This document shows, in pieces, positions 1-64,000 of a DNA stretch of 64,000 bases. Location of the stretch: positions 732,687 through 796,686 of the forward strand of contig CBDBPI010000001.1 of the NCBI GenBank assembly GCA_965208725.1. The letters are read 5' to 3'. The translations under genes were made by a program, and so were the position numbers. Below the pieces are notes generated by a model that was given only the letters and a program-made list of their open reading frames with translations, was not told the origin of the DNA and made no database searches. Source of the stretch: Dehalococcoidia bacterium (lineage in GTDB: Bacteria > Chloroflexota > Dehalococcoidia > Lucifugimonadales > GCA-2712585). Each line of letters starts with the position of its first letter. The stretch's first letter is position 1.

Positions 1-445
1 ATCGTTGCATCGACCTCGCTGACGAAGAGGTACAGGATCATCACACGCCGATATATCACTAACATCACTGACCGTCTCAAGGATGCGGTTTATGATATCA
101 GGCTTGCTTGTAACAAGCGCTTTCCCCGCTTATTCAGTCGGCCGTTTCCAAGAAACTGGCTCCACGATATTAGGCAAGCCGACCGGGAAGAGAATGCGAA
201 ACACTCTCCACCCAAGGACGAGTACATTGGTTTGTGCAGCGTCTGGGCAGTTGAATTCTATACACCTGCCCACATGGATGAATTGCTCCAAAGACTAGAG
301 CAGTTGGGTTGGACAAACGACGAATCGCGCAATCCAGTACGCTCGCTAAAGCATCGAGGAGTTTCTCAATTCTATCAATCACGGAGTCCTCTAGGCCGCG
401 TGCTACCGCGCTACGACTCGAATGCCTATCTTCCACCTTCTCTTA

Positions 446-1316
446 GAGGATGTCTAAAAAGCATTGGAGTTAGCCAATCGTCGTAGCATCAAACCAGTCA
501 TAGCGGCGTAGACCCATGCTTCTGTGGTCTGGGGCAACTCCTCATAGTCCTTGCTCAGGCGACGATATCGGCCCAACCAGGCAAAGGTACGCTCCACAAC
601 CCAACGGCGTGGAAGCACCTCGAAGGTGTGTTGACCGGATGGACGCCGCACTAGTTCCAAGTTCCATCCACATATCTTTCGCGTCCACTCCACCAGTTTG
701 CCTGCGTAAGCCCCATCAGCCCAGATTCGCTTCAACCGAGGAAACCGGCCTACCAAACCCATCAGCGCCCACCTGGCTCCGTCTCTATCCTGGATGTTGG
801 CCGGATGTACCACCACTGTCAACAACAATCCTGTAGTGTCTACTACGATGTGTCGCTTTCTTCCACAGACCTTCTTACCAGCGTCATAGCCACGAGGCCC
901 CCTTTTTCCGTGGTCTTCACCGTTTGGCTGTCTATGATGGCCCCGCTCGGACTGGCAGACCGTCCCTCATCCAGCCGTAAACGTTCCCGTAGCGCTTCAT
1001 GTATCCGCTCCAGGGTCCCATCTCTTCGCCATGTGCGAAAATAGTGGAACGTGATGCGCCACGGGGGCAGGTCGTGAGGGAGCATCCGCCATGCGCATCC
1101 GGTGCGCAACACATAACGAATTCCGTTCATTACCTCCCTGCGCGGGTAATTGATTGGGCGGCCCGTTGATTTCGGGGGAGGCAACAACGGTTCCAGCATT
1201 TGCCATTCTTTGTCACTCAGGTCGCTTGGATATCTCTCTCTGCTCATGGAACACTACTTTAGGTGCTCCCTTATCTACTATCCTACGACTTCCAATGACA
1301 GTTTTTAGACACTTTC
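446..1316 (-). mobile_element. IS5-family insertion sequence (IS427/IS1031-like), 871 bp, copy 1
   Basis: Imperfect terminal inverted repeats GAGGATGTCTAAAAAGC / GAAAGTGTCTAAAAAC. 3-bp direct repeat TTA at 443-445 and 1317-1319. A second copy at 24021-24891 gives identical ORF translations. Confidence 0.9.
454..1247 (-). CDS. IS5-family DDE transposase, orfA-orfB joined by a programmed -1 frameshift
   Basis: orfA 1247->843 ([16 protein letters not shown]..., typical IS5 N-terminus). orfB 828->454 ([19 protein letters not shown]). Slippery GAAAAAG at 902-908 (complement). The -1 frame reads ...[44 protein letters not shown]. Confidence 0.85.
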
Positions 1317-2607
1317 TTAGAGCGGACTTGCCTCAAAATGTGTCCTATGCGTACGGTGACATCTTTTGCTTCACGCCATCATTGACAGGAATTGTGTTTG
1401 AGTTCGTTTTTGATGAAGAATATAGCCGAATTCTTGATGATGGCTTACGACAAGAAAGGCAATCGTATGTAACCCGCATTCCTACTGGGCATCGCATCAA
1501 CGAACCCGGAACTCAAAGATCTGCATTCGTCAAGGACATCCGCACAAGAACGGCACGACTCGTCACAGACTGGTTTTCGATAAATCTACCAGGACTATGC
1601 TCTAAAGGACTTCTAGAAGGTGCGTTGCCAACCTGCGAATTTGTCACCTTAAGGAAAGCTCAACCATTCCCTTCAAAAGCTGAAGATGACGGCGATTTCA
1701 AATGGTACTTGTTTCATCTGGGATTGGATCACGGTTTTGATGCCTGGAGAGATCAATCTGGACTATCACTGAGGTTTAATCCATTACCCGGAAATCGAAA
1801 TATTCCCAAATACCATTCAATACTCTCAATCAAAGAACATAGTTGGAAGAACCAAATTGCCGAAAAACCACACGAAAGCAATAGGGACCACATGAGCTAC
1901 AAGATGCACCAGAGAATGTCTGGTCTGATAGGGATATGGGCCATCGACGTTCTATTGCAGGGTTACGCTCGCCATTTTCAAGAACTCCGGCAATCGGACG
2001 TCTTAAAGTCCCCTGGACAAAAGACTGGGATCGAGGCGCTTCAGAAGATTGGCGACAGCATTTCATACGGCGCCGACATTGCAACCGTAACAGCTGAACT
2101 GACCGCATTCGCCAAGAGCAAGAGACGACTATCGTTTGACATAGCAGCATTTGTTCCTAGCCCAGACGTACCAGAAAGCTGGAAAGAGAGGAGTTTGGAG
2201 CAGGTAATTCATGAACAAATCGGCACTAACGCCAACTGGTTGCACTCAATTGAAGGTGCGGTTCGAGACTACATGTCCCAGTATGGAAACATTCTAGGGG
2301 TCGTTGAAGACATCCGCATTCAGAAGGGTATTTCGAGACTAACTTGGGTATTGGTGGCTTTGACCATCGCTTTGGCTCTTCTGACACTACTCACTGCATC
2401 AGAGCATATTCCGTGGCTTCGGAGTCAATTGGAATCAATAACTAATGTGTTTTGACCCTAATTGGATCTAGTTCCAACCAAGAGCCTCTACGCGGGACAT
2501 CGTGAGTTTCGTCAGGGAGAGCGTTGAAGAGAGGGCGGAGAGGCTGCCCTGAACAGCAGTGCGCCCGCCCTAAGCCCGTCAAAGCCTACCTGAATCACCG
2601 GGAATCC

Positions 2608-2637
2608 TTGACACAATAGAGAATCTGTACCTATAAT
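2608..2637 (+). promoter_or_regulatory. sigma70-type promoter for yceD-rpmF
   Basis: Consensus TTGACA (2608-2613), 18-nt spacer, consensus TATAAT (2632-2637), 35 nt upstream of the yceD ATG. Confidence 0.55.
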
Positions 2638-2671
2638 GTGCCGTCTTTCACAAGTCGGTTAGTACCTTTTT

Positions 2672-3193
2672 ATGCAATACGATATTACTCATCTCTTACG
2701 GGAACCCGTAGGCTTCCGGTGGGACGTGGAAGTGGACGAAGTGGGGACCGCGGAGCCTGTGAAGGGTGAGCGTATCCAGGGGCAACTCGGGTTGACCCGC
2801 TTCAATCAGGGTGTCTGGGCGGAAGCCCGCCTCAGTACAGAAGCAGTCCAGGTCTGCGACAGGTGCATGCGGACATTTCGACAGCCGGTTCGCGCCGAAT
2901 TCACCGAGCTGTGCCGGATAGGAGATCCGACACCTTCGACCATGGAATACGGTGACCTGTTCGTGAACAGCGGCGGCGTTCTTGACTTGGGAGAGGTTTT
3001 CCGACAACATCTTATTCTGAACCTTCCCGCGAAGCTGCTGTGCAATCCTCAGTGCATGGGCATGTGCCCTCACTGCGGCGTTTATGGAGACAAACACAAT
3101 CATAATTGCCGGACCCAGGACCAGGACTTCCAGACGGACCCAAGATGGAAGGACTTAACTGCCCTGGGCATTACCGGAGAGAGAGGCCGCTAA
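2672..3193 (+). CDS. yceD: YceD/DUF177 family protein (large-subunit ribosome maturation)
   Basis: Cys cluster CNPQCMGMCPHCG near the C-terminus. Classical position directly upstream of and overlapping rpmF (TAATG). Confidence 0.8.
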   Translation: MQYDITHLLREPVGFRWDVEVDEVGTAEPVKGERIQGQLGLTRFNQGVWAEARLSTEAVQVCDRCMRTFRQPVRAEFTELCRIGDPTPSTMEYGDLFVNSGGVLDLGEVFRQHLILNLPAKLLCNPQCMGMCPHCGVYGDKHNHNCRTQDQDFQTDPRWKDLTALGITGERGR

Positions 3194-3390
3194 TGGGCGC
3201 CCTGCCAACCAGAAAACTGAGCCGAGCGAGAAGCGGCCGAAAACACCAGGCGTACCGGCTCAAAGCCATGCATCTTTCATTTTGTCCGCAGTGCCGCGCG
3301 GCCAAACTTCCCCACCGGGCCTGCCCCAAGTGTGGGTTCTACAAAGGACGGCAAGTCTTCAGGCTGGGAGGTGACGACGAAGAGATATAA
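3193..3390 (+). CDS. rpmF: 50S ribosomal protein L32
   Basis: MGALPTRKLSRARSGRKHQAY... with zinc ribbon CPQC...CPKCG. ATG overlaps the yceD stop. Confidence 0.9.
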   Translation: MGALPTRKLSRARSGRKHQAYRLKAMHLSFCPQCRAAKLPHRACPKCGFYKGRQVFRLGGDDEEI

Positions 3391-3444
3391 CGGTGAGTTA
3401 GCAACCCTCTGAAACCCGGATACCCAATTTTTGAGTCTTACTAG

Positions 3445-4422
3445 ATTAAATTCGTTAAGGGGGACGTTACGAAAACACAAAGCAAGCCTGGAATAGCTTT
3501 TATATTCCCAGGCCAGGGTTCTCAGTTCGTGGGGATGGGACAGGAACTGTACAAGTCCTCCCGGCGAGCAAGAGAAGTCTTTGAAACCGTAGACGAGTCC
3601 TTATCCTTTTCTCTAACCAAGCTGATGTTCAACGGGCCTTCCTGTGATTTGCAGAAGACCGTGAACTCCCAGCCCGCCATCATGGCGACCTCTTTGGCGT
3701 CCTTGGCGGCCCTGGAAGAGCTTGATATGTGCGAACCAGTAGCGCCCGCGGCCTTTGCGGGACACAGTTTGGGAGAGTACACGTCACTGGTTGCGGCCGG
3801 CGTGCTGAGCCTCGTGGAAGGCATTCAGTTGGTGCAGCGCCGCGGCAGCCTGATGCAGATGGCGGCGGAGAGCCACTCCGGCGGCATGGCGGCAGTCTTG
3901 GGACTGGACGAGGACACCCTGGCAGAAGTTTGCCGGGACGCGGGAGTTGAAATTGCCAACGTCAATTCCCACGACCAGATAGTCATCAGCGGAGACAATG
4001 CCGCCCTGGAGGTGGCGATGCAGTCGGCCAAGGCCGCAGGTGCCCGGAGGGTGATCCCTCTAGCGGTGGCCGGCGCATTTCACTCCCAGCTGATGGCCCC
4101 GGCTCAGAACGGCCTTAACAGGGCCCTTGAGGAGAGCACCTTCAACCCGCCCACAGCGCCCATTGTGGCCAACCTTTCCGGTCAGCAGATTACCACCGGG
4201 GAGGAGATAAAGCAGGAGTTGGAAGAGCAGATCTGCCACTGCGTCCAGTGGAAGCAGTCGGTGGAGTGCATGATAGACATGGGAGTTACCACCTTCGTGG
4301 AATTCGGTCCCGGCCGCGTCCTTTCGGGACTGGTCAAGCGCATCGATCGGAAGGCAAAGACGGCAAACGTGGGCGACTCAAGCTCGGCGCAAAAGGTAGC
4401 CGAGCAGTATCCGCTGCTGTAG
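3445..4422 (+). CDS. fabD: malonyl CoA-ACP transacylase; true start unresolved (first ATG at 3529)
   Basis: [17 protein letters not shown] and GHSLGEY motifs. The FPGQGSQ motif lies upstream of the first ATG/GTG. The frame is open back to the stop at 3442-3444. Confidence 0.85.
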
Positions 4423-4444
4423 CTCAATCCGGATACCCTATCCC

Positions 4445-4918
4445 ATGACTACCAAACAAGCTGCTCCCACTCGCAGAAGAGCCAGGGGCGTGGCGCTGCA
4501 AGCTCTGTATGAAGGGGACGCTTCCGACCATTCGCCGAAAACGACGGCTGAAAGGCTGCTGACGAAAGCGTCTCTGGGAGCTGCGGGCAAGGGTTTCGCC
4601 CTGGGCCTGGTGGAGGGAATAGCGGACAACATGAAAGAGATAGACGGTGCTATTGGGGAACTGGCCCCCGCATGGCCGGTGGCCCACATTCCAATAATCG
4701 ACCGCAACGTATTGAGGATCGCCATCTACGAAATCAGATATCAGACTTCCACTCCTCCCAAGGTAGCGATCAACGAGGCCGTGGAACTGGCGAAGACCTA
4801 CGGGAGCGGGAGCTCTCCCAGATTTATAAATGGCGTGTTGGGGTCACTTATGGAATTGGACCGGCCCGAATCCAAACCAGGCACGCGTCGAAAGGGTGAA
4901 AAGCATGGCATCAATTGA
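4445..4918 (+). CDS. nusB: transcription antitermination factor NusB
   Basis: [14 protein letters not shown]..., [12 protein letters not shown]..., [10 protein letters not shown]..., FINGVLG motifs. Confidence 0.9.
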
Positions 4919-5165
4919 GGAACGAGTCACTGCCATCGTGGTAGACAAGCTCGGGGTCGAAGAGGAAGAGGTTGTACCCGAGGCCTCCTTTACGGAGACT
5001 TTCAACGCCGACTCCCTCGACCAGGTGGAACTCATTATGGCCTTCGAGGAAGAATTCAGCACGGACGACAATGAGATTTCCATCTCCGACGAGGAATCCG
5101 AGAAGATAATCACGGTGCAGGACGCCATAGACTATCTGAAGGGTCAGGGCGTCGGAGACGAGTAG
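4905..5165 (+). CDS. acpP: acyl carrier protein
   Basis: MASIEERV... with phosphopantetheine site [16 protein letters not shown]. Overlaps the nusB 3' end by 14 nt. Confidence 0.9.
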
Positions 5166-5200
5166 GAAGAACGGAGACGGCTGGGCCTTACGGCCAGTCT

Positions 5201-5464
5201 TCAGCCGAGGGCGGTGGCGATGGCAATGAAGGTCCCAACGACAGCTACAATACCGATGCCCTGAATCCACAAGGCGCGGTAGACGTCCGCCTTAACACCG
5301 AAGACCTCTGCCTTTATTTCAGCCTTAAGTAAGGCTGCGTCGTCTCTTGTCATCAGATTATTGAACGCGCTCCCAATAATTTCCACAATGGCTTCAGCCT
5401 GGGACTCGTCCATTCCCGCGTCCCGAAGCTTTCGGACGGCTTCCAGGGTGTCGACCATGGCCAT
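5201..5464 (-). CDS. DUF1640-like small coiled-coil/TM protein
   Basis: 87 aa; helical N-terminus and C-terminal TM (IQGIGIVAVVGTFIAIATAL). Confidence 0.6.
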   Translation of the reverse strand: MAMVDTLEAVRKLRDAGMDESQAEAIVEIIGSAFNNLMTRDDAALLKAEIKAEVFGVKADVYRALWIQGIGIVAVVGTFIAIATALG

Positions 5465-5628
5465 TTAGTTCGTTTCCTCTTCTGCGCCAATTTCGACGGG
5501 TTTCCATCGATCTGGCGAAACAATTGTACACGAACACTAGGGCGATATGCAAGCATGAAGGAAATGGGGAAACCATCAGGTATCTGTGATAGACTGGGTT
5601 AGTACAGACTGCCACGGGACTAACGATC

Positions 5629-6237
5629 ATGAACCGTTTTGAAGAACTGACCAAGCGAATTCAACAGTGTACCGACTGTCCTCTGAGCAGGACCAGGACT
5701 AACGCAGTGCCCGGAGACGGCCCTTCTTCCGCCGACATCATGATGATTGGCGAGGGCCCGGGATTCCACGAAGACAGACAGGGTCTGCCCTTTGTCGGGC
5801 CTGCGGGCCGATTTCTGAACGAACTCATCACATCCTCCGGGCTCAAGCGCGAGGATGTCTTCATCACCAACGTGGTCAAGTGCCGTCCTCCGAACAACCG
5901 CGATCCGATGCCGGGCGAGATTCAGGCCTGCCGAAAGCATCTGGACGAACAGATGGAAATCATCAACCCCAAGGTCATCGTTACCCTTGGGCGGTTCTCG
6001 ATGGCCCGCTTCATTCCCGGCCAGACCATCGGCCGGGTGAGGGCCAAGGCCCGGCAGGTGGAAGGGCGTACCATATATCCCATGTACCACCCTGCGGCGG
6101 CGCTGCACAACGGTAGTCTGCGGAGCGTCATCGAGGATGACTTCAGGGCGATTCCGGCCTTGGTGGAGCAGGCGCTTCCGCCTGAGGACCCAAAGCCGCC
6201 GGCGCAGCAGCTCGACATGTTCTCCCAGGGCCGGTAA
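5629..6237 (+). CDS. uracil-DNA glycosylase, family 4
   Basis: CTDCPL..., MMIGEGPG..ED..G.PFVGPAG, ITNVVKCRPPNNRDP motifs. Confidence 0.88.
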   Translation: MNRFEELTKRIQQCTDCPLSRTRTNAVPGDGPSSADIMMIGEGPGFHEDRQGLPFVGPAGRFLNELITSSGLKREDVFITNVVKCRPPNNRDPMPGEIQACRKHLDEQMEIINPKVIVTLGRFSMARFIPGQTIGRVRAKARQVEGRTIYPMYHPAAALHNGSLRSVIEDDFRAIPALVEQALPPEDPKPPAQQLDMFSQGR

Positions 6238-7896
6238 TTGACCGCCACTCCATTGAAGCTGATTCCCCTCGGCGGCCTTGGGGAAATTGGCAAAAACATG
6301 ATGGCGCTGGAGTGGGGAGACGACATAGTCGTCGTCGATTGCGGCATTCTCTTTCCGGGACAGGACGCTCCCGGGGTTGACCTCGCTATCCCCAACATCT
6401 CCTACCTGCTGGAGCGTCGCCACAAGGTAAAGGCCATCCTCATCACCCACGGTCACGAGGACCACACCGGCGCGCTGCCCTTTGTGCTTCCCCAATTGAA
6501 AGTACCGGTATACGCCCCACGGCTGGCCCTCGGACTCATCAGGGTCAAGCTGCGGGACTACCGACTTCTGGATAGCGCGGACCTGCGGCTTATCGAGGAA
6601 GGCACACGCTACCGTGTAGGGCCCTTCGAAATAGAGGGTTTCAGGGTGAGCCACAGCATCCCGGACGCCTTCGGACTGGCTATCCACACGCCGGCGGGGC
6701 TCGTCGTCCATACCGGGGACTTCAAGATCGACTACACCCCCGTAGACGGGACGACGACAGACCTGCAGGCCCTGGGCCGCTTCGGCGAAGAGGGCATCCT
6801 CGCGCTGCTTTCGGACTCCACCTACGCCGAAATGGAAGGCTATACCCCTTCAGAGCAGGTGGTGGGGGACTCCCTGATGCAGGCCATCGGTGAAGCGCCG
6901 GCACGGGTGCTGGTGGCCACCTTCGCATCACTCATCTCCCGCATACAACTCGTATTGGACGCGGCAGAGGCCCACGGGCGAAAGGTAGCGGTGGCGGGAC
7001 GGCGCATGGTGGATAACGTGGCCATGGCATCGGAGATGGGCTACATCAAGCAGCCTCCCGGGGTGCTGGTGTCGTTGCAGCGAGCGAATCAGCTGCCACC
7101 GGAGCAGGTGGTGCTCATTACCACGGGCAGCCAGGGAGAGCCTTCCTCCGCCCTGGTCCGCATTGCGAACGACGATCATAGGCAGATCCGCATCCTGCCT
7201 CACGACACGGTGATTATCTCCGCCTCCGCCATTCCGGGCAACGAGAAGGTGGTCAACCGTACCATCAACAATCTGGTGCGCCGCGGTGCGCGCGTCCTGT
7301 ACGACCGCATTGCCAAGGTACACGTGCACGGACACGCCGCGCGGGAGGAGTTGAAGACGGTATTGACCCTCACCAAGCCCCGCTTCTTCGTCCCCATTCA
7401 CGGAGAGTTTAAGGGACTGGCGGCCCATGCCGCCCTAGCCAGACAGATGGGAGTCAAGGAAAACAACGTATTTCTGCTGCAGGACGGCGACGTGGTGGAG
7501 TTCTCGGAGTCGGGCGGGCGACGGCTGGAGAGAGTTGTCGCCGGTAACGTATTCCTGGATGGGGTTAATCCCATCGACTCCGATAGCACTCTGCTGGATG
7601 ACCGTCGAACCCTGTCCAACGATGGTGTGGTGATAATCGTACTGAGCCTGGACCGACATACGGGCGTCCCCTTAGAAGATCCGGAAGTCGTTTCCAGCGG
7701 CTTCACGGAGGATGCTGCGCGGGATGAAGTCTTCAGCCGCTTAGCGGCAGAGGTCTTCGACTCCCTGGACCGGCGACCCGTGTACCCCATCGACGTTGGT
7801 TACATAACCCAAAAGGTGAAGAAAACCGCCCGCAGGATTCTTTACAAGGACATGGGCCGACGACCTATGATTGTACCCGTGACCCTGGAGGTCTAG
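6238..7896 (+). CDS. rnj: ribonuclease J
   Basis: IPLGGLGEIGKNMM, metallo-beta-lactamase motif THGHEDHTGALP, beta-CASP-like body; TTG start. Confidence 0.9.
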   Translation: MTATPLKLIPLGGLGEIGKNMMALEWGDDIVVVDCGILFPGQDAPGVDLAIPNISYLLERRHKVKAILITHGHEDHTGALPFVLPQLKVPVYAPRLALGLIRVKLRDYRLLDSADLRLIEEGTRYRVGPFEIEGFRVSHSIPDAFGLAIHTPAGLVVHTGDFKIDYTPVDGTTTDLQALGRFGEEGILALLSDSTYAEMEGYTPSEQVVGDSLMQAIGEAPARVLVATFASLISRIQLVLDAAEAHGRKVAVAGRRMVDNVAMASEMGYIKQPPGVLVSLQRANQLPPEQVVLITTGSQGEPSSALVRIANDDHRQIRILPHDTVIISASAIPGNEKVVNRTINNLVRRGARVLYDRIAKVHVHGHAAREELKTVLTLTKPRFFVPIHGEFKGLAAHAALARQMGVKENNVFLLQDGDVVEFSESGGRRLERVVAGNVFLDGVNPIDSDSTLLDDRRTLSNDGVVIIVLSLDRHTGVPLEDPEVVSSGFTEDAARDEVFSRLAAEVFDSLDRRPVYPIDVGYITQKVKKTARRILYKDMGRRPMIVPVTLEV

Positions 7897-7940
7897 CTGC
7901 GCACGTAGCCGAGACCTCGGAAAGGCTCGGTACAAACCCG

Positions 7941-10076
7941 TTGAAGACGGTCCTCTTTTTCCTGGCCACTCGCTACGGCATCTGGGTTCTGGCCTTTCTC
8001 GTCCTGGTAATCGCCCCCGCCGCGACGCTTTACTTCATGGTGGACCTGCGTGAGCGATTCTGGACATACCTGGGATACGGCTACCTCCCGGTTGGCATGT
8101 GGCTGGCGGCCTTCGTAGCATCGGCCATATTCGCCCGGCACAGCTTCAGGGAACACCCCCACTACTGGGTGGGTTCGGCCCTCTTCACAATGGCCGTGCT
8201 GGGCGGCCTCTCTCTCTTCTACCCGGAGTTCGGCGTCCTGGACGAGGTCGGGATGTCGGGAAGCTGGGGCACCTATTTCGGCGGATTCCCCCTGTATTTT
8301 GGCATTGCCAAGATCGCTGGCCTCCTGATATTGGTGGCGGTGGTCTTCCTGTACCGATGGCAGGTTACCGGTTCCTCGACGGGGCTGGCTGCGGTTGCGC
8401 GTTTCGCATGGCTGGGTATGCTGGCCGCTGGGCGAGGAATCGGGAGCCTCTCCGGCATTGTTGCGGGGATGTTCAAAAGCTCGGCAGACGACAAGGAAGA
8501 AGGGTCTGCGCAGGAAGCCACGGGGCGAATGGGCAAGATGCTGGAGTCCGAGGAACTGGAAGTTTCTCCTCAGAGGCCGATGGCAACCGCTAACGGCGCT
8601 TCCTTTGACGACGGCAAGTCGGCGTCGGAGTGGAAGCTGCCCAGCCTGGACCTTCTTGAAGACGGGACCGTGAAGACGGCCCCCCAGGAAACCCTCAACG
8701 AAATGTCCGCCTGCATCGAGTCGACCCTGGCCGACTACGGCGTTGACGTTTCTGTTACGGACGTCAAGACCGGGCCGCGAATAATTCGGTTCGGCCTGGT
8801 ACCCGGCAGAATTAAGAAGAGCCAGGGATCGAAAGGCTCAGACGAGAAGACTCCCGTGGATATGGGGCGGGTCAAGGTGCAGAGCATCGTGGCGAGGGAG
8901 GCTGACTTGGCATTGGCGCTGAAGACATCCTCGCTGCGGATTCAGCCCCAGGTGCCCGGAGAGGGCTTCGTAGGGTTGGAAGTCCCCAATCCCAACCCCA
9001 GCGTGGTGCCGTTAAAGTCGGTAGTCACAAACCCCGAGTTCCAGAAGATTGTGAAGCACGGCGGACTGCCCATTGCCCTTGGGCAGGACACGGGCGGTGA
9101 ACCCGTTGTGGCGAACCTGCTGAGCTTGCCGCACCTGCTTGTCGCCGGTTCCACGGGTAGCGGCAAGAGTGTGTGCATCAATTCGGTGGTTATGTCGCTC
9201 CTGCTGTCCAACCGGCCGGACCGGCTGAGGATGCTCATGGTGGACCCCAAGCGGGTCGAGTTGACGCCCTTCAATGGCATACCGCATCTCTATGCTCCGG
9301 TCATCGTCGACCCGGAAGAGGTGCTTGACGTGCTCGCCGCCCTGCTGCGGGAGATGTTCCGCCGGTACAAGCTGATGGAGGACATAGGAGTCCGCAACAT
9401 CGTCGGTTACAACAGCAAGAGCGATGAGAAAATGCCTTACGCTCTTCTGATAATCGACGAGTTGGCCGACCTGATGATGACGTCCGGATTCGAGGTGGAG
9501 CAGGCGCTGGTGCGTCTGGCCCAGCTGGGAAGGGCCACGGGCATACACCTGATTCTGTGTACGCAGCGTCCATCGGTAAAGGTGGTCACGGGCCTTCTGA
9601 AGGCCAACATTCCGGGACGCATCGCCTTCGCCGTCGCTTCACAGGTAGACTCAAGAGTGATACTGGACGGGGCAGGCGCGGACAAGCTCCTCGGCAAGGG
9701 GGACATGCTCTATCTTTCGGCCCAGTCTCCCACGTCCCAGAGAATTCAGGGGACCTTCGTGGCGGACTCTGAGTTCGACGCGGTTATCGACTTCTGGAAG
9801 GAACAGAAAGGACCGCCGCTGCCGGAGATGTCAATGGCCGAGCCGGACGAGGACGAGGAGTACCAGCGCGGAGGAGTCCCGGAGGACGACGAACTGTTGG
9901 TGAAGGCCCGGGAGATGTGCGAGAAATATCAACACGTGTCTCCCGCCATGCTTCAGCGTCGACTCCAGATTGGCTACACGCGGGCAATGCAGCTTCTGGA
10001 GGTGCTGGAGGAAGAGGGGTTGGTGGCCGCCGGAGACCCGGGCAAGTCCCGCCAGGTGGTCAAGGCGGGGAGTTAG
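7941..10076 (+). CDS. ftsK: DNA translocase FtsK/SpoIIIE
   Basis: N-terminal TM helices, Walker A GSTGSGKSV, Walker B LLIIDELADLM, C-terminal winged-helix gamma domain (MLQRRLQIGYTRA). Confidence 0.92.
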   Translation: MKTVLFFLATRYGIWVLAFLVLVIAPAATLYFMVDLRERFWTYLGYGYLPVGMWLAAFVASAIFARHSFREHPHYWVGSALFTMAVLGGLSLFYPEFGVLDEVGMSGSWGTYFGGFPLYFGIAKIAGLLILVAVVFLYRWQVTGSSTGLAAVARFAWLGMLAAGRGIGSLSGIVAGMFKSSADDKEEGSAQEATGRMGKMLESEELEVSPQRPMATANGASFDDGKSASEWKLPSLDLLEDGTVKTAPQETLNEMSACIESTLADYGVDVSVTDVKTGPRIIRFGLVPGRIKKSQGSKGSDEKTPVDMGRVKVQSIVAREADLALALKTSSLRIQPQVPGEGFVGLEVPNPNPSVVPLKSVVTNPEFQKIVKHGGLPIALGQDTGGEPVVANLLSLPHLLVAGSTGSGKSVCINSVVMSLLLSNRPDRLRMLMVDPKRVELTPFNGIPHLYAPVIVDPEEVLDVLAALLREMFRRYKLMEDIGVRNIVGYNSKSDEKMPYALLIIDELADLMMTSGFEVEQALVRLAQLGRATGIHLILCTQRPSVKVVTGLLKANIPGRIAFAVASQVDSRVILDGAGADKLLGKGDMLYLSAQSPTSQRIQGTFVADSEFDAVIDFWKEQKGPPLPEMSMAEPDEDEEYQRGGVPEDDELLVKAREMCEKYQHVSPAMLQRRLQIGYTRAMQLLEVLEEEGLVAAGDPGKSRQVVKAGS

Positions 10077-10312
10077 GGGTAGTTGGGGTTGGGCGGTAAA
10101 CACCGACGCCCTTCTCTAGTAGAGCTTCTTGGTCTTCCCGACTAGAGAAACCAGTTATTGTCTTAGCCCTGCTCCATTCTAGGGCAATACCTTCGTTTAG
10201 TTCCAATATTATCCAACCATGCCTGGCCGTATTTTATTGTAGATCGAACACCTAGCCTATCTGCCACTAAACTGCTAGAGTATCGACTCATGTACGATAA
10301 GAGGCAGTTAAC

Positions 10313-10846
10313 GTGAACCAACAAAGCGACGGAACCAAGAAACAAGGGGAGAAAAAGTCGGGCGGATTGTTGGGCAGAATTCGCCAAATGGGCGACCAAG
10401 CCACCGAAGCCCTCGACCAAGTAACGGGAGGTAGATTACGTACTGGATTGGACGCAACAAAAGAAAAGGTTACCGATGTTGGGAGCACCGTATCCGGCAA
10501 GAAGATTCAGCAGCAGCTTGAGGAATTCACCGACGTGGTCTCCACGGCAGTAATCGGAGTCCATAGAGACCAACGGAAGGTTAAGGATTCGCTTACGCAA
10601 TTACAGGTTCAGCAGACGGGGCTCAAGCTTGATCTTGTTGAAACCCGAGAGGAACAGTCCACTCTCAAGGAATCTCTAGAACAGGTCCAGGCTATACAGA
10701 TAGAAGCCAACGAAACCTTATACGCGTTGCAGCGCAAACAGGACACGCTCACAGAAACGCTTGAACAGTTGAAGGAGAGCATGCGCCAAATGGAGCAGCC
10801 GTCCAGACACCCTTGGTGGCAGTTCTGGAACTGGCGCTGGATATGA
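10313..10846 (+). CDS. hypothetical coiled-coil protein with Trp-rich C-terminal tail
   Basis: 177 aa; long heptad-like Q/E/L-rich segment; ends PWWQFWNWRWI. Low-GC islet. GTG start. Confidence 0.55.
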   Translation: MNQQSDGTKKQGEKKSGGLLGRIRQMGDQATEALDQVTGGRLRTGLDATKEKVTDVGSTVSGKKIQQQLEEFTDVVSTAVIGVHRDQRKVKDSLTQLQVQQTGLKLDLVETREEQSTLKESLEQVQAIQIEANETLYALQRKQDTLTETLEQLKESMRQMEQPSRHPWWQFWNWRWI

Positions 10847-10853
10847 GACGCGA

Positions 10854-11882
10854 GTGCCCGAATCCAACCAAGAGGCGATGATGGTTTACGAAGATTTGAA
10901 AATCCTGGCCAAATCCTACCGACCAGCGGAACGAGAAGAGTTTCAAGATCTGGCGGCGAGGTATAACCGTCGCCAAGAGCGGGAAGTTCTGGAGTTAGCA
11001 GCCCTAGCATCAGACATTTCAGTCGACGATGTAGCCAATCTTGGCTTGGAGCCGGAGGCCAATCCACAGTTTCTGGAAGCCTTCCAGCGACAGTATCCCA
11101 ACGTAAGCCTAGATTCTCTAAGGGGAGCAACCGAAGAGCGGCTAGAGGGGTTGGCAAGAGGCGTAAAGGGCAAATACTTTGAGGTGCTTGTCCGAAACAA
11201 GCTGAAAGCTGGGGAAAGCGTGGGTGGCATACAGTTGGAGTCGGGTCAAACCGTTAAGCTTGCCTCGTCTCCAACCCAACCAGGATGGGATATAAGAATT
11301 GAGGACAATAACGGGGAGATCGTAAAACCTCTGCAACTTAAGGCCACAGAGTCTATGTCCTACGTCAAGAAGGCCTTGAACGAGCATCCTGATACCAAAG
11401 TCATCGTACCATCAGAGTTGGATGCTGAGGCAGCGTTAAGGGATGACGTAATTGCAACCGGAATATCAAACAAGGCATTGGAAGAGACTACAAGTCAACA
11501 GTTGGGCGAATTGAGCGAGGGGCCCATGAAAGACCTAGTCGATAACAGCGCAGAATTCGCTCTTGACGCAATCCCAATCTTCTCGGCAGCAGTAATCGCC
11601 GCAACAGAAGGTGGCATGGTCTTGATGGGCAGATCCACCTTGACAGACGCGATGCATCGCGGTAAGGGACGCGTTATGCGGGCTGGGATTTATTCAACGG
11701 TCGGAACTACATTGGCCCTCACTCCAATCGGACCTGTCGCAGTTCCAACCACCATGGCGCTACGGATTACTGAAGGAAGATTCAAAACCCTATCCACCGC
11801 TGGCGAACACGTAGCGCAGAAAACACAAGAAATCCAAATGGAGCTTGCGAGGCCGAAATCAAGCGAGGGAGAGGCAGCCTAA
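10854..11882 (+). CDS. hypothetical protein: Hjc/restriction-endonuclease-like core plus two C-terminal hydrophobic segments
   Basis: GVKGKYFEVLV...ASSPTQPGWDIRIED...PLQLKAT fits the G..G..E / D / (E/Q)xK spacing of the PD-(D/E)xK fold. Hydrophobic IFSAAVIAATEGGMVLMG and IYSTVGTTLALTPIGPVAV. Low GC. Confidence 0.55.
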   Translation: MPESNQEAMMVYEDLKILAKSYRPAEREEFQDLAARYNRRQEREVLELAALASDISVDDVANLGLEPEANPQFLEAFQRQYPNVSLDSLRGATEERLEGLARGVKGKYFEVLVRNKLKAGESVGGIQLESGQTVKLASSPTQPGWDIRIEDNNGEIVKPLQLKATESMSYVKKALNEHPDTKVIVPSELDAEAALRDDVIATGISNKALEETTSQQLGELSEGPMKDLVDNSAEFALDAIPIFSAAVIAATEGGMVLMGRSTLTDAMHRGKGRVMRAGIYSTVGTTLALTPIGPVAVPTTMALRITEGRFKTLSTAGEHVAQKTQEIQMELARPKSSEGEAA

Positions 11883-11890
11883 GCCTCCGC

Positions 11891-12715
11891 CTACTCCCCC
11901 TCGGCGTTGGCTTCCAGACTGGCCTGGAGGTTGCCGACCAGCTCCTCGTACTCCCGGCGGACTTGCTTGCTGGTGAGAACTGTAGGCTTGCTTCCGTCTC
12001 GGTAATCGGCTCGGAGGGCCATTGTGCCCAGGAAGGGCACGTCCAGGTCTTCGGCCAGGGCAATGCCCGCGCCCTCACCGAAAATCTCACCTGTGTAGTT
12101 CTCCACCACCCCCAGCACCTTTACGTTCAGCTTCCGCACCATGTTGATGGATCGCTTGGCGTCCAACTGAGCCAGGGACTGGGGCGTGGTCACCATCACG
12201 AACCCGTCGAGAGGGAGGGTCTGCATCACCGTCAGCGGGGAGTCCGAGGTGCCGGGGGGTAGGTCAACGACGAGGTAATCCAGGGATCCCCACTGGGTTA
12301 GCTGGAGAAACTGGTTGATGGCGTTGTGGACCATGGGTCCGCGCCAGATGATAGCTTCGTCTTCCTTCTGCTGGAAGAACCCCATCGACACGACTTTCAC
12401 GCCGAATCTCTCCGAAGGGACCAGTTTCCCGTTCACCTGGGAGGGCGGCTCGGTGATGCCAAGAACCTTGGTGACGTTGGGGCAATCGATGTCCACGTCG
12501 AGCAGGCCCACGGAGTTCCCCTGCTGGGCGAGGGTTACGGCCAGGTTCACGGCCACCGTGGTCTTGCCCACGCCGCCCTTGCCGCTGTAGACAGCCACCT
12601 TGGTATTGATCTGCGAGAGGTTCTGGGTAATGGCGCGACGCTGCTGCCAAGTCTTACGAATGGCCTCCAGCCGGGCCTTTTCCTGGGGCGTTGGGAGCCT
12701 CTGAGGCGTTGTCAC
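11891..12715 (-). CDS. mrp: Mrp/NBP35 (ApbC) family Fe-S cluster carrier ATPase
   Basis: VAVYSGKGGVGKTTVAVNLA deviant Walker A; DCPN. Start placed at a GTG just downstream of the DUF59 gene; the longer track ORF overlaps that gene. Confidence 0.85.
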   Translation of the reverse strand: MTTPQRLPTPQEKARLEAIRKTWQQRRAITQNLSQINTKVAVYSGKGGVGKTTVAVNLAVTLAQQGNSVGLLDVDIDCPNVTKVLGITEPPSQVNGKLVPSERFGVKVVSMGFFQQKEDEAIIWRGPMVHNAINQFLQLTQWGSLDYLVVDLPPGTSDSPLTVMQTLPLDGFVMVTTPQSLAQLDAKRSINMVRKLNVKVLGVVENYTGEIFGEGAGIALAEDLDVPFLGTMALRADYRDGSKPTVLTSKQVRREYEELVGNLQASLEANAEGE

Positions 12716-12753
12716 AGTGAGTCGCGCACCGGTCCTTCTCTGTTGTTGGAGGG

Positions 12754-13065
12754 CTAGTCGATGCCCAGTAGCTTCTTGCCGTCTTCGGAAATCAGGTCGG
12801 GATTCCAGGGAGGATCGAAGGTCATCTCCACCTCCACGTCTTCCACGCCCTCCAGTTCGGAGATGGCCCATTCCGCCTGCTGGGCAATCATGGGGCCCAT
12901 GCCGCAGCCGGGAGCGGTAAGGGTCATCAGCACGTGCACGTCTCCCTCGTCCACGTGGACGCCGTAGACCAGTCCAAGATCCACCACGTTCACCGGAATC
13001 TCAGGGTCATACACGTTCTTCATGATGTCGATAACTGCTTGTCGAGTAACCGTCTCTTCGGTCAT
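12754..13065 (-). CDS. DUF59 (SufT/PaaD-like) Fe-S assembly protein
   Basis: VYDPEIPVNVVDLGLVY...LTAPGCGMG motif. Adjacent to mrp. Confidence 0.85.
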   Translation of the reverse strand: MTEETVTRQAVIDIMKNVYDPEIPVNVVDLGLVYGVHVDEGDVHVLMTLTAPGCGMGPMIAQQAEWAISELEGVEDVEVEMTFDPPWNPDLISEDGKKLLGID

Positions 13066-13190
13066 CTCATACCTCCAGACGTTTTCTACGTCGCTACTGA
13101 AATGCTAGCACCCACAAGGCCATTGAGTCAAAAGGAAATTAGAGGCGGGGGACGAAATTCTCCGACTTCTCCCAGTGAGCCAGGTGGGAT

Positions 13191-15197
13191 TCAGGCATCC
13201 TTCTTGGCCATCGCAAGCAGGCGGCGGATTTCGTACACCTCGTCCCGGAACATGGCTGCCTTCTCGAACTCAAGGTTCTTGGCGGCCCGCTTCATCTGCG
13301 CCTCCAGGTCCTTCACCACCCGGAAAAGTTCGTCCTGCGACATGAGCTTCCGTTCCGCTTTGTAGGGCGCTTGCTCCTCCGCCACCGCCTTGACCCGTTC
13401 GGTGATGTCGCGCACCGCCTTCCGTATGCCCTGGGGTGCAATGCCGTGCTGCTGGTTATATTCGTCCTGAATCTGTCGGCGGCGGTTGGTCTCCGTGATG
13501 GCGAAGTGCATGGATTTGGTGACGTTGTCGGCGTACATGACGACCTGACCGTCCACGTGACGGGCAGCGCGTCCAACGGTCTGAATCAGCGACGATGACG
13601 AGCGCAGATACCCTTCCTTGTCGGCATCGAGGATGGCGACGAAACTTACCTCCGGCAGGTCCAGCCCTTCCCGCAGCAGGTTGATGCCCACGACCACGTC
13701 GTATACACCCAGGCGCAGGTCCCGGAGAATTTCGCTGCGCTCCAGGGTCTGAATCTCCGAGTGCAGATAGTGCACTCGAATGCCCATCTCTTGCAGGTAG
13801 TCAGCAAGCTCCTCAGCCATGCGCTTGGTGAGGGTGGTGACGAGGCAGCGTTCGCCCCGCTCTACGCGGGTCTGAATCTGCTCCATCAGGTCGTCTATCT
13901 GGCCGCGGGTGGGCTTGACGGTGATGACAGGATCCAGCAGGCCCGTGGGGCGGATTATCTGCTCGACCACCTTGTTGCTCACCTCCATCTCGTACGGGCC
14001 GGGGGTGGCCGAGACAAAAATCACCTGGTTTATGTGGTCCTCGAATTCACGGAAGTTGAGAGGACGGTTGTCCAGGGCCGAGGGAAGGCGAAATCCGAAG
14101 TCGACCAGGGTCGTCTTACGGGAGATGTCGCCGTGGTACATGCCGCGAAGCTGGGGAAGGGTCATGTGGGACTCATCGATGAACAGGAGGAAGTCCTTGG
14201 GGAAATAGTCCATCAGGGTCCAGGGGGTGCTGCCGGCAGCGCGACGACCGATGTGGCGGGAGTAGTTCTCGATGCCGGAGCAGTAGCCCACCTGGGTCAT
14301 CATCTCCACGTCATACCGTGTGCGGGACTCCAGCCGGGCGGCCTCCAGAATCTTGCCCTGGCCGCGCAGGTGGGACAGCCATTCCTCCAGCTCCGCGTGG
14401 ATGTCCTCGATGGCCAGCCGCATCTTCTCTTCGGAGGTGACGAAGTGCTTGGCGGGATAAATCTCCATCTCCTGCCGCTCGGCGAGGATTTCGCCGGTGA
14501 GGGGATCGATCTCGACGATGCGCTCGATTTCGTCGCCCCAGAACTGGACCCGCACGGCGACTTCCTCGTAGGCGGGCAGCATCTCCAGCGTATCCCCGCG
14601 GACACGGAACCGACCGCGCACGAGGCTGACGTCGTTTCGCTCGTACTGCATGGCTACGAGGTCGCGCACGAGGCTGGTGCGGGAACGGGTCTCCCCGACT
14701 CGGAGGGGCGCGACGAAGGAATAGTATTCGTCCGGGTCGCCCAGACCGTAGATGCACGACACGGAAGCGACTATCAGCACGTCGCGGCGGGTGAGAAGGG
14801 AGCGGGTGGCGGAGTGACGGAGCTTGTCTATCTCCTCGTTGATGTCGGCGTCCTTCTCAATATAAGTGTCAGTCTGGGGGACGTAGGCTTCAGGCTGATA
14901 ATAGTCGTAGTAGGAGACGAAGTATTCGACGGCGTTGTTGGGGAAAAACTCCTTGAACTCCGTGGCGAGCTGGGCGGCAAGGGTCTTGTTGTGGGCAATG
15001 ACCAGGGTGGGACGCTGGAGACGCTGAACGATGTTTGCCATGGTGAAGGTCTTGCCGCTGCCGGTGACGCCCATGAGGGTCTGGTAGCGGTGCCCGCCCC
15101 CGGCCCCTTCGACGAGGTCATCGACGGCCTTGGGCTGGTCGCCCGTGGGCCGGAAGTCGGAAGTTATCTGGAAGGTGCGCTCTGCGGTGCTGACCAT
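13191..15197 (-). CDS. uvrB: excinuclease ABC subunit B
   Basis: [12 protein letters not shown] Walker A, helicase motifs, C-terminal UVR domain ([11 protein letters not shown]). Confidence 0.95.
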
Positions 15198-15244
15198 GGC
15201 TGGCTAATCATACCACGGGCGGGGAGGGAGCATTACTCCCAGCG

Positions 15245-17980
15245 CTAGAAGCACTCTCCGGTAATTGATGAGCGGCTTGAACCTGAGCAAAGGAGATCAT
15301 AGAAATCCGAAGGCAGCTTGACTTCAATCTCGCGGACAACGTCGCCGTCTATCTCAACATTAAATGCCTGGCCAGGATCTGTGGTTATACTGCCATCACC
15401 GTCGTACCATCCTACGAAGTAGTATTCAGAACCTACCAATATCTTTACTTCAATAGTATAGGTCCCGGTCGGCAATTCGGCGTCGAAAGAGCCGTCAGGT
15501 CGAGCGTCAATCCAGTTCCTCTCAATGCCCCTTATAGCAACCAGAGCCGCTCTTTCTAGACGCTCTAACACCCTACCTCCAGGGCCAGTGATGGCTCCTC
15601 GGAAATTACCATCAAAAAAGGTGGTGAGCGTAACGTCTATGCCTTCAACGTCTCCGTTTTCAACGACTATTTCAGCTGCCTTGTAAGGGTCACGGGTGAT
15701 GCCGCCACTGCCGTCGTACCACCCAACAAAGACGTACTCTCTGCCAAACAAGGGGTGTACTTCCAGCTTATATGATCCTGGGGGTACTTCAATGTCAAAC
15801 GCACCGTCCCATGTGGCAGCTGTCCAGAAATCTCCTCCCTCCCGCCTTATCTGCAACGCAACCTGCTTATATGGAAATCCTTCCCCGAATGAGATGTTCC
15901 CCCGGATGCTGTGGGGATCCACATCCTGCTTTGTTTCAAAGGTAATCTCGGCTATTTTCTGTCCTTCCGAGTACGCATGCACCCAGAAACGACCTACCTC
16001 TCTCCAAAATCCGACGGTGATGGGGTGGGTTCGTCGGGTACTGTCTGAAGGCAATGGCAGTATATCCAAGTTGGTCTCTGTGCGTTCTATGCCAAAGCCT
16101 TGGTCAAGATAGATCACAGTTTGAATTGGCAAGCTTTCAAGACCGCTGGAATGACCATAGGAGTAATCCAGATTCCAATAGACCACAGGATTACGATTTG
16201 GTCCCACAAACACCTCATTTATGGGAGATCCACCCCAAGAAAGACTCAAGAAGGCATCCTCGATTCTTCCGTCAATGACGGGGATCTCGGGGGCGGATGT
16301 AGTTCCCACAATTTGAGATATGTCGTAAGGTTCGGGGACATCGTACCAACGTGAGATTGCATCCTTTACGGCCGCAACCTTTCCTTCTTCGGCGTAGGCC
16401 TCAAAAGCCTCCTCAACTTGGCAGATCCCGGCCTCAGCGTCACACTTCTGATTTTGAACGTCAAAGGATGTATGCAAGAAAAGCCTACGAAAGGCTTGGC
16501 GGAATGTGGTCTCATCCATAGTACGGTGCAGGTCACGAAAGAGTCGCTCTCCAAAGGAGTAGGTGCACGCTAAGCATGACCCACCGACGCAGGCACTACC
16601 TACCTGTTCTTCAAACTCAGCGATGCTTCGAAAACAGGGACAAGGGAGAGAAATCAACGGGCCTTCCAGGGTATCTGCAGATACGGAAGCCATGAGGTGG
16701 GCAGATCCCTCGGATATCCAGGAGGTATGTCCCCTCCAATAGTAGTGTGCAGCTTCATGGGCGAGCAGTTCCAGAATTGCCTGTCTCCTGTTGACCTCTT
16801 CATGGGTCTTGATGGATACGTGGGTGAAGTAGTTTCGACCTCGTACATCAAGAACATTGTCGAACAAGTAGATTACGTGCTTTCGTGGCAAAGGGAAGCC
16901 CATGAATTCCTCAATGGTGCGAACCGAATGTTCCAGTAAGTCCATGGTGAGATCCGTCCCTGGACGGGTCCGGATGATTGTCAGCTCCGTCTCTCCCGCC
17001 AGAGGCAGCGTAATGGCACGTTCCTCCACGGAAACCTGCTTTGGATCCAATAGCGTGTCCAAAATATCGGAATCAACTCCATGTAGCGTGGCGATAATCT
17101 TCGCTTCCTGCTCGCTGATGCCGTCGCTGATGGTGGGGTGGGACATAATCTTGGAAAGTGCCTTCGTGTTGTTGACGGCGAGGTACCAAAGGGATTCCAA
17201 GGCTGGGAAATTTTTACCTTCAACGACCCACGGCTCCTCAAGCAGTCTTTCTCCATACCCCTCATTAGCCAAGCGAATCAGCCCTCTCACAGCATTAAAC
17301 TCATTCCTGTCAATGCCGTCTTCGACCCAGGACAGATCCTCAATCTCTTCCGCCATCTCCGGCTCGCTCCTGCGGAGCTCAGCGATAGCTCTATCAACTT
17401 CCCTTTCTCTTTCTCGACCATAGCGAGCCGCTACAGGCTCAATGTTCAGTTGGACTGGCGGCAGGACTGGCCTTGGCTCTGGCGTAGGCTCTGGTGTGGG
17501 TTCGGGTGTCGGCTCAGGCGTAGGTTCAGGAGTGGGCTCTGGGGTCGGCTCAGGTGTGGGTTCGGGTGTCGGCTCAGGCGTAGGTTCCGGCGTCGGCTCA
17601 GGCGTAGGTTCCGGCGTCGGCTCAGGTGTGGGTTCAGGCGTCAGTTCAGGAGTAGGTTCAGGAGTAGGCTCAGAAGTCGGCGCGGGTGTTGGGGCTGGGG
17701 AGGGAGTCGGCGTGGGCTCAGGGGTTGCTACGGCCGTCGGAGAGGGCGTGGGGTCTGGTGTGGAATCTGGAGTTGGAACGGCCGTGGGCTCGGGGATGGC
17801 AGTCGCAGGGGTGACTATGGGGGTCGCAACCACCGTCGGAGTGGGCGTGTCCATCGGCGTTGGCGCAGTCGTGGACGGACCGTCGCAGGCGAAAGTCAAA
17901 GCAACTGCGCCACACAACGCAACGACGCCAATTATCCATTGCAGTTTTCGACGTAGCCCGATCCTGGCCAACACACTCAT
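15245..17980 (-). CDS. secreted/lipoprotein MA-clan zinc metalloprotease on a Pro/Thr/Glu stalk, with two C-terminal beta-sandwich repeats
   Basis: Signal anchor ending LTFAC; about 140 aa of (PEPT)n; HEAAHYYW...WISEGSAHL gluzincin-like motif. Duplicated C-terminal module (GSYKLEV../GTYTIEV.., FVGWYDG.GGIT.DP). Confidence 0.7.
17465..17700. repeat. in-frame tandem codon repeats (12/24-nt period) encoding (PEPT)n
   Basis: Reiterated ggctcaggcgtaggttc(c/a)gg(c/a)gt units. The antisense frame reads (GVGS)n. Confidence 0.85.
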
Positions 17981-18081
17981 CGCAAAAATACCTTTGTTCG
18001 CTGAAAAGATGTGCTATCTTGACAGCTTAGCTCTTGTGTGTCAACCCCTTGTGCGAATTTGGGTAAGCCGCGTCGGGTGAG

Positions 18082-21075
18082 CTATTCCAGGTCCAGGTTG
18101 CGCAGTATGGGGGAATCCCTCAGGATGAAGGGCGGAATCTCTATGTCTATGCCGTATTCACCCTTGGTGGCTTTGGACGCGTATGAGCTGCAGGAGTCTT
18201 CGCTGTCCGGATCGAATTGCCACGACATGAAGTAGGACAGAATCTCGTGAGTCTCGGCGTCAATGGTCAGGTTGGAGGTTAGGATCCCTCCATTGGACCA
18301 TCTCACGTTGACCAACGTCTTTTCCAGATAGACGTCCAGCCTCAAGACTCCCGGTTCCGGTTCAGACAGCCTGATCTTATCCGGGTCGGCCAGGACGATA
18401 ACGCTGTTGAACATGGTGAACGGGTTAGAAAAGCCGCGTCTCCATGCCGTGTCTCCAAAAATGTCGCTGGAATAGACCGTTTGCCAGGTCCCGTCTATGC
18501 TGCGCCAGTATTCCGTTGGACGACCCCCGGGACGCTCGCTGATGATGTACGCATTTACCGCACGGTCCTTGAACCGGATTACGTTCGCCGCGCCCGACCC
18601 CAGGGACGCAAATTGCAGTTCCGCGGAATCGAATTCGTGGCCGCAGCCAACCCATGACCCTCGAATCGTGAATCCCACAGTCTCAGCCTCTCGGAAGGCC
18701 AGGTATGCATTCTTCACCAGGTCCAGCGGCGTTTCTTCTACGTCAACGGGAGGCGGTGGGTCCTGAAGTTCGTCTTCCAGGACAATCAGCGCCGCAACCT
18801 CTTCCATGGTCATGCCGGATTTCAGCAATGGATTGGAATGAAGGCGAATGAGGGCCTCGTCCATGGGGTTCAGCTTCGCCATCATCAGGCCGGTGACGCT
18901 CATCTGGCTGAGAGGGTCCTCCCTATGTCCGATCGGGACCATCGCATGAAGGACCTCATGGTCTGTGACGCGTCTGATCAGTAGGGCCTGCAACTCGGAA
19001 TCGTCGAAGTAGTCCCTGGTGGGCCAAACGCCAATTGTGCCGCTGTCGGTTATGTTGGGTACGTCTCCCCACCACGACGCGCACCCCCACGAATGCTCGC
19101 AGTAGAAGTCCAACCCCTTTGCTTCTTCGATAGAAACCCCAGATAGGGCCCGGATGTCAGCCTCGTCCTCCGAGTCAACGTGCTGGAATTCCAGATTAAA
19201 CAGGGGCGCCAGCTCTTCCAGCGATTCCTTCAATATCGCAATGTAGTCCTCATCACCCGTTGACCACACCTTCACCGGCTTGCTCTGGTCCCACCTGATG
19301 ATGGTCTCCGAGAACCATCCGCCGCAGCCCTCATTATCGGCTCCACTCCCGGGCCGATCGCTGAAACATTCCCAAACTTCTCTCTCCACTCCCAAAATTC
19401 GCTCCGGGACCGTCACCTCAAAGCTGCCGGCCTCCTCAGCCCCGTATTCCGCCTCCAGAAGCGTGGCGCCCATGGGCATTCGCAGCATTAAGGGTTCCGC
19501 GACCGACGGGCCAAAGCCATCCTCCAGAGACACGGTTGCTTCACCGCCGCAGTGCTCCACAATCTGCTCCTCCCAGAGGCACACAATATCCACGGTCTGC
19601 TCGCCTTCAAAGGGCGCGTATCCTTCGTTGCGAAGGGAAAGGGTTACGTCCACGTTCGCCGTGCCGTCGCTCCAATATTCGTCCCTTGGGGAAGCTTCAA
19701 CCTCCAGGGCCAGCCTGGTTGCCGGATGTTCCGGAACCTCCAGGGTGAGTTCGGCCACGTTATTCTGTCCCCACCAAAAACCGTCTTCCAATTCGCCAGC
19801 ATAGACGACCGCCTCCGTAGTGCCCTGAGGTACGGTGACGGCAAGGGTGAAGTCCGCGCCCTCGCCAACGGGAATCAGCTCGGAAGTCACGGTCTGCGAG
19901 CACTCTTGGGACTCGATGTCCGCGCAGTCCAGCCCAACCGTCAGGCCCGTTCCGGGAGCCACGCCCTCATTGATCACCCGCAGGTCGATTTCGACCAACC
20001 CTTCTCCGGTCTCGGCATAGCCCAGGTGCCGGACGTCCTCTACCGACGTGGTCAACCGCACGTATTCCACGTCCACCGTTGCATGGACCAGATTGTCCTC
20101 GGGAATTGCCTCAATCGTTTGCGTGTGCGCAACCAACTCGACGTGATAGGAGCCGGTAGAGACACGAAGGGGAACGAGTAGTTCCGAACTTCCCCCGGCT
20201 TCAAGCAAGTCGATGACGGCTGCCCTTTCCTCTCCTCCGCTGACGCTTTCCACTTCCTCCTCAGCCCTGGACTCCCAATAGGAGGATAGAACGATGGACG
20301 AGGCTGCCAATTCCCCATTGTTGGAAGCGTTCACCTGCAAATGGGCCAGCCCATCCTCGACTACTTCGTGCCCAGTCACCTCCAGGGAAATCTCCGCCGT
20401 TCTTGCGTCGACTTCTATTTCGTACTGTGCATCCATGACGCTCACCACTGCGACGTGGCTGCCCGGTTCCAGCGATTGAGCGAATTGAAGGTTGGTCGTT
20501 TCCCCGCCCTCAAGCGGGTCGATGGTCCCCACCTCCAGCGGGCCTTCGCCGTCTATGGAGAACCTTACGGGAAGGGGTTCGGTTGCGTCGGCTTCCCCCG
20601 CATTGGTGACGATGACGAAAAACTCAGCCTTAACAAGTCCATCTTCCACTCCAACAACTGCAACGACGAAGTTCTCTATTCCATATTTGGCGGGTTCAGC
20701 CGTGGGCGCCGGTGTCGGTGTCGGTGTCGGACGAGGGGTCGGAGTGGGAGTGACAGTTGGAGTTGGAGTTGGCGTTGGACTGGGGGTGGGCGTGGCAGTT
20801 GGAGTTGGGGAAGGTGTGGGTGTCAACGTAGGTGTTGGCGTGGGCGTGGGAGGAGGAGTAGGACTGGGCGTGGGCGTTGGTGTCGGCGTCGGCGTGGGCA
20901 TAGCAGATGGAGTCGATGGGGGCGTGGGCGCTGGCGTCGCCGTCGGGGTTGGCAAGGGGATCGGCGTGTCAGTAGAAGTCGTTTGACCTCGGCAGGCGGC
21001 TATCAACACCAGGGCGAGGCAACACAGCAAGACAATCCCAACGACTCCAAAGCGGTACATACCCCGCAATCCCAT
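18082..21075 (-). CDS. secreted/lipoprotein putative zinc metalloprotease with PT stalk and CARDB-like repeats
   Basis: Lipobox-like LIAAC; about 110 aa PT-rich stalk. Several CARDB-like modules ([21 protein letters not shown]...). [12 protein letters not shown] zinc-binding-like motif. Confidence 0.65.
20690..20990. repeat. low-complexity codon repeats encoding the PT-rich stalk
   Basis: (PTPT/PSPT)n on the minus strand; the antisense frame reads (GVGV)n. Confidence 0.8.
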
Positions 21076-21345
21076 CCTAATCGCCCATCCCGGTCAAAGC
21101 ATGGATGGACATGAGAAATGGACTATCAAGACGCGCGGCTGCCGATTTCGGGATGCTCCGGTCTGCGCTGCTGGCCATAGCAGCCGGATAATACCACGGG
21201 CCTGGGACGGAATGGGTACAAATTGATGGAAGCGACGTTCTAATGCGCCCCATAATGTAGTATGCTATCGCTTTCTATAGTACCTATGGTTTGGTGTATA
21301 ATCTCTTCTGAACCCACATACAACGATTAACCGGGTGCAGCAACC

Positions 21346-21645
21346 ATGAAGAATCTAACAAAACACGAAATAGCAACCGTAGACGAGTTGGCTGGCCACA
21401 TCGACAAGCTCCCAACTTCGGAGGAAATCGAGGAAATAGTCTCCTCGCTCGACGTTTCTACCCTTCGTGAAATGTCATCCGCTATGTTGACAGCAAGCGT
21501 CAATTACGTGACAGAAAGAGAAGACAAGCTTAAATACCTTGAGCTATTTAATGGCTGGATAGCGACTGCCGAAGAGACTATCGCCGCAGGAAGGGACGTG
21601 GGAAAAATTCTGGGCAGGCGCAAGGGGAAATCTCATAGGGCGTAG
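21346..21645 (+). CDS. putative antitoxin partner (family not recognised)
   Basis: 99 aa acidic protein, 6 nt upstream of a RelE/ParE-like ORF. Low-GC islet. Confidence 0.5.
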   Translation: MKNLTKHEIATVDELAGHIDKLPTSEEIEEIVSSLDVSTLREMSSAMLTASVNYVTEREDKLKYLELFNGWIATAEETIAAGRDVGKILGRRKGKSHRA

Positions 21646-21651
21646 CGATTC

Positions 21652-21957
21652 GTGGTTCCCGGCCAAAACCGAAATTACCGGATGACGCTCCATCGCTCGG
21701 TTTCAAGGTTCTTGAGGAGACATCGCGAACTCAACCGCAGGTGGCATGAGATAGAAGCCCAAGTTGTGAACGATCCCTTTCGGGGTCCGCGGATAGATCA
21801 TCTGAAGGGGGTCTGGTTCTGCAATTACCGCTGGCGTGAGGGAGCCTACCGTTTCAAGTACGAGGTCCTGGACGACGGAGAGATTCACTTCTATGACGCA
21901 AATACCAGGGGTGACGCCTACAAGCGCGGACGTGGAACAGGGAAAAGACGTCGATGA
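21652..21957 (+). CDS. RelE/ParE-superfamily toxin-like protein
   Basis: ...DPFRGPRIDHLKGVWFCNYRWREGAYRFKYEVLDDGEIHFYDANTRGDAYKR matches the RelE/ParE C-terminal pattern (LkG...yR.R.G.YR..Y.v......i......R...Y). Confidence 0.6.
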   Translation: MVPGQNRNYRMTLHRSVSRFLRRHRELNRRWHEIEAQVVNDPFRGPRIDHLKGVWFCNYRWREGAYRFKYEVLDDGEIHFYDANTRGDAYKRGRGTGKRRR

Positions 21958-21966
21958 AGATTCCGC

Positions 21967-22554
21967 TCACCCACCTCCGGCTAGCTGAGTCAGCGCTCGG
22001 CGGATGCGCTCTTCCAGATCCAGCGACGCCGATTCTGGCCCCAGGCTCCGCAATGCCTGGCGCGCCTCGCCGGCGGTGTACCCCAACGCCGTCAGGGCCG
22101 ACACAGCGTCGGCGTCGTCCACAATGGGAGTCGTTGAGAGCGGCAGCCCCTCCTTCCCCAGCCGGTCCTTCAGTTCCAGCACGATGCGAGTGGCCGTGCG
22201 CTTGCCGATGCCGGGGACTGCCGTAAACGCATCCAGGTCTCCCGCCATGATAGCCGTGGCGAGGGCTTCCGGCGGTCGGGCCGAAAGCAGGTTGAGGGCG
22301 GACCGAGGGCCGATGCCGGAGACTCCGGTAAGCATGTAGAAGAATCGCAGCGCCGCAGGGCTGGGGAACCCGTACAACTGCGGTTCGTCGTCACGAATCA
22401 TCAGTCGGGTGTGCAGGGTAACCCTCTCTCCCTCCTCGCCCACGGAGAGGGCCAGGGATGCGGGCACGGATATCTGGAAGCCCACGCCACCCACTTCCAC
22501 CTGCACCCAGTCGGTCCCGCGGGCGCGCAGCACTCCGGTGACGAAGGCGATCAA
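21967..22554 (-). CDS. ruvA: Holliday junction helicase subunit RuvA
   Basis: MIAFVTGVL...; HhH motifs (LTGVSGIGPRSA, AVPGIGKRTA). Confidence 0.92.
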   Translation of the reverse strand: MIAFVTGVLRARGTDWVQVEVGGVGFQISVPASLALSVGEEGERVTLHTRLMIRDDEPQLYGFPSPAALRFFYMLTGVSGIGPRSALNLLSARPPEALATAIMAGDLDAFTAVPGIGKRTATRIVLELKDRLGKEGLPLSTTPIVDDADAVSALTALGYTAGEARQALRSLGPESASLDLEERIRRALTQLAGGG

Positions 22555-22582
22555 TTCAGCGCACCATAAGTGAGCATAGACG

Positions 22583-23098
22583 CTACCAGTCAGCCAGCGC
22601 CGCCATGTCGGCCAGTTCCCGCTGTCTCAGATGGCACAGGGCGATGGCCAGGGCATCGGACGTGTCGTAAGTGAGCGATTCTTCGTCGAGACCGAGGGTG
22701 ATGCACACCATCGTCATCACCTGCTCCTTGGAGGCGGCTCCGTGGTCGGCAACGGATGACTTTATCTGCGCCGGCGGGTAGCGGAAGACGGGCACGCCCT
22801 GGGATACGGCGGCTATGAGCACCGCCGCCTGGGCCTGCCCCACGGCAAATGCGGGGCCGACGAACCGGTTCGCACCCTGTCCCATGAAAGGTTCCTCTAT
22901 GGCGATTTCGTCGGGACGGAACATGCCAATCATGTTCATCAAATGAGAGTGCACCTGGTACAGCCTCTCTTCCACGGGAAGCGAGGACTTGAAGTCTAGG
23001 GCCCCATAGTCGCGGGCGAGTAGCTCGCTCTCGGATTCCTCTATCAGGCCATAGCCCAGATGTATCGTGCCGGGGTCTATGCCGAGAATCTTCAACAA
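22583..23098 (-). CDS. ruvC: crossover junction endodeoxyribonuclease RuvC
   Basis: ILGIDPGT...GYG...; 171 aa; RNase H-like fold motifs. Confidence 0.9.
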   Translation of the reverse strand: MLKILGIDPGTIHLGYGLIEESESELLARDYGALDFKSSLPVEERLYQVHSHLMNMIGMFRPDEIAIEEPFMGQGANRFVGPAFAVGQAQAAVLIAAVSQGVPVFRYPPAQIKSSVADHGAASKEQVMTMVCITLGLDEESLTYDTSDALAIALCHLRQRELADMAALADW

Positions 23099-23103
23099 CG
23101 TGG

Positions 23104-23865
23104 TTAGTTCTCTCGGCTGTACTTTTCCAGGGTCTCCTCGGGGAAGTCGGCGTTGGTGTACACCTTCTGGGAGTCCTGCAGGTCCTCCAGCAGGTCCAGC
23201 AGACGAAGCGTCTGCTCCGCCTCCTTGGGACTCAAGGCAACGGTCGCCTTCGGCACCATCGCGACTTCCGCCGTGGCGATGGAGACGTTTTCTTCTTCCA
23301 GCTGCCGCTTCACCTCTGCCAGGTTCTCCGGCAGGGTGAACACCTCGACGTAGCTGTCGTCTACCTGCACATCTTCGGCTCCGGCGTCGATGGCCAGCAG
23401 GGCCATGTCCTCCGCTTCATCGGGTGCCATCTCCATGGTGATGAGACCCATGGTGTCGAAGTTCCATGCAACGCAGCCGGAAGCCCCCAGGCTTGCGCCG
23501 ATCTTGGAGAAGGTCGCCCGCACTTCCGATGCGGTGCGGTTGCGATTGTCGGTTACAGTCTGGAGCAGGATGGCGACGCCGCCCGGGCCGTACCCTTCGT
23601 AGGTTATCTCCACCAGCTGGTCCTGCTCGTCACCCTCGCCCGTGCCCCGCTTGATTGCCCGGTCGATAGTATCGGCAGGCATGTTTGCGGCTTTGGCCCG
23701 GTCAATGGCTAGGCGAAGCTGATAGTTCATGTCGGGGTCTCCGCCCGCGCCCTCCCGGGCCGCTATCGTTATCTCACGGGTGAGCTTCGTGAAGAGTTGG
23801 CCGCGCTTGGCATCGGCGGCCCCCTTCTGGTGCTTGATGGTCTTCCACTTTGAATGACCGGACAT
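23104..23865 (-). CDS. YebC/PmpR family DNA-binding regulator
   Basis: MSGHSKWKTIKHQKGAADAKRGQLFTKL... canonical N-terminus. Confidence 0.92.
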   Translation of the reverse strand: MSGHSKWKTIKHQKGAADAKRGQLFTKLTREITIAAREGAGGDPDMNYQLRLAIDRAKAANMPADTIDRAIKRGTGEGDEQDQLVEITYEGYGPGGVAILLQTVTDNRNRTASEVRATFSKIGASLGASGCVAWNFDTMGLITMEMAPDEAEDMALLAIDAGAEDVQVDDSYVEVFTLPENLAEVKRQLEEENVSIATAEVAMVPKATVALSPKEAEQTLRLLDLLEDLQDSQKVYTNADFPEETLEKYSREN

Positions 23866-23903
23866 ATTGCCACCCCCTTTCCCTTCCTAGAGGCGATGCA
23901 GGC

Positions 23904-23933
23904 ATTGTATCACCGGCCCAAAGAGGGGGTCAA
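23904..23933 (-). promoter_or_regulatory. promoter for yebC-ruvC-ruvA (minus strand)
   Basis: Minus strand reads TTGACC, 18-nt spacer, TGaTACAAT (extended -10). About 40 nt upstream of the yebC ATG. Confidence 0.5.
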
Positions 23934-24020
23934 AAAAGCGCAACTTGCTGAGCGGCGAAAAGACGGGACAGACAATGCTAGAGAATTAGTCAGTAATACT
24001 GGAGAACGGACCGCGGCTTA

Positions 24021-24891
24021 GAAAGTGTCTAAAAACTGTCATTGGAAGTCGTAGGATAGTAGATAAGGGAGCACCTAAAGTAGTGTTCCATGAGCAGAGA
24101 GAGATATCCAAGCGACCTGAGTGACAAAGAATGGCAAATGCTGGAACCGTTGTTGCCTCCCCCGAAATCAACGGGCCGCCCAATCAATTACCCGCGCAGG
24201 GAGGTAATGAACGGAATTCGTTATGTGTTGCGCACCGGATGCGCATGGCGGATGCTCCCTCACGACCTGCCCCCGTGGCGCATCACGTTCCACTATTTTC
24301 GCACATGGCGAAGAGATGGGACCCTGGAGCGGATACATGAAGCGCTACGGGAACGTTTACGGCTGGATGAGGGACGGTCTGCCAGTCCGAGCGGGGCCAT
24401 CATAGACAGCCAAACGGTGAAGACCACGGAAAAAGGGGGCCTCGTGGCTATGACGCTGGTAAGAAGGTCTGTGGAAGAAAGCGACACATCGTAGTAGACA
24501 CTACAGGATTGTTGTTGACAGTGGTGGTACATCCGGCCAACATCCAGGATAGAGACGGAGCCAGGTGGGCGCTGATGGGTTTGGTAGGCCGGTTTCCTCG
24601 GTTGAAGCGAATCTGGGCTGATGGGGCTTACGCAGGCAAACTGGTGGAGTGGACGCGAAAGATATGTGGATGGAACTTGGAACTAGTGCGGCGTCCATCC
24701 GGTCAACACACCTTCGAGGTGCTTCCACGCCGTTGGGTTGTGGAGCGTACCTTTGCCTGGTTGGGCCGATATCGTCGCCTGAGCAAGGACTATGAGGAGT
24801 TGCCCCAGACCACAGAAGCATGGGTCTACGCCGCTATGACTGGTTTGATGCTACGACGATTGGCTAACTCCAATGCTTTTTAGACATCCTC
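24021..24891 (+). mobile_element. IS5-family insertion sequence, 871 bp, copy 2 (inverted relative to copy 1)
   Basis: Same termini as copy 1. TTA direct repeats at 24018-24020 and 24892-24894. The right-hand TTA is the complement of the TAA stop of the KH-domain gene. Confidence 0.9.
24090..24883 (+). CDS. IS5-family DDE transposase (orfA-orfB, -1 frameshift at GAAAAAG 24429-24435)
   Basis: Translations identical to copy 1. Confidence 0.85.
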
Positions 24892-25122
24892 TTAGACGAT
24901 TTCCAGGACTACGCGGGAGCCTTCCTTGATGGCGGCCACGCGCAGAATGGTGCGCATGGCCTGGGCCACGCGTCCCTGGCGTCCGATTATCTTCCCCTTG
25001 TCCTCGGCGGCGACTTCCAGCCGCAGGATAACCCGGTCGTCCTCCATCTCGGAGGTGACCTTCACCTCTTCGGGCTTGCTCGCCAGATTCCTGGCGATGT
25101 ACTCGATAAGTTCCTGCATCAC
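24892..25122 (-). CDS. KH-domain RNA-binding protein (YlqC/UPF0109)
   Basis: GKIIGRQGRVAQAMRTIL KH motif. Overlaps the rpsP stop (rpsP-KH operon). Confidence 0.88.
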   Translation of the reverse strand: MMQELIEYIARNLASKPEEVKVTSEMEDDRVILRLEVAAEDKGKIIGRQGRVAQAMRTILRVAAIKEGSRVVLEIV

Positions 25123-25466
25123 TGGGCAGTCTCTTCCTCTACGACTTCTTCAGCGGCTTCAGCGGCCGGAATTTCTTCTACCGCCGCCTCCGCTGCAGGG
25201 GCCGCTGCAGGTTCGGGAGCGTCTTCCTCAAACAGACGCTGCCAGTGGAAGATGCGCTGTACTGCGTCGGAGGGCTGGGCGCCGCGGCTGAGCCACATTC
25301 GGGCGCGCTCCTTGTCCAACGTCACGGCGGGTGGGTCGATGAGAGGGTCATAGTGGCCGATGCGCTCCACGAAGGCGCCATCCCGCGGCGAGCGGGAATC
25401 GGCCACTACAATTCGGTAGGAGGGCTGCTTTTTCTTGCCAACCCGTCGGAGTCTTATCCTAAGCAT
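25119..25466 (-). CDS. rpsP: 30S ribosomal protein S16 with acidic C-terminal extension
   Basis: MLRIRLRRVGKKKQPSYRIVVADSRSPRDG... Confidence 0.92.
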   Translation of the reverse strand: MLRIRLRRVGKKKQPSYRIVVADSRSPRDGAFVERIGHYDPLIDPPAVTLDKERARMWLSRGAQPSDAVQRIFHWQRLFEEDAPEPAAAPAAEAAVEEIPAAEAAEEVVEEETAQ

Positions 25467-25606
25467 GCAGTTACGTTCCTAGAAAGTTCGTTGATAGCGA
25501 GAGGAAATTTTAGATTAGGCGCAAATGGTTGTCAACGGATGATACGCTGGAGGGCGCGCTGTGGATCTTCTACGAGACGCCTCTCTCATTGGCTCGCCCA
25601 CCCCCT

Positions 25607-26266
25607 CTACACCCGGGCATAGGGTAGGGTCAGCCCCGCCGCACCGTGGCGCTTCAGATAGGCATGGCGCAGCTCCATAAACCGGCGCTGGTAGGCCAGG
25701 CTCATAATCGGGTCGGTGGTCATTATGTCCGCGTCTTCCCGGTTGTCGGAGTAGTAGGCCTTCCGCAGCCCCACCTTCTTGAAGCCGTACTTTTTGTATA
25801 GAGCAATGGCACTCTCGTTCGACACTCGCACTTCCAGGGTGACCACCCGGCTCTTCTGCTGCATCGCAAATTCTATGGCGCCGGCCAGCAGCAGTTCCCC
25901 CACGCCGCGGCCTCGATACGCTTTGCGAACGGCTATGGCCGTGATGTGGGCCTCTTCAAACACCAGCCACGTCGACACGTAACCAACGGGGTAGTCTTCC
26001 ATGGATGGGTCCGTCGAAGGCCTACCGAGGAAGGTCCGAAAGTTCTGGATGATCCGCTGGGGCATCGGGCCCGACGGCACGTCCGGCGTTTCTTCCTCTA
26101 CGGAGTCCTCCGGAGAAGGCGCCGCCGCTACCAGGAGCTTGATCTTGGGATTGTTGATCTCACTCCTGAAGGCGCTGTTGGGCCACAGTGAGGGGAACGC
26201 CTCCCGCTCGATTTCGCTGACCGAGGGGATGTCGGAATCTTGCAGTTTTCGCAGAATATAGGGCAT
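25607..26266 (-). CDS. rimI: GNAT acetyltransferase, RimI-like
   Basis: AVRKAYRGRGVGELLL acetyl-CoA site. Start taken at MPYILRKL; the longer track ORF has an implausible leader. Confidence 0.75.
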   Translation of the reverse strand: MPYILRKLQDSDIPSVSEIEREAFPSLWPNSAFRSEINNPKIKLLVAAAPSPEDSVEEETPDVPSGPMPQRIIQNFRTFLGRPSTDPSMEDYPVGYVSTWLVFEEAHITAIAVRKAYRGRGVGELLLAGAIEFAMQQKSRVVTLEVRVSNESAIALYKKYGFKKVGLRKAYYSDNREDADIMTTDPIMSLAYQRRFMELRHAYLKRHGAAGLTLPYARV

Positions 26267-26459
26267 AGCGTATTGGGTAGGGGGCGTAGACGATGAAAAG
26301 GGAACGGAGCAGCGGCAGTGCGCAAGACTCCACGTGTGACTATAAATATATTCTATCACGACCCGGGCAAGCGCTTTCGAGACGATTTTCACCAAATGGG
26401 AAAACTTTCACACACTCCCTTTACGTAACGTGCAGTCCATTTCTTGTTGTGGGATAAGG

Positions 26460-26488
26460 TTGACGGATAAGAGAGTCTATTTTATAAT
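26460..26488 (+). promoter_or_regulatory. promoter for vapBC, followed by a palindromic operator-like sequence
   Basis: TTGACG, 17-nt spacer, TATAAT. Then TCTAGCTAGTTAATCTAGA (26489-26507) overlapping the start. Confidence 0.5.
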
Positions 26489-26505
26489 CTAGCTAGTTAA
26501 TCTAG

Positions 26506-26772
26506 ATGGTGATTTCAATGGCTGAATGGGCGCTGCAAGATGCGAAAAACAAGTTCAGTGCGCTGGTCAATGCTGCGCTGGCCGGCGAAGCGCAGCGTGT
26601 CACTCGACGCGGCCAACCTGTGGTTGTAGTGGTATCAGAGGAGGAATATGAGCGACTCCGCCGGATGGAGAAGTCTAACGCGCCTTCACTTGGCCGGTTG
26701 CTCCTTGAAATACCGCAGGACGACCAGGAATTCGTCCGCCTGTCTCTCCCGGGAAGGCCGTTGGACTTATAG
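26506..26772 (+). CDS. vapB: type II antitoxin, Phd/YefM-like (VapB)
   Basis: WALQDAKNKFSALVNAAL...GQPVVVVVSEEEYERL. Overlaps vapC by 1 nt. Confidence 0.8.
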   Translation: MVISMAEWALQDAKNKFSALVNAALAGEAQRVTRRGQPVVVVVSEEEYERLRRMEKSNAPSLGRLLLEIPQDDQEFVRLSLPGRPLDL

Positions 26773-27176
26773 TGTTTCTTGTTGACACCGACGTACTTTC
26801 CGCCCTCCGCAGACACGAACGCAATCCCGAAGTGGCCCGTTGGGCAGAAACACAAAGGACGTCGGACCTGCATCTAAGTGTCGTGACTATAGGAGAGATA
26901 GAGCGTGGCATTACTCAACAGAAGCGTCATAACCCACCTTTCGCACGGGACCTGGCGACGTGGCTGGATCGCTTATTGGCGTGGTATGGCGACCGGATAT
27001 TGCCCGTGGATGAGAGTGTCGCGCGTCGATGGGGACAGTTATCAGCAACCCTTGGTTACGATAGCGCGGACCTGCTGATTGCCGCTACGGCATTGGAGCA
27101 TGGCCTGACGGTTGTTACCCGCAACATTCGCGACTTTGAACCAACTGGGGTTCATACACTCACTCCGCTTGGATAG
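26772..27176 (+). CDS. vapC: type II toxin VapC/FitB (PIN domain)
   Basis: FLVDTDVLS..., TIGEIERGI, DLLIAATALEHGLTVVTRNIRDF. Confidence 0.88.
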   Translation: MFLVDTDVLSALRRHERNPEVARWAETQRTSDLHLSVVTIGEIERGITQQKRHNPPFARDLATWLDRLLAWYGDRILPVDESVARRWGQLSATLGYDSADLLIAATALEHGLTVVTRNIRDFEPTGVHTLTPLG

Positions 27177-27217
27177 AGGAGAGGACACGAATTCAGCATT
27201 AGCGGAACGCGTTCTGG

Positions 27218-27246
27218 TTGGCATAACGGGACAAGAGTTATATAAT
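27218..27246 (+). promoter_or_regulatory. promoter immediately abutting the ABC exporter start (possible leaderless mRNA)
   Basis: TTGGCA, 17-nt spacer, TATAAT (27241-27246). The ATG at 27254 is 7 nt after the -10 and has no SD. Confidence 0.4.
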
Positions 27247-27253
27247 ATGTCGA

Positions 27254-29014
27254 ATGCGGATTCTGCTTCGCCTAGCGCAACACGGCTTTAGATACAAGCG
27301 GTACCTCTTCCTTGCCTGGATTTCGATTCTCGGGGCCAATGCTTTAGCCCTTGCCGTTCCCTGGCTCATCGGTGACGCCGTCGACCAAGTCCTGACCGAC
27401 GGTGACAGGGGCGGCCTGATTCTCTTGGGCGTTTCGCTGGTGCTGATAAGCGTAGTGCGTGGCGCCTTCAGCTACGGCCAGACTTACTTCGCGGAAAACG
27501 TCTCCTCACGGGTCACCTACTCTCTCAAGAACGCCCTCCTCAAGAGAATGCAGGGGTTGAGCTTCGCCTTTCACGATAAGCGGAACACCGGCGACCTCAT
27601 GTCCGTGGTCACCTACGACGTTGAGAGCACCCGGATGTTCATCAACTTCGGCATGGTGCGTTCGCTCCAGTTGACGATTCTGATAGGCGGAATAGCGCCC
27701 CTTCTGCTCATACTGCACTGGCAGCTGGCTTTGATAAGCCTGGCCGGGGTCCCAATAACCCTGTACACGACCATGACCATCACTACTCGAATGCGGCGAA
27801 TTTGGCGTTCCGTCCAACGCAAGATGGGCGTGCTGACCACGGTGCTCCAGGAGAACCTCGTCGGCATGAGGGTGGTCAAGTCTCTCGGCGCGGAAGAGGC
27901 CCAGGAGAAGCTCTTCCACGGGCACTCCTTCCAGGTCTCTGAAGAGACCTTCGCAGCCAACCGGCTCCGGGTTGCGAATACGGCCTTCCTCACATTCATG
28001 TACATCGGCGCCACTGGGCTGGTCGTCCTCTTCGGCGGCCGCTGGGTGCTCGGCGGCAGCCTCACCCCGGGCGAACTCGCCACGTTCCTCCTCTTTCTGG
28101 GTCTGCTGGTGATGCCCGTGCGAATGCTCGGATGGGCCGTCAACGTCTTCACCCGCGCCATGTCCTCAGGAGAGCGGATCTTTCAGATTCTCGACTCTCC
28201 CTCGCCCGTTGCCGACAGAGAAGGAGCAAGAAAGATGGACCACGCCGAGGGTGAGGTGGTCTTCGACAATGTTTCCTTCTCCTACAACGCCATCACCCCC
28301 ACACTCACCAACGTGAGCTTCCGCATTGAGCCGGGCCAGAAGGTGGCGGTGCTCGGCGCCGCCGGCAGCGGCAAGACCACCATCTGCAATCTTATCCCCC
28401 GCTTCTACGATCCAACCGGCGGCACGGTGACCATAGACGGGGTGAACGTGAAGGACTTGACCCTGAATTCCCTCCGTCACAACGTGGGCATCGTCTTCCA
28501 GGATGTGTTTCTCTTCCAGACGACCATACGTGAGAACATCAGCTACGGGGCCAACGGAGTAACCGCCGAGCAGGTGGAGGAAGCGGCCAGGGCGGCACGG
28601 CTTCACGATTTCATTATGACCCTGCCGGAGGGCTACGATACCCAGGTGGGCGAGCGGGGCGTGACTCTCTCCGGCGGCCAGCGGCAGCGGCTTGCCATCG
28701 CCCGCACCCTGCTAATAAACCCTCCTGTGCTGATACTGGACGATTCCACCTCCAGCGTGGACGTGGAGACTGAAAGGTCTATCCAGATGGCCCTTCAGCA
28801 GGTAATGGAGAACCGCACCACCTTTATCATTGCCCACCGGGTGAGCAGCGTGAAGGAAGCGGACCTTATTCTGGTGCTGAAGGACGGGGAGATCGCCGCC
28901 CAGGGCACCCACGACGAGCTCATCGCAAGGGACGGCTTCTACAAGCAGATCTATGAATTGCAGCTCCTGCCGGGAGAAGAAGTATTCCTGGAATCGGCGG
29001 TGACCCGTGACTGA
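27254..29014 (+). CDS. ABC exporter, fused permease/ATPase (type I exporter half-transporter)
   Basis: Six predicted TM helices; Walker A GAAGSGKTT, signature LSGGQRQR, Walker B LILDDSTS. Confidence 0.9.
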   Translation: MRILLRLAQHGFRYKRYLFLAWISILGANALALAVPWLIGDAVDQVLTDGDRGGLILLGVSLVLISVVRGAFSYGQTYFAENVSSRVTYSLKNALLKRMQGLSFAFHDKRNTGDLMSVVTYDVESTRMFINFGMVRSLQLTILIGGIAPLLLILHWQLALISLAGVPITLYTTMTITTRMRRIWRSVQRKMGVLTTVLQENLVGMRVVKSLGAEEAQEKLFHGHSFQVSEETFAANRLRVANTAFLTFMYIGATGLVVLFGGRWVLGGSLTPGELATFLLFLGLLVMPVRMLGWAVNVFTRAMSSGERIFQILDSPSPVADREGARKMDHAEGEVVFDNVSFSYNAITPTLTNVSFRIEPGQKVAVLGAAGSGKTTICNLIPRFYDPTGGTVTIDGVNVKDLTLNSLRHNVGIVFQDVFLFQTTIRENISYGANGVTAEQVEEAARAARLHDFIMTLPEGYDTQVGERGVTLSGGQRQRLAIARTLLINPPVLILDDSTSSVDVETERSIQMALQQVMENRTTFIIAHRVSSVKEADLILVLKDGEIAAQGTHDELIARDGFYKQIYELQLLPGEEVFLESAVTRD

Positions 29015-29042
29015 AATGAAAATGAAGGGGCGGGAGCGCTAG

Positions 29043-30854
29043 ATGATCGGCTGGAAGAGCGCAACAAGCGCAGACGCCTTTGACCACCGTCGCGGTGGTC
29101 TGAAGGATTTCCGCATACTTCTGCGGCTCATGCACTACACCACCCCTTATCGGGGGTTGGTGGCGCTAGGGCTGATTACCATGGTGATATATACCGTGAC
29201 GATGGTAGCAATGCCGGTAATCGTCCTGCTGGCCGTAGAAGCCATCGTGCCCCCGGACCAGAGCATGTCGCGTCTGACATGGCTCGTGGTCCTGTTCTTC
29301 GTGAACGCCGGAGTGCAATATCTCACCCACTACATACACCAGGTGGCTATGGCCCGAGTGTCCCAAAACCTGCTTCTGGACGTGCGCGACGATATGTTCA
29401 CCCATCTGCAGTCGCTCTCCATGTCCTACTACGACCGGTCGCAAATGGGCCGGATTATGTCTCGCCTGCAGAATGACGTCTTCCAGATCCAGGAGTTCCT
29501 CACCCAGTTCTCCATGACAATCGGCGACCTGCTCACCATAGGGGCCATCGTGGTGACCATGTTCTTCATCGACTGGCAACTGGCCCTCATTACCCTTACG
29601 GTGGTGCCGCCGCTGCTGGCAATCATGCTGGTCTGGCAGAACCTCTCCTGGCCCCGTTTCATGCGGGTGCGGACGGCTCTGGCCATTGTCAACGGCAACC
29701 TGCAGGAGAACATTTCCGGGATGAGAGTCATCCAGAGCATGAACCGGGAGGAAAAGAACTACGAACACTTCCGCAGCCTGAATCGAGACCATCGGGAGGC
29801 GCAGTTGAGCTCACAGAGATTCTCTGCCTCCCTGATGCCCACCGTAGAGATTCTGAGCGGGGCTGCCATGGCCCTGATTGTAATCTTCGGAGGCCTGATG
29901 ACCCTCAACGGCGCCCTCGCGGTGGGCGTCGTCGTCGCCTTCGCCCTCTACGTGCAGCGCTTCTTCGAGCCCATCCGCAACCTGACCATGCAGTACACCC
30001 AGATGCAGAGGGCAATGACCTCCGCGTCCCACATCTTCGAGCTCATCGATGAGAAACCGGAGATTGTGGACAAGCCCCGCGCCGTGCGTATGCCCCAGAT
30101 TCAGGGCAAGGTGGAGTTCGACAACGTTCACTTCAGCTACACGCCGGAGGTCGAGGTGCTGAAGGGCATCAACCTGACCATGAACCCCGGCGAGACCATC
30201 GCCGTCGTAGGAGCTACCGGGGCAGGCAAGACCACCCTTTCGTCCCTCATCCTCCGGCTGTACGACGTTACCGGCGGCAGCATCAAGGTCGACGGCTACG
30301 ACGTGCGTGAGGTGAACCGCGCCTCCCTGGTGAACCAGATCGGCACGGTGGTGCAGGAGCCGTTCCTCTTTTCGGGTAGCCTCAAGGACAACATCCGCTT
30401 CAACCACCCCCGCGTCACCGACCAGCAGATTGTAAGAGCAGCCAAGATCGTGGGCGCCCACGACTTCATAATGAAGCTGGAAGACGGGTACGACACCGGC
30501 GTGGAAGAGCGGGGCATGAACCTCAGCGCCGGCCAGCGACAGCTAATCGCCCTGGCGAGGGCGCTTGTCTTTGACCCCCGCATCATCATCCTGGACGAGG
30601 CCACCGCATCGGTGGACAGCCAGACGGAGACGGTGATTCAGGAAGCGCTGGGCGAGGTGCTGGAAGGACGGACCGCCCTGGTTATCGCCCACCGGCTCTC
30701 GACGGTGCGCAACGCCGACCGAGTAATCGTCATGGACCAGGGAGAGATTGTGGAAGAGGGGAACCACCTCCAACTGCTGCAAACGGGCGGGCTCTACTCC
30801 AAGCTGTACCGGATGAACTTCGGGGAGAACGGCGCGAACGAGTCGGCCGGCTAG
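29043..30854 (+). CDS. ABC exporter, fused permease/ATPase (probable heterodimer partner)
   Basis: GATGAGKTT, LSAGQRQL, IILDEATA. Confidence 0.9.
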   Translation: MIGWKSATSADAFDHRRGGLKDFRILLRLMHYTTPYRGLVALGLITMVIYTVTMVAMPVIVLLAVEAIVPPDQSMSRLTWLVVLFFVNAGVQYLTHYIHQVAMARVSQNLLLDVRDDMFTHLQSLSMSYYDRSQMGRIMSRLQNDVFQIQEFLTQFSMTIGDLLTIGAIVVTMFFIDWQLALITLTVVPPLLAIMLVWQNLSWPRFMRVRTALAIVNGNLQENISGMRVIQSMNREEKNYEHFRSLNRDHREAQLSSQRFSASLMPTVEILSGAAMALIVIFGGLMTLNGALAVGVVVAFALYVQRFFEPIRNLTMQYTQMQRAMTSASHIFELIDEKPEIVDKPRAVRMPQIQGKVEFDNVHFSYTPEVEVLKGINLTMNPGETIAVVGATGAGKTTLSSLILRLYDVTGGSIKVDGYDVREVNRASLVNQIGTVVQEPFLFSGSLKDNIRFNHPRVTDQQIVRAAKIVGAHDFIMKLEDGYDTGVEERGMNLSAGQRQLIALARALVFDPRIIILDEATASVDSQTETVIQEALGEVLEGRTALVIAHRLSTVRNADRVIVMDQGEIVEEGNHLQLLQTGGLYSKLYRMNFGENGANESAG

Positions 30855-30906
30855 AGCATCCGCCCATTTCCCCCATTCCCGCGCGCCACGTTCCTACGCC
30901 TTTTTT

Positions 30907-31965
30907 CTACAGCATCCGCTGCTGAGCATTGATTCCACCGGGAGCGTACTCCAGGCCTAGGTGAGCGTAGGCTCGGGGGGTGGCGGTCCGGCCGCGGGGG
31001 GTGCGCTCCAGGAAGCCCAGCTGCATCAGGTAAGGCTCGTAGATGTCCATGATAGTGTCGGCCTCTTCGCTGATTGAAGCGGCCAGGGTGTGCAGGCCCA
31101 CTGGCCCGCCGGAAAATTTTTCAACCAGGCCCCGCAGCAGCCGGTGATCCACGTCGTCCAGCCCCAAGCTGTCTATTTCCAGCTTGTCCAAGGCCTGCAG
31201 ACACACCTTCCCCGTAATCTTCCCGTCGGCCATCACCTGCGCATAATCGCGGGTGCGCTTCAGCAGCCGGTTGGCCACCCTTGGGGTGCCGCGGGAACGG
31301 CTGGCTATCTCCGACACTCCCTTCTTGTCCACCGACACGTCCAGGATGTCTGCGGAGCGCTTGACAATCTGCCCCATGGCCTTGTTGTCGTAAAAGTCCA
31401 AACGGTAGATGGAGCCGAACCGGTCCCTCAACGGCGGGCTTATCATGGCGTAGCGTGTAGTGGCGCCGATGAGGGTGAAGGGATTGACCCGCAGGTTCAT
31501 GGCTCGCGCCGCCAGCCCCTTACCCATCATCCATGACAGAAAGAAGTCCTCCATAGCCGGGTAGAGCACCTCCTCCACCACCCGGCTCAGGCGATGAATC
31601 TCGTCGATGAACAGCACGTCGCCCTTGCCCAGGCTGGTCAGAATTGCCGCCATGTCTCCTGCGCGCTCGATGGCCGGCCCGGAGGTGACGCGGATGTTGA
31701 CGTTCATCTCCTGGGCGATGATGTGGCCCAGGGTTGTCTTGCCCAGTCCCGGCGGGCCGTAGAGAAGCACGTGGTCCAACGGTTCCTCCCGCATGAGAGC
31801 GGCGCGAATGGCGATGATAAGGTTGTCCTTGACCCGCTCCTGGCCGACGAACTCATTGAGCAGGCGCGGACGCAGGGAGGTGTCCAGCCCGGAGTCCTCA
31901 TTGCGGGCCTGGCCCGAAACGAGACGTGGGGACTGGTTGCGACGGTTGTTGGGCTGGTTCTGCAT
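30907..31965 (-). CDS. ruvB: Holliday junction helicase RuvB
   Basis: [22 protein letters not shown]. Start taken at MQNQPNNRR; the longer track ORF adds an unlikely leader. Confidence 0.92.
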
Positions 31966-32071
31966 TTGCAACCATTCTAGGCAGGGTAGGCAAGAGCCGT
32001 CAACGAAAGCCGGCACCACCTTTGTTGCATAAGAACAAAAGATGGTATAATGCGAAGTCCCAGAAGGGAAC

Positions 32072-32833
32072 TTGTCCTTGATGCAAGAAGAAACCAACCA
32101 GCGAAGACAAAGCCGGATATTGTTGGATGAAGCATTCGATGCGCTGACAAAAGATGACCTTCAACAGGCCTCAGAGAATGGCTGGGGTGCTGCGGCGCTG
32201 ATGCTGAAAGCAGTCGCTGAGCAACGGGGATGGGAGCATGAGCACGATAGGGATTTGTACAGAATCGTTAGCAGACTTCGACTTGAGACCAGAAAACCGG
32301 AGTTGTCAGCGCTATTTGGCGCGTCCACCTCTCTAAGGTTCAACTCCAGCCACAATTGGCTTGCAACCCAAGACGTGGAAGACCATCTCCGCCGGGTAGA
32401 CCAATTTGTCACCAAGCTGGAGAAGCCGCTGGCAGACTCGCCCGAAAGAGTGGCCAAGAAACAGTTAGAGCCGCCTAGCAGAGAACGGAGCAGATTGTTC
32501 TTAGACCAAGCATACAAGGAATTATCCAAGGGTTATCTGGTAGAAGCATCCGAGAAAGGATGGCTCGCTGCCTTTGAGATGGCCAGAGTTATGGGACAAC
32601 AAAGGGGTTGCCCAATCTTGGACCAGGGAGATTTCATTCGCTTCATCGGCAATCAGCGTAGCGAGACAGAAGATTCCGAGTGGACGACCATGATTTCTTC
32701 AGCAAACAATTTGCACATGAACGCTCTCGAGAACTGGTATGACTATGGCTTCATTAAGTTTCTCCTCGAAAGCGTTGAGCGGCTGATGGACAAGGCAGAA
32801 GCGCTGCTGGACACATCCGCCCAAACCCGCTAA
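32072..32833 (+). CDS. tandem PaREP1/HEPN-like double-domain protein
   Basis: Two about 120-aa repeats. Each has L.D.A...L.KG.L..ASE.GWGAAA...KA.A..RG ([25 protein letters not shown]; [25 protein letters not shown]). Low GC. Confidence 0.55.
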
Positions 32834-32914
32834 CTTCACCACCCCCAGCCAAAGGGATCATACCCCGCCCTCGCCGCCGTTGTCTCTATTTCGCTCAGCG
32901 TCTACAATAGCCCC

Positions 32915-34207
32915 ATGGTCCAGACAGAGATTCATCCCCCTTCGGTAACACAAGTCAGCGCACGTCCACGGGTAACGGCATCTCCAGACGACTACCTGGA
33001 CGGAGTGAGCGAGTGGCTGAAGCCCATCCTTCACCGCGTGGTGGAGAAGGGCCGCGAACTCTCGGAGGAAGAGTCTCTGGCGCTGGCTCACTCATCTAAT
33101 GAGAATTTGGGTAGTCTCTGCCGTGCGGCATCCATTCTTCGCGACCGGGGCAAAGGACGCGTCGTCACCTTCTCTCCTAAGGTCTTCATCCCCCTGACCC
33201 GGCTGTGCCGGGACTTCTGCGGCTACTGCACCTTCCGTCAATCGCCCTCTGAGGCTGAAATGCTCTACATGACCTCGGAGGAGGCGTTGGAGGTGGCCCG
33301 CGCCGGACAACGGCTGGGCTGCGCCGAGGCGCTCTTCACCCTGGGGGAGCACCCGGAGCAGCGCTACGCTGAGGCTCAAGGGTGGCTCAACAACGCGGGC
33401 TACCGGACAACGCTGGAGTACCTGACCCACGTTTCCGCTCAGGTGCTGGAGCACACGTCCATGCTGCCCCACGCCAACCCGGGTGTCATGAGCCGTCGGG
33501 AGATGACGGCCTTGCGGCCCGTTAACGCCTCAATGGGGGTGATGCTGGAGATTCTCAGCGAGCGCCTCTGCTTCGAAGGCGGGCCGCACCACTTGGCCCC
33601 AAGCAAGCGCCCCTCAGTACGGCTGAAAACCCTCGACCTGGCCGGTCAACTCAAGATTCCCTTCACCACCGGCATCCTCATCGGCATTGGCGAGACCCGA
33701 AAGGAACGCATCGAGTCCCTGCTCGCCATCAGGCAGTCCCACCGTCAATACGGTCACGTGCAGGAGGTCATCGTCCAGAATTTCCGCGCCAAGGCCGACA
33801 CGGCCATGGGAGACCATCCAGACGCCGCCACGGAAGACCTGCTCTGGACGGTAGCGGTCGCACGACTGATTCTTGGCCCGACCGTCAACCTGCAGGTGCC
33901 GCCAAACCTTAACCAGGCCGACTACCCGCTCTTCCTCACCACGGGCATCAACGACTGGGGCGGCGTTTCGCCCCTCACCATCGACTACGTCAACCCGGAA
34001 GCGCCCTGGCCGCAAATTTCGCAGCTCCAAAGTCGCACCGAAGCCTTGGGCTTCCAGCTCAGACCACGGCTGCCCATTTATCCCGAGTTCTTCATGGACC
34101 GCGACGACTTCGCCTCCCCTGCCATGCGGGATAGACTTCTGGACATTGCCGACGAGGGTGGATACGTTAAGGGGGGCATCGAAAGATATGTCAATGCATC
34201 AAGCTGA
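32915..34207 (+). CDS. cofG: 7,8-didemethyl-8-hydroxy-5-deazariboflavin (FO) synthase subunit CofG
   Basis: Radical-SAM CRDFCGYCTF. Followed by cofH, cofD, cofC. Confidence 0.88.
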   Translation: MVQTEIHPPSVTQVSARPRVTASPDDYLDGVSEWLKPILHRVVEKGRELSEEESLALAHSSNENLGSLCRAASILRDRGKGRVVTFSPKVFIPLTRLCRDFCGYCTFRQSPSEAEMLYMTSEEALEVARAGQRLGCAEALFTLGEHPEQRYAEAQGWLNNAGYRTTLEYLTHVSAQVLEHTSMLPHANPGVMSRREMTALRPVNASMGVMLEILSERLCFEGGPHHLAPSKRPSVRLKTLDLAGQLKIPFTTGILIGIGETRKERIESLLAIRQSHRQYGHVQEVIVQNFRAKADTAMGDHPDAATEDLLWTVAVARLILGPTVNLQVPPNLNQADYPLFLTTGINDWGGVSPLTIDYVNPEAPWPQISQLQSRTEALGFQLRPRLPIYPEFFMDRDDFASPAMRDRLLDIADEGGYVKGGIERYVNASS

Positions 34208-35507
34208 CCCGCCATCCCCCCGCTCCCTGGAAGCCCTGGTTGGCGCCGTCGAACTCAAGGTGGGCCGGGCGCTGTCCGACGCCCTGGAGGGCAGGGACAT
34301 CTCGGTGGAGCAGGCGGTGACCCTCTTCGAGACCTCGGGACTTGAACTTAACGCGACAACCCTGGTTGCCGACGAGCTTCGACGCCGCACCGTGGGCGAT
34401 CTCGTCACCTACGTGGTCAACCGCAACATCAACTTCACCAACGTCTGCATCAAGCGATGCGGCTTCTGCGCCTTCAGCCGGGACCACCGGCAGGAGGAAG
34501 GCTACTTCCTCCCCATCGCAGAGGTGATCCGCCGGGCGCGGGAGGCGTGGGAACTGGGAGCAACGGAGGTCTGCATCCAGGCGGGCCTGCCTCCACAGAT
34601 GGAGGGCGACCTGTACGTCCGAATCTGCGAGGCCATCAAGGAAGAGCTGCCCGACATGCACATCCACGGCTTCTCCCCGGAGGAAGTGCTCTACGGCTCC
34701 ATCCGCTCCCAGTGCAGCATCAGGGACTACCTGAAGGCGCTGAAGTACGCGGGCGTAGGCAGCCTGCCCGGCACCTCTGCCGAGATTCTCGACCAGGAAC
34801 TCCGCGACCGCATCGCCCCCGGTAGAATCACCACCGAGAAATGGATTGAAGTCATCACCACCGCCCACTCCCTCGGCATCCCCACCACCTCCACCATCAT
34901 GTTCGGCCATGTGGAGACCAACGAGCAGAAGGCCCGCCACATCGCCCTCATCCGGGACGTTCAGAAGTCCAGCGGCGGCATCACGGAGTTCGTTCCTCTG
35001 AGCTTCGTCCACGCCGAAGCGCCCATGCACTTCCAGAAAACCGTCGACGGCCTCCGCAGCGGCGCCACCGGTTCGGAGGTACTGAAGGTCCACGCCATCG
35101 CCCGCATCATGCTGAACAACTGGATTCCCAACATCCAGGCCTCCTGGGTGAAGGAGGGACTGCGCATGTCCCAGATTCTCCTCCTCGCCGGGGTTAACGA
35201 CCTGGGCGGCAGTCTCATCAACGAAAGCATCTCCACGGCGGCGGGTGCGCAGCATGGACAGCTGGTTCGCCCTTCCGAGTTCCGCAGCACCATCCGCGAC
35301 GCGGGCCGGGTGCCCGCAGAGCGCTACACCACCTACAACATCAAGCGCATCTTCGACGACCACGACGACCCCCAGGACCCGCTGGACCTGCTGGAAGGCA
35401 ACCTGGAGGAACGGTTCGGCACCTACCACAGCATGGTGCAGATGAAGGGTTTCCGCTTCGTACATCCCAAGCGCCGGGACAAAGCCAAGTCCCCCACCAC
35501 TCCCTAG
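34188..35507 (+). CDS. cofH: FO synthase subunit CofH
   Basis: Radical-SAM CIKRCGFCAF. Start at MSMHQADPP overlaps the cofG 3' end. Confidence 0.88.
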   Translation: MSMHQADPPSPRSLEALVGAVELKVGRALSDALEGRDISVEQAVTLFETSGLELNATTLVADELRRRTVGDLVTYVVNRNINFTNVCIKRCGFCAFSRDHRQEEGYFLPIAEVIRRAREAWELGATEVCIQAGLPPQMEGDLYVRICEAIKEELPDMHIHGFSPEEVLYGSIRSQCSIRDYLKALKYAGVGSLPGTSAEILDQELRDRIAPGRITTEKWIEVITTAHSLGIPTTSTIMFGHVETNEQKARHIALIRDVQKSSGGITEFVPLSFVHAEAPMHFQKTVDGLRSGATGSEVLKVHAIARIMLNNWIPNIQASWVKEGLRMSQILLLAGVNDLGGSLINESISTAAGAQHGQLVRPSEFRSTIRDAGRVPAERYTTYNIKRIFDDHDDPQDPLDLLEGNLEERFGTYHSMVQMKGFRFVHPKRRDKAKSPTTP

Positions 35508-35513
35508 CATCCC

Positions 35514-36467
35514 ATGCCGGCGAAACCGGGGCCTGTGCTGGCCTTGGCGGGCGGCGTGGGCGGCGCAAAGCTGGCCCTCGGCCTCACCCGCGTCCTCCCA
35601 CCGGATGACCTGGTCATCGTGGTAAACACGGGCGACGACGAGGAGTTCCACGGACTCCACGTATCCCCCGACCTCGACACTGTGATGTATACCCTTAGCG
35701 GCCTGTCCGACCCGGAGCGAGGATGGGGACTTTCCGGCGAGACCTTTCAAGCCCTGCAGATGCTCTCTGTCTACGGCGTCCCTACCTGGTTCAACCTTGG
35801 CGACCGCGACATGGCCACCCACATCCGCCGCACTCAGCTTCTACGACAGAGCCGAACTTTGTCCAAAGTAACTCGGGAGTTGTGCACCCGGCTCGGCATT
35901 GTTCACACGGTAGCGCCTATGACCGACGACAGGGTCCGCACGAAAGTCGAGACGTCGGAAGGCGTCCTGCCCTTCCAGGACTACTTCGTCCGGCTGAGAT
36001 GTGAGCCACAGGCGACGGCGGTCCACTTCGACGGTGCGGACGCCACAAAACCATCGCCCATCTTTGACGAAGCTTTGAACAACGCCCGCGCCATCATCGT
36101 CTGCCCCTCCAATCCCTTCCTCAGCATCGACCCCATCCTTGCCGTCGGAGACGTTCAAGAGCGAGTCCGACGCTTCAACGGCCCCCGTGTCGTCGTCAGC
36201 CCGATCGTCGGCGGCGAGGCCATTCGAGGCCCCGCGGCAAAGATGATGCGGGAGCTTGGCCATCCCGTATCCAGCGTTGGCGTGGCCCGCAAGTACGTCG
36301 GCCTATGCGACCACTTCATAGTCGACAACGCCGACGCCAACGAGTCCAGAGACATAGAATCTCTCGGCATGAAGGCCCACGTCACCAACACGATCATGAA
36401 TACAACTGACGACAAGGAAACCCTCGCACGGTACGTCCTCCGGCTTCTCAACGAGGAAGACAGGTAG
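35514..36467 (+). CDS. cofD: 2-phospho-L-lactate transferase CofD/FbiA
   Basis: VLALAGGVGGAKLALGL N-terminal motif. Confidence 0.88.
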   Translation: MPAKPGPVLALAGGVGGAKLALGLTRVLPPDDLVIVVNTGDDEEFHGLHVSPDLDTVMYTLSGLSDPERGWGLSGETFQALQMLSVYGVPTWFNLGDRDMATHIRRTQLLRQSRTLSKVTRELCTRLGIVHTVAPMTDDRVRTKVETSEGVLPFQDYFVRLRCEPQATAVHFDGADATKPSPIFDEALNNARAIIVCPSNPFLSIDPILAVGDVQERVRRFNGPRVVVSPIVGGEAIRGPAAKMMRELGHPVSSVGVARKYVGLCDHFIVDNADANESRDIESLGMKAHVTNTIMNTTDDKETLARYVLRLLNEEDR

Positions 36468-36475
36468 CCGCTGCG

Positions 36476-37102
36476 GTGAAGGTTGTCGCAATAATTCCGG
36501 TCAAGGCCTTGACCGAGGCCAAGTCGCGCCTCAAACCTTACTTCAATGACACCCAACGCCGACGTCTGGTGAAGTCCATGCTGCGACGTGTCATCCGCGC
36601 AGCAAAGGGAGCCGGAGCAGAAGTTTGGATGTTGGGCGCCGACGATTCCAGCCGAAAACTGGCCCATGACGAAGCGGCTAACTGGTGTCGAGAGGCGGGA
36701 GAAAACATCAACGAAAGCCTTCAGTTGGTGTTCGAGGAGGCGTGGTCCGCCGGAAAGTCGCCCCTCTTCCTGCCGGGAGATCTCCCCTTCCTGACAAGTG
36801 AGGACGTTAAAGGGTTGATTGCTCAGGCAGCGTCGAACTCCAACCCAAACATCGTCCTCTCACCGGCAAAAAGCGGCTGCGGTACCAACGCCGTCCTGGT
36901 TCCTCGACCGCTGGACTTCCGACTGCGGCTGGGAGTGAACAGCCTATCTCGCCACGTCGAGCAGGCTCACCGGCTAGGTCTCCATCTCTCAATCTACGAC
37001 AACCCCAGCCTGGCCAGAGACCTGGACACCTGGCAGGATTTGCAGGAATACGAGACGCTGCATCCGGGCTTCCTGGCGCAAATGACGCGTGGGGAAGATT
37101 GA
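36476..37102 (+). CDS. cofC: F420 biosynthesis guanylyltransferase CofC/FbiD
   Basis: VVAIIPVKALTEAKSRL..., LPGDLPFL; GTG start. Confidence 0.8.
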   Translation: MKVVAIIPVKALTEAKSRLKPYFNDTQRRRLVKSMLRRVIRAAKGAGAEVWMLGADDSSRKLAHDEAANWCREAGENINESLQLVFEEAWSAGKSPLFLPGDLPFLTSEDVKGLIAQAASNSNPNIVLSPAKSGCGTNAVLVPRPLDFRLRLGVNSLSRHVEQAHRLGLHLSIYDNPSLARDLDTWQDLQEYETLHPGFLAQMTRGED

Positions 37103-37141
37103 TGTGAGGGGTAGACGCAATACGATACGGAGTTTTCCGAC

Positions 37142-38107
37142 ATGTCCAACTCTAAACTGAAACTCGGCGTCCTTCTCCCCACTCGGGGACTGGTAATGAG
37201 AGACGAGCAGCCGCAGAACGCCAACCTAGTGCTGGAGATGGCCCAACGCGCGGAAGCGGCGGGCCTGGACTCCGTCTGGGTCGGTGACAGCCTGACCGCC
37301 AAGCCGCGGATGGAGCCCCTCACCACCCTCGCCGCCATCGCAACCCAGACCGAGCGCGTCCGCCTTGGCACTGCCGTGCTCCTCGGCGCCCTCCGACATC
37401 CCGTGCTGCTGGCCCAGATGGTCGGCACCCTCGACCTGATTTCCGGCGGGCGCACCGTCCTGGCCGTCGGCGCGGGCGGCGCCTTCAACGAATCCCAGCA
37501 GCGAGAGTGGCGCGTCGCGGGCGTAAATCCCCGCCAGCGAGGGCGTCGGCTCGAAGAAGTAATGCAGGTGGTCAAAGCTCTAGGCACCGGACATCTTGAA
37601 TCCCACCAAGGGCGTCACTTCCAGCTGGAGGACCTGCAGATGCGTCCCGTGCCCGTACAGAAAGGCGGCGTGCCCATCCTCTTCGCCTGCCATCTGCGCG
37701 CCAAGCGCGAGGCCCAGTTCAAGAGGGCGGCAAGACTTGGCGAAGGATTTATCTCCATCTCCGAGCCGCCGTCGGAGTTCGCTGAAGTGGGACATCGCGT
37801 CGCCAGATACGCCGCCGAATACGGCCGCGACGCCGACACGATGGAGCGAGTCTTCTACATGACCGTCAACCTGAATCCCGACTCAGCCGAAGCCGAAAGG
37901 GAAGCCGACCGGTGGATCCGCCTCTACTACGGCGTCAACATCTGGCGCGATCTCTGGGGCCCCTGGGGTCCGACGCAAGGGCTGACAGACGCTATTCGCG
38001 CCTACGAGGCAGCGGGCGCAACCACCGTCATCGTCCGCTTCGCCTCCTTCACACCCCTGCAGCAATTCCAGACCTTCGTGGATGACGTCCTACCGCAGTT
38101 GCATTAA
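37142..38107 (+). CDS. LLM-class (luciferase-like) oxidoreductase, probably F420-dependent
   Basis: LGVLLPTRG..., AGLDSVWVGDSL. Context next to the cof genes. Confidence 0.75.
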   Translation: MSNSKLKLGVLLPTRGLVMRDEQPQNANLVLEMAQRAEAAGLDSVWVGDSLTAKPRMEPLTTLAAIATQTERVRLGTAVLLGALRHPVLLAQMVGTLDLISGGRTVLAVGAGGAFNESQQREWRVAGVNPRQRGRRLEEVMQVVKALGTGHLESHQGRHFQLEDLQMRPVPVQKGGVPILFACHLRAKREAQFKRAARLGEGFISISEPPSEFAEVGHRVARYAAEYGRDADTMERVFYMTVNLNPDSAEAEREADRWIRLYYGVNIWRDLWGPWGPTQGLTDAIRAYEAAGATTVIVRFASFTPLQQFQTFVDDVLPQLH

Positions 38108-38185
38108 ACCCTTTCGCCATCCCTACCCCCACCCAGATGATATACTGGCAAACGCACTTCGCTTATCCTCCAAAAGGAGAAAACG

Positions 38186-38959
38186 TTGTTTCCCATTGAC
38201 CTATCAGACAAGAAAGCGCTGGTCTTCGGCGTGGCCAATCAGCGCAGTATCGCCTGGGCCATCTGCCAGTCCCTCCACAAGGCGGGCGTCAGGCTTGGCG
38301 TCGTCTACCAAAACGAGCGCCTCCGCAACCGGGCCGAACGGCTGACCAAGGACATGGAAGGCTCCCTCCTGCTCCAGTGCGACGTCACCTCCGGGGAAGA
38401 AATCGAAGCGGTGTTCCGCCAGGCCGGAGAAGAATTCGGCAGCATCGACTATCTCGTCCACAGCATCGCATTCGCCCACCGGGACGACCTCGGCGGCGAT
38501 TTTTCCAACCTGAGCCGCGACGGATTTCGCGACGCCCTCGAAATCAGCGCCTACTCACTGATTCCCCTGGTGCGCCACGCCGCCGGGCTGATGACCGAAG
38601 GCGGCAGCGTGGTGACCATGACCTTCAACGGCTCCGAGCGAGTCTACCCCGGCTACAACGTCATGGGCATCGCCAAGGCCGCCCTGGAGAACGAGGTCAA
38701 GCAGCTCGCGGCGGAGTACGGCCCGCGAAACATCCGCGTCAACGCCATCTACGCCGGCCCGCTGGAGACCCTCGCGGGCCGCGGCATCACCGGCTTCCGC
38801 GACATGCGCCGCATGCACGCCGAGAGGGCGCCCCTGCAGCGCAACATCACCCACCGGGAGGTTGGGGACACTGCCCTCTACCTCTGCAGCAATCTCTCCA
38901 GCGGCGTCACCGGGGCCGTCATCCCCGTGGACGCCGGATATCACGTAATGGCGGTCTAG
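38186..38959 (+). CDS. fabI: enoyl-ACP reductase FabI
   Basis: KALVFGVANQRSIAWAI, SIAFA, YNVMGIAKAALE (Tyr/Lys catalytic pair); TTG start. Confidence 0.88.
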   Translation: MFPIDLSDKKALVFGVANQRSIAWAICQSLHKAGVRLGVVYQNERLRNRAERLTKDMEGSLLLQCDVTSGEEIEAVFRQAGEEFGSIDYLVHSIAFAHRDDLGGDFSNLSRDGFRDALEISAYSLIPLVRHAAGLMTEGGSVVTMTFNGSERVYPGYNVMGIAKAALENEVKQLAAEYGPRNIRVNAIYAGPLETLAGRGITGFRDMRRMHAERAPLQRNITHREVGDTALYLCSNLSSGVTGAVIPVDAGYHVMAV

Positions 38960-39040
38960 ACGAATAGACCCTCTTGCTGGAACGCCCCGTGTCCAACAGC
39001 AAGTTAGCTTGGTAACATAGGGAAAAAAGAGGAGGATGCC

Positions 39041-39388
39041 ATGAGCGGCAACGATTGCATATTCTGCGCCATGTCCAGCGGCGCCATGCAGGTGGACTTC
39101 CTATACCTTGACCACCAGATTATGGTGATTCGCGACATCCGGCCTCGCGCTCCTACCCACCTGTTGATAATCCCGCGTCGGCACGTGAAAGGACTGACCT
39201 ATGCCGCCGGACGCACCTCAGCGGTCCTGGGGCAGATGTTTGTCATCGCTGAGGAGATGGCTAGACGGGAGGGCGTAACCGTCAGCGGGTACCGACTGAT
39301 AGTCAACCAGGGCCCGGATTCCGGCCAGGAACTTGAACACTTGCACATGCACCTGCTGGCCGGCAGGGACATGTCCAGATCGATATAG
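39041..39388 (+). CDS. HIT family hydrolase
   Basis: CIFC..., histidine triad HLHMHLL. Confidence 0.88.
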   Translation: MSGNDCIFCAMSSGAMQVDFLYLDHQIMVIRDIRPRAPTHLLIIPRRHVKGLTYAAGRTSAVLGQMFVIAEEMARREGVTVSGYRLIVNQGPDSGQELEHLHMHLLAGRDMSRSI

Positions 39389-39400
39389 GGTCGAAGGCAG

Positions 39401-39991
39401 ATGGAGCACGGCATTCATCAGATAGTGGAGGACTGGGTGGACACCCTCCCCCATGGTCTCGCGAGCCACATCGGACGGGTGGAGACCCTTGCGGTCGAGT
39501 TCGCCGAAGCCCACAAACTGGAGACGGAACGGGTGCGACTGTGCGCCCAGGCCCACGATCTCTGCCGGTGGATGCGCGGCGAAGAACTGCTTGCCAAAGC
39601 CCACGAATTCGGCATCCCCATACACTCAGTTGAGGAGCACAACCCCATCCTCCTTCATGGACAGGTGGCGGCGGAGATGCTGCGGATGAAGGGCCTCGAC
39701 GACCAGGTGGTCTACGACGGGGTGTACTACCACAGCACCGCTTACCCCGGCCTGCACCCCATAGCCAAGGCCGTCTTCCTCGCCGACAAGCTGGAGCCCA
39801 ACAAGGCAGGACGCTACGCCTATTCCTCCGAGGCGTTGAAGGACCGCGCCATGAAGAGCCTGGACGAAGCCCTGCTGGAGTTCCTCAGCCGCGAAATCGG
39901 CGCCCTTTTGGCGCGGGGACAGATGGTCCACCCCTCCGCCCTTGAAGCCCGCAACGAGCTCCTCGCCGAGGGCCTCAAGTTCACCCTGTAG
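39401..39991 (+). CDS. HD-domain phosphohydrolase (YqeK-like)
   Basis: H...AQAHDLCR HD motif; about 196 aa. Confidence 0.65.
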   Translation: MEHGIHQIVEDWVDTLPHGLASHIGRVETLAVEFAEAHKLETERVRLCAQAHDLCRWMRGEELLAKAHEFGIPIHSVEEHNPILLHGQVAAEMLRMKGLDDQVVYDGVYYHSTAYPGLHPIAKAVFLADKLEPNKAGRYAYSSEALKDRAMKSLDEALLEFLSREIGALLARGQMVHPSALEARNELLAEGLKFTL

Positions 39992-40016
39992 CGTTTGGAC
40001 TCATCCCACCAGCATC

Positions 40017-40045
40017 CCGTAGGGGCGGGTTTCAAACCCGCCCGT
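40017..40045. repeat. solitary REP-like hairpin (family A) between convergent genes
   Basis: CCGTAGGGGCGGGTTTCAAACCCGCCCGT. GC stem GGGCGGG/CCCGCCC. It fills most of the 59-bp gap between the stops at 39991 and 40051. Confidence 0.8.
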
Positions 40046-40050
40046 TCCAA

Positions 40051-42132
40051 CTAAGGCGCCCAAACAGAAAAATTGCGGAAGTCCACGTCTCGGTCGCTAT
40101 CAGCGAAAAAGCCGGAAATTGCGGCAACTGTGCCCGATTTCAGGTTCCCAGTTAGGTCGAGAATCGCTTCCAACTCCTCATTTACGAAAAACCATCCTGT
40201 GTTCCCCATGGCTATCAATAGCAGGTGGTTACGATCCAACGGACCCTCCCGCCAGCTGGACAGCCTGTCCAATGCCAATTCGGTGTATCCAGCCTCTCCA
40301 ACTTTCCTGCGGTCGTGAGACCACCATCCAGGGTTGTAAACGGAAATGACGTCAAGATGGTCGGACCCCGGACTTCTGATGAGATAGCCATAGTCCCACT
40401 CCCCGGTAGTCGGATTCGCAAATTCAGCCTCCGCCACAAAGTCACGCGTGTTCAGATTGCTGTCATCAGCCCCGATAGTTCCATCGCCGGGATCTATCGT
40501 CCCTGAGGTTGGGCCGTACTGCCGACGAAGGTCGTAACCCCGGAAGTTCTCGTATTCCGTTGATTCCCCGGCCCTCTCGCTGCCGATATAGGCGCCAGTT
40601 ATAATCGCCACGTCGCCGCTGACTTTGACATCACTCAGGTCAAAAGAAGCGATGAAGACTTCGTTGACGAAGAGCCAGCCCCTGTCCTCCAAGGCGACAA
40701 CCATTACGTGGTTCTGCTGCCCTGCCTGCAAATTCAAAATGGGCGCTTCACCGGCTGCAACCTGATTGTATGGGGCATCGATGCCGGATTTGACTGCCCA
40801 CCTCCCTAGACTGTCTACAATCACCTGCAGGAAAGGGGGATCGTCTTCAGAGCGGTCGTATCTCAGGAAGAAGCCGTAGGCCCAGAGGTGTTCGGAAGCG
40901 TCGTAGGGATTGGTAAACGTGGCCTCCACCATGAAGTCGTCCAGGGGAACGTCGGCAAATTTATCCTCGATGAATTCGTCGCCGGGGTTGTGCTCCAGCC
41001 GTCCACTCAGTGGCCCAAAGGCGTATGTCCCGCCGGGCGCCGGTTCAGGCGACGATTCCGGCATGGGTTCAGGCGTAGCCATCGGTGGAGGCGCGGTCTT
41101 GAGGGAATGCAGCTGTTCCTGAATGGTAGACGCAGCAATCGCGAAGTTTATTCCCTCCACAGGCCTGCCGTCTTGAGTCTCTTCAATACCGAAAGTATTG
41201 ATGCCCAGAATCTCGCCGGATTCAGAGAGCAAGGGTCCACCACTGTTTCCGGGATTGACCTCCGCATTTGTCTGAATAATGTAACTCAGGCGATTGTCGT
41301 GATATCGGATGGCGGAGAAGACACCGTCGCTAACGGGTGCCATTCCGGGAAGTGCAAGAGGATATCCCATAGCAAAAACTTTATCGCCGGGCTTGATTGC
41401 AAAGACGTCGCCAAAGGAAAGGGCGCGGAATGCGCCACAGCAGATCCGCAGCACAGCCAAGTCACGCACCGGATCCGTGCCCAGCGATTCAGCCTCATAC
41501 GTCAGCGAGTCGTTGACCTCTACCTCAACGATACTTGCGTCCTTAATTACATGGTCGTTGGTGAGAACGAAGGCTGCATCGCCATCCAACTCGAAAATCA
41601 CGCCCGATCCGGAGCCCATGTCAGTACGAATCCGCACCACTGAGGGTCGCACGTCTTCAATCATCGCGCTGATGGTCGGAGTCGGTTCGGGCGTAGGCTC
41701 CGGGGTTGGCTCCGGCGTCGGTTCCGGGGTGGGATCAGGCGTTGGCTCAGGGGTTGGAGTTGGAGTCGGCGTTGGCTCAGGTGTCGGGATGGGGGTGGGG
41801 GTTGCTGTCGGAGTCGGCGTTGGCGTGGGGCTTTTCGTGGGAGTAGGCGTGGCAGTCGGCGTCGGGACTGGTGTGGGAGTTGCCGTTGGAGTGGAAGAGG
41901 GAGTCGGCTCTGCAGTGGACGTTGGGGCAGGGATAGCAGTAGGGGTAGGAACGGGCGTAGTAATGGGGGTAGGACTTGGTTCCGGGGTCACGTAGATGAT
42001 TATGGGTGTTGGAGTAGCCGTAGGTGTGGGCGCAGGAGTGGTCGGCTGCGGGTTGACGGTAATGCAGGCGGCAGCGAGCAGAGTTACCACCGATAAAATA
42101 CAAGTGGGAAGAAGATTCTCTATTGGGCGCAT
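40051..42132 (-). CDS. lipoprotein S1C (HtrA/trypsin-like) serine protease on a PT stalk, with two C-terminal ConA/LamG-like repeats
   Basis: MRPIENLLPTCILSVVTLLAAAC lipobox; about 150 aa PT/PE stalk. TNDHVI, D, GNSGGPLL catalytic triad context. Duplicated F.(V/A)EA.F.NP...GW.FVNE module. Confidence 0.75.
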   Translation of the reverse strand: MRPIENLLPTCILSVVTLLAAACITVNPQPTTPAPTPTATPTPIIIYVTPEPSPTPITTPVPTPTAIPAPTSTAEPTPSSTPTATPTPVPTPTATPTPTKSPTPTPTPTATPTPIPTPEPTPTPTPTPEPTPDPTPEPTPEPTPEPTPEPTPTISAMIEDVRPSVVRIRTDMGSGSGVIFELDGDAAFVLTNDHVIKDASIVEVEVNDSLTYEAESLGTDPVRDLAVLRICCGAFRALSFGDVFAIKPGDKVFAMGYPLALPGMAPVSDGVFSAIRYHDNRLSYIIQTNAEVNPGNSGGPLLSESGEILGINTFGIEETQDGRPVEGINFAIAASTIQEQLHSLKTAPPPMATPEPMPESSPEPAPGGTYAFGPLSGRLEHNPGDEFIEDKFADVPLDDFMVEATFTNPYDASEHLWAYGFFLRYDRSEDDPPFLQVIVDSLGRWAVKSGIDAPYNQVAAGEAPILNLQAGQQNHVMVVALEDRGWLFVNEVFIASFDLSDVKVSGDVAIITGAYIGSERAGESTEYENFRGYDLRRQYGPTSGTIDPGDGTIGADDSNLNTRDFVAEAEFANPTTGEWDYGYLIRSPGSDHLDVISVYNPGWWSHDRRKVGEAGYTELALDRLSSWREGPLDRNHLLLIAMGNTGWFFVNEELEAILDLTGNLKSGTVAAISGFFADSDRDVDFRNFSVWAP
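41650..42050. repeat. codon tandem repeats encoding the PT/PE stalk
   Basis: (PTPEPT)n on the minus strand; the antisense frame reads (GVGS)n. Confidence 0.8.
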
Positions 42133-42312
42133 GAAGGTTTCTATGGAGCGGTTCGCAATAGATGCGGCTAGCAATTGTATCAAACATCTCTAACCGCAAT
42201 CGCACCCCCACATTGCGCCATTCCTCATTATTCGACCCACTCAAAACTGCCAGCCCTTTCCCCAACTCCTCATCCTCGAAATTGGGGTTTTTAGTAACGA
42301 AGTTTTCTCACA

Positions 42313-44115
42313 CTACGTATACCTGTCTGCGGCAACTCTGTATTCGTTGTAGGCCCTGATGTATGCATCGTAAGCGCTGCTGTACGCTTGGTATAGGCCA
42401 ACAACCAGAGCATAAGGTCCGGGAGCTAGAGTACAGCGCCTTCCGCTTGTAGGGTAGAAACCGCAATACAGAAAATAGGCATCCCTATAGGCTTTCAATG
42501 CTCTTCGCATCTCTGTCTCAGCCCTGTCCAGGGCCTCTCGATAAGGACGCATTAGCTCATCTTCGATTCGGGTTTGCTCCGTATCGTTCCCTCCCTTGTT
42601 CACTTGCAGAATCAGGTAGTTGATAGCGGAGAAGGGGAACCAGCAAGGGTCAGGATTCGTGTTTGCGTCCCCTTGAAACCTGAAATACCAGGTGCCATCT
42701 CTTAGCTCTTTTTCTATCACCCTGTGGGCGATGCCCCTGCCGCCTCTCATAGCGGAACAAGAACTCGGACTGAACACGGCAATTGATCCTACACTGACCT
42801 GGGAAGCCGTAAAATCTCTGGTAGCTGTGGCTGAGTCTCTACAGGTGATGGTTGGCCTCATGCTGCCTGTACAAGCAAAGATCAGGATTACGGTACCAGT
42901 CCCCCCACTGCTCGGATCTGGAGACTTCACCTCTTCAACGTATATGTCTCCCCCACTATCATCTGCATCTGAAGAATCTTCAGAAGACTCCCATTTCAGA
43001 TAGTCATCGACAGTGATGGCGCCCGGACAAGCCAACGCCAAGCTCAGGTAAAAGCTGAATCCCCTTTGGCCTCCTTCCAGGAACTCCCAAACCCCTGCTC
43101 CAGCTACCAAACAGCTTTCTATCCCCTCTATCTTCTCTCCCAGGTTCCCGTAGTATGGAGCGCCCAAATGAGTCGCGACCAACAGGTCCCTCACATCCTC
43201 AGACACTTCCTTCGGCTCGGAATCAGGATTGGTAGGGTCCCAACATTCCGGTTCCACTTCCCACAGGACTAGGGAATGAACAGGCCCCTGATAATACATG
43301 TCATCCAGGCGAATTCTATTGAAACCTGCGTTTCTTCTGTAGAACCCGGTTCTGCCCGATTCATAGAAATCCCCGGCATACAGCTCCGACACTTCCGCAT
43401 AATCGGAAACCACGTCAACAGGGGCACAATGGAGCCTCCTCGATAGCTCCCCCGCCTTCAACATTGCTTCAACCAAAACTTCTTCAACTTGCTCGACGAA
43501 GGTAGACGAAGAAATGGGTTCAGGCTCTGGTGCAGGGGTTGGAACCGGCTCTGGCGTTTGTTCAGGTGTAGGCTCTGGCGTCGGTTCCGGGGTGGGTTCA
43601 GGTGTGGGCGTCGGCGTCGGCGTTGGCTCCGGGGTTGGTTCAGGGGTCGGTTCTGGCGTTGGCTCAGGTGTGGGCGTCGGCGTAGGCTCTGGTGTCGGTT
43701 CCGGGGTGGGATCTGGAGTGGGCGTCGGCGTAGGCTCGGGTGTCGGTTCCGGGGTGGGATCTGGGGTGGGCGTCGGCGTAGGCTCGGGCGTTGGCGACGG
43801 AGTTGGAATCGGCGTAGGCGTGGCTGTCGGAGTCGCGGTTGGCGTGGGAGTTGCCGTTGGGGTAGGTGTGGAAGTCGGTGCAGCCGTGGGTGCAGCGGTA
43901 GGTGTTGAAGCGGGGACAGCCGTAGGGGTTGGGACCTGGGTCGCAATGGGCGTAGGACTCGGCCCCGGAGTCACGTAGATGATTATGGGCGTGGGAGTAG
44001 CGGTAGGCGTGGACTCAGAAGTGGTCGGCTGCGGGTTGACGGTAATGCAAGCCGCAGCGAGCAAAGACACCGCCACCAAAACGCAAGTGGGAAAAAGATT
44101 CTCTATTGGGCGCAT
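42313..44115 (-). CDS. lipoprotein with PT stalk, unknown middle domain and C-terminal SipW-type (S26B-like) peptidase domain
   Basis: Leader MRPIENLFPTCVLVAVSLLAAAC; about 170 aa stalk. GSMRPTI ... GSIAVF ... IAHRVI ... FQGDANTNPD resembles the Ser/His signal peptidase boxes of the SipW/Sec11 type. Confidence 0.6.
   Translation of the reverse strand: MRPIENLFPTCVLVAVSLLAAACITVNPQPTTSESTPTATPTPIIIYVTPGPSPTPIATQVPTPTAVPASTPTAAPTAAPTSTPTPTATPTPTATPTATPTPIPTPSPTPEPTPTPTPDPTPEPTPEPTPTPTPDPTPEPTPEPTPTPTPEPTPEPTPEPTPEPTPTPTPTPEPTPEPTPEPTPEQTPEPVPTPAPEPEPISSSTFVEQVEEVLVEAMLKAGELSRRLHCAPVDVVSDYAEVSELYAGDFYESGRTGFYRRNAGFNRIRLDDMYYQGPVHSLVLWEVEPECWDPTNPDSEPKEVSEDVRDLLVATHLGAPYYGNLGEKIEGIESCLVAGAGVWEFLEGGQRGFSFYLSLALACPGAITVDDYLKWESSEDSSDADDSGGDIYVEEVKSPDPSSGGTGTVILIFACTGSMRPTITCRDSATATRDFTASQVSVGSIAVFSPSSCSAMRGGRGIAHRVIEKELRDGTWYFRFQGDANTNPDPCWFPFSAINYLILQVNKGGNDTEQTRIEDELMRPYREALDRAETEMRRALKAYRDAYFLYCGFYPTSGRRCTLAPGPYALVVGLYQAYSSAYDAYIRAYNEYRVAADRYT
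43510..44035. repeat. codon tandem repeats encoding the PT/PE stalk
   Basis: (PEPTPT)n on the minus strand; the antisense frame reads (GVGS)n. Confidence 0.8.
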
Positions 44116-44273
44116 GGGAGTCTCTACGGTGTGGCACGCAATTTATGCGGCTTGCAATTGTATCAAACATCCCTAACCCCAATCCCACTCCCCCATCCCG
44201 CCATTTCCACCTCTTCACCTCCACCCAAAACCACCAGCCAGCCCACCGACGTAACATATGTGACTCCCACCCC

Positions 44274-44308
44274 TTGACTTGAAGGTACACCTGTTCTATC
44301 ATTAGAAC
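44274..44308 (+). promoter_or_regulatory. promoter plus overlapping palindrome upstream of phage-like module 1
   Basis: TTGACT (44274-44279), 17-nt spacer, TATCAT (44297-44302). Inverted repeat GTTCTA-tcat-TAGAAC (44293-44308) overlaps the -10. Confidence 0.45.
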
Positions 44309-44345
44309 ATCTCAGCTAGCAGGTGACAGTCGATGGAGGCAATTC

Positions 44346-44663
44346 TTGACTTTCGGATGGGAGATGGCCCTGGTTCTTCAGAGCTGCGTTACCGCCCTCG
44401 CCAGCGGGTTCAACGCCCTCCGGTTCCTCGCGTACCCGACCCACGGACGGCCACATCGCCGGTGGGCCTTGTACGCCCTTCTGACGGTCAGCCTCGCCTT
44501 CCTGGTTCAGAGCCTCTACCTCGGCCTCCTGCCCTGGGTGGCGGGACTTCAAGCGGAAGTCCTGGCCACGCCCAGAATCAGGTTTATGGTCGGCGCGCTG
44601 CCCATGGTCGCATCCGTCCTCGTGCTGAGTTTCATTCTGCGCCGATGGAAAAAAAGGAGATAG
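44346..44663 (+). CDS. small 3-TM membrane protein with basic C-terminus (holin-like topology)
   Basis: Three hydrophobic helices; ends RRWKKRR. First gene of a translationally coupled operon ending in TerL. The start may be the ATG at 44364. Confidence 0.5.
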   Translation: MTFGWEMALVLQSCVTALASGFNALRFLAYPTHGRPHRRWALYALLTVSLAFLVQSLYLGLLPWVAGLQAEVLATPRIRFMVGALPMVASVLVLSFILRRWKKRR

Positions 44664-44667
44664 TTCG

Positions 44668-44814
44668 ATGACCCTGGACCGGATAGTTGCGGAAGAAGAG
44701 TGGGAGTTGATGTCGCTGTGTCTTCTGCTCGGCATGCTCAGGTCCTCCCTGGCCATGCCGGAAGACGCCTTGACGGAACTTCTGGAAGTACTCGAAGGCG
44801 ACCTTGATGAGTAG
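44668..44814 (+). CDS. small hypothetical protein (48 aa, below the ORF-track cutoff)
   Basis: AGGAG 8 nt upstream of the ATG. The stop overlaps the next gene's start. Reads MTLDRIVAEEEWELMSLCLLLGML... Confidence 0.4.
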   Translation: MTLDRIVAEEEWELMSLCLLLGMLRSSLAMPEDALTELLEVLEGDLDE

Positions 44815-45127
44815 CAAGATCGCGGAAATAGTCCCCAATGATTTCTACGCCGACGTGCTTTCGGAGGCCGAACGCGTCCGCATGGAGGCGGCAAGAGAGA
44901 TGCAGGGCATAGACGAAGAGGTAGCAATTCTCCGAATCAAACTGCGAGACCAGATTATGCAGCATCCCGAAAAGGCAGAGCTGCTCTTCAAAGGGATGAA
45001 CATGCTAACCAAAGCCGTATCCACCCAATACAAGCTCTCCCCCAAGTCGCAGGACGACCTGAACGACAGCATCATCGGCGTCATCAACGGCATCGGACGG
45101 GAACTCTGGCCGGAGGGCGGGGAGTGA
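44804..45127 (+). CDS. hypothetical helical protein upstream of terminase (small-terminase role possible but unsupported)
   Basis: 107 aa. Coupled to neighbours by overlapping stop/start codons on both sides. Confidence 0.5.
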   Translation: MMSSKIAEIVPNDFYADVLSEAERVRMEAAREMQGIDEEVAILRIKLRDQIMQHPEKAELLFKGMNMLTKAVSTQYKLSPKSQDDLNDSIIGVINGIGRELWPEGGE

Positions 45128-45345
45128 GTCGCAAGAGCATCGGCAAAGCCCTGCGCAGGTTATCGGCAAGAATGCGCCGCCGTCCGTCCTCGGACCTTCG
45201 GCAGGTATCCCCGGAGGCGCTCCTCGACCTCCGCGTAAAACTTCTCGAAAAACAATTGGATGAAGTGAAAGGGCGCGTCAACGCCCTGATGCTTATTATT
45301 CTGGCCGCCGTCATTACCGACGTGGTAATGCGCGCGGTGACATAG
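45124..45345 (+). CDS. tail-anchored coiled-coil membrane protein (XhlA-like architecture)
   Basis: Basic N-terminus, coiled coil (LLDLRVKLLEKQLDEVKGRV), C-terminal TM LMLIILAAVITDVVM. GTGA overlap with the upstream gene. Confidence 0.45.
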   Translation: MSRKSIGKALRRLSARMRRRPSSDLRQVSPEALLDLRVKLLEKQLDEVKGRVNALMLIILAAVITDVVMRAVT

Positions 45346-45357
45346 AAGGAGGACGAC

Positions 45358-46746
45358 ATGAGCGACCGATACCCTCTGCGAAAATATCAACTGGACATAG
45401 GCCGCGCCATCGGGGAAAGCGTGGCCCACCGTAAGGGCCTTACCCTCACCGTGGAGATCGCCCGCCAGGGTGGAAAGAACGAGCTTTCCGCCCAGCTGGC
45501 CGCCCTTTACCTCACCATGGGCCAGTATTACGGCGGCAACATGATCAAGGCCGCGCCCACCTTCCTGCCCCAGTGCCTCATCAGCATGAACCGCCTCAAG
45601 GATCGGCTGAACGACGCCGGCTACCGTGGCCACTGGCGCATGGATTCGGGAAACGCCGTGGTCCTCGGCAAGGGCAGGCAAATCTTCCTCAGCGCCGAGC
45701 CCGACGCCAACGTGGTAGGCAACACGGCCCACATCCTGCTGGAGATGGACGAGGCCCAGGACATCGAATCCGAAAAATACCACAAGGAGTTCCGTCCTAT
45801 GGGCGCCTCCACCAACGTCACCACCGTCCTCTACGGCACCCCCTGGGACGGACACTCCCTGCTGGAGGAAGTCGCTCAAGCCAACCTGGAATTGGAGCGA
45901 AAAGACGGCGTAAAGCGCCACTTCTCCGTGCCCTGGGATGAAGTGGCACAGCACAGCCCGTCCTACCGCCAATACGTGGAGGCTGAGCGGGAGCGCATGG
46001 GCGAAAACCACCCCCTCTTCCGCACCCAGTACCTGCTCCTGCCCATCTCCGGTCGCGGCGGCCTCTTCACCGCCGGCGACACCTCCCAACTTCAGGGCGC
46101 CCACCCCCGTCTCAGCAGCCCAACCCGGGGCGCCGTCTACGTGGCGGGCTTGGACGTGGGCGGCGGAGTCGATAGCCTGTCAATATCGGACCGCAGGCCC
46201 GACTCCACCGTGTTGACCATCGGCGAACTGAACTTCTCCACCACCGACGCCATCAATCGCGACCCTGCCGTCCGCGTGGTGGAGCACTACGAGTGGCGGG
46301 GAATGCCCCACCACTCCCTCTATCCCCGGCTGGTGGACCTGCTCAAGAACGTCTGGCGTTGCCGAAGGGTTGTCGTCGACGCCACCGGCATGGGCGAAGG
46401 GGTTGCCAGCGTCTTGTCGAAGGCCCTCGGCTCCAGCGCCGTAACATCGCTCCGATTCAGCGCCCAGAGCAAGTCGCGGCTGGGCTACGATCTGCTGTCG
46501 GCGGTCAACTCCGGCCGCCTGAAGATGTATGCCCGCGACGGTTCCGAGGAGTGGGCCGAATTCTGGCGTCAGGCTACCTCAGCCCGCGTCCAGTACCGGA
46601 TGAACAAGACCATGAACTTCTACGTGGAGGAATCCCAGGGCCACGACGATTACTTGAACAGCCTGGCCTTACTGGTCGAGGCGGGCAAGTACCTCCCCAG
46701 GGTAGCCAAAGGCCGCCCCCGCGAACGCCAGCTGGCAATGGTCTGA
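45358..46746 (+). CDS. phage terminase large subunit-like protein
   Basis: Walker A-like ARQGGKNE, Walker B ILLEMDEAQD. C-terminal RNase H-like acidic motifs (VAGLDVGGG, VVVDATGMG, GHDDYLNS). Strong SD AAGGAGG. Confidence 0.7.
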   Translation: MSDRYPLRKYQLDIGRAIGESVAHRKGLTLTVEIARQGGKNELSAQLAALYLTMGQYYGGNMIKAAPTFLPQCLISMNRLKDRLNDAGYRGHWRMDSGNAVVLGKGRQIFLSAEPDANVVGNTAHILLEMDEAQDIESEKYHKEFRPMGASTNVTTVLYGTPWDGHSLLEEVAQANLELERKDGVKRHFSVPWDEVAQHSPSYRQYVEAERERMGENHPLFRTQYLLLPISGRGGLFTAGDTSQLQGAHPRLSSPTRGAVYVAGLDVGGGVDSLSISDRRPDSTVLTIGELNFSTTDAINRDPAVRVVEHYEWRGMPHHSLYPRLVDLLKNVWRCRRVVVDATGMGEGVASVLSKALGSSAVTSLRFSAQSKSRLGYDLLSAVNSGRLKMYARDGSEEWAEFWRQATSARVQYRMNKTMNFYVEESQGHDDYLNSLALLVEAGKYLPRVAKGRPRERQLAMV

Positions 46747-46753
46747 GCCTAGG

Positions 46754-47044
46754 CTAATCCCCCAACCGCGCCGCTAATTCCTCGTGGGAGATGAGGTTGC
46801 CCTCCCGCATATCTTTGATCCCTTCACGAATGCCGCCCATCATCTCCTCATCTTCCATAATCTCCATCGTTTCCACGATGGATTCATACAGATCCCATGG
46901 GATAACGACCAACACCGGCTTTCCCCTCTTGGTCAACGCAACGGCGCGCTTTTCCTCCGTAAGCTTTTCCGGCAGGCGGGCAAGCATTCCGCGCGCCGCG
47001 GTGATTGGAATGCCTTCCATTCCAATATTCTCATCGATAACCAT
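46754..47044 (-). CDS. Phd/YefM-like antitoxin
   Basis: ALTKRGKPVLVVIPWDLYESIVETMEI pattern. Located downstream of its toxin. Confidence 0.65.
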   Translation of the reverse strand: MVIDENIGMEGIPITAARGMLARLPEKLTEEKRAVALTKRGKPVLVVIPWDLYESIVETMEIMEDEEMMGGIREGIKDMREGNLISHEELAARLGD

Positions 47045-47054
47045 GTCTGTTCTC

Positions 47055-47381
47055 CTATGTCGGGGGGCCTAAATGCCCGAGCCTGATTAACCTTATTGTC
47101 ACGTAGTAAACGTCTTTTCTTGATCCACTGTGCCTCATTCCGACGTTTATCACGATAACTCTTTCAAGAGTATCGTCTACGTAGTATATAATGCGGTACC
47201 TTTGCCCAACAGCCCTAACTGTCCGGTAACCAACCAATTCATCCTGTAGTGGTTTCCCCTGTTTGTCCGGCTCTTGGGATAGTCTGCCGGCTCGCCTCAA
47301 GATGACGGTTTGTACCCGTCTATCAGGTATCGAATTGATTGCTCTTAGTGCTGCTGCGGTATATTGAATGTCATAGGCCAT
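47055..47381 (-). CDS. RelE/ParE-family toxin
   Basis: ...GYRTVRAVGQRYRIIYYVDDTLERVIVINVGMRHS...; low GC. Confidence 0.7.
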   Translation of the reverse strand: MAYDIQYTAAALRAINSIPDRRVQTVILRRAGRLSQEPDKQGKPLQDELVGYRTVRAVGQRYRIIYYVDDTLERVIVINVGMRHSGSRKDVYYVTIRLIRLGHLGPPT

Positions 47382-47386
47382 AATAC

Positions 47387-47959
47387 TTGCAGGCGAAACA
47401 AGTGCGCAATATAGTACATTCTATCGGACAAATGCAAGCGACGGCAATCCAAACCAAAACCCGCGCGCGAATCATCCTCGCGTGCCTCACTACCCTCTTC
47501 CTGCTCGCCTGCATGGGCCATCAGGAGGTGGCGCAGACAGAAACCGCTCCCCCATCAACCCCGATAATCGAAGCTGAAGCGACCATCGCCTCCTGCACCT
47601 TCTACCTGGAAGTCGCAGACACCTCTCAGGAACGGGCGCAGGGCCTCATGGGCAGGGAATCCCTCGGCCACGACCGAGGCATGATATTCATCTTCCAGAG
47701 CGAGCAGACCCTCAGCTTCTGGATGCGAAACACTCTCATCCCCCTGGACATACTCTTCATGGACAAAGACCTAACCGTCGTCAACGTACAGACCATGCGC
47801 CCTGAGCACGAAACTGACGGGGATTCCCTTCCCATCCACTCTTCCGCCGCACCCGCCCTCTACGCCATCGAAATCAACGAAGGAATGGCCGCCGAATGCG
47901 GCATCAAGCCGGGAGCGTCCGTCGTCCTGCGCGAAATCAGCCCCGAAGCTGCGCAGTAA
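47387..47959 (+). CDS. DUF192 domain lipoprotein
   Basis: LFLLAC lipobox; ERAQGLMGR..., GMIFIF, FWMRNTLIPLDILF. Start uncertain (TTG 47387 or ATG 47432). Confidence 0.75.
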   Translation: MQAKQVRNIVHSIGQMQATAIQTKTRARIILACLTTLFLLACMGHQEVAQTETAPPSTPIIEAEATIASCTFYLEVADTSQERAQGLMGRESLGHDRGMIFIFQSEQTLSFWMRNTLIPLDILFMDKDLTVVNVQTMRPEHETDGDSLPIHSSAAPALYAIEINEGMAAECGIKPGASVVLREISPEAAQ

Positions 47960-47962
47960 CCC

Positions 47963-48949
47963 CTATCCGTGCAGTTCGATAACGTCCCCGTCCGCGAGGA
48001 CGTAGTCGCGGCCCACCCGCTGTCCGTCGAACTTGGCCGAACCCCACAGAAGCGCGTACTTCAGCTTCTCCCGCCACTCCTTGTGAAGCCTCTGGGCCGC
48101 GTCCGAGGCGGTGCTCCCCCTCGCTATGACGATGGGCTTGTCAAAGTCCGGCTGTCCGCTGGGACTCTTGGTGTACACCCGCACCTTCTTCAGATGCTTG
48201 AACACCTCCCGACCCACCTCCTCCAGCCCCGTGCCGTCCAGACATGACAGCTTGATGATGGTGAACTTCTCTCCGTAAGCCCGCTCCAGCCTGCGAAACT
48301 TCTCGTCGGCGTCCTCTGCATCCGCCTTGTTGGCCAGGATGATCGACAGCTTCTGAATCCTCGCCCCCTCCGGGTCGATGGCCTCCCCCGCCTCCAGCAG
48401 CGAATACCCCCACTGGTGCAGCAATGCGTTTATCTCCTCCATCTCCACCATCGGGTCCCCTTCCAGGTCCACCGTCACCAGCAGCAGGTCCGTGTTGCGC
48501 AGCAGTCCGAACAGCCGCGTCTGCACGTCCAGCGCGTTCAGAGCCGGAGTGTCCACCAGCTGGAACATGATGTTTTCGAAAGGAAGCATCCCCACCATCG
48601 GGATCTGCGTGGTGAAGGGATAGTCGCCCACCTTGGCCGGTGCGCGGGTGAGGGCGTTCAGGATCTCCGACTTACCCGAGTTTGGCAGGCCGACTATCAG
48701 CACCTGCCCCGCACCCTCCTTGCGAATGCTGAAGGGCTGCGGCCCGCCGCTGGTGCTCTTGGGTTTCTCCAGCTCCTCCATGTGCCGCGACATCCGGGCG
48801 CGCAGGTCCGCCCGCAGATGGTCCGTCCCCTTGTGCTTCGGGATGACGGCCATCATCTCCTGAAGCGCCGCAACCTTCTCCGGCAGCGTCCTCGACTGAC
48901 GGTAACGCTGTTCCGCTTCCTTGTATTTGGGGGTTAGATTGGCTGGCAT
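47963..48949 (-). CDS. DRG-type (Obg superfamily) GTPase with C-terminal TGS domain
   Basis: N-terminal helical region with KHKGTDHLRADLRARM, G1 GLPNSGKSE, FTT, DTP. TGS: VYTKSPSGQPDFDKPIV...LLWGSAKFDGQRVGRDYVLADGDVIEL. Confidence 0.8.
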   Translation of the reverse strand: MPANLTPKYKEAEQRYRQSRTLPEKVAALQEMMAVIPKHKGTDHLRADLRARMSRHMEELEKPKSTSGGPQPFSIRKEGAGQVLIVGLPNSGKSEILNALTRAPAKVGDYPFTTQIPMVGMLPFENIMFQLVDTPALNALDVQTRLFGLLRNTDLLLVTVDLEGDPMVEMEEINALLHQWGYSLLEAGEAIDPEGARIQKLSIILANKADAEDADEKFRRLERAYGEKFTIIKLSCLDGTGLEEVGREVFKHLKKVRVYTKSPSGQPDFDKPIVIARGSTASDAAQRLHKEWREKLKYALLWGSAKFDGQRVGRDYVLADGDVIELHG

Positions 48950-48994
48950 CTTCCGATTATGGTTCTCCCACAGACCCCAAAGTCCCCGCCCCCG

Positions 48995-49033
48995 CCTTCC
49001 CCCTTGACGGGGGAAGGTTTGGATGGGGGTGAT
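48995..49033. repeat. REP-like hairpin, family E
   Basis: CCTTCCCCCttgacGGGGGAAGGtttggatgggggtga; 9-bp GC stem. Confidence 0.8.
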
Positions 49034-49157
49034 TCAGGTAGTATGGATGACGCATTTGGTAGTTATGCAATGTCTTCCCCGAAGGGTGGGGTTCCGATGG
49101 GTGTGATGCTTCTCTATCTCCATTCTGTTCAAATCGACCCGCAAAGCCCTCCGGCTG

Positions 49158-49937
49158 CTAGTGTCCCGTGTACTCGGGGTCCCGCTTCTCCACGAAGGCC
49201 CTCGCCGACTCCTCGAAGTCCGCCGTGTTGTGAAGCCTTAACGCCGCCTGGTAGTAGTCCGCCTCGGCGGCGGCACGCACCCACGGCCAGCGCGTCACCC
49301 TCACCCCGGCGCGGACCGCCAAGGGCGGCGCTTCAAGAATCTGCTCCGCCAGTTCCACGGCCCCCCGCAGATGCTCGCCCTTCGGTGTGACCCGATTTAT
49401 CAGCCCATGACCCATCAGCGTCTCGGCGGTCTGGGACTGCCCCGTCAGCAGCATCTCCGTGGTCATCTTGGAGGGCATGAAGTTCTGCACCTTGGCCCAC
49501 GCCGGCCCTCCGGGGAAGCCCCGCAGCGTCTCAGTGAGACCGAACTCAGCCCCCTTCTCGGCGACGATTAGGTCGCACTCGGCGGCGATGACCAGCCCGT
49601 AACCCAGACAGTATCCGTGGACGGCGGCGATGACAGGCTTCCAGTTGATGCATCGACCCAGAAACCCCTCCGGGTTCATCCCCATACCCCAGTCGGCGTC
49701 CCGTTGGCGTGAGTTGGGGTTGTGAAACCGCTCCTTTACGTCGGCGCCGGAGCAGAAGGCCCGACCCGCCCCATGCATCACCGCCACCCAGGCCTCGTCG
49801 TCAACGTCAAAGCTGTGCAGGGCCTCCGCCAGGTCTGTCTCCAGGTCCTTGTTGACGGCGTTGAGCACCCGCGGCCGATTTAGGGTCACGTAGCCGATGC
49901 GGCCTTCTCTTCGATAAGTGACGGCTTTCGAGTTCAT
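49158..49937 (-). CDS. enoyl-CoA hydratase/isomerase (crotonase) family protein
   Basis: ITLNRPRVLNAV, AFCSGADV, AAVHGYCLGYG. Confidence 0.88.
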   Translation of the reverse strand: MNSKAVTYRREGRIGYVTLNRPRVLNAVNKDLETDLAEALHSFDVDDEAWVAVMHGAGRAFCSGADVKERFHNPNSRQRDADWGMGMNPEGFLGRCINWKPVIAAVHGYCLGYGLVIAAECDLIVAEKGAEFGLTETLRGFPGGPAWAKVQNFMPSKMTTEMLLTGQSQTAETLMGHGLINRVTPKGEHLRGAVELAEQILEAPPLAVRAGVRVTRWPWVRAAAEADYYQAALRLHNTADFEESARAFVEKRDPEYTGH

Positions 49938-50010
49938 AACTGGACAGCCTCCAAAGCCTATTATGCCCCAGCCGCACCTCTCTTGCCAGTCGACCCCTCT
50001 TAATCCACCC

Positions 50011-50214
50011 GCTCATCCTGAGCTTATCGAAGGACGGCGTGGATGGGATGATCGCACTCCCTCCACTCCTCCCCCGCCTCCGCTCCACTTTCCCCACCCC
50101 CGCGAAAGCGGGGGCCCACTCGTCAACAGAAATCATCAAACCCCACCACGCTGCCTTTTCTTGTTTCTGCGAAGGCGGGAACTCCCCCACTCATCCTGAG
50201 CCTGCCGAAGGACG
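50011..50214. repeat. mosaic REP-like array 2 (families C, B, B', C)
   Basis: gctcatcctgagcttatcgaaggacgg (50011-50037); ccccacccccgcGAAAgcgggggcccactc (50092-50122); ttctgcGAAGgcgggaa (50164-50182); ctcatcctgagcctgccgaaggacg (50189-50214). Confidence 0.8.
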
Positions 50215-50279
50215 TAGGGACGGTTCGCGAACCGCCCGACCCAACTCCCCGCCAATTCTCAAAAGTGCCAAAATGCCCC

Positions 50280-50338
50280 TTGCAATCCAACAAACGCCCG
50301 TTCTATAGTATACGTTATAAGAAATTCTATTCGAATAG
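50280..50338 (+). promoter_or_regulatory. promoter plus downstream 12-bp perfect palindrome upstream of phage-like module 2
   Basis: TTGCAA (50280-50285), 18-nt spacer ending GTTC, TATAGT (50304-50309). Palindrome CTATTCGAATAG (50327-50338). Confidence 0.4.
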
Positions 50339-50359
50339 CAAGGAGGACATCCGAACAAC

Positions 50360-50704
50360 ATGCTCCCCAGTCGAACCAGCAAGAAATACATCGGCGCAAA
50401 CATCGATGGCCAGGAATACAGGGACGAAGGATGCGAAATCTCCCCGTCCTGTCTGCGATGTCCTCTGCCCCGCTGCAAGTACGACGATCCCCAATACGCC
50501 CAGGCCCAGCGTCGCCGTCAGAGGGACAACCTGATCGTCAGCGCTCACGTACGCGAAGGTCTCTCCGTGGCCGAGGTGGCCCGTCGGTTCGGACTCACCC
50601 ACAAGACCATACTTCGAATTTTAAGGAGGAACGGATATGGAAGAAATAAATCTGCCTCAGCTCGTCGCAAGAAGGGACGCCCGTCGGCTGCAAGGCTACG
50701 CTGA
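50360..50704 (+). CDS. Cys4 plus helix-turn-helix small protein (overlaps the portal start)
   Basis: CEISPSCLRCPLPRC, then HTH LSVAEVARRFGLTHKTILRILRR. The 3' end overlaps the portal gene by 68 nt. Confidence 0.5.
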   Translation: MLPSRTSKKYIGANIDGQEYRDEGCEISPSCLRCPLPRCKYDDPQYAQAQRRRQRDNLIVSAHVREGLSVAEVARRFGLTHKTILRILRRNGYGRNKSASARRKKGRPSAARLR

Positions 50705-51965
50705 AAACATCAGCTTCTTCGCCGGACGTCAGTGGCAGGGCCGCCAGCGTCGCGGCGAACGTCGGCTCACCTTCAACTACGTGCGCGCCCTGCTCGAAAA
50801 GGTCACGTCCTACATGGCCTCCGGCAGCATCCTCGCAATGGAGCCAATAGAGCCTTCAGAAGAAGGCATGGCCCGCGCTCGCAGCGCTGAAATCGCCATG
50901 CGCCGCGTCTACCAGGACAACCGGCTGGAAGAGCTGGACCTCGCCACCGAGCTCGACGCCGCCGTCCTCGGCGACGGCTGCTTCAAGGTCATCTGGGACC
51001 CGGAAGAACATCGCGTCCGCGTAACCGCCCCCGACGTTCAGGGCATCTTCGCCTGGTGGATCGGCGACGATCCATCCAGGGTCTGGCGCGTCGCCAGCCG
51101 ATACCGCATCTCCGCCGAAGACGCCGACCACCTTTACAACGTCAAGACCGGCGACCAGGACGGCATGGCTACCGTCGTCGAAGGCTGGACAAAGTCCCTG
51201 TTCCAGCTGTGGGTCGGCGATAACCTCGTCGACGAACGTCCCAACCCCTACGGCTTCATCCCCTTCGTCATCTTCCCCAACCTGCGGGATCCAAAACGCT
51301 TCTGGGGCGTCTCCGACATCCCCATCCTCATGGAACCAGCCCGCGAGCTCAACCGCGCCCTCTCCCAGCTTTCCACCATCCTGGAACTCTCCGGCAACCC
51401 CATCGCCGTGCTGGAGGGTGTGGAGGAAGCCCGCGACATCGCCGTGGAGCCGGGGGCAGTCTGGGAGCTTCCCGACCAGGCCCGCGCCTACCTGCTGGAT
51501 CTGCTCCAGGGCGGCGGCGCCAAGCTCCACGCCGACTACATCAAGCTGGTCTACGACGCCCTCCACGACCTGTCCGAAGCGCCTCGTATCAGCTTCGGAC
51601 ACAACCCACAGCGTCTCTCCGGCGTCGCCCTGGAGATGGAGATGCACCCCCTGCTGCAGCGCGTTGAGCGCAAGCGGCTTATCCGATCCTGGGTCTACCG
51701 TCGACGGGCGGAGATGGCCCTCCGGATGCTGGAACGCTTTGCCGGACAGGACTTCGGCGATCTCTGGATACGCGTTGACTGGGGGCCTCTGCTGCCCCAG
51801 GACCGCACCCGCCTTGTCCAGCAGGAACGCAGCCTCGTGGAGGCAGGCATCCACAGTCGCCGACGCGCCATGGAGCGCCTCGGCGTCACCGACCCCGAAT
51901 CCGAGCAGCAGACCATCCGACGCGAGTCGGAGAAGTCCGCCTTAGAAAACATCAACAACAATTAG
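50637..51965 (+). CDS. phage portal-like protein
   Basis: 442 aa. Its position before an acidic scaffold-like ORF and its size suggest a portal. Strong SD AAGGAGG 8 nt upstream. Assignment is by context and general resemblance only. Confidence 0.55.
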   Translation: MEEINLPQLVARRDARRLQGYAENISFFAGRQWQGRQRRGERRLTFNYVRALLEKVTSYMASGSILAMEPIEPSEEGMARARSAEIAMRRVYQDNRLEELDLATELDAAVLGDGCFKVIWDPEEHRVRVTAPDVQGIFAWWIGDDPSRVWRVASRYRISAEDADHLYNVKTGDQDGMATVVEGWTKSLFQLWVGDNLVDERPNPYGFIPFVIFPNLRDPKRFWGVSDIPILMEPARELNRALSQLSTILELSGNPIAVLEGVEEARDIAVEPGAVWELPDQARAYLLDLLQGGGAKLHADYIKLVYDALHDLSEAPRISFGHNPQRLSGVALEMEMHPLLQRVERKRLIRSWVYRRRAEMALRMLERFAGQDFGDLWIRVDWGPLLPQDRTRLVQQERSLVEAGIHSRRRAMERLGVTDPESEQQTIRRESEKSALENINNN

Positions 51966-51975
51966 AGGAGGCATC

Positions 51976-52542
51976 ATGGAAAATCAACCAAACGAGACCA
52001 ATTCCGAGGCCATAGAAATGTTAGACGACTCCACCGACACGCCTGAAATCAAGCACGAAAGCTCCGAAAATTCGGATTCCTCTGCACCACACAGCGAAAC
52101 GAGTCCCCCGGCAACAAGTCAGGAAGAAACGTCGGAAGAGAGCGAGAAGAATGAGGACGCAAACGTGGAGGAACCCTCCCCGCTCGAAGGCCGAATGGCA
52201 GAGCTGGAGCAACGGCTCGAACAGTCGGAGACCCAACGTCGGGAAGGTGAAGAAAAACTCTCCGCCACGCAGAAATCCCTGGCGGAAGCGGTTTCCCGCT
52301 ACCGGGCCATGCTGCTGAAGTCCATGCCGGAGGCGCCTGAGTCCATGGTCGTCGGAGAAACCGTGGACGAAGTGGACAGCTCTTTCGCCGACGCCAAGGC
52401 CCTGGTCCAACAGGTTCGACGAGAAATGGAGGAAAGACTGGCCAGGGAACGTCTCCCCGCCGGTTCCCCCACCCGCGGCCACGCCAACTTCGCAACCCTC
52501 ACCCCCATGGAAAAGATCCGCTCCGCCCTCTCCAACCCCTAA
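51976..52542 (+). CDS. phage scaffold-like acidic coiled-coil protein
   Basis: 188 aa. Very acidic N-terminus (SEESEKNEDANVEE) and a coiled-coil centre. Immediately follows the portal-like gene. Confidence 0.5.
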   Translation: MENQPNETNSEAIEMLDDSTDTPEIKHESSENSDSSAPHSETSPPATSQEETSEESEKNEDANVEEPSPLEGRMAELEQRLEQSETQRREGEEKLSATQKSLAEAVSRYRAMLLKSMPEAPESMVVGETVDEVDSSFADAKALVQQVRREMEERLARERLPAGSPTRGHANFATLTPMEKIRSALSNP

Positions 52543-52567
52543 AACGCCCACAACCACATAACCATCC

Positions 52568-52795
52568 GGTAGAGGCGGGTTTGAAACCCGCCTCTACCAT
52601 TCCCCACCCCCGCGAACGCGGGGGCCCACTCTTCGCTGACACCAAGCCCCATCCCTCCACGCTCAACCCCCAACCCAAGCCCAACTCTGCAAAACTTGCC
52701 GTCACGCAGTGACCCCCTCTCTCGCCCTGGGAGAGGGTCGGGGTGAGGGGGTACTCGCTCATCCTGAGCCTGCCGAAGGACGAAGGGTCGAGCAC
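52568..52795. repeat. mosaic REP-like array 3 (families A, B, G, D, C)
   Basis: GGTAGAGGCGGGTTTgAAACCCGCCTCTACC (15-bp stem, 52568-52598); ccccacccccgcgaacgcgggggcccactc (52602-52632); family G about 52681-52712; ccctctctcgccctgggagagggtcggggtgaggg (52714-52750); gctcatcctgagcctgccgaaggacg (52757-52782). Confidence 0.85.
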
Positions 52796-52838
52796 CCCCA
52801 ACTGCCATCCGTCTATGTCATCAAGAATTTAGTTGTCT

Positions 52839-53426
52839 TCAGAAAGTGATAAAGTGGCCCCCAAAAACTCTTGCTAGTACGTTGTCAGGGTCATGCTCAG
52901 CAATCCCCTGTAACTCTCTAGGTATGTGTAGAGCTAGTGAACTTTCTCTCAAGAGCTCCATCAAGCGTACTGACTCTTCGTAGGCAATTTCATCCCACTG
53001 CTCAGCATCAACTTTTGACTTCCTTAGTCGATCAAAGCCTTCATCTTTCAAGTCGAGTGTCAGAAGCTCAATATAGACTGAATACGTCCATATTGTCTCT
53101 AGGTATGCCTTTGATGTACCCAACGCTGCGGAATGCAGTTGTGCATGTTCACTTTGAGGTCTAACGTCTACTAATCGATTGTGTGCATCTTGAGATTCAA
53201 GTAAGTGTGCTCGGTAAGCTGCCACACGTTCGGTCGACCGTTCTTGCCACTCGGCTTCAGAATTTTGGAATATTATTCCTGCCTGTTCATGAATCTTACT
53301 GGTCGGCAAGATATACAGGAGAACATCTTGCAGACATCGTGTAAACTCACCGTCTGCAACTCGCGCCTTGAAAAGACGGGAGATGGAATAGAGAATCATT
53401 CGCAGCCAAGACATTAACACCCCCAA
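52839..53426 (-). CDS. hypothetical protein (low GC)
   Basis: 195-aa ORF; no motif recognised. Compositionally distinct from its neighbours. Confidence 0.5.
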   Translation of the reverse strand: MGVLMSWLRMILYSISRLFKARVADGEFTRCLQDVLLYILPTSKIHEQAGIIFQNSEAEWQERSTERVAAYRAHLLESQDAHNRLVDVRPQSEHAQLHSAALGTSKAYLETIWTYSVYIELLTLDLKDEGFDRLRKSKVDAEQWDEIAYEESVRLMELLRESSLALHIPRELQGIAEHDPDNVLARVFGGHFITF

Positions 53427-53496
53427 CGACTAGATGAACATAACTTTGCCCAGAATATACTACAACCTAGAACGCAATATGGGTTAGGCGCCAGCC

Positions 53497-54519
53497 ATGA
53501 ACCTCAAATTCGCTGCCACCTCCCGGCCCGGCAACCACGACGAAGTGGTCCAATGGGTCCAGGCCGCCGAGGCCCTCGGCTACCACCGCATCGGCATCGC
53601 CGACTCCCCCGCCCTCTACCGCGATATCTGGGTCTCCCTCACCCACGTGGCCCTCAACACCCGCCGCCTCCCCTTCGGCTCCTGGGTCACCAACCCCGTG
53701 ACCCGCCATCCCGTGGTGACCGCCAGCGCCGCCTCCGCCCTGGCTGAAATCGCCCCCAACCGCGTCTGCATCGGCATCGGCTCCGGCAACAGCGGCGTCT
53801 ACAACGCTGGACGTCGCGCCGCAACCCTCGCTTCCCTCCGCGAATACGTAACCACCCTTCGCGCCCTCCTGACCACCGGCGAGGCCGAATACCAGGGAGG
53901 AACGGCCCGCCTCCGCTGGTACGACGTGGACAGAAAAATCCCCATCTACATGGCCGCCCACGCCCGCGGCTCCCTCCGACTGGCGGGCGAGCTCGCCGAC
54001 GGCGTCATCATCGGCACGGGCACAACCCCGGAGGTGGTGGAAGCGTCTCTCAACGCCCTCGCCGAGGGCGCCCGCACCGCCGGTCGAGACCCCAACGACA
54101 TCGACGTCTGGTGGTCCGTCCCCTTCAATCTCCGCGACAGCGACGACGAAGGGTTAGACCCCCAGGGTGGCCCCGCGCGGGAGGCCAACTACCTCAACCG
54201 CTTCACCCTCAAGGGCAAGTTCGTCCCGAAGCAGTACTGGGAGGGCATCCGCGCCCTCGCCCAGGCATACGACCTCAGCACCCACGGACGTCCCACCCCC
54301 GAGCAGCTCCGTACCTACGACGCGCTGGCCGAAGAGTACGGCGTTCGTGACTACCTGCTGGAGCGATTCGGCGGCATCAGCGGCACAGCCGAAGAGTGCA
54401 TCGAAAAGCTCCGCCGCAACGCCGCCATCGGCGTCCGCCAGTACAGCATCAACGTCCCCGACTCCAACCGCCCCCAACGCCTTCGCCGCATGATGGAAGA
54501 AGTCATCAGCCACGCCTAA
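53497..54519 (+). CDS. LLM-class (luciferase-like) flavin/F420-dependent oxidoreductase
   Basis: GYHRIGIADSPALY..., TIM-barrel LLM pattern; 340 aa. Confidence 0.8.
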   Translation: MNLKFAATSRPGNHDEVVQWVQAAEALGYHRIGIADSPALYRDIWVSLTHVALNTRRLPFGSWVTNPVTRHPVVTASAASALAEIAPNRVCIGIGSGNSGVYNAGRRAATLASLREYVTTLRALLTTGEAEYQGGTARLRWYDVDRKIPIYMAAHARGSLRLAGELADGVIIGTGTTPEVVEASLNALAEGARTAGRDPNDIDVWWSVPFNLRDSDDEGLDPQGGPAREANYLNRFTLKGKFVPKQYWEGIRALAQAYDLSTHGRPTPEQLRTYDALAEEYGVRDYLLERFGGISGTAEECIEKLRRNAAIGVRQYSINVPDSNRPQRLRRMMEEVISHA

Positions 54520-54591
54520 CCCGCCAATAATGTAGTCCACTACTTCCCTTGATTTGAGAATAGATAATCTCCTCAGAGTGAGGGCCGTAAA

Positions 54592-54966
54592 ATGCCATTA
54601 GGAGAAAGCAACTTGTACGCCTCCGTCTACATATACCGGGTCAAAAGGAAAAACGTCGAGGAATTCTTGGCTATCGAGCGAAAGGCCGCCAAGGTCTATA
54701 TGGAGCACGGGTCTATCAACTATGACGTCTATAGGGGATTAAATCTGGCAGCCATGTATGGCTGCGCAGGGTTTGCGGAGTCATTGGATGTCGCCGACGA
54801 TGAGGAGGTACTGATTGGCTTGAACGGCTTCCACGACGAGGCCCATCACGACGAAACTATGCCCAAGGTCAACTCAGACCCAAGAATCCAGGACCTCTTC
54901 GCTCAGGTGATCAAGGTGATAAGCCTGGAACGCACCATCCACGGCAAGTTCGAGTTCGTCAGCTAG
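54592..54966 (+). CDS. DUF1428-like protein
   Basis: YIYRVKRKNVEEFLAIERKAAKVYMEHG...DPRI resembles the DUF1428 pattern. Confidence 0.5.
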   Translation: MPLGESNLYASVYIYRVKRKNVEEFLAIERKAAKVYMEHGSINYDVYRGLNLAAMYGCAGFAESLDVADDEEVLIGLNGFHDEAHHDETMPKVNSDPRIQDLFAQVIKVISLERTIHGKFEFVS

Positions 54967-54976
54967 AGTCTATTTC

Positions 54977-56134
54977 CTAACCCCGCCCATTCTTCCGCAC
55001 AAACCCAGCCAGCCGCTCCAACGCCTTGGCGATGTTATCCGCCGAGTTGGCGTACGACAGACGCACAAACCCCTCCCCGTACTCGCCGAACGCGCTCCCC
55101 GATAGCAGCGCCACTCCCGCCTCGTTCAGCACTCGCTCCTGAAAATCGCCGCTCTCGAATCCCGTCCCCTCGATACTGGGGAACACGTAGAAGGCCCCCT
55201 CCGGCACCGCACACTCGATGCCCGGGATGCTGTTCAGCCCCGCCACAATCAGGTCCCGACGCTTCCGAAACTCGTCCACCATGTTCAGCACCGGCTCCTG
55301 CGGCCCCTCCAGCGCACGGATGGCCGCCCGCTGCGTGAAGCTCGCCGCGCACGACACGCTGTTGGCCGCCAGCTTCACCACGTGCTCCGTCAGCCAGTGG
55401 GGGAACACCCCGTAGCCCAGCCGCCAGCCCGTCATCGCGTAGGACTTGGAGAATCCGTCCAGTATCACCGTCCGCTCCACCATCCCCGGCAGCGACGTGA
55501 TGCTGTGGTGCGCTCCCTTGTAGATGATGTCCTTGTAGATCTCGTCGGAGAGAATCACCACGTCTTCCCGAGGCCCAAGCAGCCCTGCCAGCCGCTCCAC
55601 GTCCTCCCTGCCCATGACGGACCCCGTCGGGTTCTGGGGCGAATTCAGAATCACCAGCTTGGTGCGGTCGGACAGCTTGCTCTCCAGGTCGTCCAGGTCC
55701 ATCCTGTTCCCCTCGTCGGGCAGCAACCGAACGGGAACCAGCTTCGCGCCGCAGAAGTTGATCATCGACTCGTAGATGGGGAAGCTGGGGTTCGGATAGA
55801 GGACCTCGTCTCCCGGTTGGCAAAGCGCCATGATGGTGAAGAACATGATGGGCTTGCCCCCCGGCGTTACCACCACCTGGCTCGGCTCTATCTCCAGTCC
55901 CCGCGTCGCGTTCACGTTGTTCGCGATGGCCTCCTGAAGCTCCGGCAGGCCGGCGGAAGGTCCGTAGTGGGTGTAGCCCTGCCGCAGCGCCTGGATGCCC
56001 GCGTCCACTATATGGGAGGGCGTGTCGAAGTCCGGCTCCCCTATCTCAAGGTGTACCACGTCGTGACCCTTGGCCTCCAATGCCTTGGCCTTGGCCAGTA
56101 CCTCAAAGGCCGATTCCGTCCCCAGGTTGTTCAT
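54977..56134 (-). CDS. pyridoxal phosphate-dependent aminotransferase (class I, aspartate aminotransferase-like)
   Basis: MNNLGTESAFEVLAKAKALEAKG..., NPQNPTG, SKSYAMTGWRLGY (PLP lysine). The longer track ORF runs into a REP array. Confidence 0.88.
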   Translation of the reverse strand: MNNLGTESAFEVLAKAKALEAKGHDVVHLEIGEPDFDTPSHIVDAGIQALRQGYTHYGPSAGLPELQEAIANNVNATRGLEIEPSQVVVTPGGKPIMFFTIMALCQPGDEVLYPNPSFPIYESMINFCGAKLVPVRLLPDEGNRMDLDDLESKLSDRTKLVILNSPQNPTGSVMGREDVERLAGLLGPREDVVILSDEIYKDIIYKGAHHSITSLPGMVERTVILDGFSKSYAMTGWRLGYGVFPHWLTEHVVKLAANSVSCAASFTQRAAIRALEGPQEPVLNMVDEFRKRRDLIVAGLNSIPGIECAVPEGAFYVFPSIEGTGFESGDFQERVLNEAGVALLSGSAFGEYGEGFVRLSYANSADNIAKALERLAGFVRKNGRG

Positions 56135-56242
56135 CCTGTCTGCTGCTTGCAAATGACCCCTCCCCTTTGGCGTCAACCCCCTTTTACCAGAGCGCAACGA
56201 AAAGCGCAACGAAAGCCCCCAACCCCCACCAACCTCGCCTTC

Positions 56243-56480
56243 CGTAGCGGCGGGTTTAAAACCCGCCCTCTCCCGTCTTCCCCCTCTCCCGTCCTGGGAG
56301 AGGGTTGGGGTGAGGGTCACTCCCCCTCCCATCCCCCACATGTCACACTAAACGCAGCGAAGAACCTTGCTGCCATTTACCAATCCCCACCCCTCGTTTT
56401 CCCGCGAAGGCGGGAATCCATATTCCCTCTTCCCTCTTGAGCCTTCCCCATCGACGGGGGAAGGTATGGATGGGGGTGAC
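56243..56480. repeat. mosaic REP-like array 4 (families A, D, F, B', E) in a divergent intergenic region
   Basis: cgtagcggcgggtttaaaacccgccc; cccctctcccgtcctgggagagggttggggtgagggt; catgtcacactaaacgcagcgaagaacc; ttcccgcGAAGgcgggaa; ccttccccatcgacgggggaaggtatggatgggggtga. Confidence 0.85.
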
Positions 56481-56573
56481 TCCCTCCCTCTCACCGAGAC
56501 AAGAACCCCTCACCCACCCAAAATGTTAATATGTACCCGAATCGTATCCACTAACCAGCCACCGGAGGTTTCC

Positions 56574-57695
56574 ATGAACAGCAGCGACGTTGTAATCGTA
56601 GGTGGAGGCGCCGTCGGCTGCGCTACCGCCTATTTCCTGTCCCAAGCGGGCGCAAATGTCACGGTCATCGAAAAGAACCGCATCGCCTTCGGCGCCTCCG
56701 GTTTCGCAATGGGGTTGTTGAGCCCCCTCTACGGCATGGGCATCCCCGGCCCGCTGGAAGGACTGTCCCTCAACGGCTTCCTCATGCACCGCGATCTCGC
56801 CGCCGAACTCCCCGACGCCACCGGCGTCGACTACCACGCCCACCCCCACGACTCCATCTACCTTTCCCTCTCCGACGAGGATGAAGAAGGGTTGAAGGGC
56901 ATTGCGTCCTACTCCGGCAACGTCGATGGGGTCTCCTACCAGTGGCTGGAGAGACAACAACTCCGGAGCATCGAGCCGCGATTGACCCCCGCCGCCGAGC
57001 GCGGAATGCTCGTCCAGGGCACCTGGGTGCTGGAGGCCGACAAGTACACGGAAGCCCTCGCCGAAGGCGCAAAACTTCACGGCGCCACGTTCCTTGACCG
57101 CGCCGTCACCGGCCTCGCCCGCCGCTCCACCGGCGCGGTTGTCCAGACCGATCAGGGCGACATAGAGGCCGACGCCGTTATCCTCGCCATGGGCCCCTGG
57201 ACCGGCGACGCCGAGAAGTGGCTAGGCGTACCCATACCCGTCGGCCCCCTAAAAGGCCAGATTGTCCGAATGAACATCGGCGGGCCGCCCGTTACCTGCT
57301 CCGTTCACTACGCCAGCAACTACGCCGGGCAAAAAGCCGACGGCCTCACCTGGATCGGCACCACCGAGGAGCGCGTTGGCTTCGACAACGAACCTACTAT
57401 GGAAGCACGTGAGCGCATCATCCGCGAAGTCGGAGAATTTTTCCCGCCCGCGCTGACGGGAAAGGTTGTCCATCAAACGGCCTGCCTGCGTCCCGTGGCC
57501 CCCGACGGCCTCCCCGTCATCGGCCCCGTCCCCGGCTGGGAGGGTGTCTACCTCTCCACCGGCGCCGGACGCAAGGGCATCATCCTCAGCCCGTCCATGG
57601 GTAAGTTGACCGCGGAAATGGCCTTGGGCAGCGGCGACGAAATGGCAATCGCCGCCTTCTCCCCCGTCCGCTTCAGCTCCATAGCCCCGTGCTGA
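56574..57695 (+). CDS. FAD-dependent oxidoreductase (DAO/glycine oxidase-like)
   Basis: DVVIVGGGAVGCATAYFL dinucleotide-binding motif. Start at MNSSDVV with a GGAGG SD. Confidence 0.85.
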   Translation: MNSSDVVIVGGGAVGCATAYFLSQAGANVTVIEKNRIAFGASGFAMGLLSPLYGMGIPGPLEGLSLNGFLMHRDLAAELPDATGVDYHAHPHDSIYLSLSDEDEEGLKGIASYSGNVDGVSYQWLERQQLRSIEPRLTPAAERGMLVQGTWVLEADKYTEALAEGAKLHGATFLDRAVTGLARRSTGAVVQTDQGDIEADAVILAMGPWTGDAEKWLGVPIPVGPLKGQIVRMNIGGPPVTCSVHYASNYAGQKADGLTWIGTTEERVGFDNEPTMEARERIIREVGEFFPPALTGKVVHQTACLRPVAPDGLPVIGPVPGWEGVYLSTGAGRKGIILSPSMGKLTAEMALGSGDEMAIAAFSPVRFSSIAPC

Positions 57696-58596
57696 AGTAA
57701 CGCTCGCCGATGTCGTTGAAAATCGTCACCACCTTCCCCTCTCCCACCCTCTCTGCGACGATAAACGCCCCCAGCACGTAGGCCCCCGAGCTCTGCCCGG
57801 CGAACAACCCCTGCGACGCCAGCTCCTGTGACACGGCCCGCGCCTCGTCGATGTCTATGGACAGCATCTCGTCCACCACGCTCTCGTCCAGCGTCTGCGG
57901 CGTAATGTGCCCCGGCCCCAGCGGCTTCAGCCCCTCCACGCCGGGCCATTCCGGCGGATTGACGCCGATGACCTGGATATCCGGGTTATGCTCTTTCAGC
58001 CGACGCCCAACCCCGCTGATGGTCCCGCCCGTCCCCACGCCCGCCACGAAGTGGGTGATGTCCGGCGCCTGACGCAGAATCTCCTCGCCGGTTGTGTCGT
58101 AGTGGGCCTGCGGATTGAACTCGTTGGAGTACTGGTCGCACCAGAAATACCGCTCCGGCTCCCCCTCGTACCGGCGCTTCACCTCCCGCAGCGTCTCGTC
58201 GTAGCCCAGCATCGGGTCGGTAAAGATAATCTCCGCGCCGTGGGCCAGCAGCCGCTTCTTCCGCTCCTGGCTCGCGTTCTCCGGCATCACCAGCGCCACC
58301 CGGTAGCCCAGCACCGCGCCAATCATGGCGTACGCGATGCCCGCATTCCCCGATGTGGCATCCAGAATGATCTTATCCTTCGTCAACTCCCCCGAAAGAA
58401 TCGCCTCTCCCAACATCCGCAACACGGGACGGTCCTTGATGGAGCCGCCGGGATTCAGATGCTCATACTTGGCGAAGACGGGCGCGCCGCCCCGGCTGTT
58501 CGGGATTCGCGCCAGCGGCGTATTCCCGATGGCCTTCAGCGGCGGATACCCGTCCAGAAACTCCAGAAACTCCTCAGATAGGGACACCCAGCACAA
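57673..58596 (-). CDS. cysteine synthase (CysK/CysM family, PLP-dependent)
   Basis: IGNTPL..., NPGGSIKDRP (PLP lysine), TSGNAGIA. Confidence 0.88.
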   Translation of the reverse strand: MCWVSLSEEFLEFLDGYPPLKAIGNTPLARIPNSRGGAPVFAKYEHLNPGGSIKDRPVLRMLGEAILSGELTKDKIILDATSGNAGIAYAMIGAVLGYRVALVMPENASQERKKRLLAHGAEIIFTDPMLGYDETLREVKRRYEGEPERYFWCDQYSNEFNPQAHYDTTGEEILRQAPDITHFVAGVGTGGTISGVGRRLKEHNPDIQVIGVNPPEWPGVEGLKPLGPGHITPQTLDESVVDEMLSIDIDEARAVSQELASQGLFAGQSSGAYVLGAFIVAERVGEGKVVTIFNDIGERYFSTGLWS

Positions 58597-58743
58597 CCTC
58601 GTCCAGTGATTTGGGGAAGAAAACCGCTTTCCTTCTAGGACTCATGCGCCCCCTTCCACCAATCGAGTATATCTATTGCAGGTTTGGGCGTAAAGCTTGA
58701 GGAGTTTAGGAGGAGTTAATTCCCAAAAGGACCATTTTGCCTA

Positions 58744-58773
58744 TTTACAGCTATAGTATCCATGTTCTAGTAT
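58744..58773 (+). promoter_or_regulatory. promoter upstream of the capsid gene (phage-like module 3)
   Basis: TTTACA (58744-58749), 18-nt spacer ending GTTC, TAGTAT (58768-58773). SD AAGGAGG; ATG at 58806. Confidence 0.4.
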
Positions 58774-58805
58774 CTCCTCATCAAACATTTCAAGGAGGTG
58801 CTTCA

Positions 58806-59696
58806 ATGGCATTAACTCTCACGGAATCCGCAAAACTCTCCCAGGATATGCTCCTCACCGGAGTCATCGAGACCATCGTCAAGGACAGCCCCGTCCTCCA
58901 GACCATCCCCTTCATCGAGGTGGTCGGCAACGGCCTCACCTACAACCAGGAAAAGGCCCTTCCCTCCGTCTCCTTCTACGAACCCGGCGACACCTGGACC
59001 GAGTCCACTCCCACCTTCACCCAGGTCACCGCCAACCTCAAGATCCTCGGCGGCGACGCCGACGTCGACAACTTCGTCAAGGCCACCCGCTCCAATCTGC
59101 AGGACCTGGAGGCCACCATCGTCGCCCTCAAGTCCAAGGCCACCCAGCAGCAGTTCGACACTACCTTCATCGACGGCGACACCGCTACCGACTCCAAGGC
59201 CTTCGACGGCATCGACAAGCTAACCGCTGACACCCAGACCGTCGCTATGGGGGCCAACGGCGGCGCCCTCACCCTCGACAAGCTGGACGAGACCATCGAC
59301 AAGGTCCGCGGCGGCAAGCCCGACATGCTCATCATGAGCCGTCGCTCCCGCCGCAAGCTCTCCGCCCTGGGCCGCGCCGTCGGCAGCGGCATCGTTGTCA
59401 CCGACAGAAACGGGTTAGGCATGATGACCGACTACTACGACGGCATCCCCGTCGGCGTCAGCGACTTTGTCAGCGACGAAAAGACCGTCGGCAACAAGAG
59501 CGACTGTTCAACCATCTACGCCCTCCAGTGGGGCGAAGGCGCCGTCGCCGGCCTCACTTCCCCTGGCGGCCTTCAGGTGGAACGTGTCGGCAGCCTCGAG
59601 ACCAAGGACGCCACCCGCGTCCGCGTCAAGTGGTACGTCGCCATCGCCGTCTTCAATGCCCTCAAGCTGTCCAGGCTAACCGGCGTCCGCCCCTAA
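58806..59696 (+). CDS. HK97-fold major capsid-like protein
   Basis: MALTLTESAKLSQDMLL...GGDADVDNF...LTLDKLDETIDKVRGGKPDMLIMS. The size (297 aa) and these motifs resemble phage major capsid families. Followed by an adaptor-like gene. Confidence 0.65.
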   Translation: MALTLTESAKLSQDMLLTGVIETIVKDSPVLQTIPFIEVVGNGLTYNQEKALPSVSFYEPGDTWTESTPTFTQVTANLKILGGDADVDNFVKATRSNLQDLEATIVALKSKATQQQFDTTFIDGDTATDSKAFDGIDKLTADTQTVAMGANGGALTLDKLDETIDKVRGGKPDMLIMSRRSRRKLSALGRAVGSGIVVTDRNGLGMMTDYYDGIPVGVSDFVSDEKTVGNKSDCSTIYALQWGEGAVAGLTSPGGLQVERVGSLETKDATRVRVKWYVAIAVFNALKLSRLTGVRP

Positions 59697-59912
59697 CCCC
59701 CTCCCCCTTCTTCCCCACTCTTCCCCACCCCCGCGAACGCGGGGGCCCACTCGCCAACGGGAATCGCGAAACCCCGCCACGCTCCCCCTCCTTCGTCATT
59801 CCTGCGAAAGCAGGAACCCACGGCGGGGCGGGGCCGAGGGGCAACCCTCTACCGTTCATCCTGAGCCTGTCGAAGGACCCCCCGTAGGGGCGGGTTTCAA
59901 ACCCGCCCTCCC
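59697..59912. repeat. mosaic REP-like array 5 (families H, B, B', C, A)
   Basis: aaccccctcccccttcttcccc; ccccacccccgcgaacgcgggggcccactc; attcctgcGAAAgcaggaa; ttcatcctgagcctgtcgaaggac; cgtaggggcgggtttcaaacccgccc. Confidence 0.85.
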
Positions 59913-59948
59913 ATCCCAAACCACCACCAAACATAAGGAGACCCCAAA

Positions 59949-60572
59949 ATGACCCTTACCGAAATGCGAAACCGCCTGCGGATAGACCTTCACGACGAAG
60001 ACTCCGCAAACTACCTCTGGACCGACGACCAACTCAACCGCCACCTCGGCCGCGCCGTGCGCGAACTCAGCGCCGTCCAGCCCCAGCCTGACGTGGCAAC
60101 CGTAAAGACCGGCTCCGACGGACGCTCCGTGACCCTGACCTCCCTCTCTGACCTCGTCCGCATCGAAGCCGTTGAATTCCCCCTCAACGAAATCCCGCCC
60201 TCTTACATAGACTACAGCCTCCGCGGTGCCGCCCTGACTCTGCTAACGTACCAACCGCCCAAGCCCAACGAGTCCGTGAGGGTCCACTACGGACGCCTTC
60301 ACACTCTGGACGACGACACCTCCACCATCCCACCCCACCTTGAAGAACTCGTCATCACCGGCGCCGCGGGTTACGCCGCCATGGACTGGTCCGTCCACGC
60401 CATCAACAGCATCAACCTTGGCGGCCCAAACACCTGGCGACACTTCCTGGTCTGGGGACAGGAGAAGCTGGCCCACTTCCGACAGGGCTTGGCCGCCCTG
60501 AGCCGCCGGGCCGGACTGCGAGTGCGCCGTCTCTACCGCCCTGTACACCAGCCCACTGCTGGAGGACTATAG
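59949..60572 (+). CDS. phage head-tail adaptor/head completion-like protein
   Basis: MTLTEMRNRLRIDLHDEDSANYLWTDDQLNRHL... is a typical adaptor N-terminus. Position after the capsid gene. Its stop overlaps the next gene's GTG. Confidence 0.45.
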   Translation: MTLTEMRNRLRIDLHDEDSANYLWTDDQLNRHLGRAVRELSAVQPQPDVATVKTGSDGRSVTLTSLSDLVRIEAVEFPLNEIPPSYIDYSLRGAALTLLTYQPPKPNESVRVHYGRLHTLDDDTSTIPPHLEELVITGAAGYAAMDWSVHAINSINLGGPNTWRHFLVWGQEKLAHFRQGLAALSRRAGLRVRRLYRPVHQPTAGGL

Positions 60573-62569
60573 TGCGCTCCCTTTCTCAAACGCTATTGGA
60601 TGCACAGCGCTACTCTCGCCGTCAGCCCCACCTGGGCGTGACCGTGGATCGGCGGCTTCCCCACGTGTTCCATCCCGTCTTCTCCCGGCTTCAGAATCTG
60701 GACGAGACCCCCTCCCGCCACGACCTCCACCTCACCTCAACCAGGACTCTCATCCGGGCCCGCGTCTCCCGCTCCAACTCCAGGCTCTACGTCCAGCGCG
60801 TCGCCGGAGCCGGATCAAACAGCAGCTTCACCCAGTGGACGTACCTGAACCGCGCCTATCCCGACGCCGGAGTCGCCCTATGCGGCAGCGGCTCCTACGT
60901 CCTCATGGTCTATGTCCACTACAGCAACCGACGCGAGATCCGATACCGCGAAAGTACCGACGACGGCGTCACCTGGAGCAGTGACAGTCGCCTCGTCTAT
61001 CCCTCCGTCGGCGGCGTATCCCACCTCACCGCGGCCATGAGCCCTGCCGGAAAAGTGGGACTCTTCTTCACCGGAACCAACAACAACCTCTACGCCATGA
61101 GGCGGCTCGACGGAAGCTGGACCGCCCCCGCATCGTGGCCTCAGTCCTCCTACGTCAGGCAGATTTCCGGCATCGCCTCCGCATACGGCGACGACTGGAA
61201 CGTGGTCGTCTGCGGCACAACCTCCACCGGCTCCTCCCGCGTGTGGACCATGATTTACGGCGACGGTACGGAGCAGGCCCGCGGCCAGTGGTCCAGCATC
61301 ACCAGCCTCACCCGCGCCGATGGCGGCTCCCGGGTTTCCTTCTCCCATCCCTATCTGGCAAATGCCGACACCAACCGTCTCTTCTTCAAAGAGTCCTACG
61401 ACGGCTCCGATTCCTACGGTCGCGCCTTCTGGACCTTCACCCCTCAGAGCGCCTCCTTCCTGACTGCCCGGTGGCGCGAGCCCATCCCCTTCGACGCCGA
61501 CCCCTACGCCGGTGTGGCCGTTGCTGGAAACTCCACCACCCTCTGGCTTGGAACCTCAACCCAGGTCTGGCGAGCCGCCGCCGGTCCTCAGCTGGACCTG
61601 ACCGACGACCTTCTGGAGGCGCATCTGACGGAAGGCGCTGCTGGTGGTCAAGCCACCCTGCTCCTTCGCAACGACAATGGCCGCTACAACGGTGCCGGCG
61701 TCGAAAGCGCATCGCCCCTGGTGCCGGGCGCGCGGGTCCGCTTCAACCCAGGCTATGTCACCCCTAAAGGTGTCGAGCGCTCCCCCGGCCCCGCCTACTG
61801 GATTGCAGGACTGGAGCGCCGTTCAGGCCACGGAAAGGCCCGCCTCGCCCTCTATCTGGAGGACGGCTGGTCCCTGCTGGAACGATGGCGCGCACGCTAT
61901 CAGCACAACTGGATCAAGGGCTTCACCTCCGTCGAGGACATCATGGAGTTCATCCTTGCCAGGGCCGGTTTGAGCCTGGAAGTCCTCAGCGCCAGCCAGG
62001 TTTTCAGGAGGCAGCGCCCTGCCTTCACCATCCACCCGAACGCCACCGCAGCCGACGCCGTCAAGCGGCTCATGTCCACCGTGCCGGACGTTCTCTACTT
62101 TCGGCAGGGCAGCCCCGCCGTGAAGCTGCTCGATCCCTCCGATGCCGCCGATTACTCCTACGGCGCGGACCATCCCATCATCAACGGCCGATATCTATAC
62201 CGGCCGTCCCGCTACAACCGCATCCAGACCTTCGGCCTAAACAGGCTCCAGGAGTCCCTCGACTGGGACTCCGTTGCGGCAATGTCGGACAGGCTCCTGC
62301 AGGTCTACGACATTAACCAGGAGACCTCCGACTCCGCAAAGAAGAGGAGCGACAGCCTCCTCGCCAAGGAACGACTCGCCACCCGGGGAGGACTTCTGGA
62401 AGCCCCTGTCAACTGTGGCTTGGAACTCTACGACGTAATCGGCATCACGGACCCCGCCGCCGGTCTCAACGGCGCCAGGCGGCGAGTCACCGGCATAGAC
62501 CTCAAGTACCGACGAGGCCCGAACGCCCCACCCCTCTACCGCCAGACCCTGACCCTCTCGGGAGTATGA
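60572..62569 (+). CDS. phage tail hub-like protein: BNR/sialidase-like N-terminal half fused to a gpD/gp27-like C-terminal half
   Basis: Asp-box STDDGVTWSS and propeller-like repeats in aa 1-330. The C-terminal half (ATLLLRNDNGRYN...VRFNPGY...YWIAGLERR...ARLALYLEDGWSLL) resembles late-control-D/hub proteins. Confidence 0.45.
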   Translation: MRSLSQTLLDAQRYSRRQPHLGVTVDRRLPHVFHPVFSRLQNLDETPSRHDLHLTSTRTLIRARVSRSNSRLYVQRVAGAGSNSSFTQWTYLNRAYPDAGVALCGSGSYVLMVYVHYSNRREIRYRESTDDGVTWSSDSRLVYPSVGGVSHLTAAMSPAGKVGLFFTGTNNNLYAMRRLDGSWTAPASWPQSSYVRQISGIASAYGDDWNVVVCGTTSTGSSRVWTMIYGDGTEQARGQWSSITSLTRADGGSRVSFSHPYLANADTNRLFFKESYDGSDSYGRAFWTFTPQSASFLTARWREPIPFDADPYAGVAVAGNSTTLWLGTSTQVWRAAAGPQLDLTDDLLEAHLTEGAAGGQATLLLRNDNGRYNGAGVESASPLVPGARVRFNPGYVTPKGVERSPGPAYWIAGLERRSGHGKARLALYLEDGWSLLERWRARYQHNWIKGFTSVEDIMEFILARAGLSLEVLSASQVFRRQRPAFTIHPNATAADAVKRLMSTVPDVLYFRQGSPAVKLLDPSDAADYSYGADHPIINGRYLYRPSRYNRIQTFGLNRLQESLDWDSVAAMSDRLLQVYDINQETSDSAKKRSDSLLAKERLATRGGLLEAPVNCGLELYDVIGITDPAAGLNGARRRVTGIDLKYRRGPNAPPLYRQTLTLSGV

Positions 62570-62584
62570 CATGACAATCAAAAA

Positions 62585-62758
62585 CCATCCCCCACCACCG
62601 AACCCCCTCCCCTTCTTCCCCCTCTCCCGTCCTGGGAGAGGGTTAGGCCTGTCCTGAGCTTGTCGAAGGGGTGAGGGTCCCTCTTACCTCTTCCCCCTTG
62701 ACGGAGGAAGATTGAGATGGGGGTGATTCCCAATCAACCAAAACCCAACACAGGTGAA
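62585..62758. repeat. mosaic REP-like array 6 (families H, D, C, E) bracketed by a 16-bp direct duplication
   Basis: Flanked by ACATGACAATCAAAAA at 62569-62584 and 62759-62774. Confidence 0.85.
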
Positions 62759-62760
62759 AC

Positions 62761-62973
62761 ATGACAATCAAAAAAGGCATCATCAAGGCTTTCAGCTCCT
62801 CAACCTACAAGGCCACCGTCCAGATGGAAGGCAGCCTCTCCGTCTGGGTAAGCTCCGTCCCCGTCGCCCGCAACATATCCTCCTCCCAGGTCCAAACCGG
62901 CAGACGCTGCGCCATCCTCTTCTTCAGCGAAGAGAACAAAAACGACGCCGTAGTCTTCGCCGTCTACACCTAA
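62761..62973 (+). CDS. small OB-fold-like protein (gpV/gp5 spike N-domain-like)
   Basis: KGIIKAFSSSTYKATVQMEGS...VPVARNI...GRRCAILFFSEENKNDAVVFAVY follows the G.V..v....a.V.......l..vpv......G..v.vlf......avv.avy pattern. Confidence 0.4.
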   Translation: MTIKKGIIKAFSSSTYKATVQMEGSLSVWVSSVPVARNISSSQVQTGRRCAILFFSEENKNDAVVFAVYT

Positions 62974-63625
62974 CCCCCTCTCCCGTCCCTCACTCCCCAC
63001 CCCCGCGAACGCGAGGGCCCACTCTTCACCCCCCAAACCCACATGTCATTCTGAACGCAGTGAAGCGAATTGAAGAATCTCGTTGCCGTAGCAACCCAAC
63101 TCCCCCAACCGCTCATCCTGAGCCTGTCGAAGGGTCGAGCGGTGAGCGCCCCCTGTAGGGGCAGGTTTCAAACCTGCCCGCCCCCTCTTTCCCCTCTCCC
63201 GTCCTGGAAGAGGGTTGGGGTGAGGGTATCGCCCCCAAAGTGACACTCCCTCTTGCCACCAAACACCAAACTTGCTGCAACGCAGTTGCCCCACCCTCGC
63301 GAAAGCGGGGGTCCACTCTTCCCCCACGCCAAAGACTCCCGGTAGGGGCACGTTTCAAACCTGCCCTTCTTCCCCTTCACCCACGTCCAGCCCGTAGGGG
63401 CGGCTCGCCCTCCTGTCTTACCTCTTCCCCCTTGACGGGGGAAGATTGAGATGGGGGTGATCCCTTCTCCCTTCCCACCCCCGCGAAGGCGGGGGCCCAC
63501 TCTTCACTCACGTCCAACTCTTCCCCATAACTGCCTATCTTCCCTTTTTGTCTCTCTTGCCACCAAACCCCTCACCAACCACCAACTTTGCGAAACTTGC
63601 CGCAACGCAGTTGCCCCCTAGCCAC
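62974..63625. repeat. mosaic REP-like array 7 (about 13 units of families D, B, F, C, A, G, E)
   Basis: Examples: ccccacccccgcgaacgcgagggcccactc (about 62995); gtcattctgaacgcagtgaagcgaattgaagaatctc (about 63045); gctcatcctgagcctgtcgaagggtcgagcgg (about 63110); gtaggggcaggtttcaaacctgccc (about 63156); cccctctcccgtcctggaagagggttggggtgagggt (about 63191); cttcccccttgacgggggaagattgagatgggggtga (about 63423). Confidence 0.85.
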
Positions 63626-63656
63626 GCCCACCCCATCAACGTTACAATGCTACCGC

Positions 63657-63742
63657 GCCGAAGTGGCGGAATGGTAGACGCGCCGGTCTCAAAAACCGGT
63701 GGGGGTTTCCCCGTGTCGGTTCGAATCCGACCTTCGGCACCA
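63657..63742 (+). tRNA. tRNA-Leu (anticodon CAA), class II with long variable arm, CCA encoded
   Basis: Acceptor GCCGAAG/CTTCGGC. Anticodon stem CCGGT/ACCGG with loop CTCAAAA. Variable arm GGGGGTTTCCCCG. T-arm GTCGG-TTCGAAT-CCGAC. Discriminator A plus CCA. TACAAT -10-like box at 63643-63648. Confidence 0.9.
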
Positions 63743-63865
63743 CTCACCGCCCCCCAATTTCCCCATACTTACACTACAATGATGTATATTATGGTATGTA
63801 GCCTATGGTAGAATGCGCCAAAGTGCTTCCTCTTCGAGCAGCATTGCATTCTAGGAGGTGTGACT

Positions 63866-64000
63866 ATGGAGAGCGGCAGCCCTCCGGTTGTCTACGAAGT
63901 TCGGTATCCTGAAACCCTCCATCCGGGACACGTTATCGCTAAACTGTTCCTCGGGTGGATCTATGTCGGCATCCCCCACGGAATTATCCTCTTTTTCTAC
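63866..64000 (+). CDS. DUF4389-like membrane protein, 5' fragment (runs off the window)
   Basis: SD AGGAGG at 63853-63858. MESGSPPVVYEVRYPETLHPGHVIAKLFLGWIYVGIPHGIILFFY matches the YPE...IPH..vl pattern. Confidence 0.55.
   Translation, partial: MESGSPPVVYEVRYPETLHPGHVIAKLFLGWIYVGIPHGIILFFY

Follow-up and report, generated by a model that had tools for sequence, protein, structure and literature searches.

The question raised by this locus of a Dehalococcoidia bacterium is whether phage structural genes lying among metabolic genes belong to a virus, still active or in decay, or to the host itself. In the window, as we call the whole stretch of 64,000 nucleotides analysed, three same-strand modules extend from 44.3 to 63.0 kb, with metabolic genes lying in the gaps of 3.6 and 6.2 kb between them (Table 1). 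A sequence-only reading had described the region as a split phage structural set and explained it by long-term retention of a host-controlled locus resembling a gene transfer agent (GTA), rather than by a fresh or decaying prophage. The analysis reported here confirms the split set, and the homology of its genes, the same split in relatives, selection, vertical inheritance and a shared promoter support that explanation. Probably the genes are a domesticated phage set owned by the host, a GTA-like particle system and not a prophage.

The gene set of the window

In the clade of the window the modules correspond to a TerL unit, an HTH-portal-scaffold unit and a capsid-adaptor-hub-tip unit, and profile or fold searches back the identities proposed for TerL, portal, HK97-type capsid, adaptor and hub. 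The Walker A (RQGGKN) and Walker B (LLEMDE) motifs of TerL, together with its nuclease aspartates 266, 341 and 430-431, are conserved across 54 sequences. The portal has 3850 relatives, the best 120 of them 60-92% identical, and the capsid 5856, of which the best 120 have 294-298 aa and are 71-92% identical; the adaptor keeps its position downstream of the capsid gene in relatives. What had been called hub-like carries a baseplate-hub fold at its C-terminus, with a beta-propeller as an additional N-terminal half. In this case, an AlphaFold2 model (pLDDT 91, pTM 0.87) was compared by Foldseek with PDB and BFVD, where the C-terminal ~345 aa matched Mu gp44, T4 gp27, VgrG and eCIS hubs (E 1e-17 to 1e-10); a PDB profile search gave BNR/Asp-box matches that were weak and below threshold (best E 0.0016), and no single stretch passed by itself.

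Table 1. Features of the three modules and of the DNA between them (window positions)
Feature	Position	Strand	dN/dS	Description
Predicted promoter P1	44260..44302	+		GTGAC box 44260-44264; -35 TTGACT 44274-44279; palindrome-like operator GTACACCTGTTC 44285-44296; -10 TATCAT 44297-44302
Membrane protein, 105 aa	44346..44663	+	0.16-0.28	Two strong hydrophobic segments, weaker N-terminal one, basic C-terminus (hydropathy); holin-like by features only
Acidic ORF, 48 aa	44668..44814	+		Read from sequence; stop overlaps start of next ORF
Helical protein, 107 aa	44804..45127	+	0.20-0.24	Precedes TerL, from which one small ORF separates it; position alone makes it a small-terminase candidate
73-aa protein	45124..45345	+	0.12-0.19	Basic N-terminus, single C-terminal transmembrane helix (hydropathy)
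Large terminase TerL	45358..46746	+	0.15-0.23	ATPase + RNaseH-like nuclease; Terminase_6C 2e-6; phrog_38/5909/9/5713 (TerL)
Intervening block 1, outside particle set	46754..50231			Phd/ParE pair, DUF192, MMR_HSR1+TGS GTPase, enoyl-CoA hydratase (ECH), then REP-like hairpin arrays (Pfam; repeat analysis)
Predicted promoter P2	50265..50309	+		GTGCC box 50265-50269; -35 TTGCAA 50280-50285; operator-like AAACGCCCGTTC 50292-50303; -10 TATAGT 50304-50309
Cys4 + helix-turn-helix (HTH) protein, 114 aa	50360..50704	+		Cys4 motif CEISPSCLRCPLPRC; 3' end overlaps portal start by 68 nt
Portal protein	50637..51965	+	0.07-0.09	SPP1_portal 6.5e-16; phrog_64 2.5e-26
Acidic coiled-coil protein, 188 aa	51976..52542	+	0.18-0.47	Net charge -22; scaffold candidate by position and composition
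Intervening block 2, outside particle set	52543..58727			REP-like arrays, orphan ORF 52839-53426 (-), LLM oxidoreductase, DUF1428, aminotransferase (AT), DAO oxidoreductase, PALP enzyme (Pfam)
Predicted promoter P3	58729..58773	+		GGACC box 58729-58733; -35 TTTACA 58744-58749; operator-like GTATCCATGTTC 58758-58769; -10 TAGTAT 58768-58773
Major capsid protein, HK97 fold, 296 aa	58806..59696	+	0.02-0.16	phrog_212 1.7e-71; SU10_MCP 9e-8; GP7 5e-7
Head-to-tail adaptor, SU10 type	59949..60572	+	0.19-0.29	SU10_adaptor 4.4e-9
Tail-tip protein, 665 aa	60572..62569	+	0.19	N-terminal BNR/sialidase-like beta-propeller + C-terminal baseplate-hub fold (gp27/Mu gp44/VgrG)
70-aa protein after hub	62761..62973	+	0.05	Small protein, all-beta by a weak prediction; its position makes it a tip or spike candidate

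No support by homology was found for the names holin-like, XhlA-like, scaffold and OB-fold spike, which are based on hydropathy, charge, position and conservation. Searches of Pfam and PHROG gave no family match for the 105-aa, 73-aa and 188-aa proteins. The first of these is always the first gene of the cluster, with orthologues of 74-86% identity in four close relatives (L005-L008) and 30-51% in more distant genomes. The 73-aa protein has orthologues in 28 of the 80 genome loci used for counts, and the scaffold candidate, whose gene in most relatives comes shortly before that of the capsid, is conserved over its C-terminal ~60% (30-50% identity). The 107-aa protein, present in 48 of the 80 loci, always ahead of TerL and separated from it by no more than one small ORF, gave no match when a profile of 27 orthologues was run against PDB. 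The 70-aa protein recurs after the hub at 40-91% identity in 17 genome loci as well as in many IMG/VR contigs; its single-sequence model shows six predicted strands, which carry little weight since the model is poor (pLDDT 51), and one weak match was found in PDB (4jiw_D, E 0.05). Two genes had been overlooked before: the 48-aa ORF, without a match in a family search and with a 52-aa gene predicted in its place in L165 and L166, and the gene of the Cys4-HTH protein, which lies directly upstream of the portal gene in 77/80 loci. The latter protein matches HTH_23 just under the Pfam cut-off (2.7e-5) and phrog_836, 'late transcriptional activator' (9.5e-5), and may be a regulator or a DNA-recognition factor.

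Absences also define the locus. As the sequence-only reading had stated, no integrase or replication gene appeared in Pfam scans of all long ORFs at 40-64 kb and 20 of the largest ORFs at 1-40 kb, where those with a Pfam match are core genes (RNase J, FtsK, UvrB, RuvAB, YebC), and no att-like copy of the tRNA-Leu was found in the window. Neither tail tube, stopper, fibre gene nor sheath is seen among the window's genes. The codon usage of the particle genes is near that of the host, as had been judged by eye (GC3 0.63-0.88 vs 0.72-0.86; RSCU r 0.83-0.89). Pfam likewise bears out the host genes of both intervening blocks, including the aminotransferase and DAO enzymes, whose identities stand while the 5' ends of their ORFs had been over-extended (orthologues of 391 and 373 aa). 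ORFs 49807-50190, 50191-50478 and 52539-52808 were rejected as genes, being reading frames that span REP-like hairpin arrays.

Conservation, inheritance and selection

A portal search among species representatives found the portal, and by it the ordered set, in at least 565 species-level Dehalococcoidia/Chloroflexota genomes. The best 80 of these loci, many on Mb-scale chromosomes, all but two carry titles of Dehalococcoidia, Dehalococcoidales, Dehalococcoides or Chloroflexota/Chloroflexi MAGs, and gene order and strand are invariant over them, with lineage-dependent gap sizes. The chromosomal setting consists of core genes, such as hisS-relA-rpsT in L165 or RNase H and a CT398-like protein in L074 and L082, and flanking ORFs are common to different species down to ~70% portal identity. 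Over 48 genome pairs, the identity of the portal correlates with that of syntenic host ORFs (r=0.87), the portal being more conserved than its host neighbours in the genome pairs listed. Insertion sequences were seen near the modules in L165 and L166.

The split itself, with the same intervening genes, is shared by L005-L008 (portal 91-94% identical) and by L166 (portal 73%), and in none of them was a contiguous complete prophage seen. The GTPase and the ECH of block 1 keep their position in these five genomes, among which the toxin-antitoxin pair and DUF192 are variable; the order LLM, AT, DAO and PALP of block 2 is kept in L001 and L005-L008. That a chimeric contig or faulty binning had interleaved phage and host genes could be suspected from the fact that the exact proteins of the window were not found in the public collection. 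This idea, to which we give practically no credence, is already contradicted by independent assemblies, as the identical interleaving recurs in three complete chromosomes (OX638324.1, OZ250180.1 and OY762063.1), in the 1.5-Mb contig CBDBNU010000003.1 and in the 1.6-Mb contig of L166, and phage-derived genes agree with host genes in dS.

Selection tells the same way. The structural genes show dN/dS values of 0.02-0.29 (scaffold up to 0.47) and the host genes between them 0.05-0.28, and the dS ranges of the two groups overlap (0.24-1.05 vs 0.31-0.85). Purifying selection on the structural genes is as strong as on the neighbouring metabolic genes. A defective prophage remnant, most of whose genes were lost while the rest drifted and was broken up by rearrangement, would account for a fragmented cluster that lacks most phage functions, for the insertion sequences and for the frameshifted or stop-containing TerL of some relatives (L037, L039, L114, L162 and L166), which reflects either sequencing errors or lineage-specific loss. 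Such a remnant is nevertheless very improbable, and the data on selection and conservation already contradict it: the eleven profiled or ordered genes of the window are all intact, their dS equals that of host genes, the portal outdoes its neighbours in conservation in the genome pairs listed, the promoters are conserved and the set is kept across those many species. Altogether, roughly twelve genes of a small phage with head and short tail, namely a membrane protein, three small proteins, TerL, the Cys4-HTH protein, portal, scaffold-like protein, capsid, adaptor, propeller-hub fusion and small tip protein, are vertically inherited throughout Dehalococcoidia.

A promoter signature common to the three modules

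The modules form three predicted transcription units. In front of each stands one and the same predicted tripartite promoter, in which a GTG(A/C)C box is followed by a -35 element and by a palindrome of the GAAC-N4-GTTC type that reaches into or over the -10. P1, the best sigma-70-like site of the region (10/12), is conserved in L005-L008 and L166, and P3 in L001, L005-L007 and L166; sites homologous to P2 in relatives show a perfect GAAC-N4-GTTC. The composite pattern has three matches in the window, all in front of module starts, as are 28 of 36 strict tripartite matches in 2.4 Mb of related DNA, and 21 of 35 perfect GAACNNNNGTTC sites in 1.9 Mb are module promoters. With its own promoter for each unit, host genes can sit in between, and the splits fall mostly at borders of promoter-headed units.

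In sequence, the palindrome corresponds to the LexA box known from Gram-positive bacteria (PMC4234289). The link to LexA is weak in the clade of the window, since the left half is degenerate there (GTAC, AAAC, GTAT), the palindrome by itself shows no enrichment in the window and uvrB lacks such a box in the window and in L047. This operator is one reason to think of a bacteriocin-like killer particle, or some other non-transfer use, made under stress, whose propeller-hub would bind related cells as harm or decoy, any packaged DNA being incidental and not productively delivered. PBSX, a particle of this kind, is SOS-induced. The genomic signature of such a particle (host-inherited, under selection, without replication genes) equals that of a GTA, from which sequence alone cannot separate it, and a tail reduced to a tip complex with an enzyme-like propeller would suit it. 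On the other hand, TerL keeps its ATPase and nuclease motifs under purifying selection, which a purely protein-based killer would not need, and neither sheath nor tube for puncturing cells is present. We regard this use as rather unlikely.

Possible viral relatives

Contigs with a portal of the window's type are also listed as viral in IMG/VR (393 cases). In L128 and in L149+L212 the same structural genes are joined to an integrase and a RepO-like gene, in the order hub-tip, ~6 kb with ArdC-N-like, tyrosine recombinase, Phage_rep_O-like and PolB-thumb genes, and TerL-portal-scaffold-capsid. The arrangement of genes at the ends of these contigs would fit an ~18 kb circular element, and part of the family may thus still be mobile. 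For the locus studied here, a mobile element still capable of excision, replication and spread is improbable all the same, be it a small temperate phage or a satellite that forms capsids and uses a helper's tails. Linkage to integrase or RepO occurs in just 3-4 of the 166 loci examined, no terminal overlap proving circularity was found in L128 or L149+L212, the closest deposited phages reach at most 42% capsid identity and the best 80 of the 393 contigs are all fragments of at most 27 kb. Moreover, the window yielded neither integrase nor replication gene in the scans above, its particle genes are separated by co-diverging host genes, and the chromosomal position is conserved between species. 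To our knowledge, capsid-forming satellites lack tail-tip genes and carry an integrase.

A probable GTA-like particle system of the host

Host inheritance, selection and the common promoter signature make the split set look like a GTA-like particle system. Insertions and rearrangements have separated the units in different lineages, mostly at unit borders, and one common signal could still turn on all three, either by relief of a repressor bound at the palindrome or by action of the cluster's own HTH protein. The capsid would assemble on the portal and be filled with DNA by TerL, and the particle would then be closed by a minimal tail of adaptor, trimeric hub and tip protein; we know of no precedent for a hub docked straight onto an adaptor. 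The beta-propeller may serve as a domain that binds or cleaves the cell surface, and the membrane proteins may release the particle.

A literature search of limited scope found no prior description of such a system, and this GTA-like particle system of Dehalococcoidia looks previously undescribed. Gene transfer agents carry host DNA, and we propose the same cargo for a particle known here from its genes: without replication or integration functions, and with its genes spread across 18.7 kb or more and interrupted by host DNA, it would carry DNA of the host. We infer that in the lineage of the window such particles would form, package this DNA and transfer it in the fashion of a GTA.

A particle gene set in three modules

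The phage-type genes of the window fall into three same-strand groups at 44.3-63.0 kb (see table); host DNA separates the groups, and together they extend over at least 18.7 kb. Profile searches against Pfam and PHROGs identified the large terminase, TerL (Terminase_6C at 2e-6 and four TerL PHROGs), the portal (SPP1_portal at 6.5e-16, phrog_64 at 2.5e-26) and the capsid protein (phrog_212 at 1.7e-71, SU10_MCP at 9e-8), and the adaptor matched the Pfam family SU10_adaptor (4.4e-9), which bears out the TerL, portal, HK97-like capsid and adaptor-like calls of the sequence-only reading. TerL has Walker A (RQGGKN) and Walker B (LLEMDE) motifs and nuclease aspartates, each at least 95% conserved among 54 sequences. 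The 665-aa protein belongs to no sequence family, and its structure was predicted from an alignment of 32 homologues (pLDDT 91). A structure search related its C-terminal half to the baseplate hubs Mu gp44, T4 gp27 and VgrG (E 1e-15 to 1e-10), as well as to the hubs of contractile injection systems and pyocins, and its BFVD matches are named 'tail protein' and 'phage protein D', so the hub fold first suspected for this ORF agrees with the predicted structure. The N-terminal half is a predicted beta-propeller with an Asp-box, for which BNR/sialidase sequence-profile matches were weak (best E 0.0016).

The small proteins of the modules matched no family in profile searches. Hydropathy gave two strong and one weaker hydrophobic segment and a basic tail for the 105-aa protein, and a single C-terminal helix for the 73-aa protein. 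Profiles of the 107-aa TerS-like protein and of the 70-aa protein retrieved nothing useful among PDB sequences, and a single-sequence model of the latter was too poor for structure search (pLDDT 51). Since none of these proteins belongs to a family, the labels 'holin-like', 'XhlA-like', 'scaffold' and 'spike' are, hydropathy aside, guesses by position; of the structural set originally proposed, TerL, portal, capsid, adaptor and hub are confirmed.

Sheath, tube and amidase families had no match among the ORFs at 44-64 kb; neither the modules nor their surroundings contain an ORF for a tail tube or tape measure, and no endolysin gene was found at the locus. By Pfam, neither an integrase nor a replication gene occurs among the ORFs of the locus and 20 of the largest ORFs at 1-40 kb, where those with matches are core chromosome genes (RNase J, FtsK, UvrB, RuvA, RuvB, YebC and CofD). 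Integrase, replication and lysogeny genes were likewise absent from the 10 kb on either side of four homologous loci (L001, L003, L165 and L166), and a repeat search of the window revealed no att-like copy of the tRNA-Leu, in agreement with the absences noted from the sequence alone.

Coordinates of the features discussed (window positions unless a homologous locus is named)
Feature	Position	Strand	Content
Promoter P1	44260-44302	+	predicted promoter of module 1
Module 1	44346-46746	+	105-aa membrane protein, 48-aa acidic ORF, 107-aa helical protein, 73-aa tail-anchored protein, TerL
Promoter P2	50265-50309	+	predicted promoter of module 2
Module 2	50360-52542	+	114-aa Cys4+HTH protein, portal, 188-aa acidic protein
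Promoter P3	58729-58773	+	predicted promoter of module 3
Module 3	58806-62973	+	capsid protein, adaptor, 665-aa protein, 70-aa protein
Hub-like ORF	60572-62569	+	665-aa protein of module 3
Intervening block 1			Phd/ParE pair, DUF192, MMR_HSR1+TGS GTPase, enoyl-CoA hydratase (ECH)
Intervening block 2			LLM oxidoreductase, DUF1428, aminotransferase, DAO flavoenzyme, PALP enzyme
Phd/ParE-type pair	46754-47381	-	toxin-antitoxin, just past TerL
Pro/Thr-repeat proteins	40051-42183; 42313-44115	-	two large proteins with long Pro/Thr-rich repeats of 12-nt period
911-aa ORF	15245-17980	-	adjoins uvrB
997-aa ORF	18082-21075	-	adjoins uvrB
Orphan ORF	52839-53426	-	195 aa
Hairpin-repeat spacers	48977-50231; 52555-52800; 56240-56491; 59678-59925; 62583-62740; 62955-63510		G+C-rich hairpin repeats
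Single hairpin-repeat copy	40005-40058		
Extra capsid-adaptor genes, L074	12627-15340		Dehalococcoidales locus
Broken TerL, L037	8167-9560		
Broken TerL, L166	6406-7266		
Distant promoter, L047	~5115-5155	-	full tripartite promoter
Recombinase/RepO-like linkage, L128	1796-8162		structural genes linked to recombinase and RepO-like genes
Recombinase/RepO-like linkage, L149 with L212	2135-6670		structural genes linked to recombinase and RepO-like genes

Host genes and repeats around the modules

The families that Pfam assigns to the two intervening blocks confirm that host genes lie between TerL and portal and between scaffold-like gene and capsid. The enzyme genes of these blocks held as first described, but three 'hypothetical' ORFs at the block edges turned out to be reading frames across arrays of G+C-rich hairpin repeats. 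Several families of such short repeats, among them CCCCGCGAANGCGGGGG, GGCGGGTTTSAAACCCGCC and CTCTCCCGTCCTGGGAGAGGG, fill the intergenic spacers, where they give rise to spurious ORFs and over-long gene starts, and they look like REP-type elements. GGCGGGTTTSAAACCCGCC has five sites in the window, and CCCCGCGAANGCGGGGG six, all on the + strand and beyond 50 kb. The occurrence of CCCCGCGAANGCGGGGG at module borders raised the possibility of a cluster-specific signal, which was rejected: the repeat is found in none of 84 related loci and also lies between host genes, and is therefore a genome-specific, REP-like repeat.

The toxin-antitoxin pair beside TerL is variable among the closest relatives of the window (L005-L008, portal identity 91-94%), the Phd-type antitoxin being present in three of the four and the ParE-type toxin in one. 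AbiV and NYN genes occupy the TerL-side junction in locus L082, and three MNT/HepT pairs lie near the capsid unit in L001, so junctions between modules and host genes seem to collect defence and addiction genes. For the orphan ORF, neither a family nor an orthologue among the closest relatives was found. The 70-nt spacer upstream of it contains a GTTCTAGG motif; the GTTCTAG site there was considered as a fourth promoter and discarded, as a -35 element is absent and the ORF lacks an orthologue.

The two Pro/Thr-repeat proteins are encoded immediately upstream of module 1 on the opposite strand. One has a trypsin-like peptidase domain, and the other, of 600 aa, matched no family and has a hydrophobic segment at its N-terminus; the peptidase neighbour is retained in L005 and had no relative by tblastn in L006-L008. 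The two large ORFs adjoining uvrB had no Pfam match at E<=1e-5. From about 44 kb to the end of the window the GC skew is steadily and strongly negative (-0.1 to -0.24) irrespective of gene orientation, after values around zero or above in the preceding part. The shift occurs where module 1 starts and could mark a replication-related skew switch or a compositional domain.

Relatives across the class

In the protein collection, 5856 proteins are related to the capsid protein. The 120 best matches are all 294-298 aa long and 71-92% identical; many of these lie on contigs of 1-3 Mb, and the few named sources are SAR202, Dehalococcoidia or Chloroflexi. Portal relatives in the same collection follow the same pattern. 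When genomes were scanned for the portal with one genome per species, it was found in at least 565 of them. The best 80 include many closed chromosomes, and 78 of them are titled as Dehalococcoidia or Chloroflexota MAGs (the others being one Chloroflexia and one Deltaproteobacteria). A tblastn comparison with every window protein revealed that order and strand are invariant across these 80 loci: membrane protein, small proteins, TerL, Cys4-HTH protein, portal, scaffold-like protein, capsid, adaptor, hub and tip protein.

What varies by lineage is the size of the gaps. The cluster is almost contiguous in L037, TerL and portal are 6 kb apart in L074, portal and scaffold gene are 7 kb apart in L036, the capsid unit lies more than 10 kb from the portal in L012, L019, L020 and L022, and in L003 it stands alone amid host genes. 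In the closest relatives, namely three closed chromosomes (OX638324.1, OZ250180.1 and OY762063.1) and the 1.5-Mb contig CBDBNU010000003.1, the cluster is split exactly as in the window, by the same GTPase, ECH, LLM, aminotransferase, DAO and PALP genes, and the sister locus L166, at 73% portal identity, shares the TerL/portal split with GTPase and ECH included. In this way, the conservation of split architecture and intervening genes that the earlier reading had proposed to look for was found in the four closest relatives and, for the TerL/portal split, in the sister. An assembly artefact, which would have placed host genes among the modules by misjoining, is ruled out by the occurrence of the same interleaving in independent assemblies.

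Many Dehalococcoidales carry an extra 1-3 kb of genes between capsid and adaptor. These genes, conserved in L074, L045, L051, L055, L060, L066, L071, L076, L079, L083 and L084, encode a phrog_23653 protein of 170-200 aa and a protein of 209-552 aa with GSG-rich repeats, and a conserved gene of about 105 aa lies between adaptor and hub in Dehalococcoidales loci. Both additions are absent from the clade of the window, so particles of other orders may have a more complex build. In L037, L039, L114, L162 and L166 TerL is broken by a frameshift, stop or truncation and the other cluster genes look intact, which reflects either long-read sequencing error or a real loss of packaging in some lineages.

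Vertical inheritance and purifying selection

The cluster is surrounded by core genes: L074 and L082 both have RNase H and a CT398-like protein beside it, and in L165 hisS, relA and rpsT lie immediately upstream. Flanking ORFs are common to different species down to about 70% portal identity. Portal identity follows that of syntenic flanking ORFs over 48 genome pairs (Pearson 0.87), and the portal is more conserved than the flanking ORFs in the pairs listed. Moreover, dN/dS of the window genes against L005-L008 and L001 was 0.07-0.09 for the portal, 0.02-0.16 for the capsid, 0.15-0.23 for TerL, 0.12-0.28 for the small proteins, 0.19-0.29 for adaptor and hub, 0.05 for the tip protein and 0.18-0.47 for the scaffold-like protein, next to 0.05-0.28 for the interleaved host genes. 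The dS ranges overlap (0.24-1.05 for phage-derived and 0.31-0.85 for host genes), and the codon usage of the phage-derived genes is host-like.

With values of 0.02-0.29 (to 0.47 for the scaffold-like protein) and host-like dS, the structural genes are under purifying selection. The drift of a dead prophage and a recent acquisition are both ruled out by these results on inheritance, dN/dS, dS and codon usage. Long-term retention of a host-controlled, GTA-like locus (GTA, gene transfer agent) rather than a prophage, the reading first suggested by the sequence, is thereby supported, and the promoters extend it.

A promoter common to the three units

Alignment of the regions upstream of the three modules with their orthologues revealed a promoter of common design, in which a GTG(A/C)C box is followed after 9-10 nt by a -35 element (TTGACT, TTGCAA or TTTACA) and after a further ~9 nt by a GAAC-N4-GTTC-like palindrome, whose right half extends into the -10 (TATCAT, TATAGT or TAGTAT) at all three. 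An independent sigma-70 scan also selected P1, P2 and P3, with P1 as the best site of the region, and the composite pattern has exactly three matches on the + strand of the 64-kb window, all of them P1-P3. When a strict tripartite pattern was searched on both strands of 2.4 Mb of related DNA, 28 of 36 matches preceded module starts, and 21 of the 35 perfect GAACNNNNGTTC sites in 1.9 Mb are module promoters, standing before the small-gene/TerL, HTH-portal or scaffold-capsid unit. In the clade of the window the third promoter precedes the capsid gene and the scaffold-like gene remains with the portal.

Compact clusters such as L021 also carry internal promoters, so the ancestral cluster was already made up of three units. 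Lineage-specific gaps fall mostly at unit borders and, since each unit has its own promoter, host genes could intervene there with co-ordination kept. Locus L047 has a complete tripartite promoter (GTGCCA...TTGACC...GAACTGATATTCTAT) on the opposite strand, at a distance of some 2.6 kb upstream from the cluster, which could drive a further, divergently transcribed member of the regulon.

Two proteins can be put forward as binders. GAAC-N4-GTTC is reportedly the experimentally determined LexA site of Dehalococcoides ethenogenes. It is also the LexA box of B. subtilis (PMC4234289), and a palindrome placed over the -10 would fit SOS-type repression. In relatives, a perfect box overlaps the -10 of 21 module promoters. 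Against LexA, the left half of each of the three palindromes of the window departs from the box at one or two positions, the box by itself is not enriched in the window (15 sites observed against 26.6 expected, with one mismatch allowed), and none is present at the uvrB promoters of the window and L047. No recA, lexA or uvrA gene was found in the 2.4 Mb of related loci. LexA is accordingly offered here as a hypothesis. An equally plausible candidate, which could bind either the palindrome or the GTGAC box, is the Cys4-HTH protein, whose gene lies upstream of the portal in 77 of the 80 genomes and which weakly resembles late transcriptional activators through its HTH. The window holds a packaging, head and tail-tip set that is inherited with the host, under selection, headed by one promoter type and, in the ORFs scanned, devoid of maintenance functions.

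Viral relatives

Among deposited phages, capsid identity does not exceed 42%. Among the IMG/VR contigs listed as viral, 393 have the portal and 161 the hub, and the best 80 of each are all fragments of at most 27 kb; if these are host genes, the virus-host links and the viral diversity counted for Chloroflexota are inflated. The closest free or integrative viral relatives are probably uncultivated elements of about 18 kb of the type of IMG/VR 3300001335_000363 and 3300035698_019770 (L128, and L149 joined to L212). They encode TerS-like protein, TerL, portal, scaffold, capsid, hub and tip in the same order at 33-61% identity, and the TerL ORF of L128 leads straight into the portal start. Their tip-TerL segment of ~6 kb contains ArdC-N-like, tyrosine recombinase, Phage_rep_O-like and PolB-thumb genes and is followed by the TerS-like gene, TerL, portal, scaffold and capsid; by tblastn, these contigs hold no Cys4-HTH gene. 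The first gene of the 17.3-kb contig normally follows the adaptor and the last normally precedes it, an arrangement that fits a circular element of about 18 kb from which only the adaptor is missing; a terminal overlap of 3300001335_000363, looked for as evidence of circularity, was not found. The portals of these elements group in a small clade that includes two further IMG/VR contigs, and loci linked to integrase or RepO amount to 3-4 of the 166 examined. It may be that the elements are viruses still extant and akin to the domesticated set.

Comparison with known systems

Judged by genomic criteria, the set appears closest in kind to gene transfer agents. Phage-derived packaging, head and tail genes, recognised by profiles and in the case of the hub by fold, reside in the host chromosome; no phage replication, integration or lysogeny module accompanies them in the ORFs and contexts scanned; and they are inherited vertically over a large clade under purifying selection. 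One tripartite promoter, specific to the modules, precedes each of the three and may put them under common control. The RcGTA of Rhodobacter capsulatus (Alphaproteobacteria) likewise consists of head, packaging and tail genes of phage origin that have become a fixed part of the host chromosome. They are vertical across a large clade and under purifying selection, lack replication and integration genes, and are located at more than one locus, joined by regulation and not by adjacency. The genes here resemble them in all of this, with the shared promoter as the probable tie between the modules. The origin appears independent: capsid and adaptor belong to SU10-type and phrog_212 families and, unlike RcGTA, the set lacks a tail tube, a tape measure, a terminator and a megatron-like gene, its tail being reduced to adaptor, hub and tip protein. 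Regulation also differs (a Cheo-box-like palindrome and a cluster-encoded Cys4-HTH protein), and the main structural cluster, contiguous in RcGTA, is cut by host genes. The RcGTA family (Rhodogtaviriformidae) has a homologous head-tail cluster with tail tube, tape measure, distal tail, hub and megatron genes; by profile families and gene content, the missing tube and tape measure, the other capsid and adaptor families and the split main cluster place the set outside it.

With the PBSX-like defective prophages of Bacillus (phibacins) the present set has in common a chromosomal location, conservation inside a group of hosts and the inability to propagate. PBSX is SOS-induced, packages host DNA and is a contiguous element of ~28 kb that encodes a contractile tail, an Xre-type repressor of its own and an amidase. 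A further likeness is the palindrome, whose GAAC-N4-GTTC sequence is that of the B. subtilis LexA box (PMC4234289), and, by features only, the small tail-anchored protein adjoining a holin-like protein recalls XhlA/XhlB. The set differs from PBSX in lacking sheath, tube and endolysin and in being interleaved with host genes, and with no sheath, tube or amidase match at 44-64 kb it is not a PBSX-like defective phage.

By profile, the nearest viral families are phage SU10 (Kuravirus) and the phrog_212 group (Xanthomonas phage Xp15, Pseudomonas phage Ab18), through the capsid (SU10_MCP, phrog_212), the adaptor (SU10_adaptor) and, weakly, the portal. These phages have genomes of 43-58 kb with full tails and replication genes; and whereas SU10-type short tails carry a nozzle, the hub here has the gp27/Mu gp44 fold. 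Capsid-forming PICIs also combine a small capsid and packaging gene set with the lack of a tail tube, but they are mobile islands with integrase, regulators and replication genes and no tail-tip proteins, and use the tails of helpers. The present genes encode hub and tip, occupy a position conserved between species and come, in the ORFs scanned, with neither integrase nor replication gene, which argues against a satellite of this kind. An intact temperate prophage (Caudoviricetes), a contiguous element with integrase or att, regulation, replication, lysis and a complete virion module, does not agree with modules split by co-diverging host genes and lacking integrase, att site and replication genes. 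Nor does an encapsulin nanocompartment, whose HK97-fold shell protein goes with a cargo protein and neither portal nor terminase, agree with a portal and TerL that are conserved and co-inherited with the capsid gene.

Proposed mechanism and significance

In the mechanism that we propose, a common signal would cause the three units to be transcribed, and procapsids would assemble on the portal around a scaffold formed by the acidic protein. Their filling with DNA would fall to TerL, whose small subunit may be the 107-aa protein, and adaptor, hub trimer and tip protein would close the portal as a minimal tail, whose hub beta-propeller might bind or cleave a surface glycan. The cargo should be host DNA, because the genes are scattered among host genes and nothing replicates them separately. 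The membrane proteins would open the cell; Dehalococcoides is described as lacking a murein wall, and by analogy the missing endolysin would fit such a host. Sequence does not distinguish particles that deliver DNA, as a GTA would, from particles with another role like that of PBSX.

Our tentative proposal, which we regard as possible though still rather doubtful, is that the class Dehalococcoidia carries a GTA of independent origin, a tube-less capsid-adaptor-hub particle that is encoded by a three-unit regulon under a LexA-box-type operator and packages and delivers host DNA. A search of limited scope in the literature on GTAs/viriforms and Dehalococcoidia/Chloroflexota found no earlier description of the cluster. 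To our knowledge, few phage particle systems of independent domestication have been described, nearly all from Proteobacteria, spirochaetes and one archaeon, and a class-wide system in Chloroflexota would add a new origin of domestication. The particle architecture, with the hub docked on the adaptor and the tail tube absent, would be a new minimum, and the locus offers a clear example of splitting, in which a shared promoter copied per unit would allow host genes to be tolerated with co-ordination kept. SAR202, a group abundant in the deep ocean, and the organohalide-respiring Dehalococcoidales both belong to the Dehalococcoidia; members of the class are abundant in deep ocean, aquifers and sediments, and some are used for the clean-up of chlorinated solvents. 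If the proposal is true, genes would be exchanged in the dark ocean and the subsurface by a route that has not been recognised before, and the set makes it testable how the small genomes of Dehalococcoidia exchange genes.

Follow-up and report, generated by a model that had tools for sequence, protein, structure and literature searches.

Strand-polar arrays of mixed hairpin repeat families around a phage-like locus in a Dehalococcoidia genome

Seven repeat arrays and their genomic setting

In the 64-kb stretch of DNA analysed here (the window), seven arrays of short hairpin repeats occupy intergenic spacers (Table 1). These arrays and the families A to H from which they are assembled had been described in an earlier note, and all of them were located where it had placed them. 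Array 1 lies between a GTPase gene and an enoyl-CoA hydratase gene, and array 4 occupies a divergent spacer between an aminotransferase gene and an FAD oxidoreductase gene. The A3 unit of array 2 is a GTAG REP with a CGCG loop. The same note had counted a single unit in the other 44 kb of the window, and indeed only the lone family A unit was found in the remaining 44-48 kb. The 16-nt duplication bracketing array 6 is also present in the relative G009, where the units between its copies are entirely different. Direct repeats of at least 10 nt flanking multi-unit arrays were not enriched over shuffled flank pairs (3 versus 2.3) in a weak test, whose narrow flank window missed array 6 itself; this duplication is thus probably a one-off that is shared by G009.

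Table 1. Repeat arrays and associated features (window positions, except for the two candidate ssn genes).
Feature	Position	Strand	Composition and remarks
Array 1	48995-49033	+	Lone E unit: 8-9-bp hairpin, 5-nt loop, G-rich tail
Array 2	50010-50238	+	C, B, linker x, B' (CGTC-type), C, A3
Array 3	52569-52795	+	A, B, G, D, C; A copy fully palindromic
Array 4	56243-56480	+	A, D, F, B', E
Array 5	59697-59912	+	H, B, x, B', C, A; capsid/adaptor gene spacer
16-nt direct duplication ACATGACAATCAAAAA, copy 1	62569-62584	+	Brackets array 6
Array 6	62585-62758	+	H, D split by nested C mini-unit, E
C mini-unit	62647-62669		23 nt, nested inside D of array 6
16-nt duplication ACATGACAATCAAAAA, copy 2	62759-62774		Contains the real start codon of a 70-aa gene
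Array 7	62974-63625	+	B, F, C, A, D, G, B, A, partial A2, E, B, G
tRNA-Leu(CAA)	63657-63742		Array 7 runs up to this gene
Lone family A unit	40019-40043	+	In the weakly skewed first 48 kb
IS4/IS5-family element, two copies	445-1317; 24020-24892		873 bp; other repeat of the first 48 kb
Candidate ssn gene 1	C2:826170-826454		Flanked by inverted CGTC units (NTS-gene-NTS layout)
Candidate ssn gene 2	C2:470607-470876		Flanked by B' units

The region of the arrays holds 30 modelled units, against a genome median of 2 and a mean of 5.3 per 14.6 kb. The strong local concentration that had been claimed is therefore real at the scale of the genome, where the region ranks in the top 1.9%, but it is less exceptional among strongly skewed windows (mean 10.5), where it falls only in the top 5%. 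Per intergenic kb, the region carries about twice as many units as strongly skewed windows do (8.8 versus 4.2). The hot spot runs beyond the end of the window, and it has several counterparts of similar density in other parts of the genome. Density follows the absolute value of GC skew genome-wide (Spearman 0.71): strongly skewed DNA is filled with units, while flat-skew DNA is almost empty (0.6 units per window) and has a deviant tetranucleotide signature. About a third of the genome carries no units.

One explanation ties the arrays specifically to the phage-like (GTA-like) locus, as regulatory or packaging repeats or as integration scars beside tRNA-Leu. The seven arrays do lie between phage-like and housekeeping blocks and reach the tRNA-Leu gene, in a region whose unit density is within the genome's top 2%. 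However, about 1,000 of the same units are found elsewhere, and array 4 lies between purely housekeeping genes. Since the capsid gene is single-copy and several hot spots are equally dense, the concentration is not tied to phage-like modules, and the connection drawn in the earlier note is unsupported. The phage-like locus, which is split, is vertically inherited across the genus and syntenic in eight congeners; in most of these, the orthologous locus carries only 0-3 units (0-2 where GC skew is weak), and across nine species its unit count tracks local skew. Specificity for the phage-like locus is refuted for practical purposes by the unit census, the single-copy capsid gene, the synteny and the unit counts of orthologues. 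The local enrichment is a domain effect.

Unit families and their known counterparts

Iterated nhmmer searches identified 1,043 non-overlapping modelled units genome-wide, of which 994 (95%) are intergenic; a fuzzy-regex census under-counted badly and was discarded. Further families add about 200 units, giving a total of about 1,250 units in at least 12 families. The copy numbers obtained by nhmmer (A, about 100; B, 208; B', 40; C, 170; D, 125; E, 290; G, 108) are far above chance; reversed-pattern controls gave 0 matches. All the families A to H of the initial list are present, but the list was incomplete, as A2, A3, G2, K, M and P have to be added, and some of its "families" are parts of composites: B-x-B' forms a 73-nt composite, and H is the leader of D or B. 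The co-occurrence of many families, whose order is shuffled between arrays, is well supported.

As single-stranded DNA, the units are predicted to form hairpins of -8 to -11.5 kcal/mol, those of G being weak, and compensatory stem pairs distinguish subfamilies of A, B, E and G. The family C hairpin exposes a conserved 11-nt loop, GAGCYTGYCGA, on covarying stems (510 matches versus 17 for the control) and is matched exactly in several phyla. Family F probably belongs to the same conserved-loop type. D and E are lineage-specific modules composed of a hairpin and a G-rich tail. A 5' GTAG tag is found at the hairpin foot of A, A2 and A3 only, and B, C, D, E and G carry no tag. A literature search for the spurious peptides and the unit sequences returned nothing relevant.

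Family A, together with A2 and A3, is a GTAG-tagged REP, a published class (PMC3733652). GTAG and CGTC REPs are intergenic palindromes of 20-40 nt, present in high copy number and in several families per genome (Di Nocera et al. 2013, PMC3733652), and T. roseum offers a Chloroflexi case of clustered GTAG REPs (PMC3733652). As in these REPs, gene 3' ends are favoured and spurious ORFs are generated, and B' reproduces the CGTC-1 design, in which the CGTC tag is combined with an 8-bp stem that begins with AT, a loop of 4 nt and a CCA tail (PMC3733652). CGTC REPs have been reported without a dedicated transposase (PMC3733652). The arrangement differs, however: published REPs are mostly head-to-head or tail-to-tail dimers, head-to-tail pairs being "negligible", whereas here all are head-to-tail and strand-locked; most units (B, C, D, E and G) lack either tag; and the arrays combine up to at least 12 units of different families (PMC3733652).

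Judged by its sequence, the CGTC-tagged REP B' would also belong to the NTS/SRM motifs, which the GIY-YIG nuclease Ssn cleaves in single-stranded DNA. It shows the features of this motif, namely the CGTC tag, a stem of 8-9 bp that begins with AT, a 4-5-nt loop and a CCA-like tail. Nearly every base of B' and of its variant CGTCATTCCGGCGAAAGCCGGAATCCAG agrees with the NTS consensus CGTCATTCCCGCGMAVGCGGGAATCYRG (Chenal et al. 2025, PMC11893778); the published SRM expression is passed by 30 units, 21 of which are CGTCATTCCGGCGAAAGCCGGAATCCAG, and a looser pattern by 65 units. Ssn cuts one strand only (PMC11893778), and the NTS/Ssn system shares with the present genome a directional motif and a single-domain GIY-YIG gene of about 94 aa flanked by this motif (PMC11893778). 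A text search of that paper turned up neither a chromosome-wide polarity nor arrays shared with other families and, unlike in the NTS/Ssn system, relatives without an Ssn match still carry polar units (PMC11893778).

Mosaic intergenic arrays of hairpin units and linkers, together with a proposed ssDNA mechanism, are shared with the E. coli BIMEs and their RAYT (Ton-Hoang et al. 2012, PMC3333891). BIMEs, however, alternate REP and inverted REP, which never happens here, and consist of Y, Z1 and Z2 variants of one REP associated with a RAYT, whereas the present arrays mix many unrelated hairpin families in the absence of a RAYT (PMC3333891). The earlier assignment to the REP/BIME-type class therefore pointed to the right neighbourhood, that of GTAG- and CGTC-tagged REPs, but the arrays are not BIME-like, their orientation being strictly uniform. 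The putative link of B' to an Ssn-type nuclease had been missed.

The Nostocales repeats SDR1-8 (Elhai et al. 2008, Genome Res 18:1484; see PMC3116915) are reportedly 21-27 nt or so in length, without an encoded enzyme, nested, with compensatory hairpin changes and a patchy distribution among relatives. To our knowledge, strand polarity is not reported for them. The units described here resemble SDRs in their nested insertion into other copies and in their compensatory stem changes; they differ in sequence and in phylum, and their nesting occurs at one fixed site. The hairpin-bearing IS200/IS605 elements have an orientation tied to the replication strand, as far as the work of Ton-Hoang et al. 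2010 is relayed in PMC6006769 and PMC3971601. Unlike these elements, the present units are accompanied by neither TnpA nor TnpB, measure 20-40 nt without ends or cargo, and show a polarity of about 100% in many families. An alternation of repeat-rich and repeat-free domains, with deserts covering about a third to 40% of the genome, is known for the R-family of P. fluorescens SBW25 (Silby et al. 2009, PMC2718517). In contrast to SBW25, the repeats here are polar, and their deserts are found where GC skew is flat and the oligonucleotide signature deviates (PMC2718517).

Strand polarity and turnover

Unit orientation had been said to differ between arrays, which proved wrong: every oriented unit of the window lies on the + strand. 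Genome-wide, co-orientation holds for 131 of 131 arrays with at least three oriented units, and the orientation of 934 out of 941 units agrees with the sign of GC skew in their surroundings, calculated from coding sequence only within ±10 kb. The seven polarity-breaking units all lie at domain borders; the IS-like "unit-gene-unit" structures considered for them were rejected, as they are merely such borders. Polarity extends to the GTAG tag (48/48) and to families G2 (40/40), K (25/25), M (23/23) and P (36/36). It is independent of the direction of flanking genes, which are distributed about 50:50 in each domain while the units never flip. Because D and E are G-rich and yet lie on the C-rich strand, the polarity is not a composition artefact. 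In evenly spaced samples of two related genomes, units following the rule outnumber those against it by 153 to 36 in G009, where it is strict at |skew| > 0.15, and by 50 to 7 in G030. In G003, the E and CGTC families switch strand at the same places. Small inverted-skew segments retain their units, which fits a frozen historical record as well as ongoing selection.

The G-rich strand is usually the leading strand. In this genome, about eight skew sign changes occur over two contigs, and dnaA, which is accompanied by the only small cluster of DnaA boxes, is not located at a skew switch. The 16S rRNA gene is encoded on the C-rich strand, as are the S10 operon and 27 of the 45 tRNAs, an orientation at odds with the usual rule, and there is no gene-strand bias. 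The indicators of the leading strand (dnaA, DnaA boxes, rRNA, S10 operon, tRNAs and gene strand) are thus in conflict. A limited literature search found no prior report of REP polarity relative to replication. The existence of more than 1,000 copies, from a dozen families, that all face the same way relative to the strand asymmetry of the chromosome suggests that the units are made or policed on single-stranded DNA.

The near-perfect polarity of all families relative to strand asymmetry would also suit polar architecture signals, comparable to KOPS or Chi, that serve a translocase, a recombination enzyme or the replisome and are kept co-oriented by selection. The G-rich tails of D and E (GGGGTGAGGG and GATGGGGGTGA) bear what we take to be a loose resemblance to G-rich polar octamers. 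Such a role is very improbable. It would have a dozen unrelated sequences share one signal, in a genome of which a third is devoid of it and among congeners whose copy numbers range from 0 to 650; orthologous positions are not conserved, and the C-rich strand is the one that bears the G-rich tails, which under the usual convention is the reverse of KOPS and Chi.

Turnover is rapid. Orthologous spacers are empty in some species and contain different unit sets in others: the array 5 spacer is reduced to 61-62 nt, free of its units, in four relatives and harbours other unit sets in four more. In three congeners, CGTC units number 65, 540 and 655, and E units 224, 0 and 233. Many units are identical in sequence. 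At one orthologous site, E is intact in G003 but interrupted by a nested C mini-unit in G007. Units are thus gained and lost one by one, over the time in which the species of the genus have diverged. Inserts of 23-24 nt that begin with (A)GCCTG are found at one fixed position, 5' of the G-rich tail, in 21 of 233 E units and 16 of 97 D units.

Unit position also bears on a possible function in RNA. Density per kb is highest in convergent spacers (4.0), followed by tandem (2.0) and divergent ones (1.4); units are densest at gene 3' ends, arrays begin directly after stop codons, and in tandem spacers units in sense with the flanking genes are in excess (329 versus 185, or 1.8:1). Together with the compensatory changes that preserve stems and the RNA-level roles published for REPs (PMC3733652), this distribution favours units that act mainly as 3'-end hairpins, stabilisers, processing sites or factor-dependent terminators, kept by selection on transcripts. 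We nevertheless consider it unlikely that the units are maintained in this way. Their orientation follows the chromosome strand and not gene direction, orthologous spacer content is swapped wholesale between species, which is unexpected for a conserved regulatory element, and Rfam contains no family for any unit. Intrinsic terminators were rejected, as the arrays have no T-tails: terminator-like sites (hairpin plus T tract) numbered 7 versus 12.4 expected from shuffles, none of them inside arrays.

Candidate enzymes and the origin of polarity

The absence of a RAYT/IS200-type transposase from the window, already reported in the earlier note, was borne out. A search of the genome for the Y1 transposase (PF01797) gave 0 matches while positive controls were detected, TnpB was not found in this genome, and 40 relatives yielded two weak Y1 matches only, none in the repeat-richest ones, G009 and G001. 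The CTTGA(C/T) loops of E and K prompted a search for HUH enzymes, in which neither Y1 nor Rep_trans was found; searches for Y2 and Rep_1 had no matches, their controls being likewise silent. A reverse-transcriptase route was rejected, the sole RT gene sitting in a repeat-free, flat-skew island.

It has to be considered that the units are relics of RAYT- or IS200/IS605-type transposition, in which each family was inserted into the lagging-strand template by its own Y1 (HUH) enzyme, the genes having since been lost. RAYT substrates typically bear a GTAG tag such as that of family A (PMC3733652), and strict orientation relative to strand asymmetry is a known IS200/IS605 signature (PMC3333891, PMC6006769). 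If the C-rich strand is leading, as the rRNA and the S10 operon hint, the tag-bearing strands would lie on the lagging-strand template, as for IS608. This origin is nonetheless improbable: beside the scarcity of Y1 and TnpB described above, identical units and differing orthologous spacers imply recent activity without an enzyme, a dozen families would require a dozen lost transposases, and the inverted pairs normal for RAYT-served REPs are not found here.

Two candidate ssn genes (Table 1) encode 95-aa, single-domain GIY-YIG proteins that match Pfam GIY-YIG at 58.7 and 51.5 bits. NCBIfam has no specific model for these proteins, and a PDB search retrieved only UvrC (E 0.007). About 65 of the approximately 1,250 units are of the Ssn-target type, and most families (B, C, D, E and G) have no known enzyme. 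Ssn presence is not correlated with family E, and CGTC units are kept in G003, G004 and G023, in which no Ssn is detectable. Because G003 nonetheless shows domain polarity, a resident Ssn is not required.

Altogether, it appears likely, with a probability that we put at roughly 60%, that the local arrays sample a genome-wide population of REP-class hairpins whose polarity is set strand-specifically on single-stranded DNA, and that the cluster was not caused by the phage-like locus. In such a model, the step that establishes or removes units would act on one specific strand of the DNA during its single-stranded phase; if skew is assumed to reflect replication, this would most likely take place at the fork. 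Either insertion itself may be strand-specific, as in IS200/IS605, or units in the wrong orientation may be eliminated by strand-specific ssDNA nucleases, for which the two Ssn-like proteins of this genome are candidates. The dense cluster would then reflect the position of an old, vertically inherited locus in a domain that is strongly skewed, permits repeats and offers many short spacers.

A more far-reaching version can be put forward tentatively, at well below even odds. The unrelated hairpins would form a guild under one replication-coupled rule, held in a single orientation by strand-specific action, on the strand exposed at the fork, of the Ssn paralogues and of hypothetical analogues for the C, D and E types. 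Repeat polarity, the extreme GC skew and the young islands that lack repeats would all reflect one and the same prolonged exposure of ssDNA, and the mini-units would be moved by a non-HUH mechanism. If so, no site-specific mobile elements smaller than the (A)GCCTG-led mini-units would have been seen so far.

It is 40 years since REP-type repeats became known, but the spread of most of them, especially those without a RAYT, is unexplained. This genome constitutes a clean natural experiment, with more than 1,200 units in a dozen families, no HUH transposase found, near-perfect polarity, orthologous sites at which units turn over quickly, and two candidate ssDNA nucleases. Were polarity imposed at the fork, unit maps would read out replication history and island age in uncultured bacteria, and the biological role of Ssn-type nucleases outside Neisseria, as well as a possible part of theirs in making or policing repeats, would become directly testable.

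The arrays also affect annotation and assembly. They yield many false ORFs, and the spurious peptides that had been attributed to them were confirmed there. They disrupt translational coupling, for example in the spacer before the 70-aa gene, and assembly breaks at arrays are likely. Intergenic DNA is inflated by the arrays, the coding fraction being about 80-84% according to crude gene calls.

Hairpin units in the window and across the genome

The phage-like region that closes the window carries seven arrays of 25-45-nt hairpin-repeat units (families A-H and B'). The units listed in an earlier, sequence-only note are present in all seven stretches on direct reading, and a map based on family models and patterns contains 40-odd units at 48,995-63,617. 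The same map finds, as the note had reported, a sole window unit outside the region, a copy of family A. The peptides that the note quoted as spurious are recovered from ORFs crossing the arrays; the common spurious peptides SFDKLRM and ILSLSKD stem from the family C hairpin. As single-stranded DNA (ssDNA), the units fold with energies of -7.8 to -11.5 kcal/mol (z-scores -2.5 to -5), with the exception of family G, whose fold is weak. Apart from the family A copy, the first 48 kb hold one other repeat, an 873-bp element of the IS4/IS5 family, whose two copies are mutually inverted and enclose about 22.7 kb of weakly skewed, unit-free DNA; the bracketed segment may be a composite transposon or reflect a recent rearrangement.

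Coordinates of the features discussed (window-based unless preceded by C1: or C2:, the two contigs)
Feature	Position	Remarks
Phage-like region	48995-63625	seven arrays
Family A copy	40,019-40,043	outside the region
Family C copies	50010-50035, 52756-52781, 59853-59878, 63110-63141
Array 6	62585-62758
Array 6 displacement	62569-62774	70-aa gene moved 190 nt by array 6, away from the stop of the upstream 665-aa gene
IS4/IS5-family copies	445-1317, 24020-24892	each with DUF4096 and DDE_Tnp_1 ORFs
Three phage-like modules	45358-62973	separated by housekeeping blocks
Small gene pair	46754-47381 (-)	96 aa and 108 aa; between terminase and DUF192 genes
600-aa ORF	42313-44115 (-)	about 200 aa of low-complexity proline/threonine/glutamate repeats (TPEPTP...) near N-terminus
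Ssn-like gene, inverted layout	C2:826170-826454	95 aa; flanked by inverted CGTC units
Ssn-like gene, second copy	C2:470607-470876	95 aa; flanked by B' (CGTC-type) units
Degraded third GIY-YIG copy	C1:646.8 kb
dnaA	C2:139.9 kb	has the only DnaA-box cluster, a small one
CRISPR arrays	C1:1043338-1055819, C2:21-7065	large; C1 end and C2 start
tRNA-SeC genes (ARAGORN)	C1:605301, C2:256359, C2:1766222

Iterated nhmmer searches seeded with the window copies of each family gave about 100 copies of A, 208 of B, 40 of B', 170 of C, 125 of D, 290 of E and 108 of G in the genome (2.88 Mb, two contigs, 60% G+C), in which the window occupies C1:732,687-796,686. Non-overlapping units number 1,043, of which 994 are intergenic according to a self-trained gene finder. 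Residual k-mers yielded further families, including G2 (AACTTGCCGTCATGCAATGAC), A2 and A3 (GTAG hairpins with CGCG loops), K, M, P and one with the form CGTCATTCCGGC...GCCGGAATCCAG. The arrays are thus no sequence peculiarity of this region; what calls for explanation is how the units are distributed.

Rather than being uniformly dense across the genome, a possibility that the earlier note had raised against its own reading, the units are strongly clumped, with a median of 2, a mean of 5.3 and a maximum of 44 per 14.6-kb window. Their density correlates genome-wide with the local |GC skew| computed from coding DNA alone (Spearman 0.71), rising from 0.7 units per 20 kb where |skew| is <0.03 to 12-16 where it is >0.15. 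The region, with 30 modelled units, lies in the top 1.9% of 14.6-kb windows, and its hot spot extends beyond the window end. The strong local concentration claimed for it persists at about twofold relative to strongly skewed windows (30 units against a mean of 10.5), among which it ranks in the top 5%; per intergenic kb, the values are 8.8 and 4.2 units. The window itself crosses a border between flat and skewed DNA: its first 44 kb or so show weak, mixed skew and contain the IS copies, and skew runs from -0.13 to -0.24 between 44 and 64 kb. About one third of the genome is flat in skew, almost devoid of units and deviant in its strand-symmetrised tetranucleotide signature, a combination consistent with younger DNA gained by acquisition and reminiscent of the "repeat deserts" in P. 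fluorescens (PMC2718517).

Strand polarity and GC skew

Unit orientation, which had been thought to differ between arrays, is uniform within each of the 131 intergenic arrays with at least three oriented units. For 934 of 941 units, the strand is the one predicted by the sign that coding-only GC skew takes over ±10 kb; the other seven all lie at domain borders. The same rule holds for families outside the set that defined it: GTAG tag (48/48), G2 (40/40), K (25/25), M (23/23), P (36/36) and F3 (11/11). Inside each skew domain, genes are divided about 50:50 between the strands, and top-strand skew is the same for genes of either strand (median |skew| 0.19); therefore, neither skew nor polarity is due to transcription. 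A weaker, secondary bias is seen in tandem spacers, where units lie in sense with the genes 1.8 times more often (329 vs 185). Units of D and E are G-rich, yet always occur on the C-rich strand, so polarity is not a by-product of base composition.

Relatives show the same behaviour. In twenty evenly spaced 20-kb samples per genome, 153 units conform and 36 do not in G009, a member of the same genus, where the rule is strict wherever |skew| exceeds 0.15; the counts are 50 and 7 in G030, which belongs to another family and has weaker skew. In the congener G003, the strand switches of the E and CGTC families coincide in position.

Evidence points both ways as to which strand is replicated as the leading one. 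The mutational pattern is the classical one if the G-rich strand leads: this strand is enriched in T as well, and units decay mainly by G-to-A changes on the C-rich strand. The location of the 16S rRNA gene, the S10 operon, 27 of 45 tRNAs and 52% of genes on the C-rich strand argues for the opposite assignment. The dnaA gene, which has the only DnaA-box cluster, does not coincide with a skew switch and favours neither assignment. Across the two contigs, skew changes sign about eight times and flat domains also occur, a patchwork similar to that of G009; it reflects either many large inversions that moved skew and units together or an unusual chromosome organisation. The coding skew at the units is extreme, with a median of |0.19|, irrespective of gene strand.

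Families, turnover and a proposed mechanism

Family A carries the 5' GTAG tag of classical REPs. B' follows the design of CGTC-1 REPs, with its CGTC tag, 8-bp stem beginning with AT, loop of 4 nt and CCA tail (PMC3733652). The CGTC motif is the same as the NTS/SRM hairpin, a target bound and cleaved by SsnA, a GIY-YIG nuclease of 94 aa, exclusively in single-stranded form and on just one strand (PMC11893778). The genome has two Ssn-like single-domain GIY-YIG genes, 63% identical to each other, and a degraded copy; one reproduces the published NTS-gene-NTS layout (PMC11893778). Among matches to the published Ssn motif, only two hairpins break polarity, one of them being the downstream flank of this gene. 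Two relatives exceed 200 CGTC units, and each has a close homologue.

The hairpin of family C has an 11-nt loop of conserved sequence, GAGCYTGYCGA, which is closed by an invariant T-A pair, and its stems covary (including CATCCT/AGGATG, CATGCT/AGCATG, CATGGT/ACCATG and CGTACT/AGTGCG). The loop has 510 matches, 411 of them closed by at least four pairs, against 17 for the reversed control. Its 23-mer is matched exactly in Alpha- and Betaproteobacteria, Acidobacteriota, Elusimicrobia, Dependentiae and Chloroflexota (loci L060-L139), often as inverted pairs in Alphaproteobacteria and on the same strand in Chloroflexota loci with two copies; we know of no cognate protein. D and E have a common design (9-bp hairpin, 5-nt loop, short linker, G-rich tail), in which the tail can alternatively pair with the 5' arm. 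Compensatory changes between subfamilies of A, B, E and G support selection on the stems.

Orthologous spacers, whose comparison the earlier note had proposed, differ in unit content among relatives at two sites, which indicates rapid turnover. In G010, G008, G004 and G006, the capsid-adaptor spacer is 61-62 nt long and shows none of these units, and the phage-like loci of G010 and G004 lack any modelled unit. The same spacer holds H-B-x-B'-C-A here (x, the B-B' linker), an intact E with A2 in G003, that E with a 23-nt C mini-unit inside plus A3 in G007, D in G005 and B'-C-A3 in G009. The junction of the 665-aa and 70-aa genes is a few-base stop/start in G010, G004 and G006 (TGAAATG in the first two). 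A 16-18-nt duplication of the 70-aa gene's start region is common to this genome and G009, and the units between the two copies are entirely different. The duplicated ATGACAATCAAAAA remains at the old start of the 70-aa gene, opening a decoy ORF into array 6. Copy numbers vary widely within the genus: E copies number 224 here, 0 in G001 and 233 in G009, and CGTC units 65, 540 and 655, respectively.

Across the genome, an insert of 23-24 nt is found in 21 of the 233 E units and in 16 of the 97 D units, at exactly one position, the boundary between hairpin-linker and G-rich tail; it always starts with (A)GCCTG and carries one of three hairpins. Unit order within arrays is near random, with identical neighbours avoided (21 observed vs 106 ± 9 expected), and a weak test detected no general flanking duplication at arrays.

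The elements fold as ssDNA hairpins, turn over fast and nest at one defined site, and each chromosomal domain admits them in a single orientation. The step that decides the fate of a unit would see one strand as ssDNA, most plausibly at the replication fork. This step could be strand-specific insertion, by analogy with IS200/IS605 (PMC6006769). The absence of a RAYT noted for the window extends to the genome, where neither Y1/RAYT nor TnpB was found, and 40 relatives gave only two weak Y1/RAYT matches. Genome searches for Rep_trans gave no matches; those for Y2 and Rep_1 were also negative, but their control searches were silent too, so these two negatives carry no weight. The single RT gene lies within a repeat-free island. 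Alternatively, wrong-orientation units may be removed strand-specifically by ssDNA nucleases of the Ssn kind, an attractive version because Ssn cuts one strand only. The evidence nonetheless speaks against Ssn as a sufficient cause: hairpins of its target type account for only some 5% of units, its occurrence does not parallel that of family E, CGTC units occur without an Ssn match in G003, G004 and G023, and the strand-domain pattern is also found in G003, which lacks such a match.

A REP-like hairpin class, the GTAG and CGTC/NTS families and the Ssn association are already published. A limited literature search found no published description of strict head-to-tail, strand-locked polarity over a dozen families, of polarity scaling with skew magnitude, of fixed-site nesting of (A)GCCTG mini-units or of a cross-phylum conserved-loop hairpin such as family C.

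The phage-like locus and other genome features

The locus encodes a terminase, an HTH protein, an SPP1-type portal, a scaffold-like protein, an SU10-type capsid protein, an adaptor and the 665-aa and 70-aa proteins, its packaging, head and adaptor genes being split into modules. Eight other species of the genus keep this arrangement in synteny (capsid identity 83-93% aa; loci L012-L019); the locus is therefore old and vertically inherited. It has the appearance of a domesticated, GTA-like particle locus, not of a prophage. The phage-like genes are not what causes the concentration of units: only one copy of the capsid gene exists, yet hot spots of equal density occur at several other places. 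Across the nine species, unit number in the orthologous locus follows local GC skew, with 16 units at -0.17 here, 10 at -0.18 in G009, 2-3 at -0.15 to -0.19 in G005, G007 and G003, 0-1 at about -0.05 in G010, G004 and G008, and 2 at +0.08 in G006.

The small gene pair beside the terminase gene looks, by eye, like an antitoxin-toxin pair of Phd/YefM-RelE/ParE type. Pfam gave no match for the 600-aa ORF. Three tRNA-SeC genes are predicted. In the CRISPR arrays, a single spacer (GCAGGTCTCACAGCGACACCGGGCGTCGCTAGG...) recurs in identical form 69 times in C1 and 48 times in C2; the two runs have opposite orientation and face outward at the contig ends, and the repetition represents either tandem amplification or an assembly break.

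Follow-up and report, generated by a model that had tools for sequence, protein, structure and literature searches.

A duplicated start-codon junction frames a variable array of REP-like repeats between a hub-like tail gene and its small downstream neighbour in a Dehalococcoidia bacterium

The locus described here lies in a 64-kb stretch of DNA (64,000 nt, called the window throughout) from an uncultured Dehalococcoidia bacterium. It comprises a hub-like tail gene, a small gene downstream, and between them an array of short repeats that is bracketed by two copies of a 16-nt sequence. All features are on the forward strand, as follows.

60572..62569, forward, upstream hub-like gene, an ORF for a tail protein of 665 aa, with its TGA stop at 62567-62569
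62569..62584, forward, left copy of the 16-mer ACATGACAATCAAAAA, with the ancestral junction in place
62571..62657, forward, decoy ORF MTIKNHPPPPNPLPFFPLSRPGRGLGLS of 28 codons, opened by the ancestral ATG and entering the repeats
62585..62600, forward, C-rich 16 nt CCATCCCCCACCACCG, with no second exact copy in the window
62601..62679, forward, nested palindromic element found by inverted-repeat search (units H, D and C of an earlier note on this DNA)
62682..62731, forward, E unit, a hairpin (62689-62697 / 62703-62711) followed by the tail GATGGGGGTGATTCC
62732..62758, forward, leader of the small gene (AATCAACCAAAACCCAACACAGGTGAA), specific to this locus and including the Shine-Dalgarno sequence AGGTGA at 62752-62757
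62759..62774, forward, right copy of the 16-mer, where the small gene begins with its working ATG (62761) and opening codons
62761..62973, forward, small gene of 70 aa, with 15 homologues at 63-93% identity
62974..63656, forward, downstream mosaic array of A, B/GTAG, C, D, E and F units, which served as a comparison for strain-to-strain change

The hub-like protein of the window itself matched no Pfam and no PHROG family, and when it was taken together with 12 orthologues (n=13), two members of the set matched PHROG 1887 'tail protein' (best E 1.8e-10) and one matched PHROG 177 'baseplate hub' (E 2.8e-4). The gene that precedes it is an SU10-like adaptor. The small protein has an N-terminus, MTIKK(G), that is conserved in 15/15 homologues, and its AlphaFold2 model is a five-stranded OB-fold barrel (mean pLDDT 89.4). 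The best Foldseek matches of this model were P2 gpV, the Mu baseplate, T4 gp5, the R2 pyocin spike and viral 'Gp5/Vgr OB-fold' proteins, all with weak E-values (>= 1e-4) and with generic OB folds matching too, and the predicted structure resembles above all the OB domain found in the central spike proteins (gpV / gp5) of phages and pyocins. A sequence-level PDB search with the hub-like and the small protein gave no identification.

The 16-bp direct duplication that the earlier note had reported at this junction is real. ACATGACAATCAAAAA occurs exactly at 62569-62584 and at 62759-62774 and nowhere else in the 64-kb window at up to two mismatches, far above chance (0.01 matches expected; none of 100 dinucleotide shuffles with two matches). 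It is not an assembly artefact, because a bracket of 14-16 nt is also found in the independent assemblies L001, L004, L034 and L036 of related Dehalococcoidia, with L004 being a complete MAG chromosome. The left copy consists of the final stop base of the hub-like gene, one spacer base, the original ATG and 11 further bases of the small gene. The hub stop and the working ATG of the small gene, once joined stop to start, are now 191 bases apart. The ATG of the left copy (62571), with a Shine-Dalgarno-like GGGAG at 62560-62564, opens an ORF that runs into the repeats, just as had been described; this ORF is in a different frame from the ATG at 62761 and terminates 103 nt short of it, and the equivalent ORFs of relatives have MTIKNHPPP in common and diverge beyond it. 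The second ATG (62761) was likewise correctly taken as the real start of the 70-aa ORF, since AGGTGA, a sequence complementary to the 3' end of 16S rRNA, precedes it and the N-terminus that it opens is conserved across homologues. The downstream gene is now physically uncoupled from the hub-like gene, as proposed. Annotators should be warned not to take the decoy ATG just past the hub stop for the start of the small gene.

The undivided junction is found in relatives. Nine close relatives (L008, L009, L035 and L040-L045) have empty alleles with a gap of 1 nt (GTATGA-A-ATGA(C/T)AATCAA), and gaps of 1-11 nt are present in 14 of the 21 distant relatives that could be scored. The empty site predicted from the window was found almost letter for letter, L035 reading GGTGTATGA-A-ATGACAATCAAAAAAGGC. 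Because the close relatives are empty, showing exactly a stop, 1 nt and a start, and most of the scorable distant ones have such short gaps, the first ATG, 1 nt past the TGA, is the ancestral coupled start. Empty and filled alleles co-occur even in one sample, ERZ21830300, from which L034, L035 and L036 come. Viral contigs gave no additional alleles, by protein or by DNA pattern, and two further exact look-ups gave no new junction states. Among the alleles, no pure duplication intermediate (a bracket without repeats) was found, and the independent fillings of the junction in distant relatives have no exact bracket. The double leader of L003 and L047 was considered as a second bracket and rejected, its halves not being significantly similar (p = 0.14). 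L006 is a filled allele within an otherwise empty clade; it shows that recombination shuffles alleles, which weakens any tree-based ordering of events. For L008 and L009 a recent precise excision was rejected, since their junction tract is more diverged from the closely related, filled L006 (79-87% identity) than the background (~93%), and this divergence points to old alleles plus local recombination.

The filling itself varies within a constant frame. The same 14-16-nt bracket encloses three different arrays (window and L001; L004 and L034; L036), and L002, whose hub is ~95% identical in its C-terminal part, has another array again, with the left copy cut to ACATG. The left copy is absent from the filled alleles L003, L005-L007, L038, L039 and L046. 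The 174 nt between the copies had been described as repeat units only, which holds for 62601-62731 (131 nt, with other copies in the window) but not for the 16 nt at 62585-62600 and the 27 nt at 62732-62758. By eye, the former resemble a C-rich 5' extension that stands ahead of C units (L002, L004, L036), and they recur exactly only at this junction, in the window and L001 (297 kb, 47 sources). The H, D and C units form a single nested palindrome: the outer arms (62602-62615 / 62665-62678) pair, an inner hairpin at 62620-62642 has a 9-bp stem (62620-62628 / 62634-62642), and a slot at 62645-62667 holds a 23-nt C-like filler. Without the filler, the element is 100% identical to 56276-56318, and a D unit 3' of the small gene, compared between orthologues, has its slot empty in the window and filled differently in L001 and L002. 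L002 has a copy of the D(C) composite with 100% identity at 1585-1629 (45 nt formally matched; 69 nt when the sequences are read further); this copy sits elsewhere, downstream of the small gene, and composite pieces therefore do get copied. The E unit is 98% identical to 63416-63461, and it recurs at 48988 and 56435. The idea that the insert forms a structured RNA was rejected, as its folding energy does not go beyond what its composition predicts (z = -0.88) and an Rfam search gave the tRNA as the sole match, with no family in the array.

The earlier note had explained the array by a MITE-like insertion en bloc. In its full form, this model takes the multi-unit array to be a non-autonomous element that inserted once, as a single piece, into the A-run at the 5' end of the small gene and in doing so duplicated 16 bp of its target site. 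An exact bracket around inserted material, the existence of the predicted empty site, the start of the insert at the same nucleotide (the end of CAAAAA) in both bracket-bearing clades and the intact copy of the 69-nt D(C) composite at another L002 position are all in its favour, and a small non-coding insert with a flanking direct duplication and an empty site in relatives is indeed what a MITE looks like. Several observations, however, disagree with it. First, the interior differs among alleles that share the bracket, three arrays being enclosed by it, and the right-hand 27 nt are a locus-specific leader that is present in bracket-less filled alleles too. Second, the locus has no terminal inverted repeats but only internal unit hairpins (62560-62780 and the equivalents in L004 and L036), neither end of the insert (62585-62600, 62732-62758) recurs elsewhere, and no whole element dispersed with the same termini was found in the 64-kb window and 46 loci (297 kb). 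Third, the duplication is not of fixed length, with 14-16 nt here and a flanking repeat of 0-5 nt at other cleanly aligned unit gains or losses between close strains. The term 'en bloc' fits the D(C) piece but is not supported for the whole H-D-C-E array. Duplications made by bacterial insertion sequences are usually shorter than 14-16 nt, and REP mobilisation by RAYT or IS200-IS605-type enzymes is not known to make a target duplication. We regard the MITE-like model for the present array as largely refuted and an arrival in one block as very unlikely. No new kind of mobile element is revealed by this locus; since a single mobile block very probably did not bring the repeats in, they represent ordinary repeat-driven genome wear.

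The repeats themselves resemble REP/BIME sequences, that is, short imperfect palindromes of several families forming mosaic arrays in intergenic gaps. Between 48.9 and 63.7 kb, at least six unit families with 4-8 copies each occupy gaps between annotated genes, the palindromes having 9-bp stems and 5-nt loops. As with REP/BIME sequences, the window's arrays begin directly after stop codons and their units are co-oriented with the genes. In the downstream array, which ends at tRNA-Leu(CAA) (63657-63742), one unit has been gained or lost between strains at a CCCCC microhomology, and a block of ~290 nt differs between two F units. Mosaic arrays have been described for GTAG-tagged REPs, including those of a Chloroflexi species, and in T. 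roseum, a member of the Chloroflexi, one palindrome is nested inside another (Di Nocera et al. 2013, PMC3733652). The GTAG tag is carried by the window's B family GTAGGGGCGGGTTTCAAACCCGCCC (e.g. GTAGGGGCAGG at 63155) and by the junction hairpin GTAGGGGCGTCCCTTGTGGGCGCCC of L006, L038, L039 and L046, whereas the D, C and E units of the window insert are without it. The long flanking duplication also differs from REPs, for which it is not a described property of insertion; the main text of the GTAG-REP paper does not contain the word 'duplication' (PMC3733652). A Pfam scan of the 19 ORFs at 40-63 kb of the 64-kb window found no RAYT / Y1 transposase, and a literature search on repeats at coupled junctions returned general reviews only. 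MIRUs (mycobacterial interspersed repetitive units), reportedly described by Supply and colleagues in 1997, lie between co-directional genes of operons and contain a small ORF that starts at the stop of the upstream gene and ends at the downstream start, so that coupling is preserved. The decoy ORF described here matches the start side of this arrangement, but it stops 103 nt before the real ATG.

The leader (62732-62758) has no second copy in the window and, in 297 kb from 47 sources, occurs solely directly 5' of the small gene. It is homologous to the leaders of L001-L003, L006, L007, L037-L039 and L046 (p <= 0.002) and is common to all filled alleles of the window's wider clade, including those without the bracket. 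We favour, with a probability of roughly 0.55, the explanation that the coupled junction was opened by a local duplication of junction sequence and not by the arrival of the present array. After such a duplication, the left copy would have stayed behind the hub stop as a useless start, and the right copy, behind a leader with its own ribosome-binding site, would provide the start of the 70-aa gene. Short REP/BIME-like palindromic units would then have colonised the neutral DNA that separates the copies and would have been gained, lost, nested and copied piecemeal since, and this piecemeal turnover would explain why the arrays of relatives differ inside the same frame. Slippage or illegitimate recombination, and not a transposase, probably made the duplication, which may originally have reached into the 3' end of the hub gene (roughly 25-50 nt). 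As neither a terminator-like site on the gene strand nor a promoter-like site lies in the array, the two genes are likely still co-transcribed, and the small gene is likely now translated from its own AGGTGA site in place of coupling.

Sequence comparison of the leader with the hub gene bears on the extent of the duplication. In an ATG-anchored alignment, the leader (34 nt) matched the last 34 nt of the hub gene above dinucleotide shuffles in six of the eight filled lineages (best p <= 0.0005-0.01), and in the distant, independently filled L010 the end of its hub gene is found a second time (TTGGGAGGAGCC / TTGGGAGGCGCC; p = 0.004). After the 12 ATG-adjacent bases were removed, the match fell only among the best 0.1-1% of windows when L008 was the reference, with lower ranks for other references, and the ungapped comparison of own hub end with own leader was non-significant for most lineages. 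The ATG-proximal likeness could also have another cause, since both sequences need a ribosome-binding site. A duplication of ~50 nt, with the leader as a copy of the hub 3' end, was thus weakened by the locus-wide scan and the own-hub comparison, and we give it as a suggestion only. The conservation of the left copy counts against the local duplication that we favour: it is 15/15 identical between the clades of the window and L004, in which 4-fold sites of the hub are only 64% identical (P about 0.001), a degree of conservation that an old relic under no selection should not show. Furthermore, the two bracket-bearing clades are not sisters and the right end in the L004 clade has only marginal similarity to other leaders, and for these reasons their brackets may stem from independent events at the same nucleotide.

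This conservation would be accounted for by a recent unequal recombination between co-occurring alleles, in which a bracket-less filled allele (TAA, C-rich array, leader and start) met an empty allele out of register, and an exchange at the A-run / TAA microhomology set the still intact junction of the empty allele (TGA-N-ATGACAATCAAAAA) before an array that was already old. The left copy would then have been coding until recently, the old leader shared with bracket-less alleles would be accounted for, and so would a bracket in two non-sister clades, where separate events could have taken place. The co-occurrence of empty and filled alleles in ERZ21830300 and the local recombination visible at the junction in L006 also agree with such an exchange. 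We nevertheless consider it rather unlikely, because 2-3 nt of microhomology would have to suffice for the illegitimate exchange, perhaps on two occasions at the same nucleotide, a parental pair with matching flanks was not found among the alleles, and the L004 clade has no known bracket-less filled allele.

Selection on the left copy could also produce its conservation. Here the ancestral start, 1 nt past the hub stop and with GGGAG upstream, would still be used for coupled re-initiation, and a short proline-rich peptide would be translated into the array, for example to protect a structured spacer or to tune the expression of the small gene. In addition to the 15/15 identity against 64% at neutral sites, MTIKNHPPP is common to the window and L004 clades with three base differences that are all synonymous (AAC/AAT, CAT/CAC, CCA/CCG), and L002 has retained the ATG although the following 11 nt are lost. 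However, many filled alleles (L003, L005-L007, L038, L039 and L046) lack the left copy at no visible cost, the peptides past the nine codons are unrelated translations of different repeat units with different end points, and the conservation argument draws on only two independent lineages. Selection on the left copy therefore appears improbable to us. Taken more broadly, a bracket that is not passive, formed either by independent site-directed duplication of the start in two clades or by a retained re-initiation ORF (MTIKNHPPP...) under selection, is also doubtful. In its site-directed version, the start region would be reproducibly duplicated when palindromic repeats enter a coupled junction. 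If true, either version would be a previously undescribed interplay of REP-like elements with translational coupling, and, combined with the exact loss seen in L035, the coupling of tail hub and spike protein would become reversibly switchable.

A further consequence of the local duplication that we favour is that the direct repeats would permit clean deletion of the intervening DNA, by which the coupled junction would be restored. L035 lies inside the filled L004 clade with 100% bootstrap support, shares 95-97% identity with its filled relatives across 2 kb, and has the flank states of that clade (TCC GGT GTA TGA; AAA AAA), whereas the other empty alleles have GCT/GCG and AAG AAG. Judged from these sequence states, L035 probably arose by a secondary excision that restored the coupled junction. 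The precise excision of Tn10 and Tn5 is the classic case of replication slippage between short direct repeats around palindrome-containing inserts. The present locus resembles it in having a hairpin-rich insert between repeats of 14-16 bp, with the close relative L035 having one copy and nothing between, but the insert here is not a transposon, and its excision is deduced from phylogeny.

In conclusion, this locus provides a natural example in which REP-like repeats invade a stop/start-coupled gene pair and neither gene is destroyed. With a small duplication of the junction, both reading frames stay intact, and the duplication would later permit the insert to be removed cleanly. The empty, filled, remodelled and apparently excised alleles together give a picture of repeat-array turnover in uncultured Dehalococcoidia, which belong to a phylum where such repeat elements have barely been described so far.

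The 16-bp duplication described in the earlier note brackets an insert of 174 nt between the hub gene, which encodes a hub-like tail protein, and the small gene downstream. The insert was mapped by BLAST against the window together with an inverted-repeat search, and the junction is laid out as follows.

60572-62569, + strand: hub gene, 665-aa ORF, with its TGA stop at 62567-62569
62569-62584: left copy of the bracket, ACATGACAATCAAAAA
62585-62600: C-rich 16 nt, with no further exact copy in the window
62601-62679: single nested palindromic element
62682-62731: E unit, 98% identical to 63416-63461
62732-62758: 27-nt leader, with no further copy in the window
62759-62774: right copy of the bracket
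62761: second ATG, the start of the small gene (70-aa ORF)

The duplication is exact; with up to 2 mismatches allowed, no third site was found in the 64-kb window, and two matches did not arise in any of 100 shuffles that kept the dinucleotide composition. The ATG in the left copy (62571) lies 1 nt past the hub TGA and opens a 28-codon ORF that enters the repeats and ends at 62657. An assembly artefact as the source of the bracket is ruled out by its recurrence in independent assemblies of related loci (16 nt in L001, 15 nt in L034, and 14 nt in L004 and L036).

Repeat units account for 131 of the 174 nt, so the claim that only repeat units lie between the copies holds for that portion and not for the remaining nucleotides, including the C-rich stretch and the leader. 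The units named H, D and C are not separate, as all three belong to the nested element, which has outer arms that pair (62602-62615 with 62665-62678), an inner hairpin (62620-62628/62634-62642) and a C-like filler of 23 nt (62645-62667), and which matches 56276-56318 at 100% identity once the filler is left out. Five exact copies exist of CCCTCTCCCGTC, the 5' arm of the D hairpin (56266-56293, 62620-62631, 62976-62987, 63192-63203), some of which are orphan half-units without the 3' arm, for example at 62976 just past the small-gene stop. Within the leader, AGGTGA (62752-62757) lies 3 nt 5' of the ATG at 62761 and is complementary to the 16S rRNA 3' end. Searches of the array gave no Rfam family, no promoter-like site and, on the gene strand, nothing resembling a terminator, and the fold energy of the insert region is not in excess of that expected from composition (z = -0.88).

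Close homologues of the 70-aa protein number 15, and genome, metagenome and exact-protein look-ups brought together 52 related loci (L001-L052) for comparison.

States of the hub/small-gene junction
Empty: L008, L009, L040-L045; TGA-A-(A/G)TG
Empty: L035; GGTGTATGA-A-ATGACAATCAAAAAAGGC
Filled, without bracket: L003/L047, L005/L048-L052, L006, L007, L038, L039, L046; TAA/TAG stop followed at once by a C-rich stretch, usually the hairpin GTAGGGGCGTCCCTTGTGGGCGCCC, the leader and ATG
Filled, with bracket: window, L001, L004, L034, L036; 14-16 nt
Filled, left copy shortened to ACATG: L002; array differs

Among the distant relatives (about 40-50% hub-protein identity), the intergenic gap is 1-11 nt in 14 of 21 scorable loci, and in 7 the junction is independently filled with other repeats. 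Since short gaps and empty junctions occur in relatives, the left copy is the ancestral start, still where it first lay, as had been proposed, and the site was formerly empty. The predicted empty site was recovered in L035, apart from the spacer base.

The proposal that the array was inserted en bloc as a MITE-like element did not hold. Three MITE hallmarks were looked for (terminal inverted repeats, dispersed copies with the same termini, and a target-site duplication of fixed length), and the insert shows none of them. One and the same bracket surrounds three arrays (window/L001, L004/L034 and L036), and L002 has a fourth despite ~95% identity to the window in the C-terminal part of the hub protein. 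The inverted-repeat search found no terminal inverted repeats in the insert. At cleanly aligned unit gains and losses between close strains, the flanking repeat is 0-5 nt, usually a C-run, and one of 14-15 nt is seen at this junction only; where distant relatives filled this junction independently, no exact bracket surrounds the insert. The leader was seen only upstream of the small gene (297 kb, 47 sources), and each bracket-less filled allele tested carries a homologue of the window's copy (p <= 0.002); the leader is therefore older than, and independent of, the window's array. The part of the en-bloc idea that stands is the copying of composite pieces, since the D(C) composite lies in L002 at a different position with 100% identity over 45 nt (69 nt by reading the sequences). 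In the reading preferred here, a junction duplication would have opened the coupled junction, and REP-like repeats would then have colonised the gap.

The arrays also change piecemeal. The unit after the small-gene stop differs in presence between close strains, the D-unit slot of the downstream array, unoccupied in the window, carries one filler in L001 and another in L002, and a ~290-nt block between two F units is missing in L002. Inside D and E units, at a fixed point, lies a slot that, in close strains, is empty or holds a 23-25-nt C-like module or an unrelated 25-nt hairpin (window 63190-63236; L001 3860-3930; L002 1570-1640; L035 4865-4909), and an E-like unit in L035 has the same filler at the corresponding point; it looks as if one repeat family nests site-specifically in another. 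A second bracketed composite array lies just 5' of the tRNA-Leu, where a ~45-65-nt block (TCYCTCTTGCCACCAAAC...AAACTTGCYGCAACGCAGTTGCCCC) occurs twice (63247-63292 and 63551-63617) around ~260 nt of units; L002 has one such block and nothing in between.

A neighbour-joining tree was built from the small gene and the final 900 nt of the hub gene, leaving out junction-proximal bases. In it, L003 is sister to a group made up of the window, L001 and L002 (100% bootstrap), and L004, L034, L035 and L036 form one clade (100% bootstrap). Because L035 is nested among filled alleles, is 95-97% identical to its filled relatives over 2 kb and shares their flank states, its empty junction looks like a secondary, precise loss between direct repeats. 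L006 falls within the empty L008/L009/L040-L043 clade and differs from these sisters mainly from hub -13 to small +25 (79-87% versus ~93% identity). This short divergent tract indicates that recombination moves junction alleles across lineages, which limits tree-based ordering of events.

The duplication may have been longer than the bracket. Anchored at the ATG, the 34-nt leader resembles the terminal 34 nt of the hub gene more closely than dinucleotide shuffles do; this holds for 6 of 8 filled lineages (best p <= 0.0005-0.01). The leader's GCAGGTGTA is closer to the hub end of empty alleles, GCTGGTGTATGA, than to the filled alleles' own, TCGGGNGTA. After removal of the 12 ATG-proximal nt the signal is weak to moderate, and ungapped tests against the own hub gene are mostly non-significant, except in L006 and L046 (p ~0.04) and in L010 (p = 0.004, TTGGGAGGAGCC versus TTGGGAGGCGCC); an original duplication of roughly 25-50 nt is thus likely but unproven. 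In the distant relative L010 (3820-4000), the junction is filled independently with unrelated AT-richer repeats (ttccaaat-type), and just upstream of the small-gene start region the 3' end of its own hub gene recurs as a 12-nt near-duplicate (TTGGGAGGAGCC/TTGGGAGGCGCC).

The left copy is unexpectedly conserved. Its 15 nt are identical between the window and L004 clades, which are not sisters in the tree and whose hub 4-fold sites are 64% identical (P ~0.001 for a neutral, old copy), and the L004-clade right end has marginal similarity to other leaders. The left copy may be of recent or independent origin, for example by unequal recombination of an empty with a filled allele where the two co-occur; it may be kept by selection on a coupled re-initiation ORF (MTIKNHPPP...); or recombination may refresh it.

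The hub and small genes complete a + strand phage-like set in an uncultured Dehalococcoidia lineage.

45358-46746, + strand: terminase
50637-51965, + strand: portal
58737-59696, + strand: SU10-like capsid
59949-60572, + strand: SU10-like adaptor

Housekeeping genes (DUF192, GTPase, enoyl-CoA hydratase, luciferase-like, DUF1428, aminotransferase, DAO, PALP) are interspersed, a tRNA-Leu lies downstream, and IMG/VR has no relatives; the set (45358-62973) could be domesticated, GTA-like particle genes rather than a prophage. Some hub-protein orthologues match the PHROGs 'tail protein' and 'baseplate hub'. The 70-aa protein is confidently modelled as an OB-fold barrel (pLDDT 89), with central-spike OB domains (P2 gpV, Mu, T4 gp5, R2 pyocin) as top structural matches, at weak E-values and alongside generic OB folds. 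A hub and spike pair produced in matched amounts would fit a tightly coupled ancestral junction. The pair is found in >40 Dehalococcoidia/Chloroflexota loci, down to ~40% protein identity, and close relatives with listed called genes share the order adaptor, hub, small gene, DUF4389, ABC transporter, with the tRNA-Leu inside it where checked (window and L002). GC skew is strongly negative, -0.13 to -0.24, from ~46 kb to the window end and roughly zero elsewhere, the + strand being C-rich in both genes and repeat arrays (46000-64000). Elsewhere, four large ORFs on the minus strand (15245-17980, 18082-21075, 40051-42183, 42313-44115), the third with a trypsin-like peptidase domain, contain long stretches of repeats with a 12-nt period (GGNGTNGGNTCN-like when read on the + strand; 17453-17795, 20671-20953, 41036-41914, 43513-44020), which are probably low-complexity linkers of secreted or surface proteins.

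In conclusion, the repeat units behave as REP/BIME-type mosaic palindromes, part of them with a GTAG tag as in the REPs of Di Nocera et al. (PMC3733652). In MIRUs, a small ORF ends at the downstream start, whereas the 28-codon ORF here does not. The locus is a real, well-supported case in which duplication of the junction opened a coupled gene pair and REP-like repeats colonised the gap, with evidence for reversal of the opening, and it is one more instance of a kind of event that is already known.
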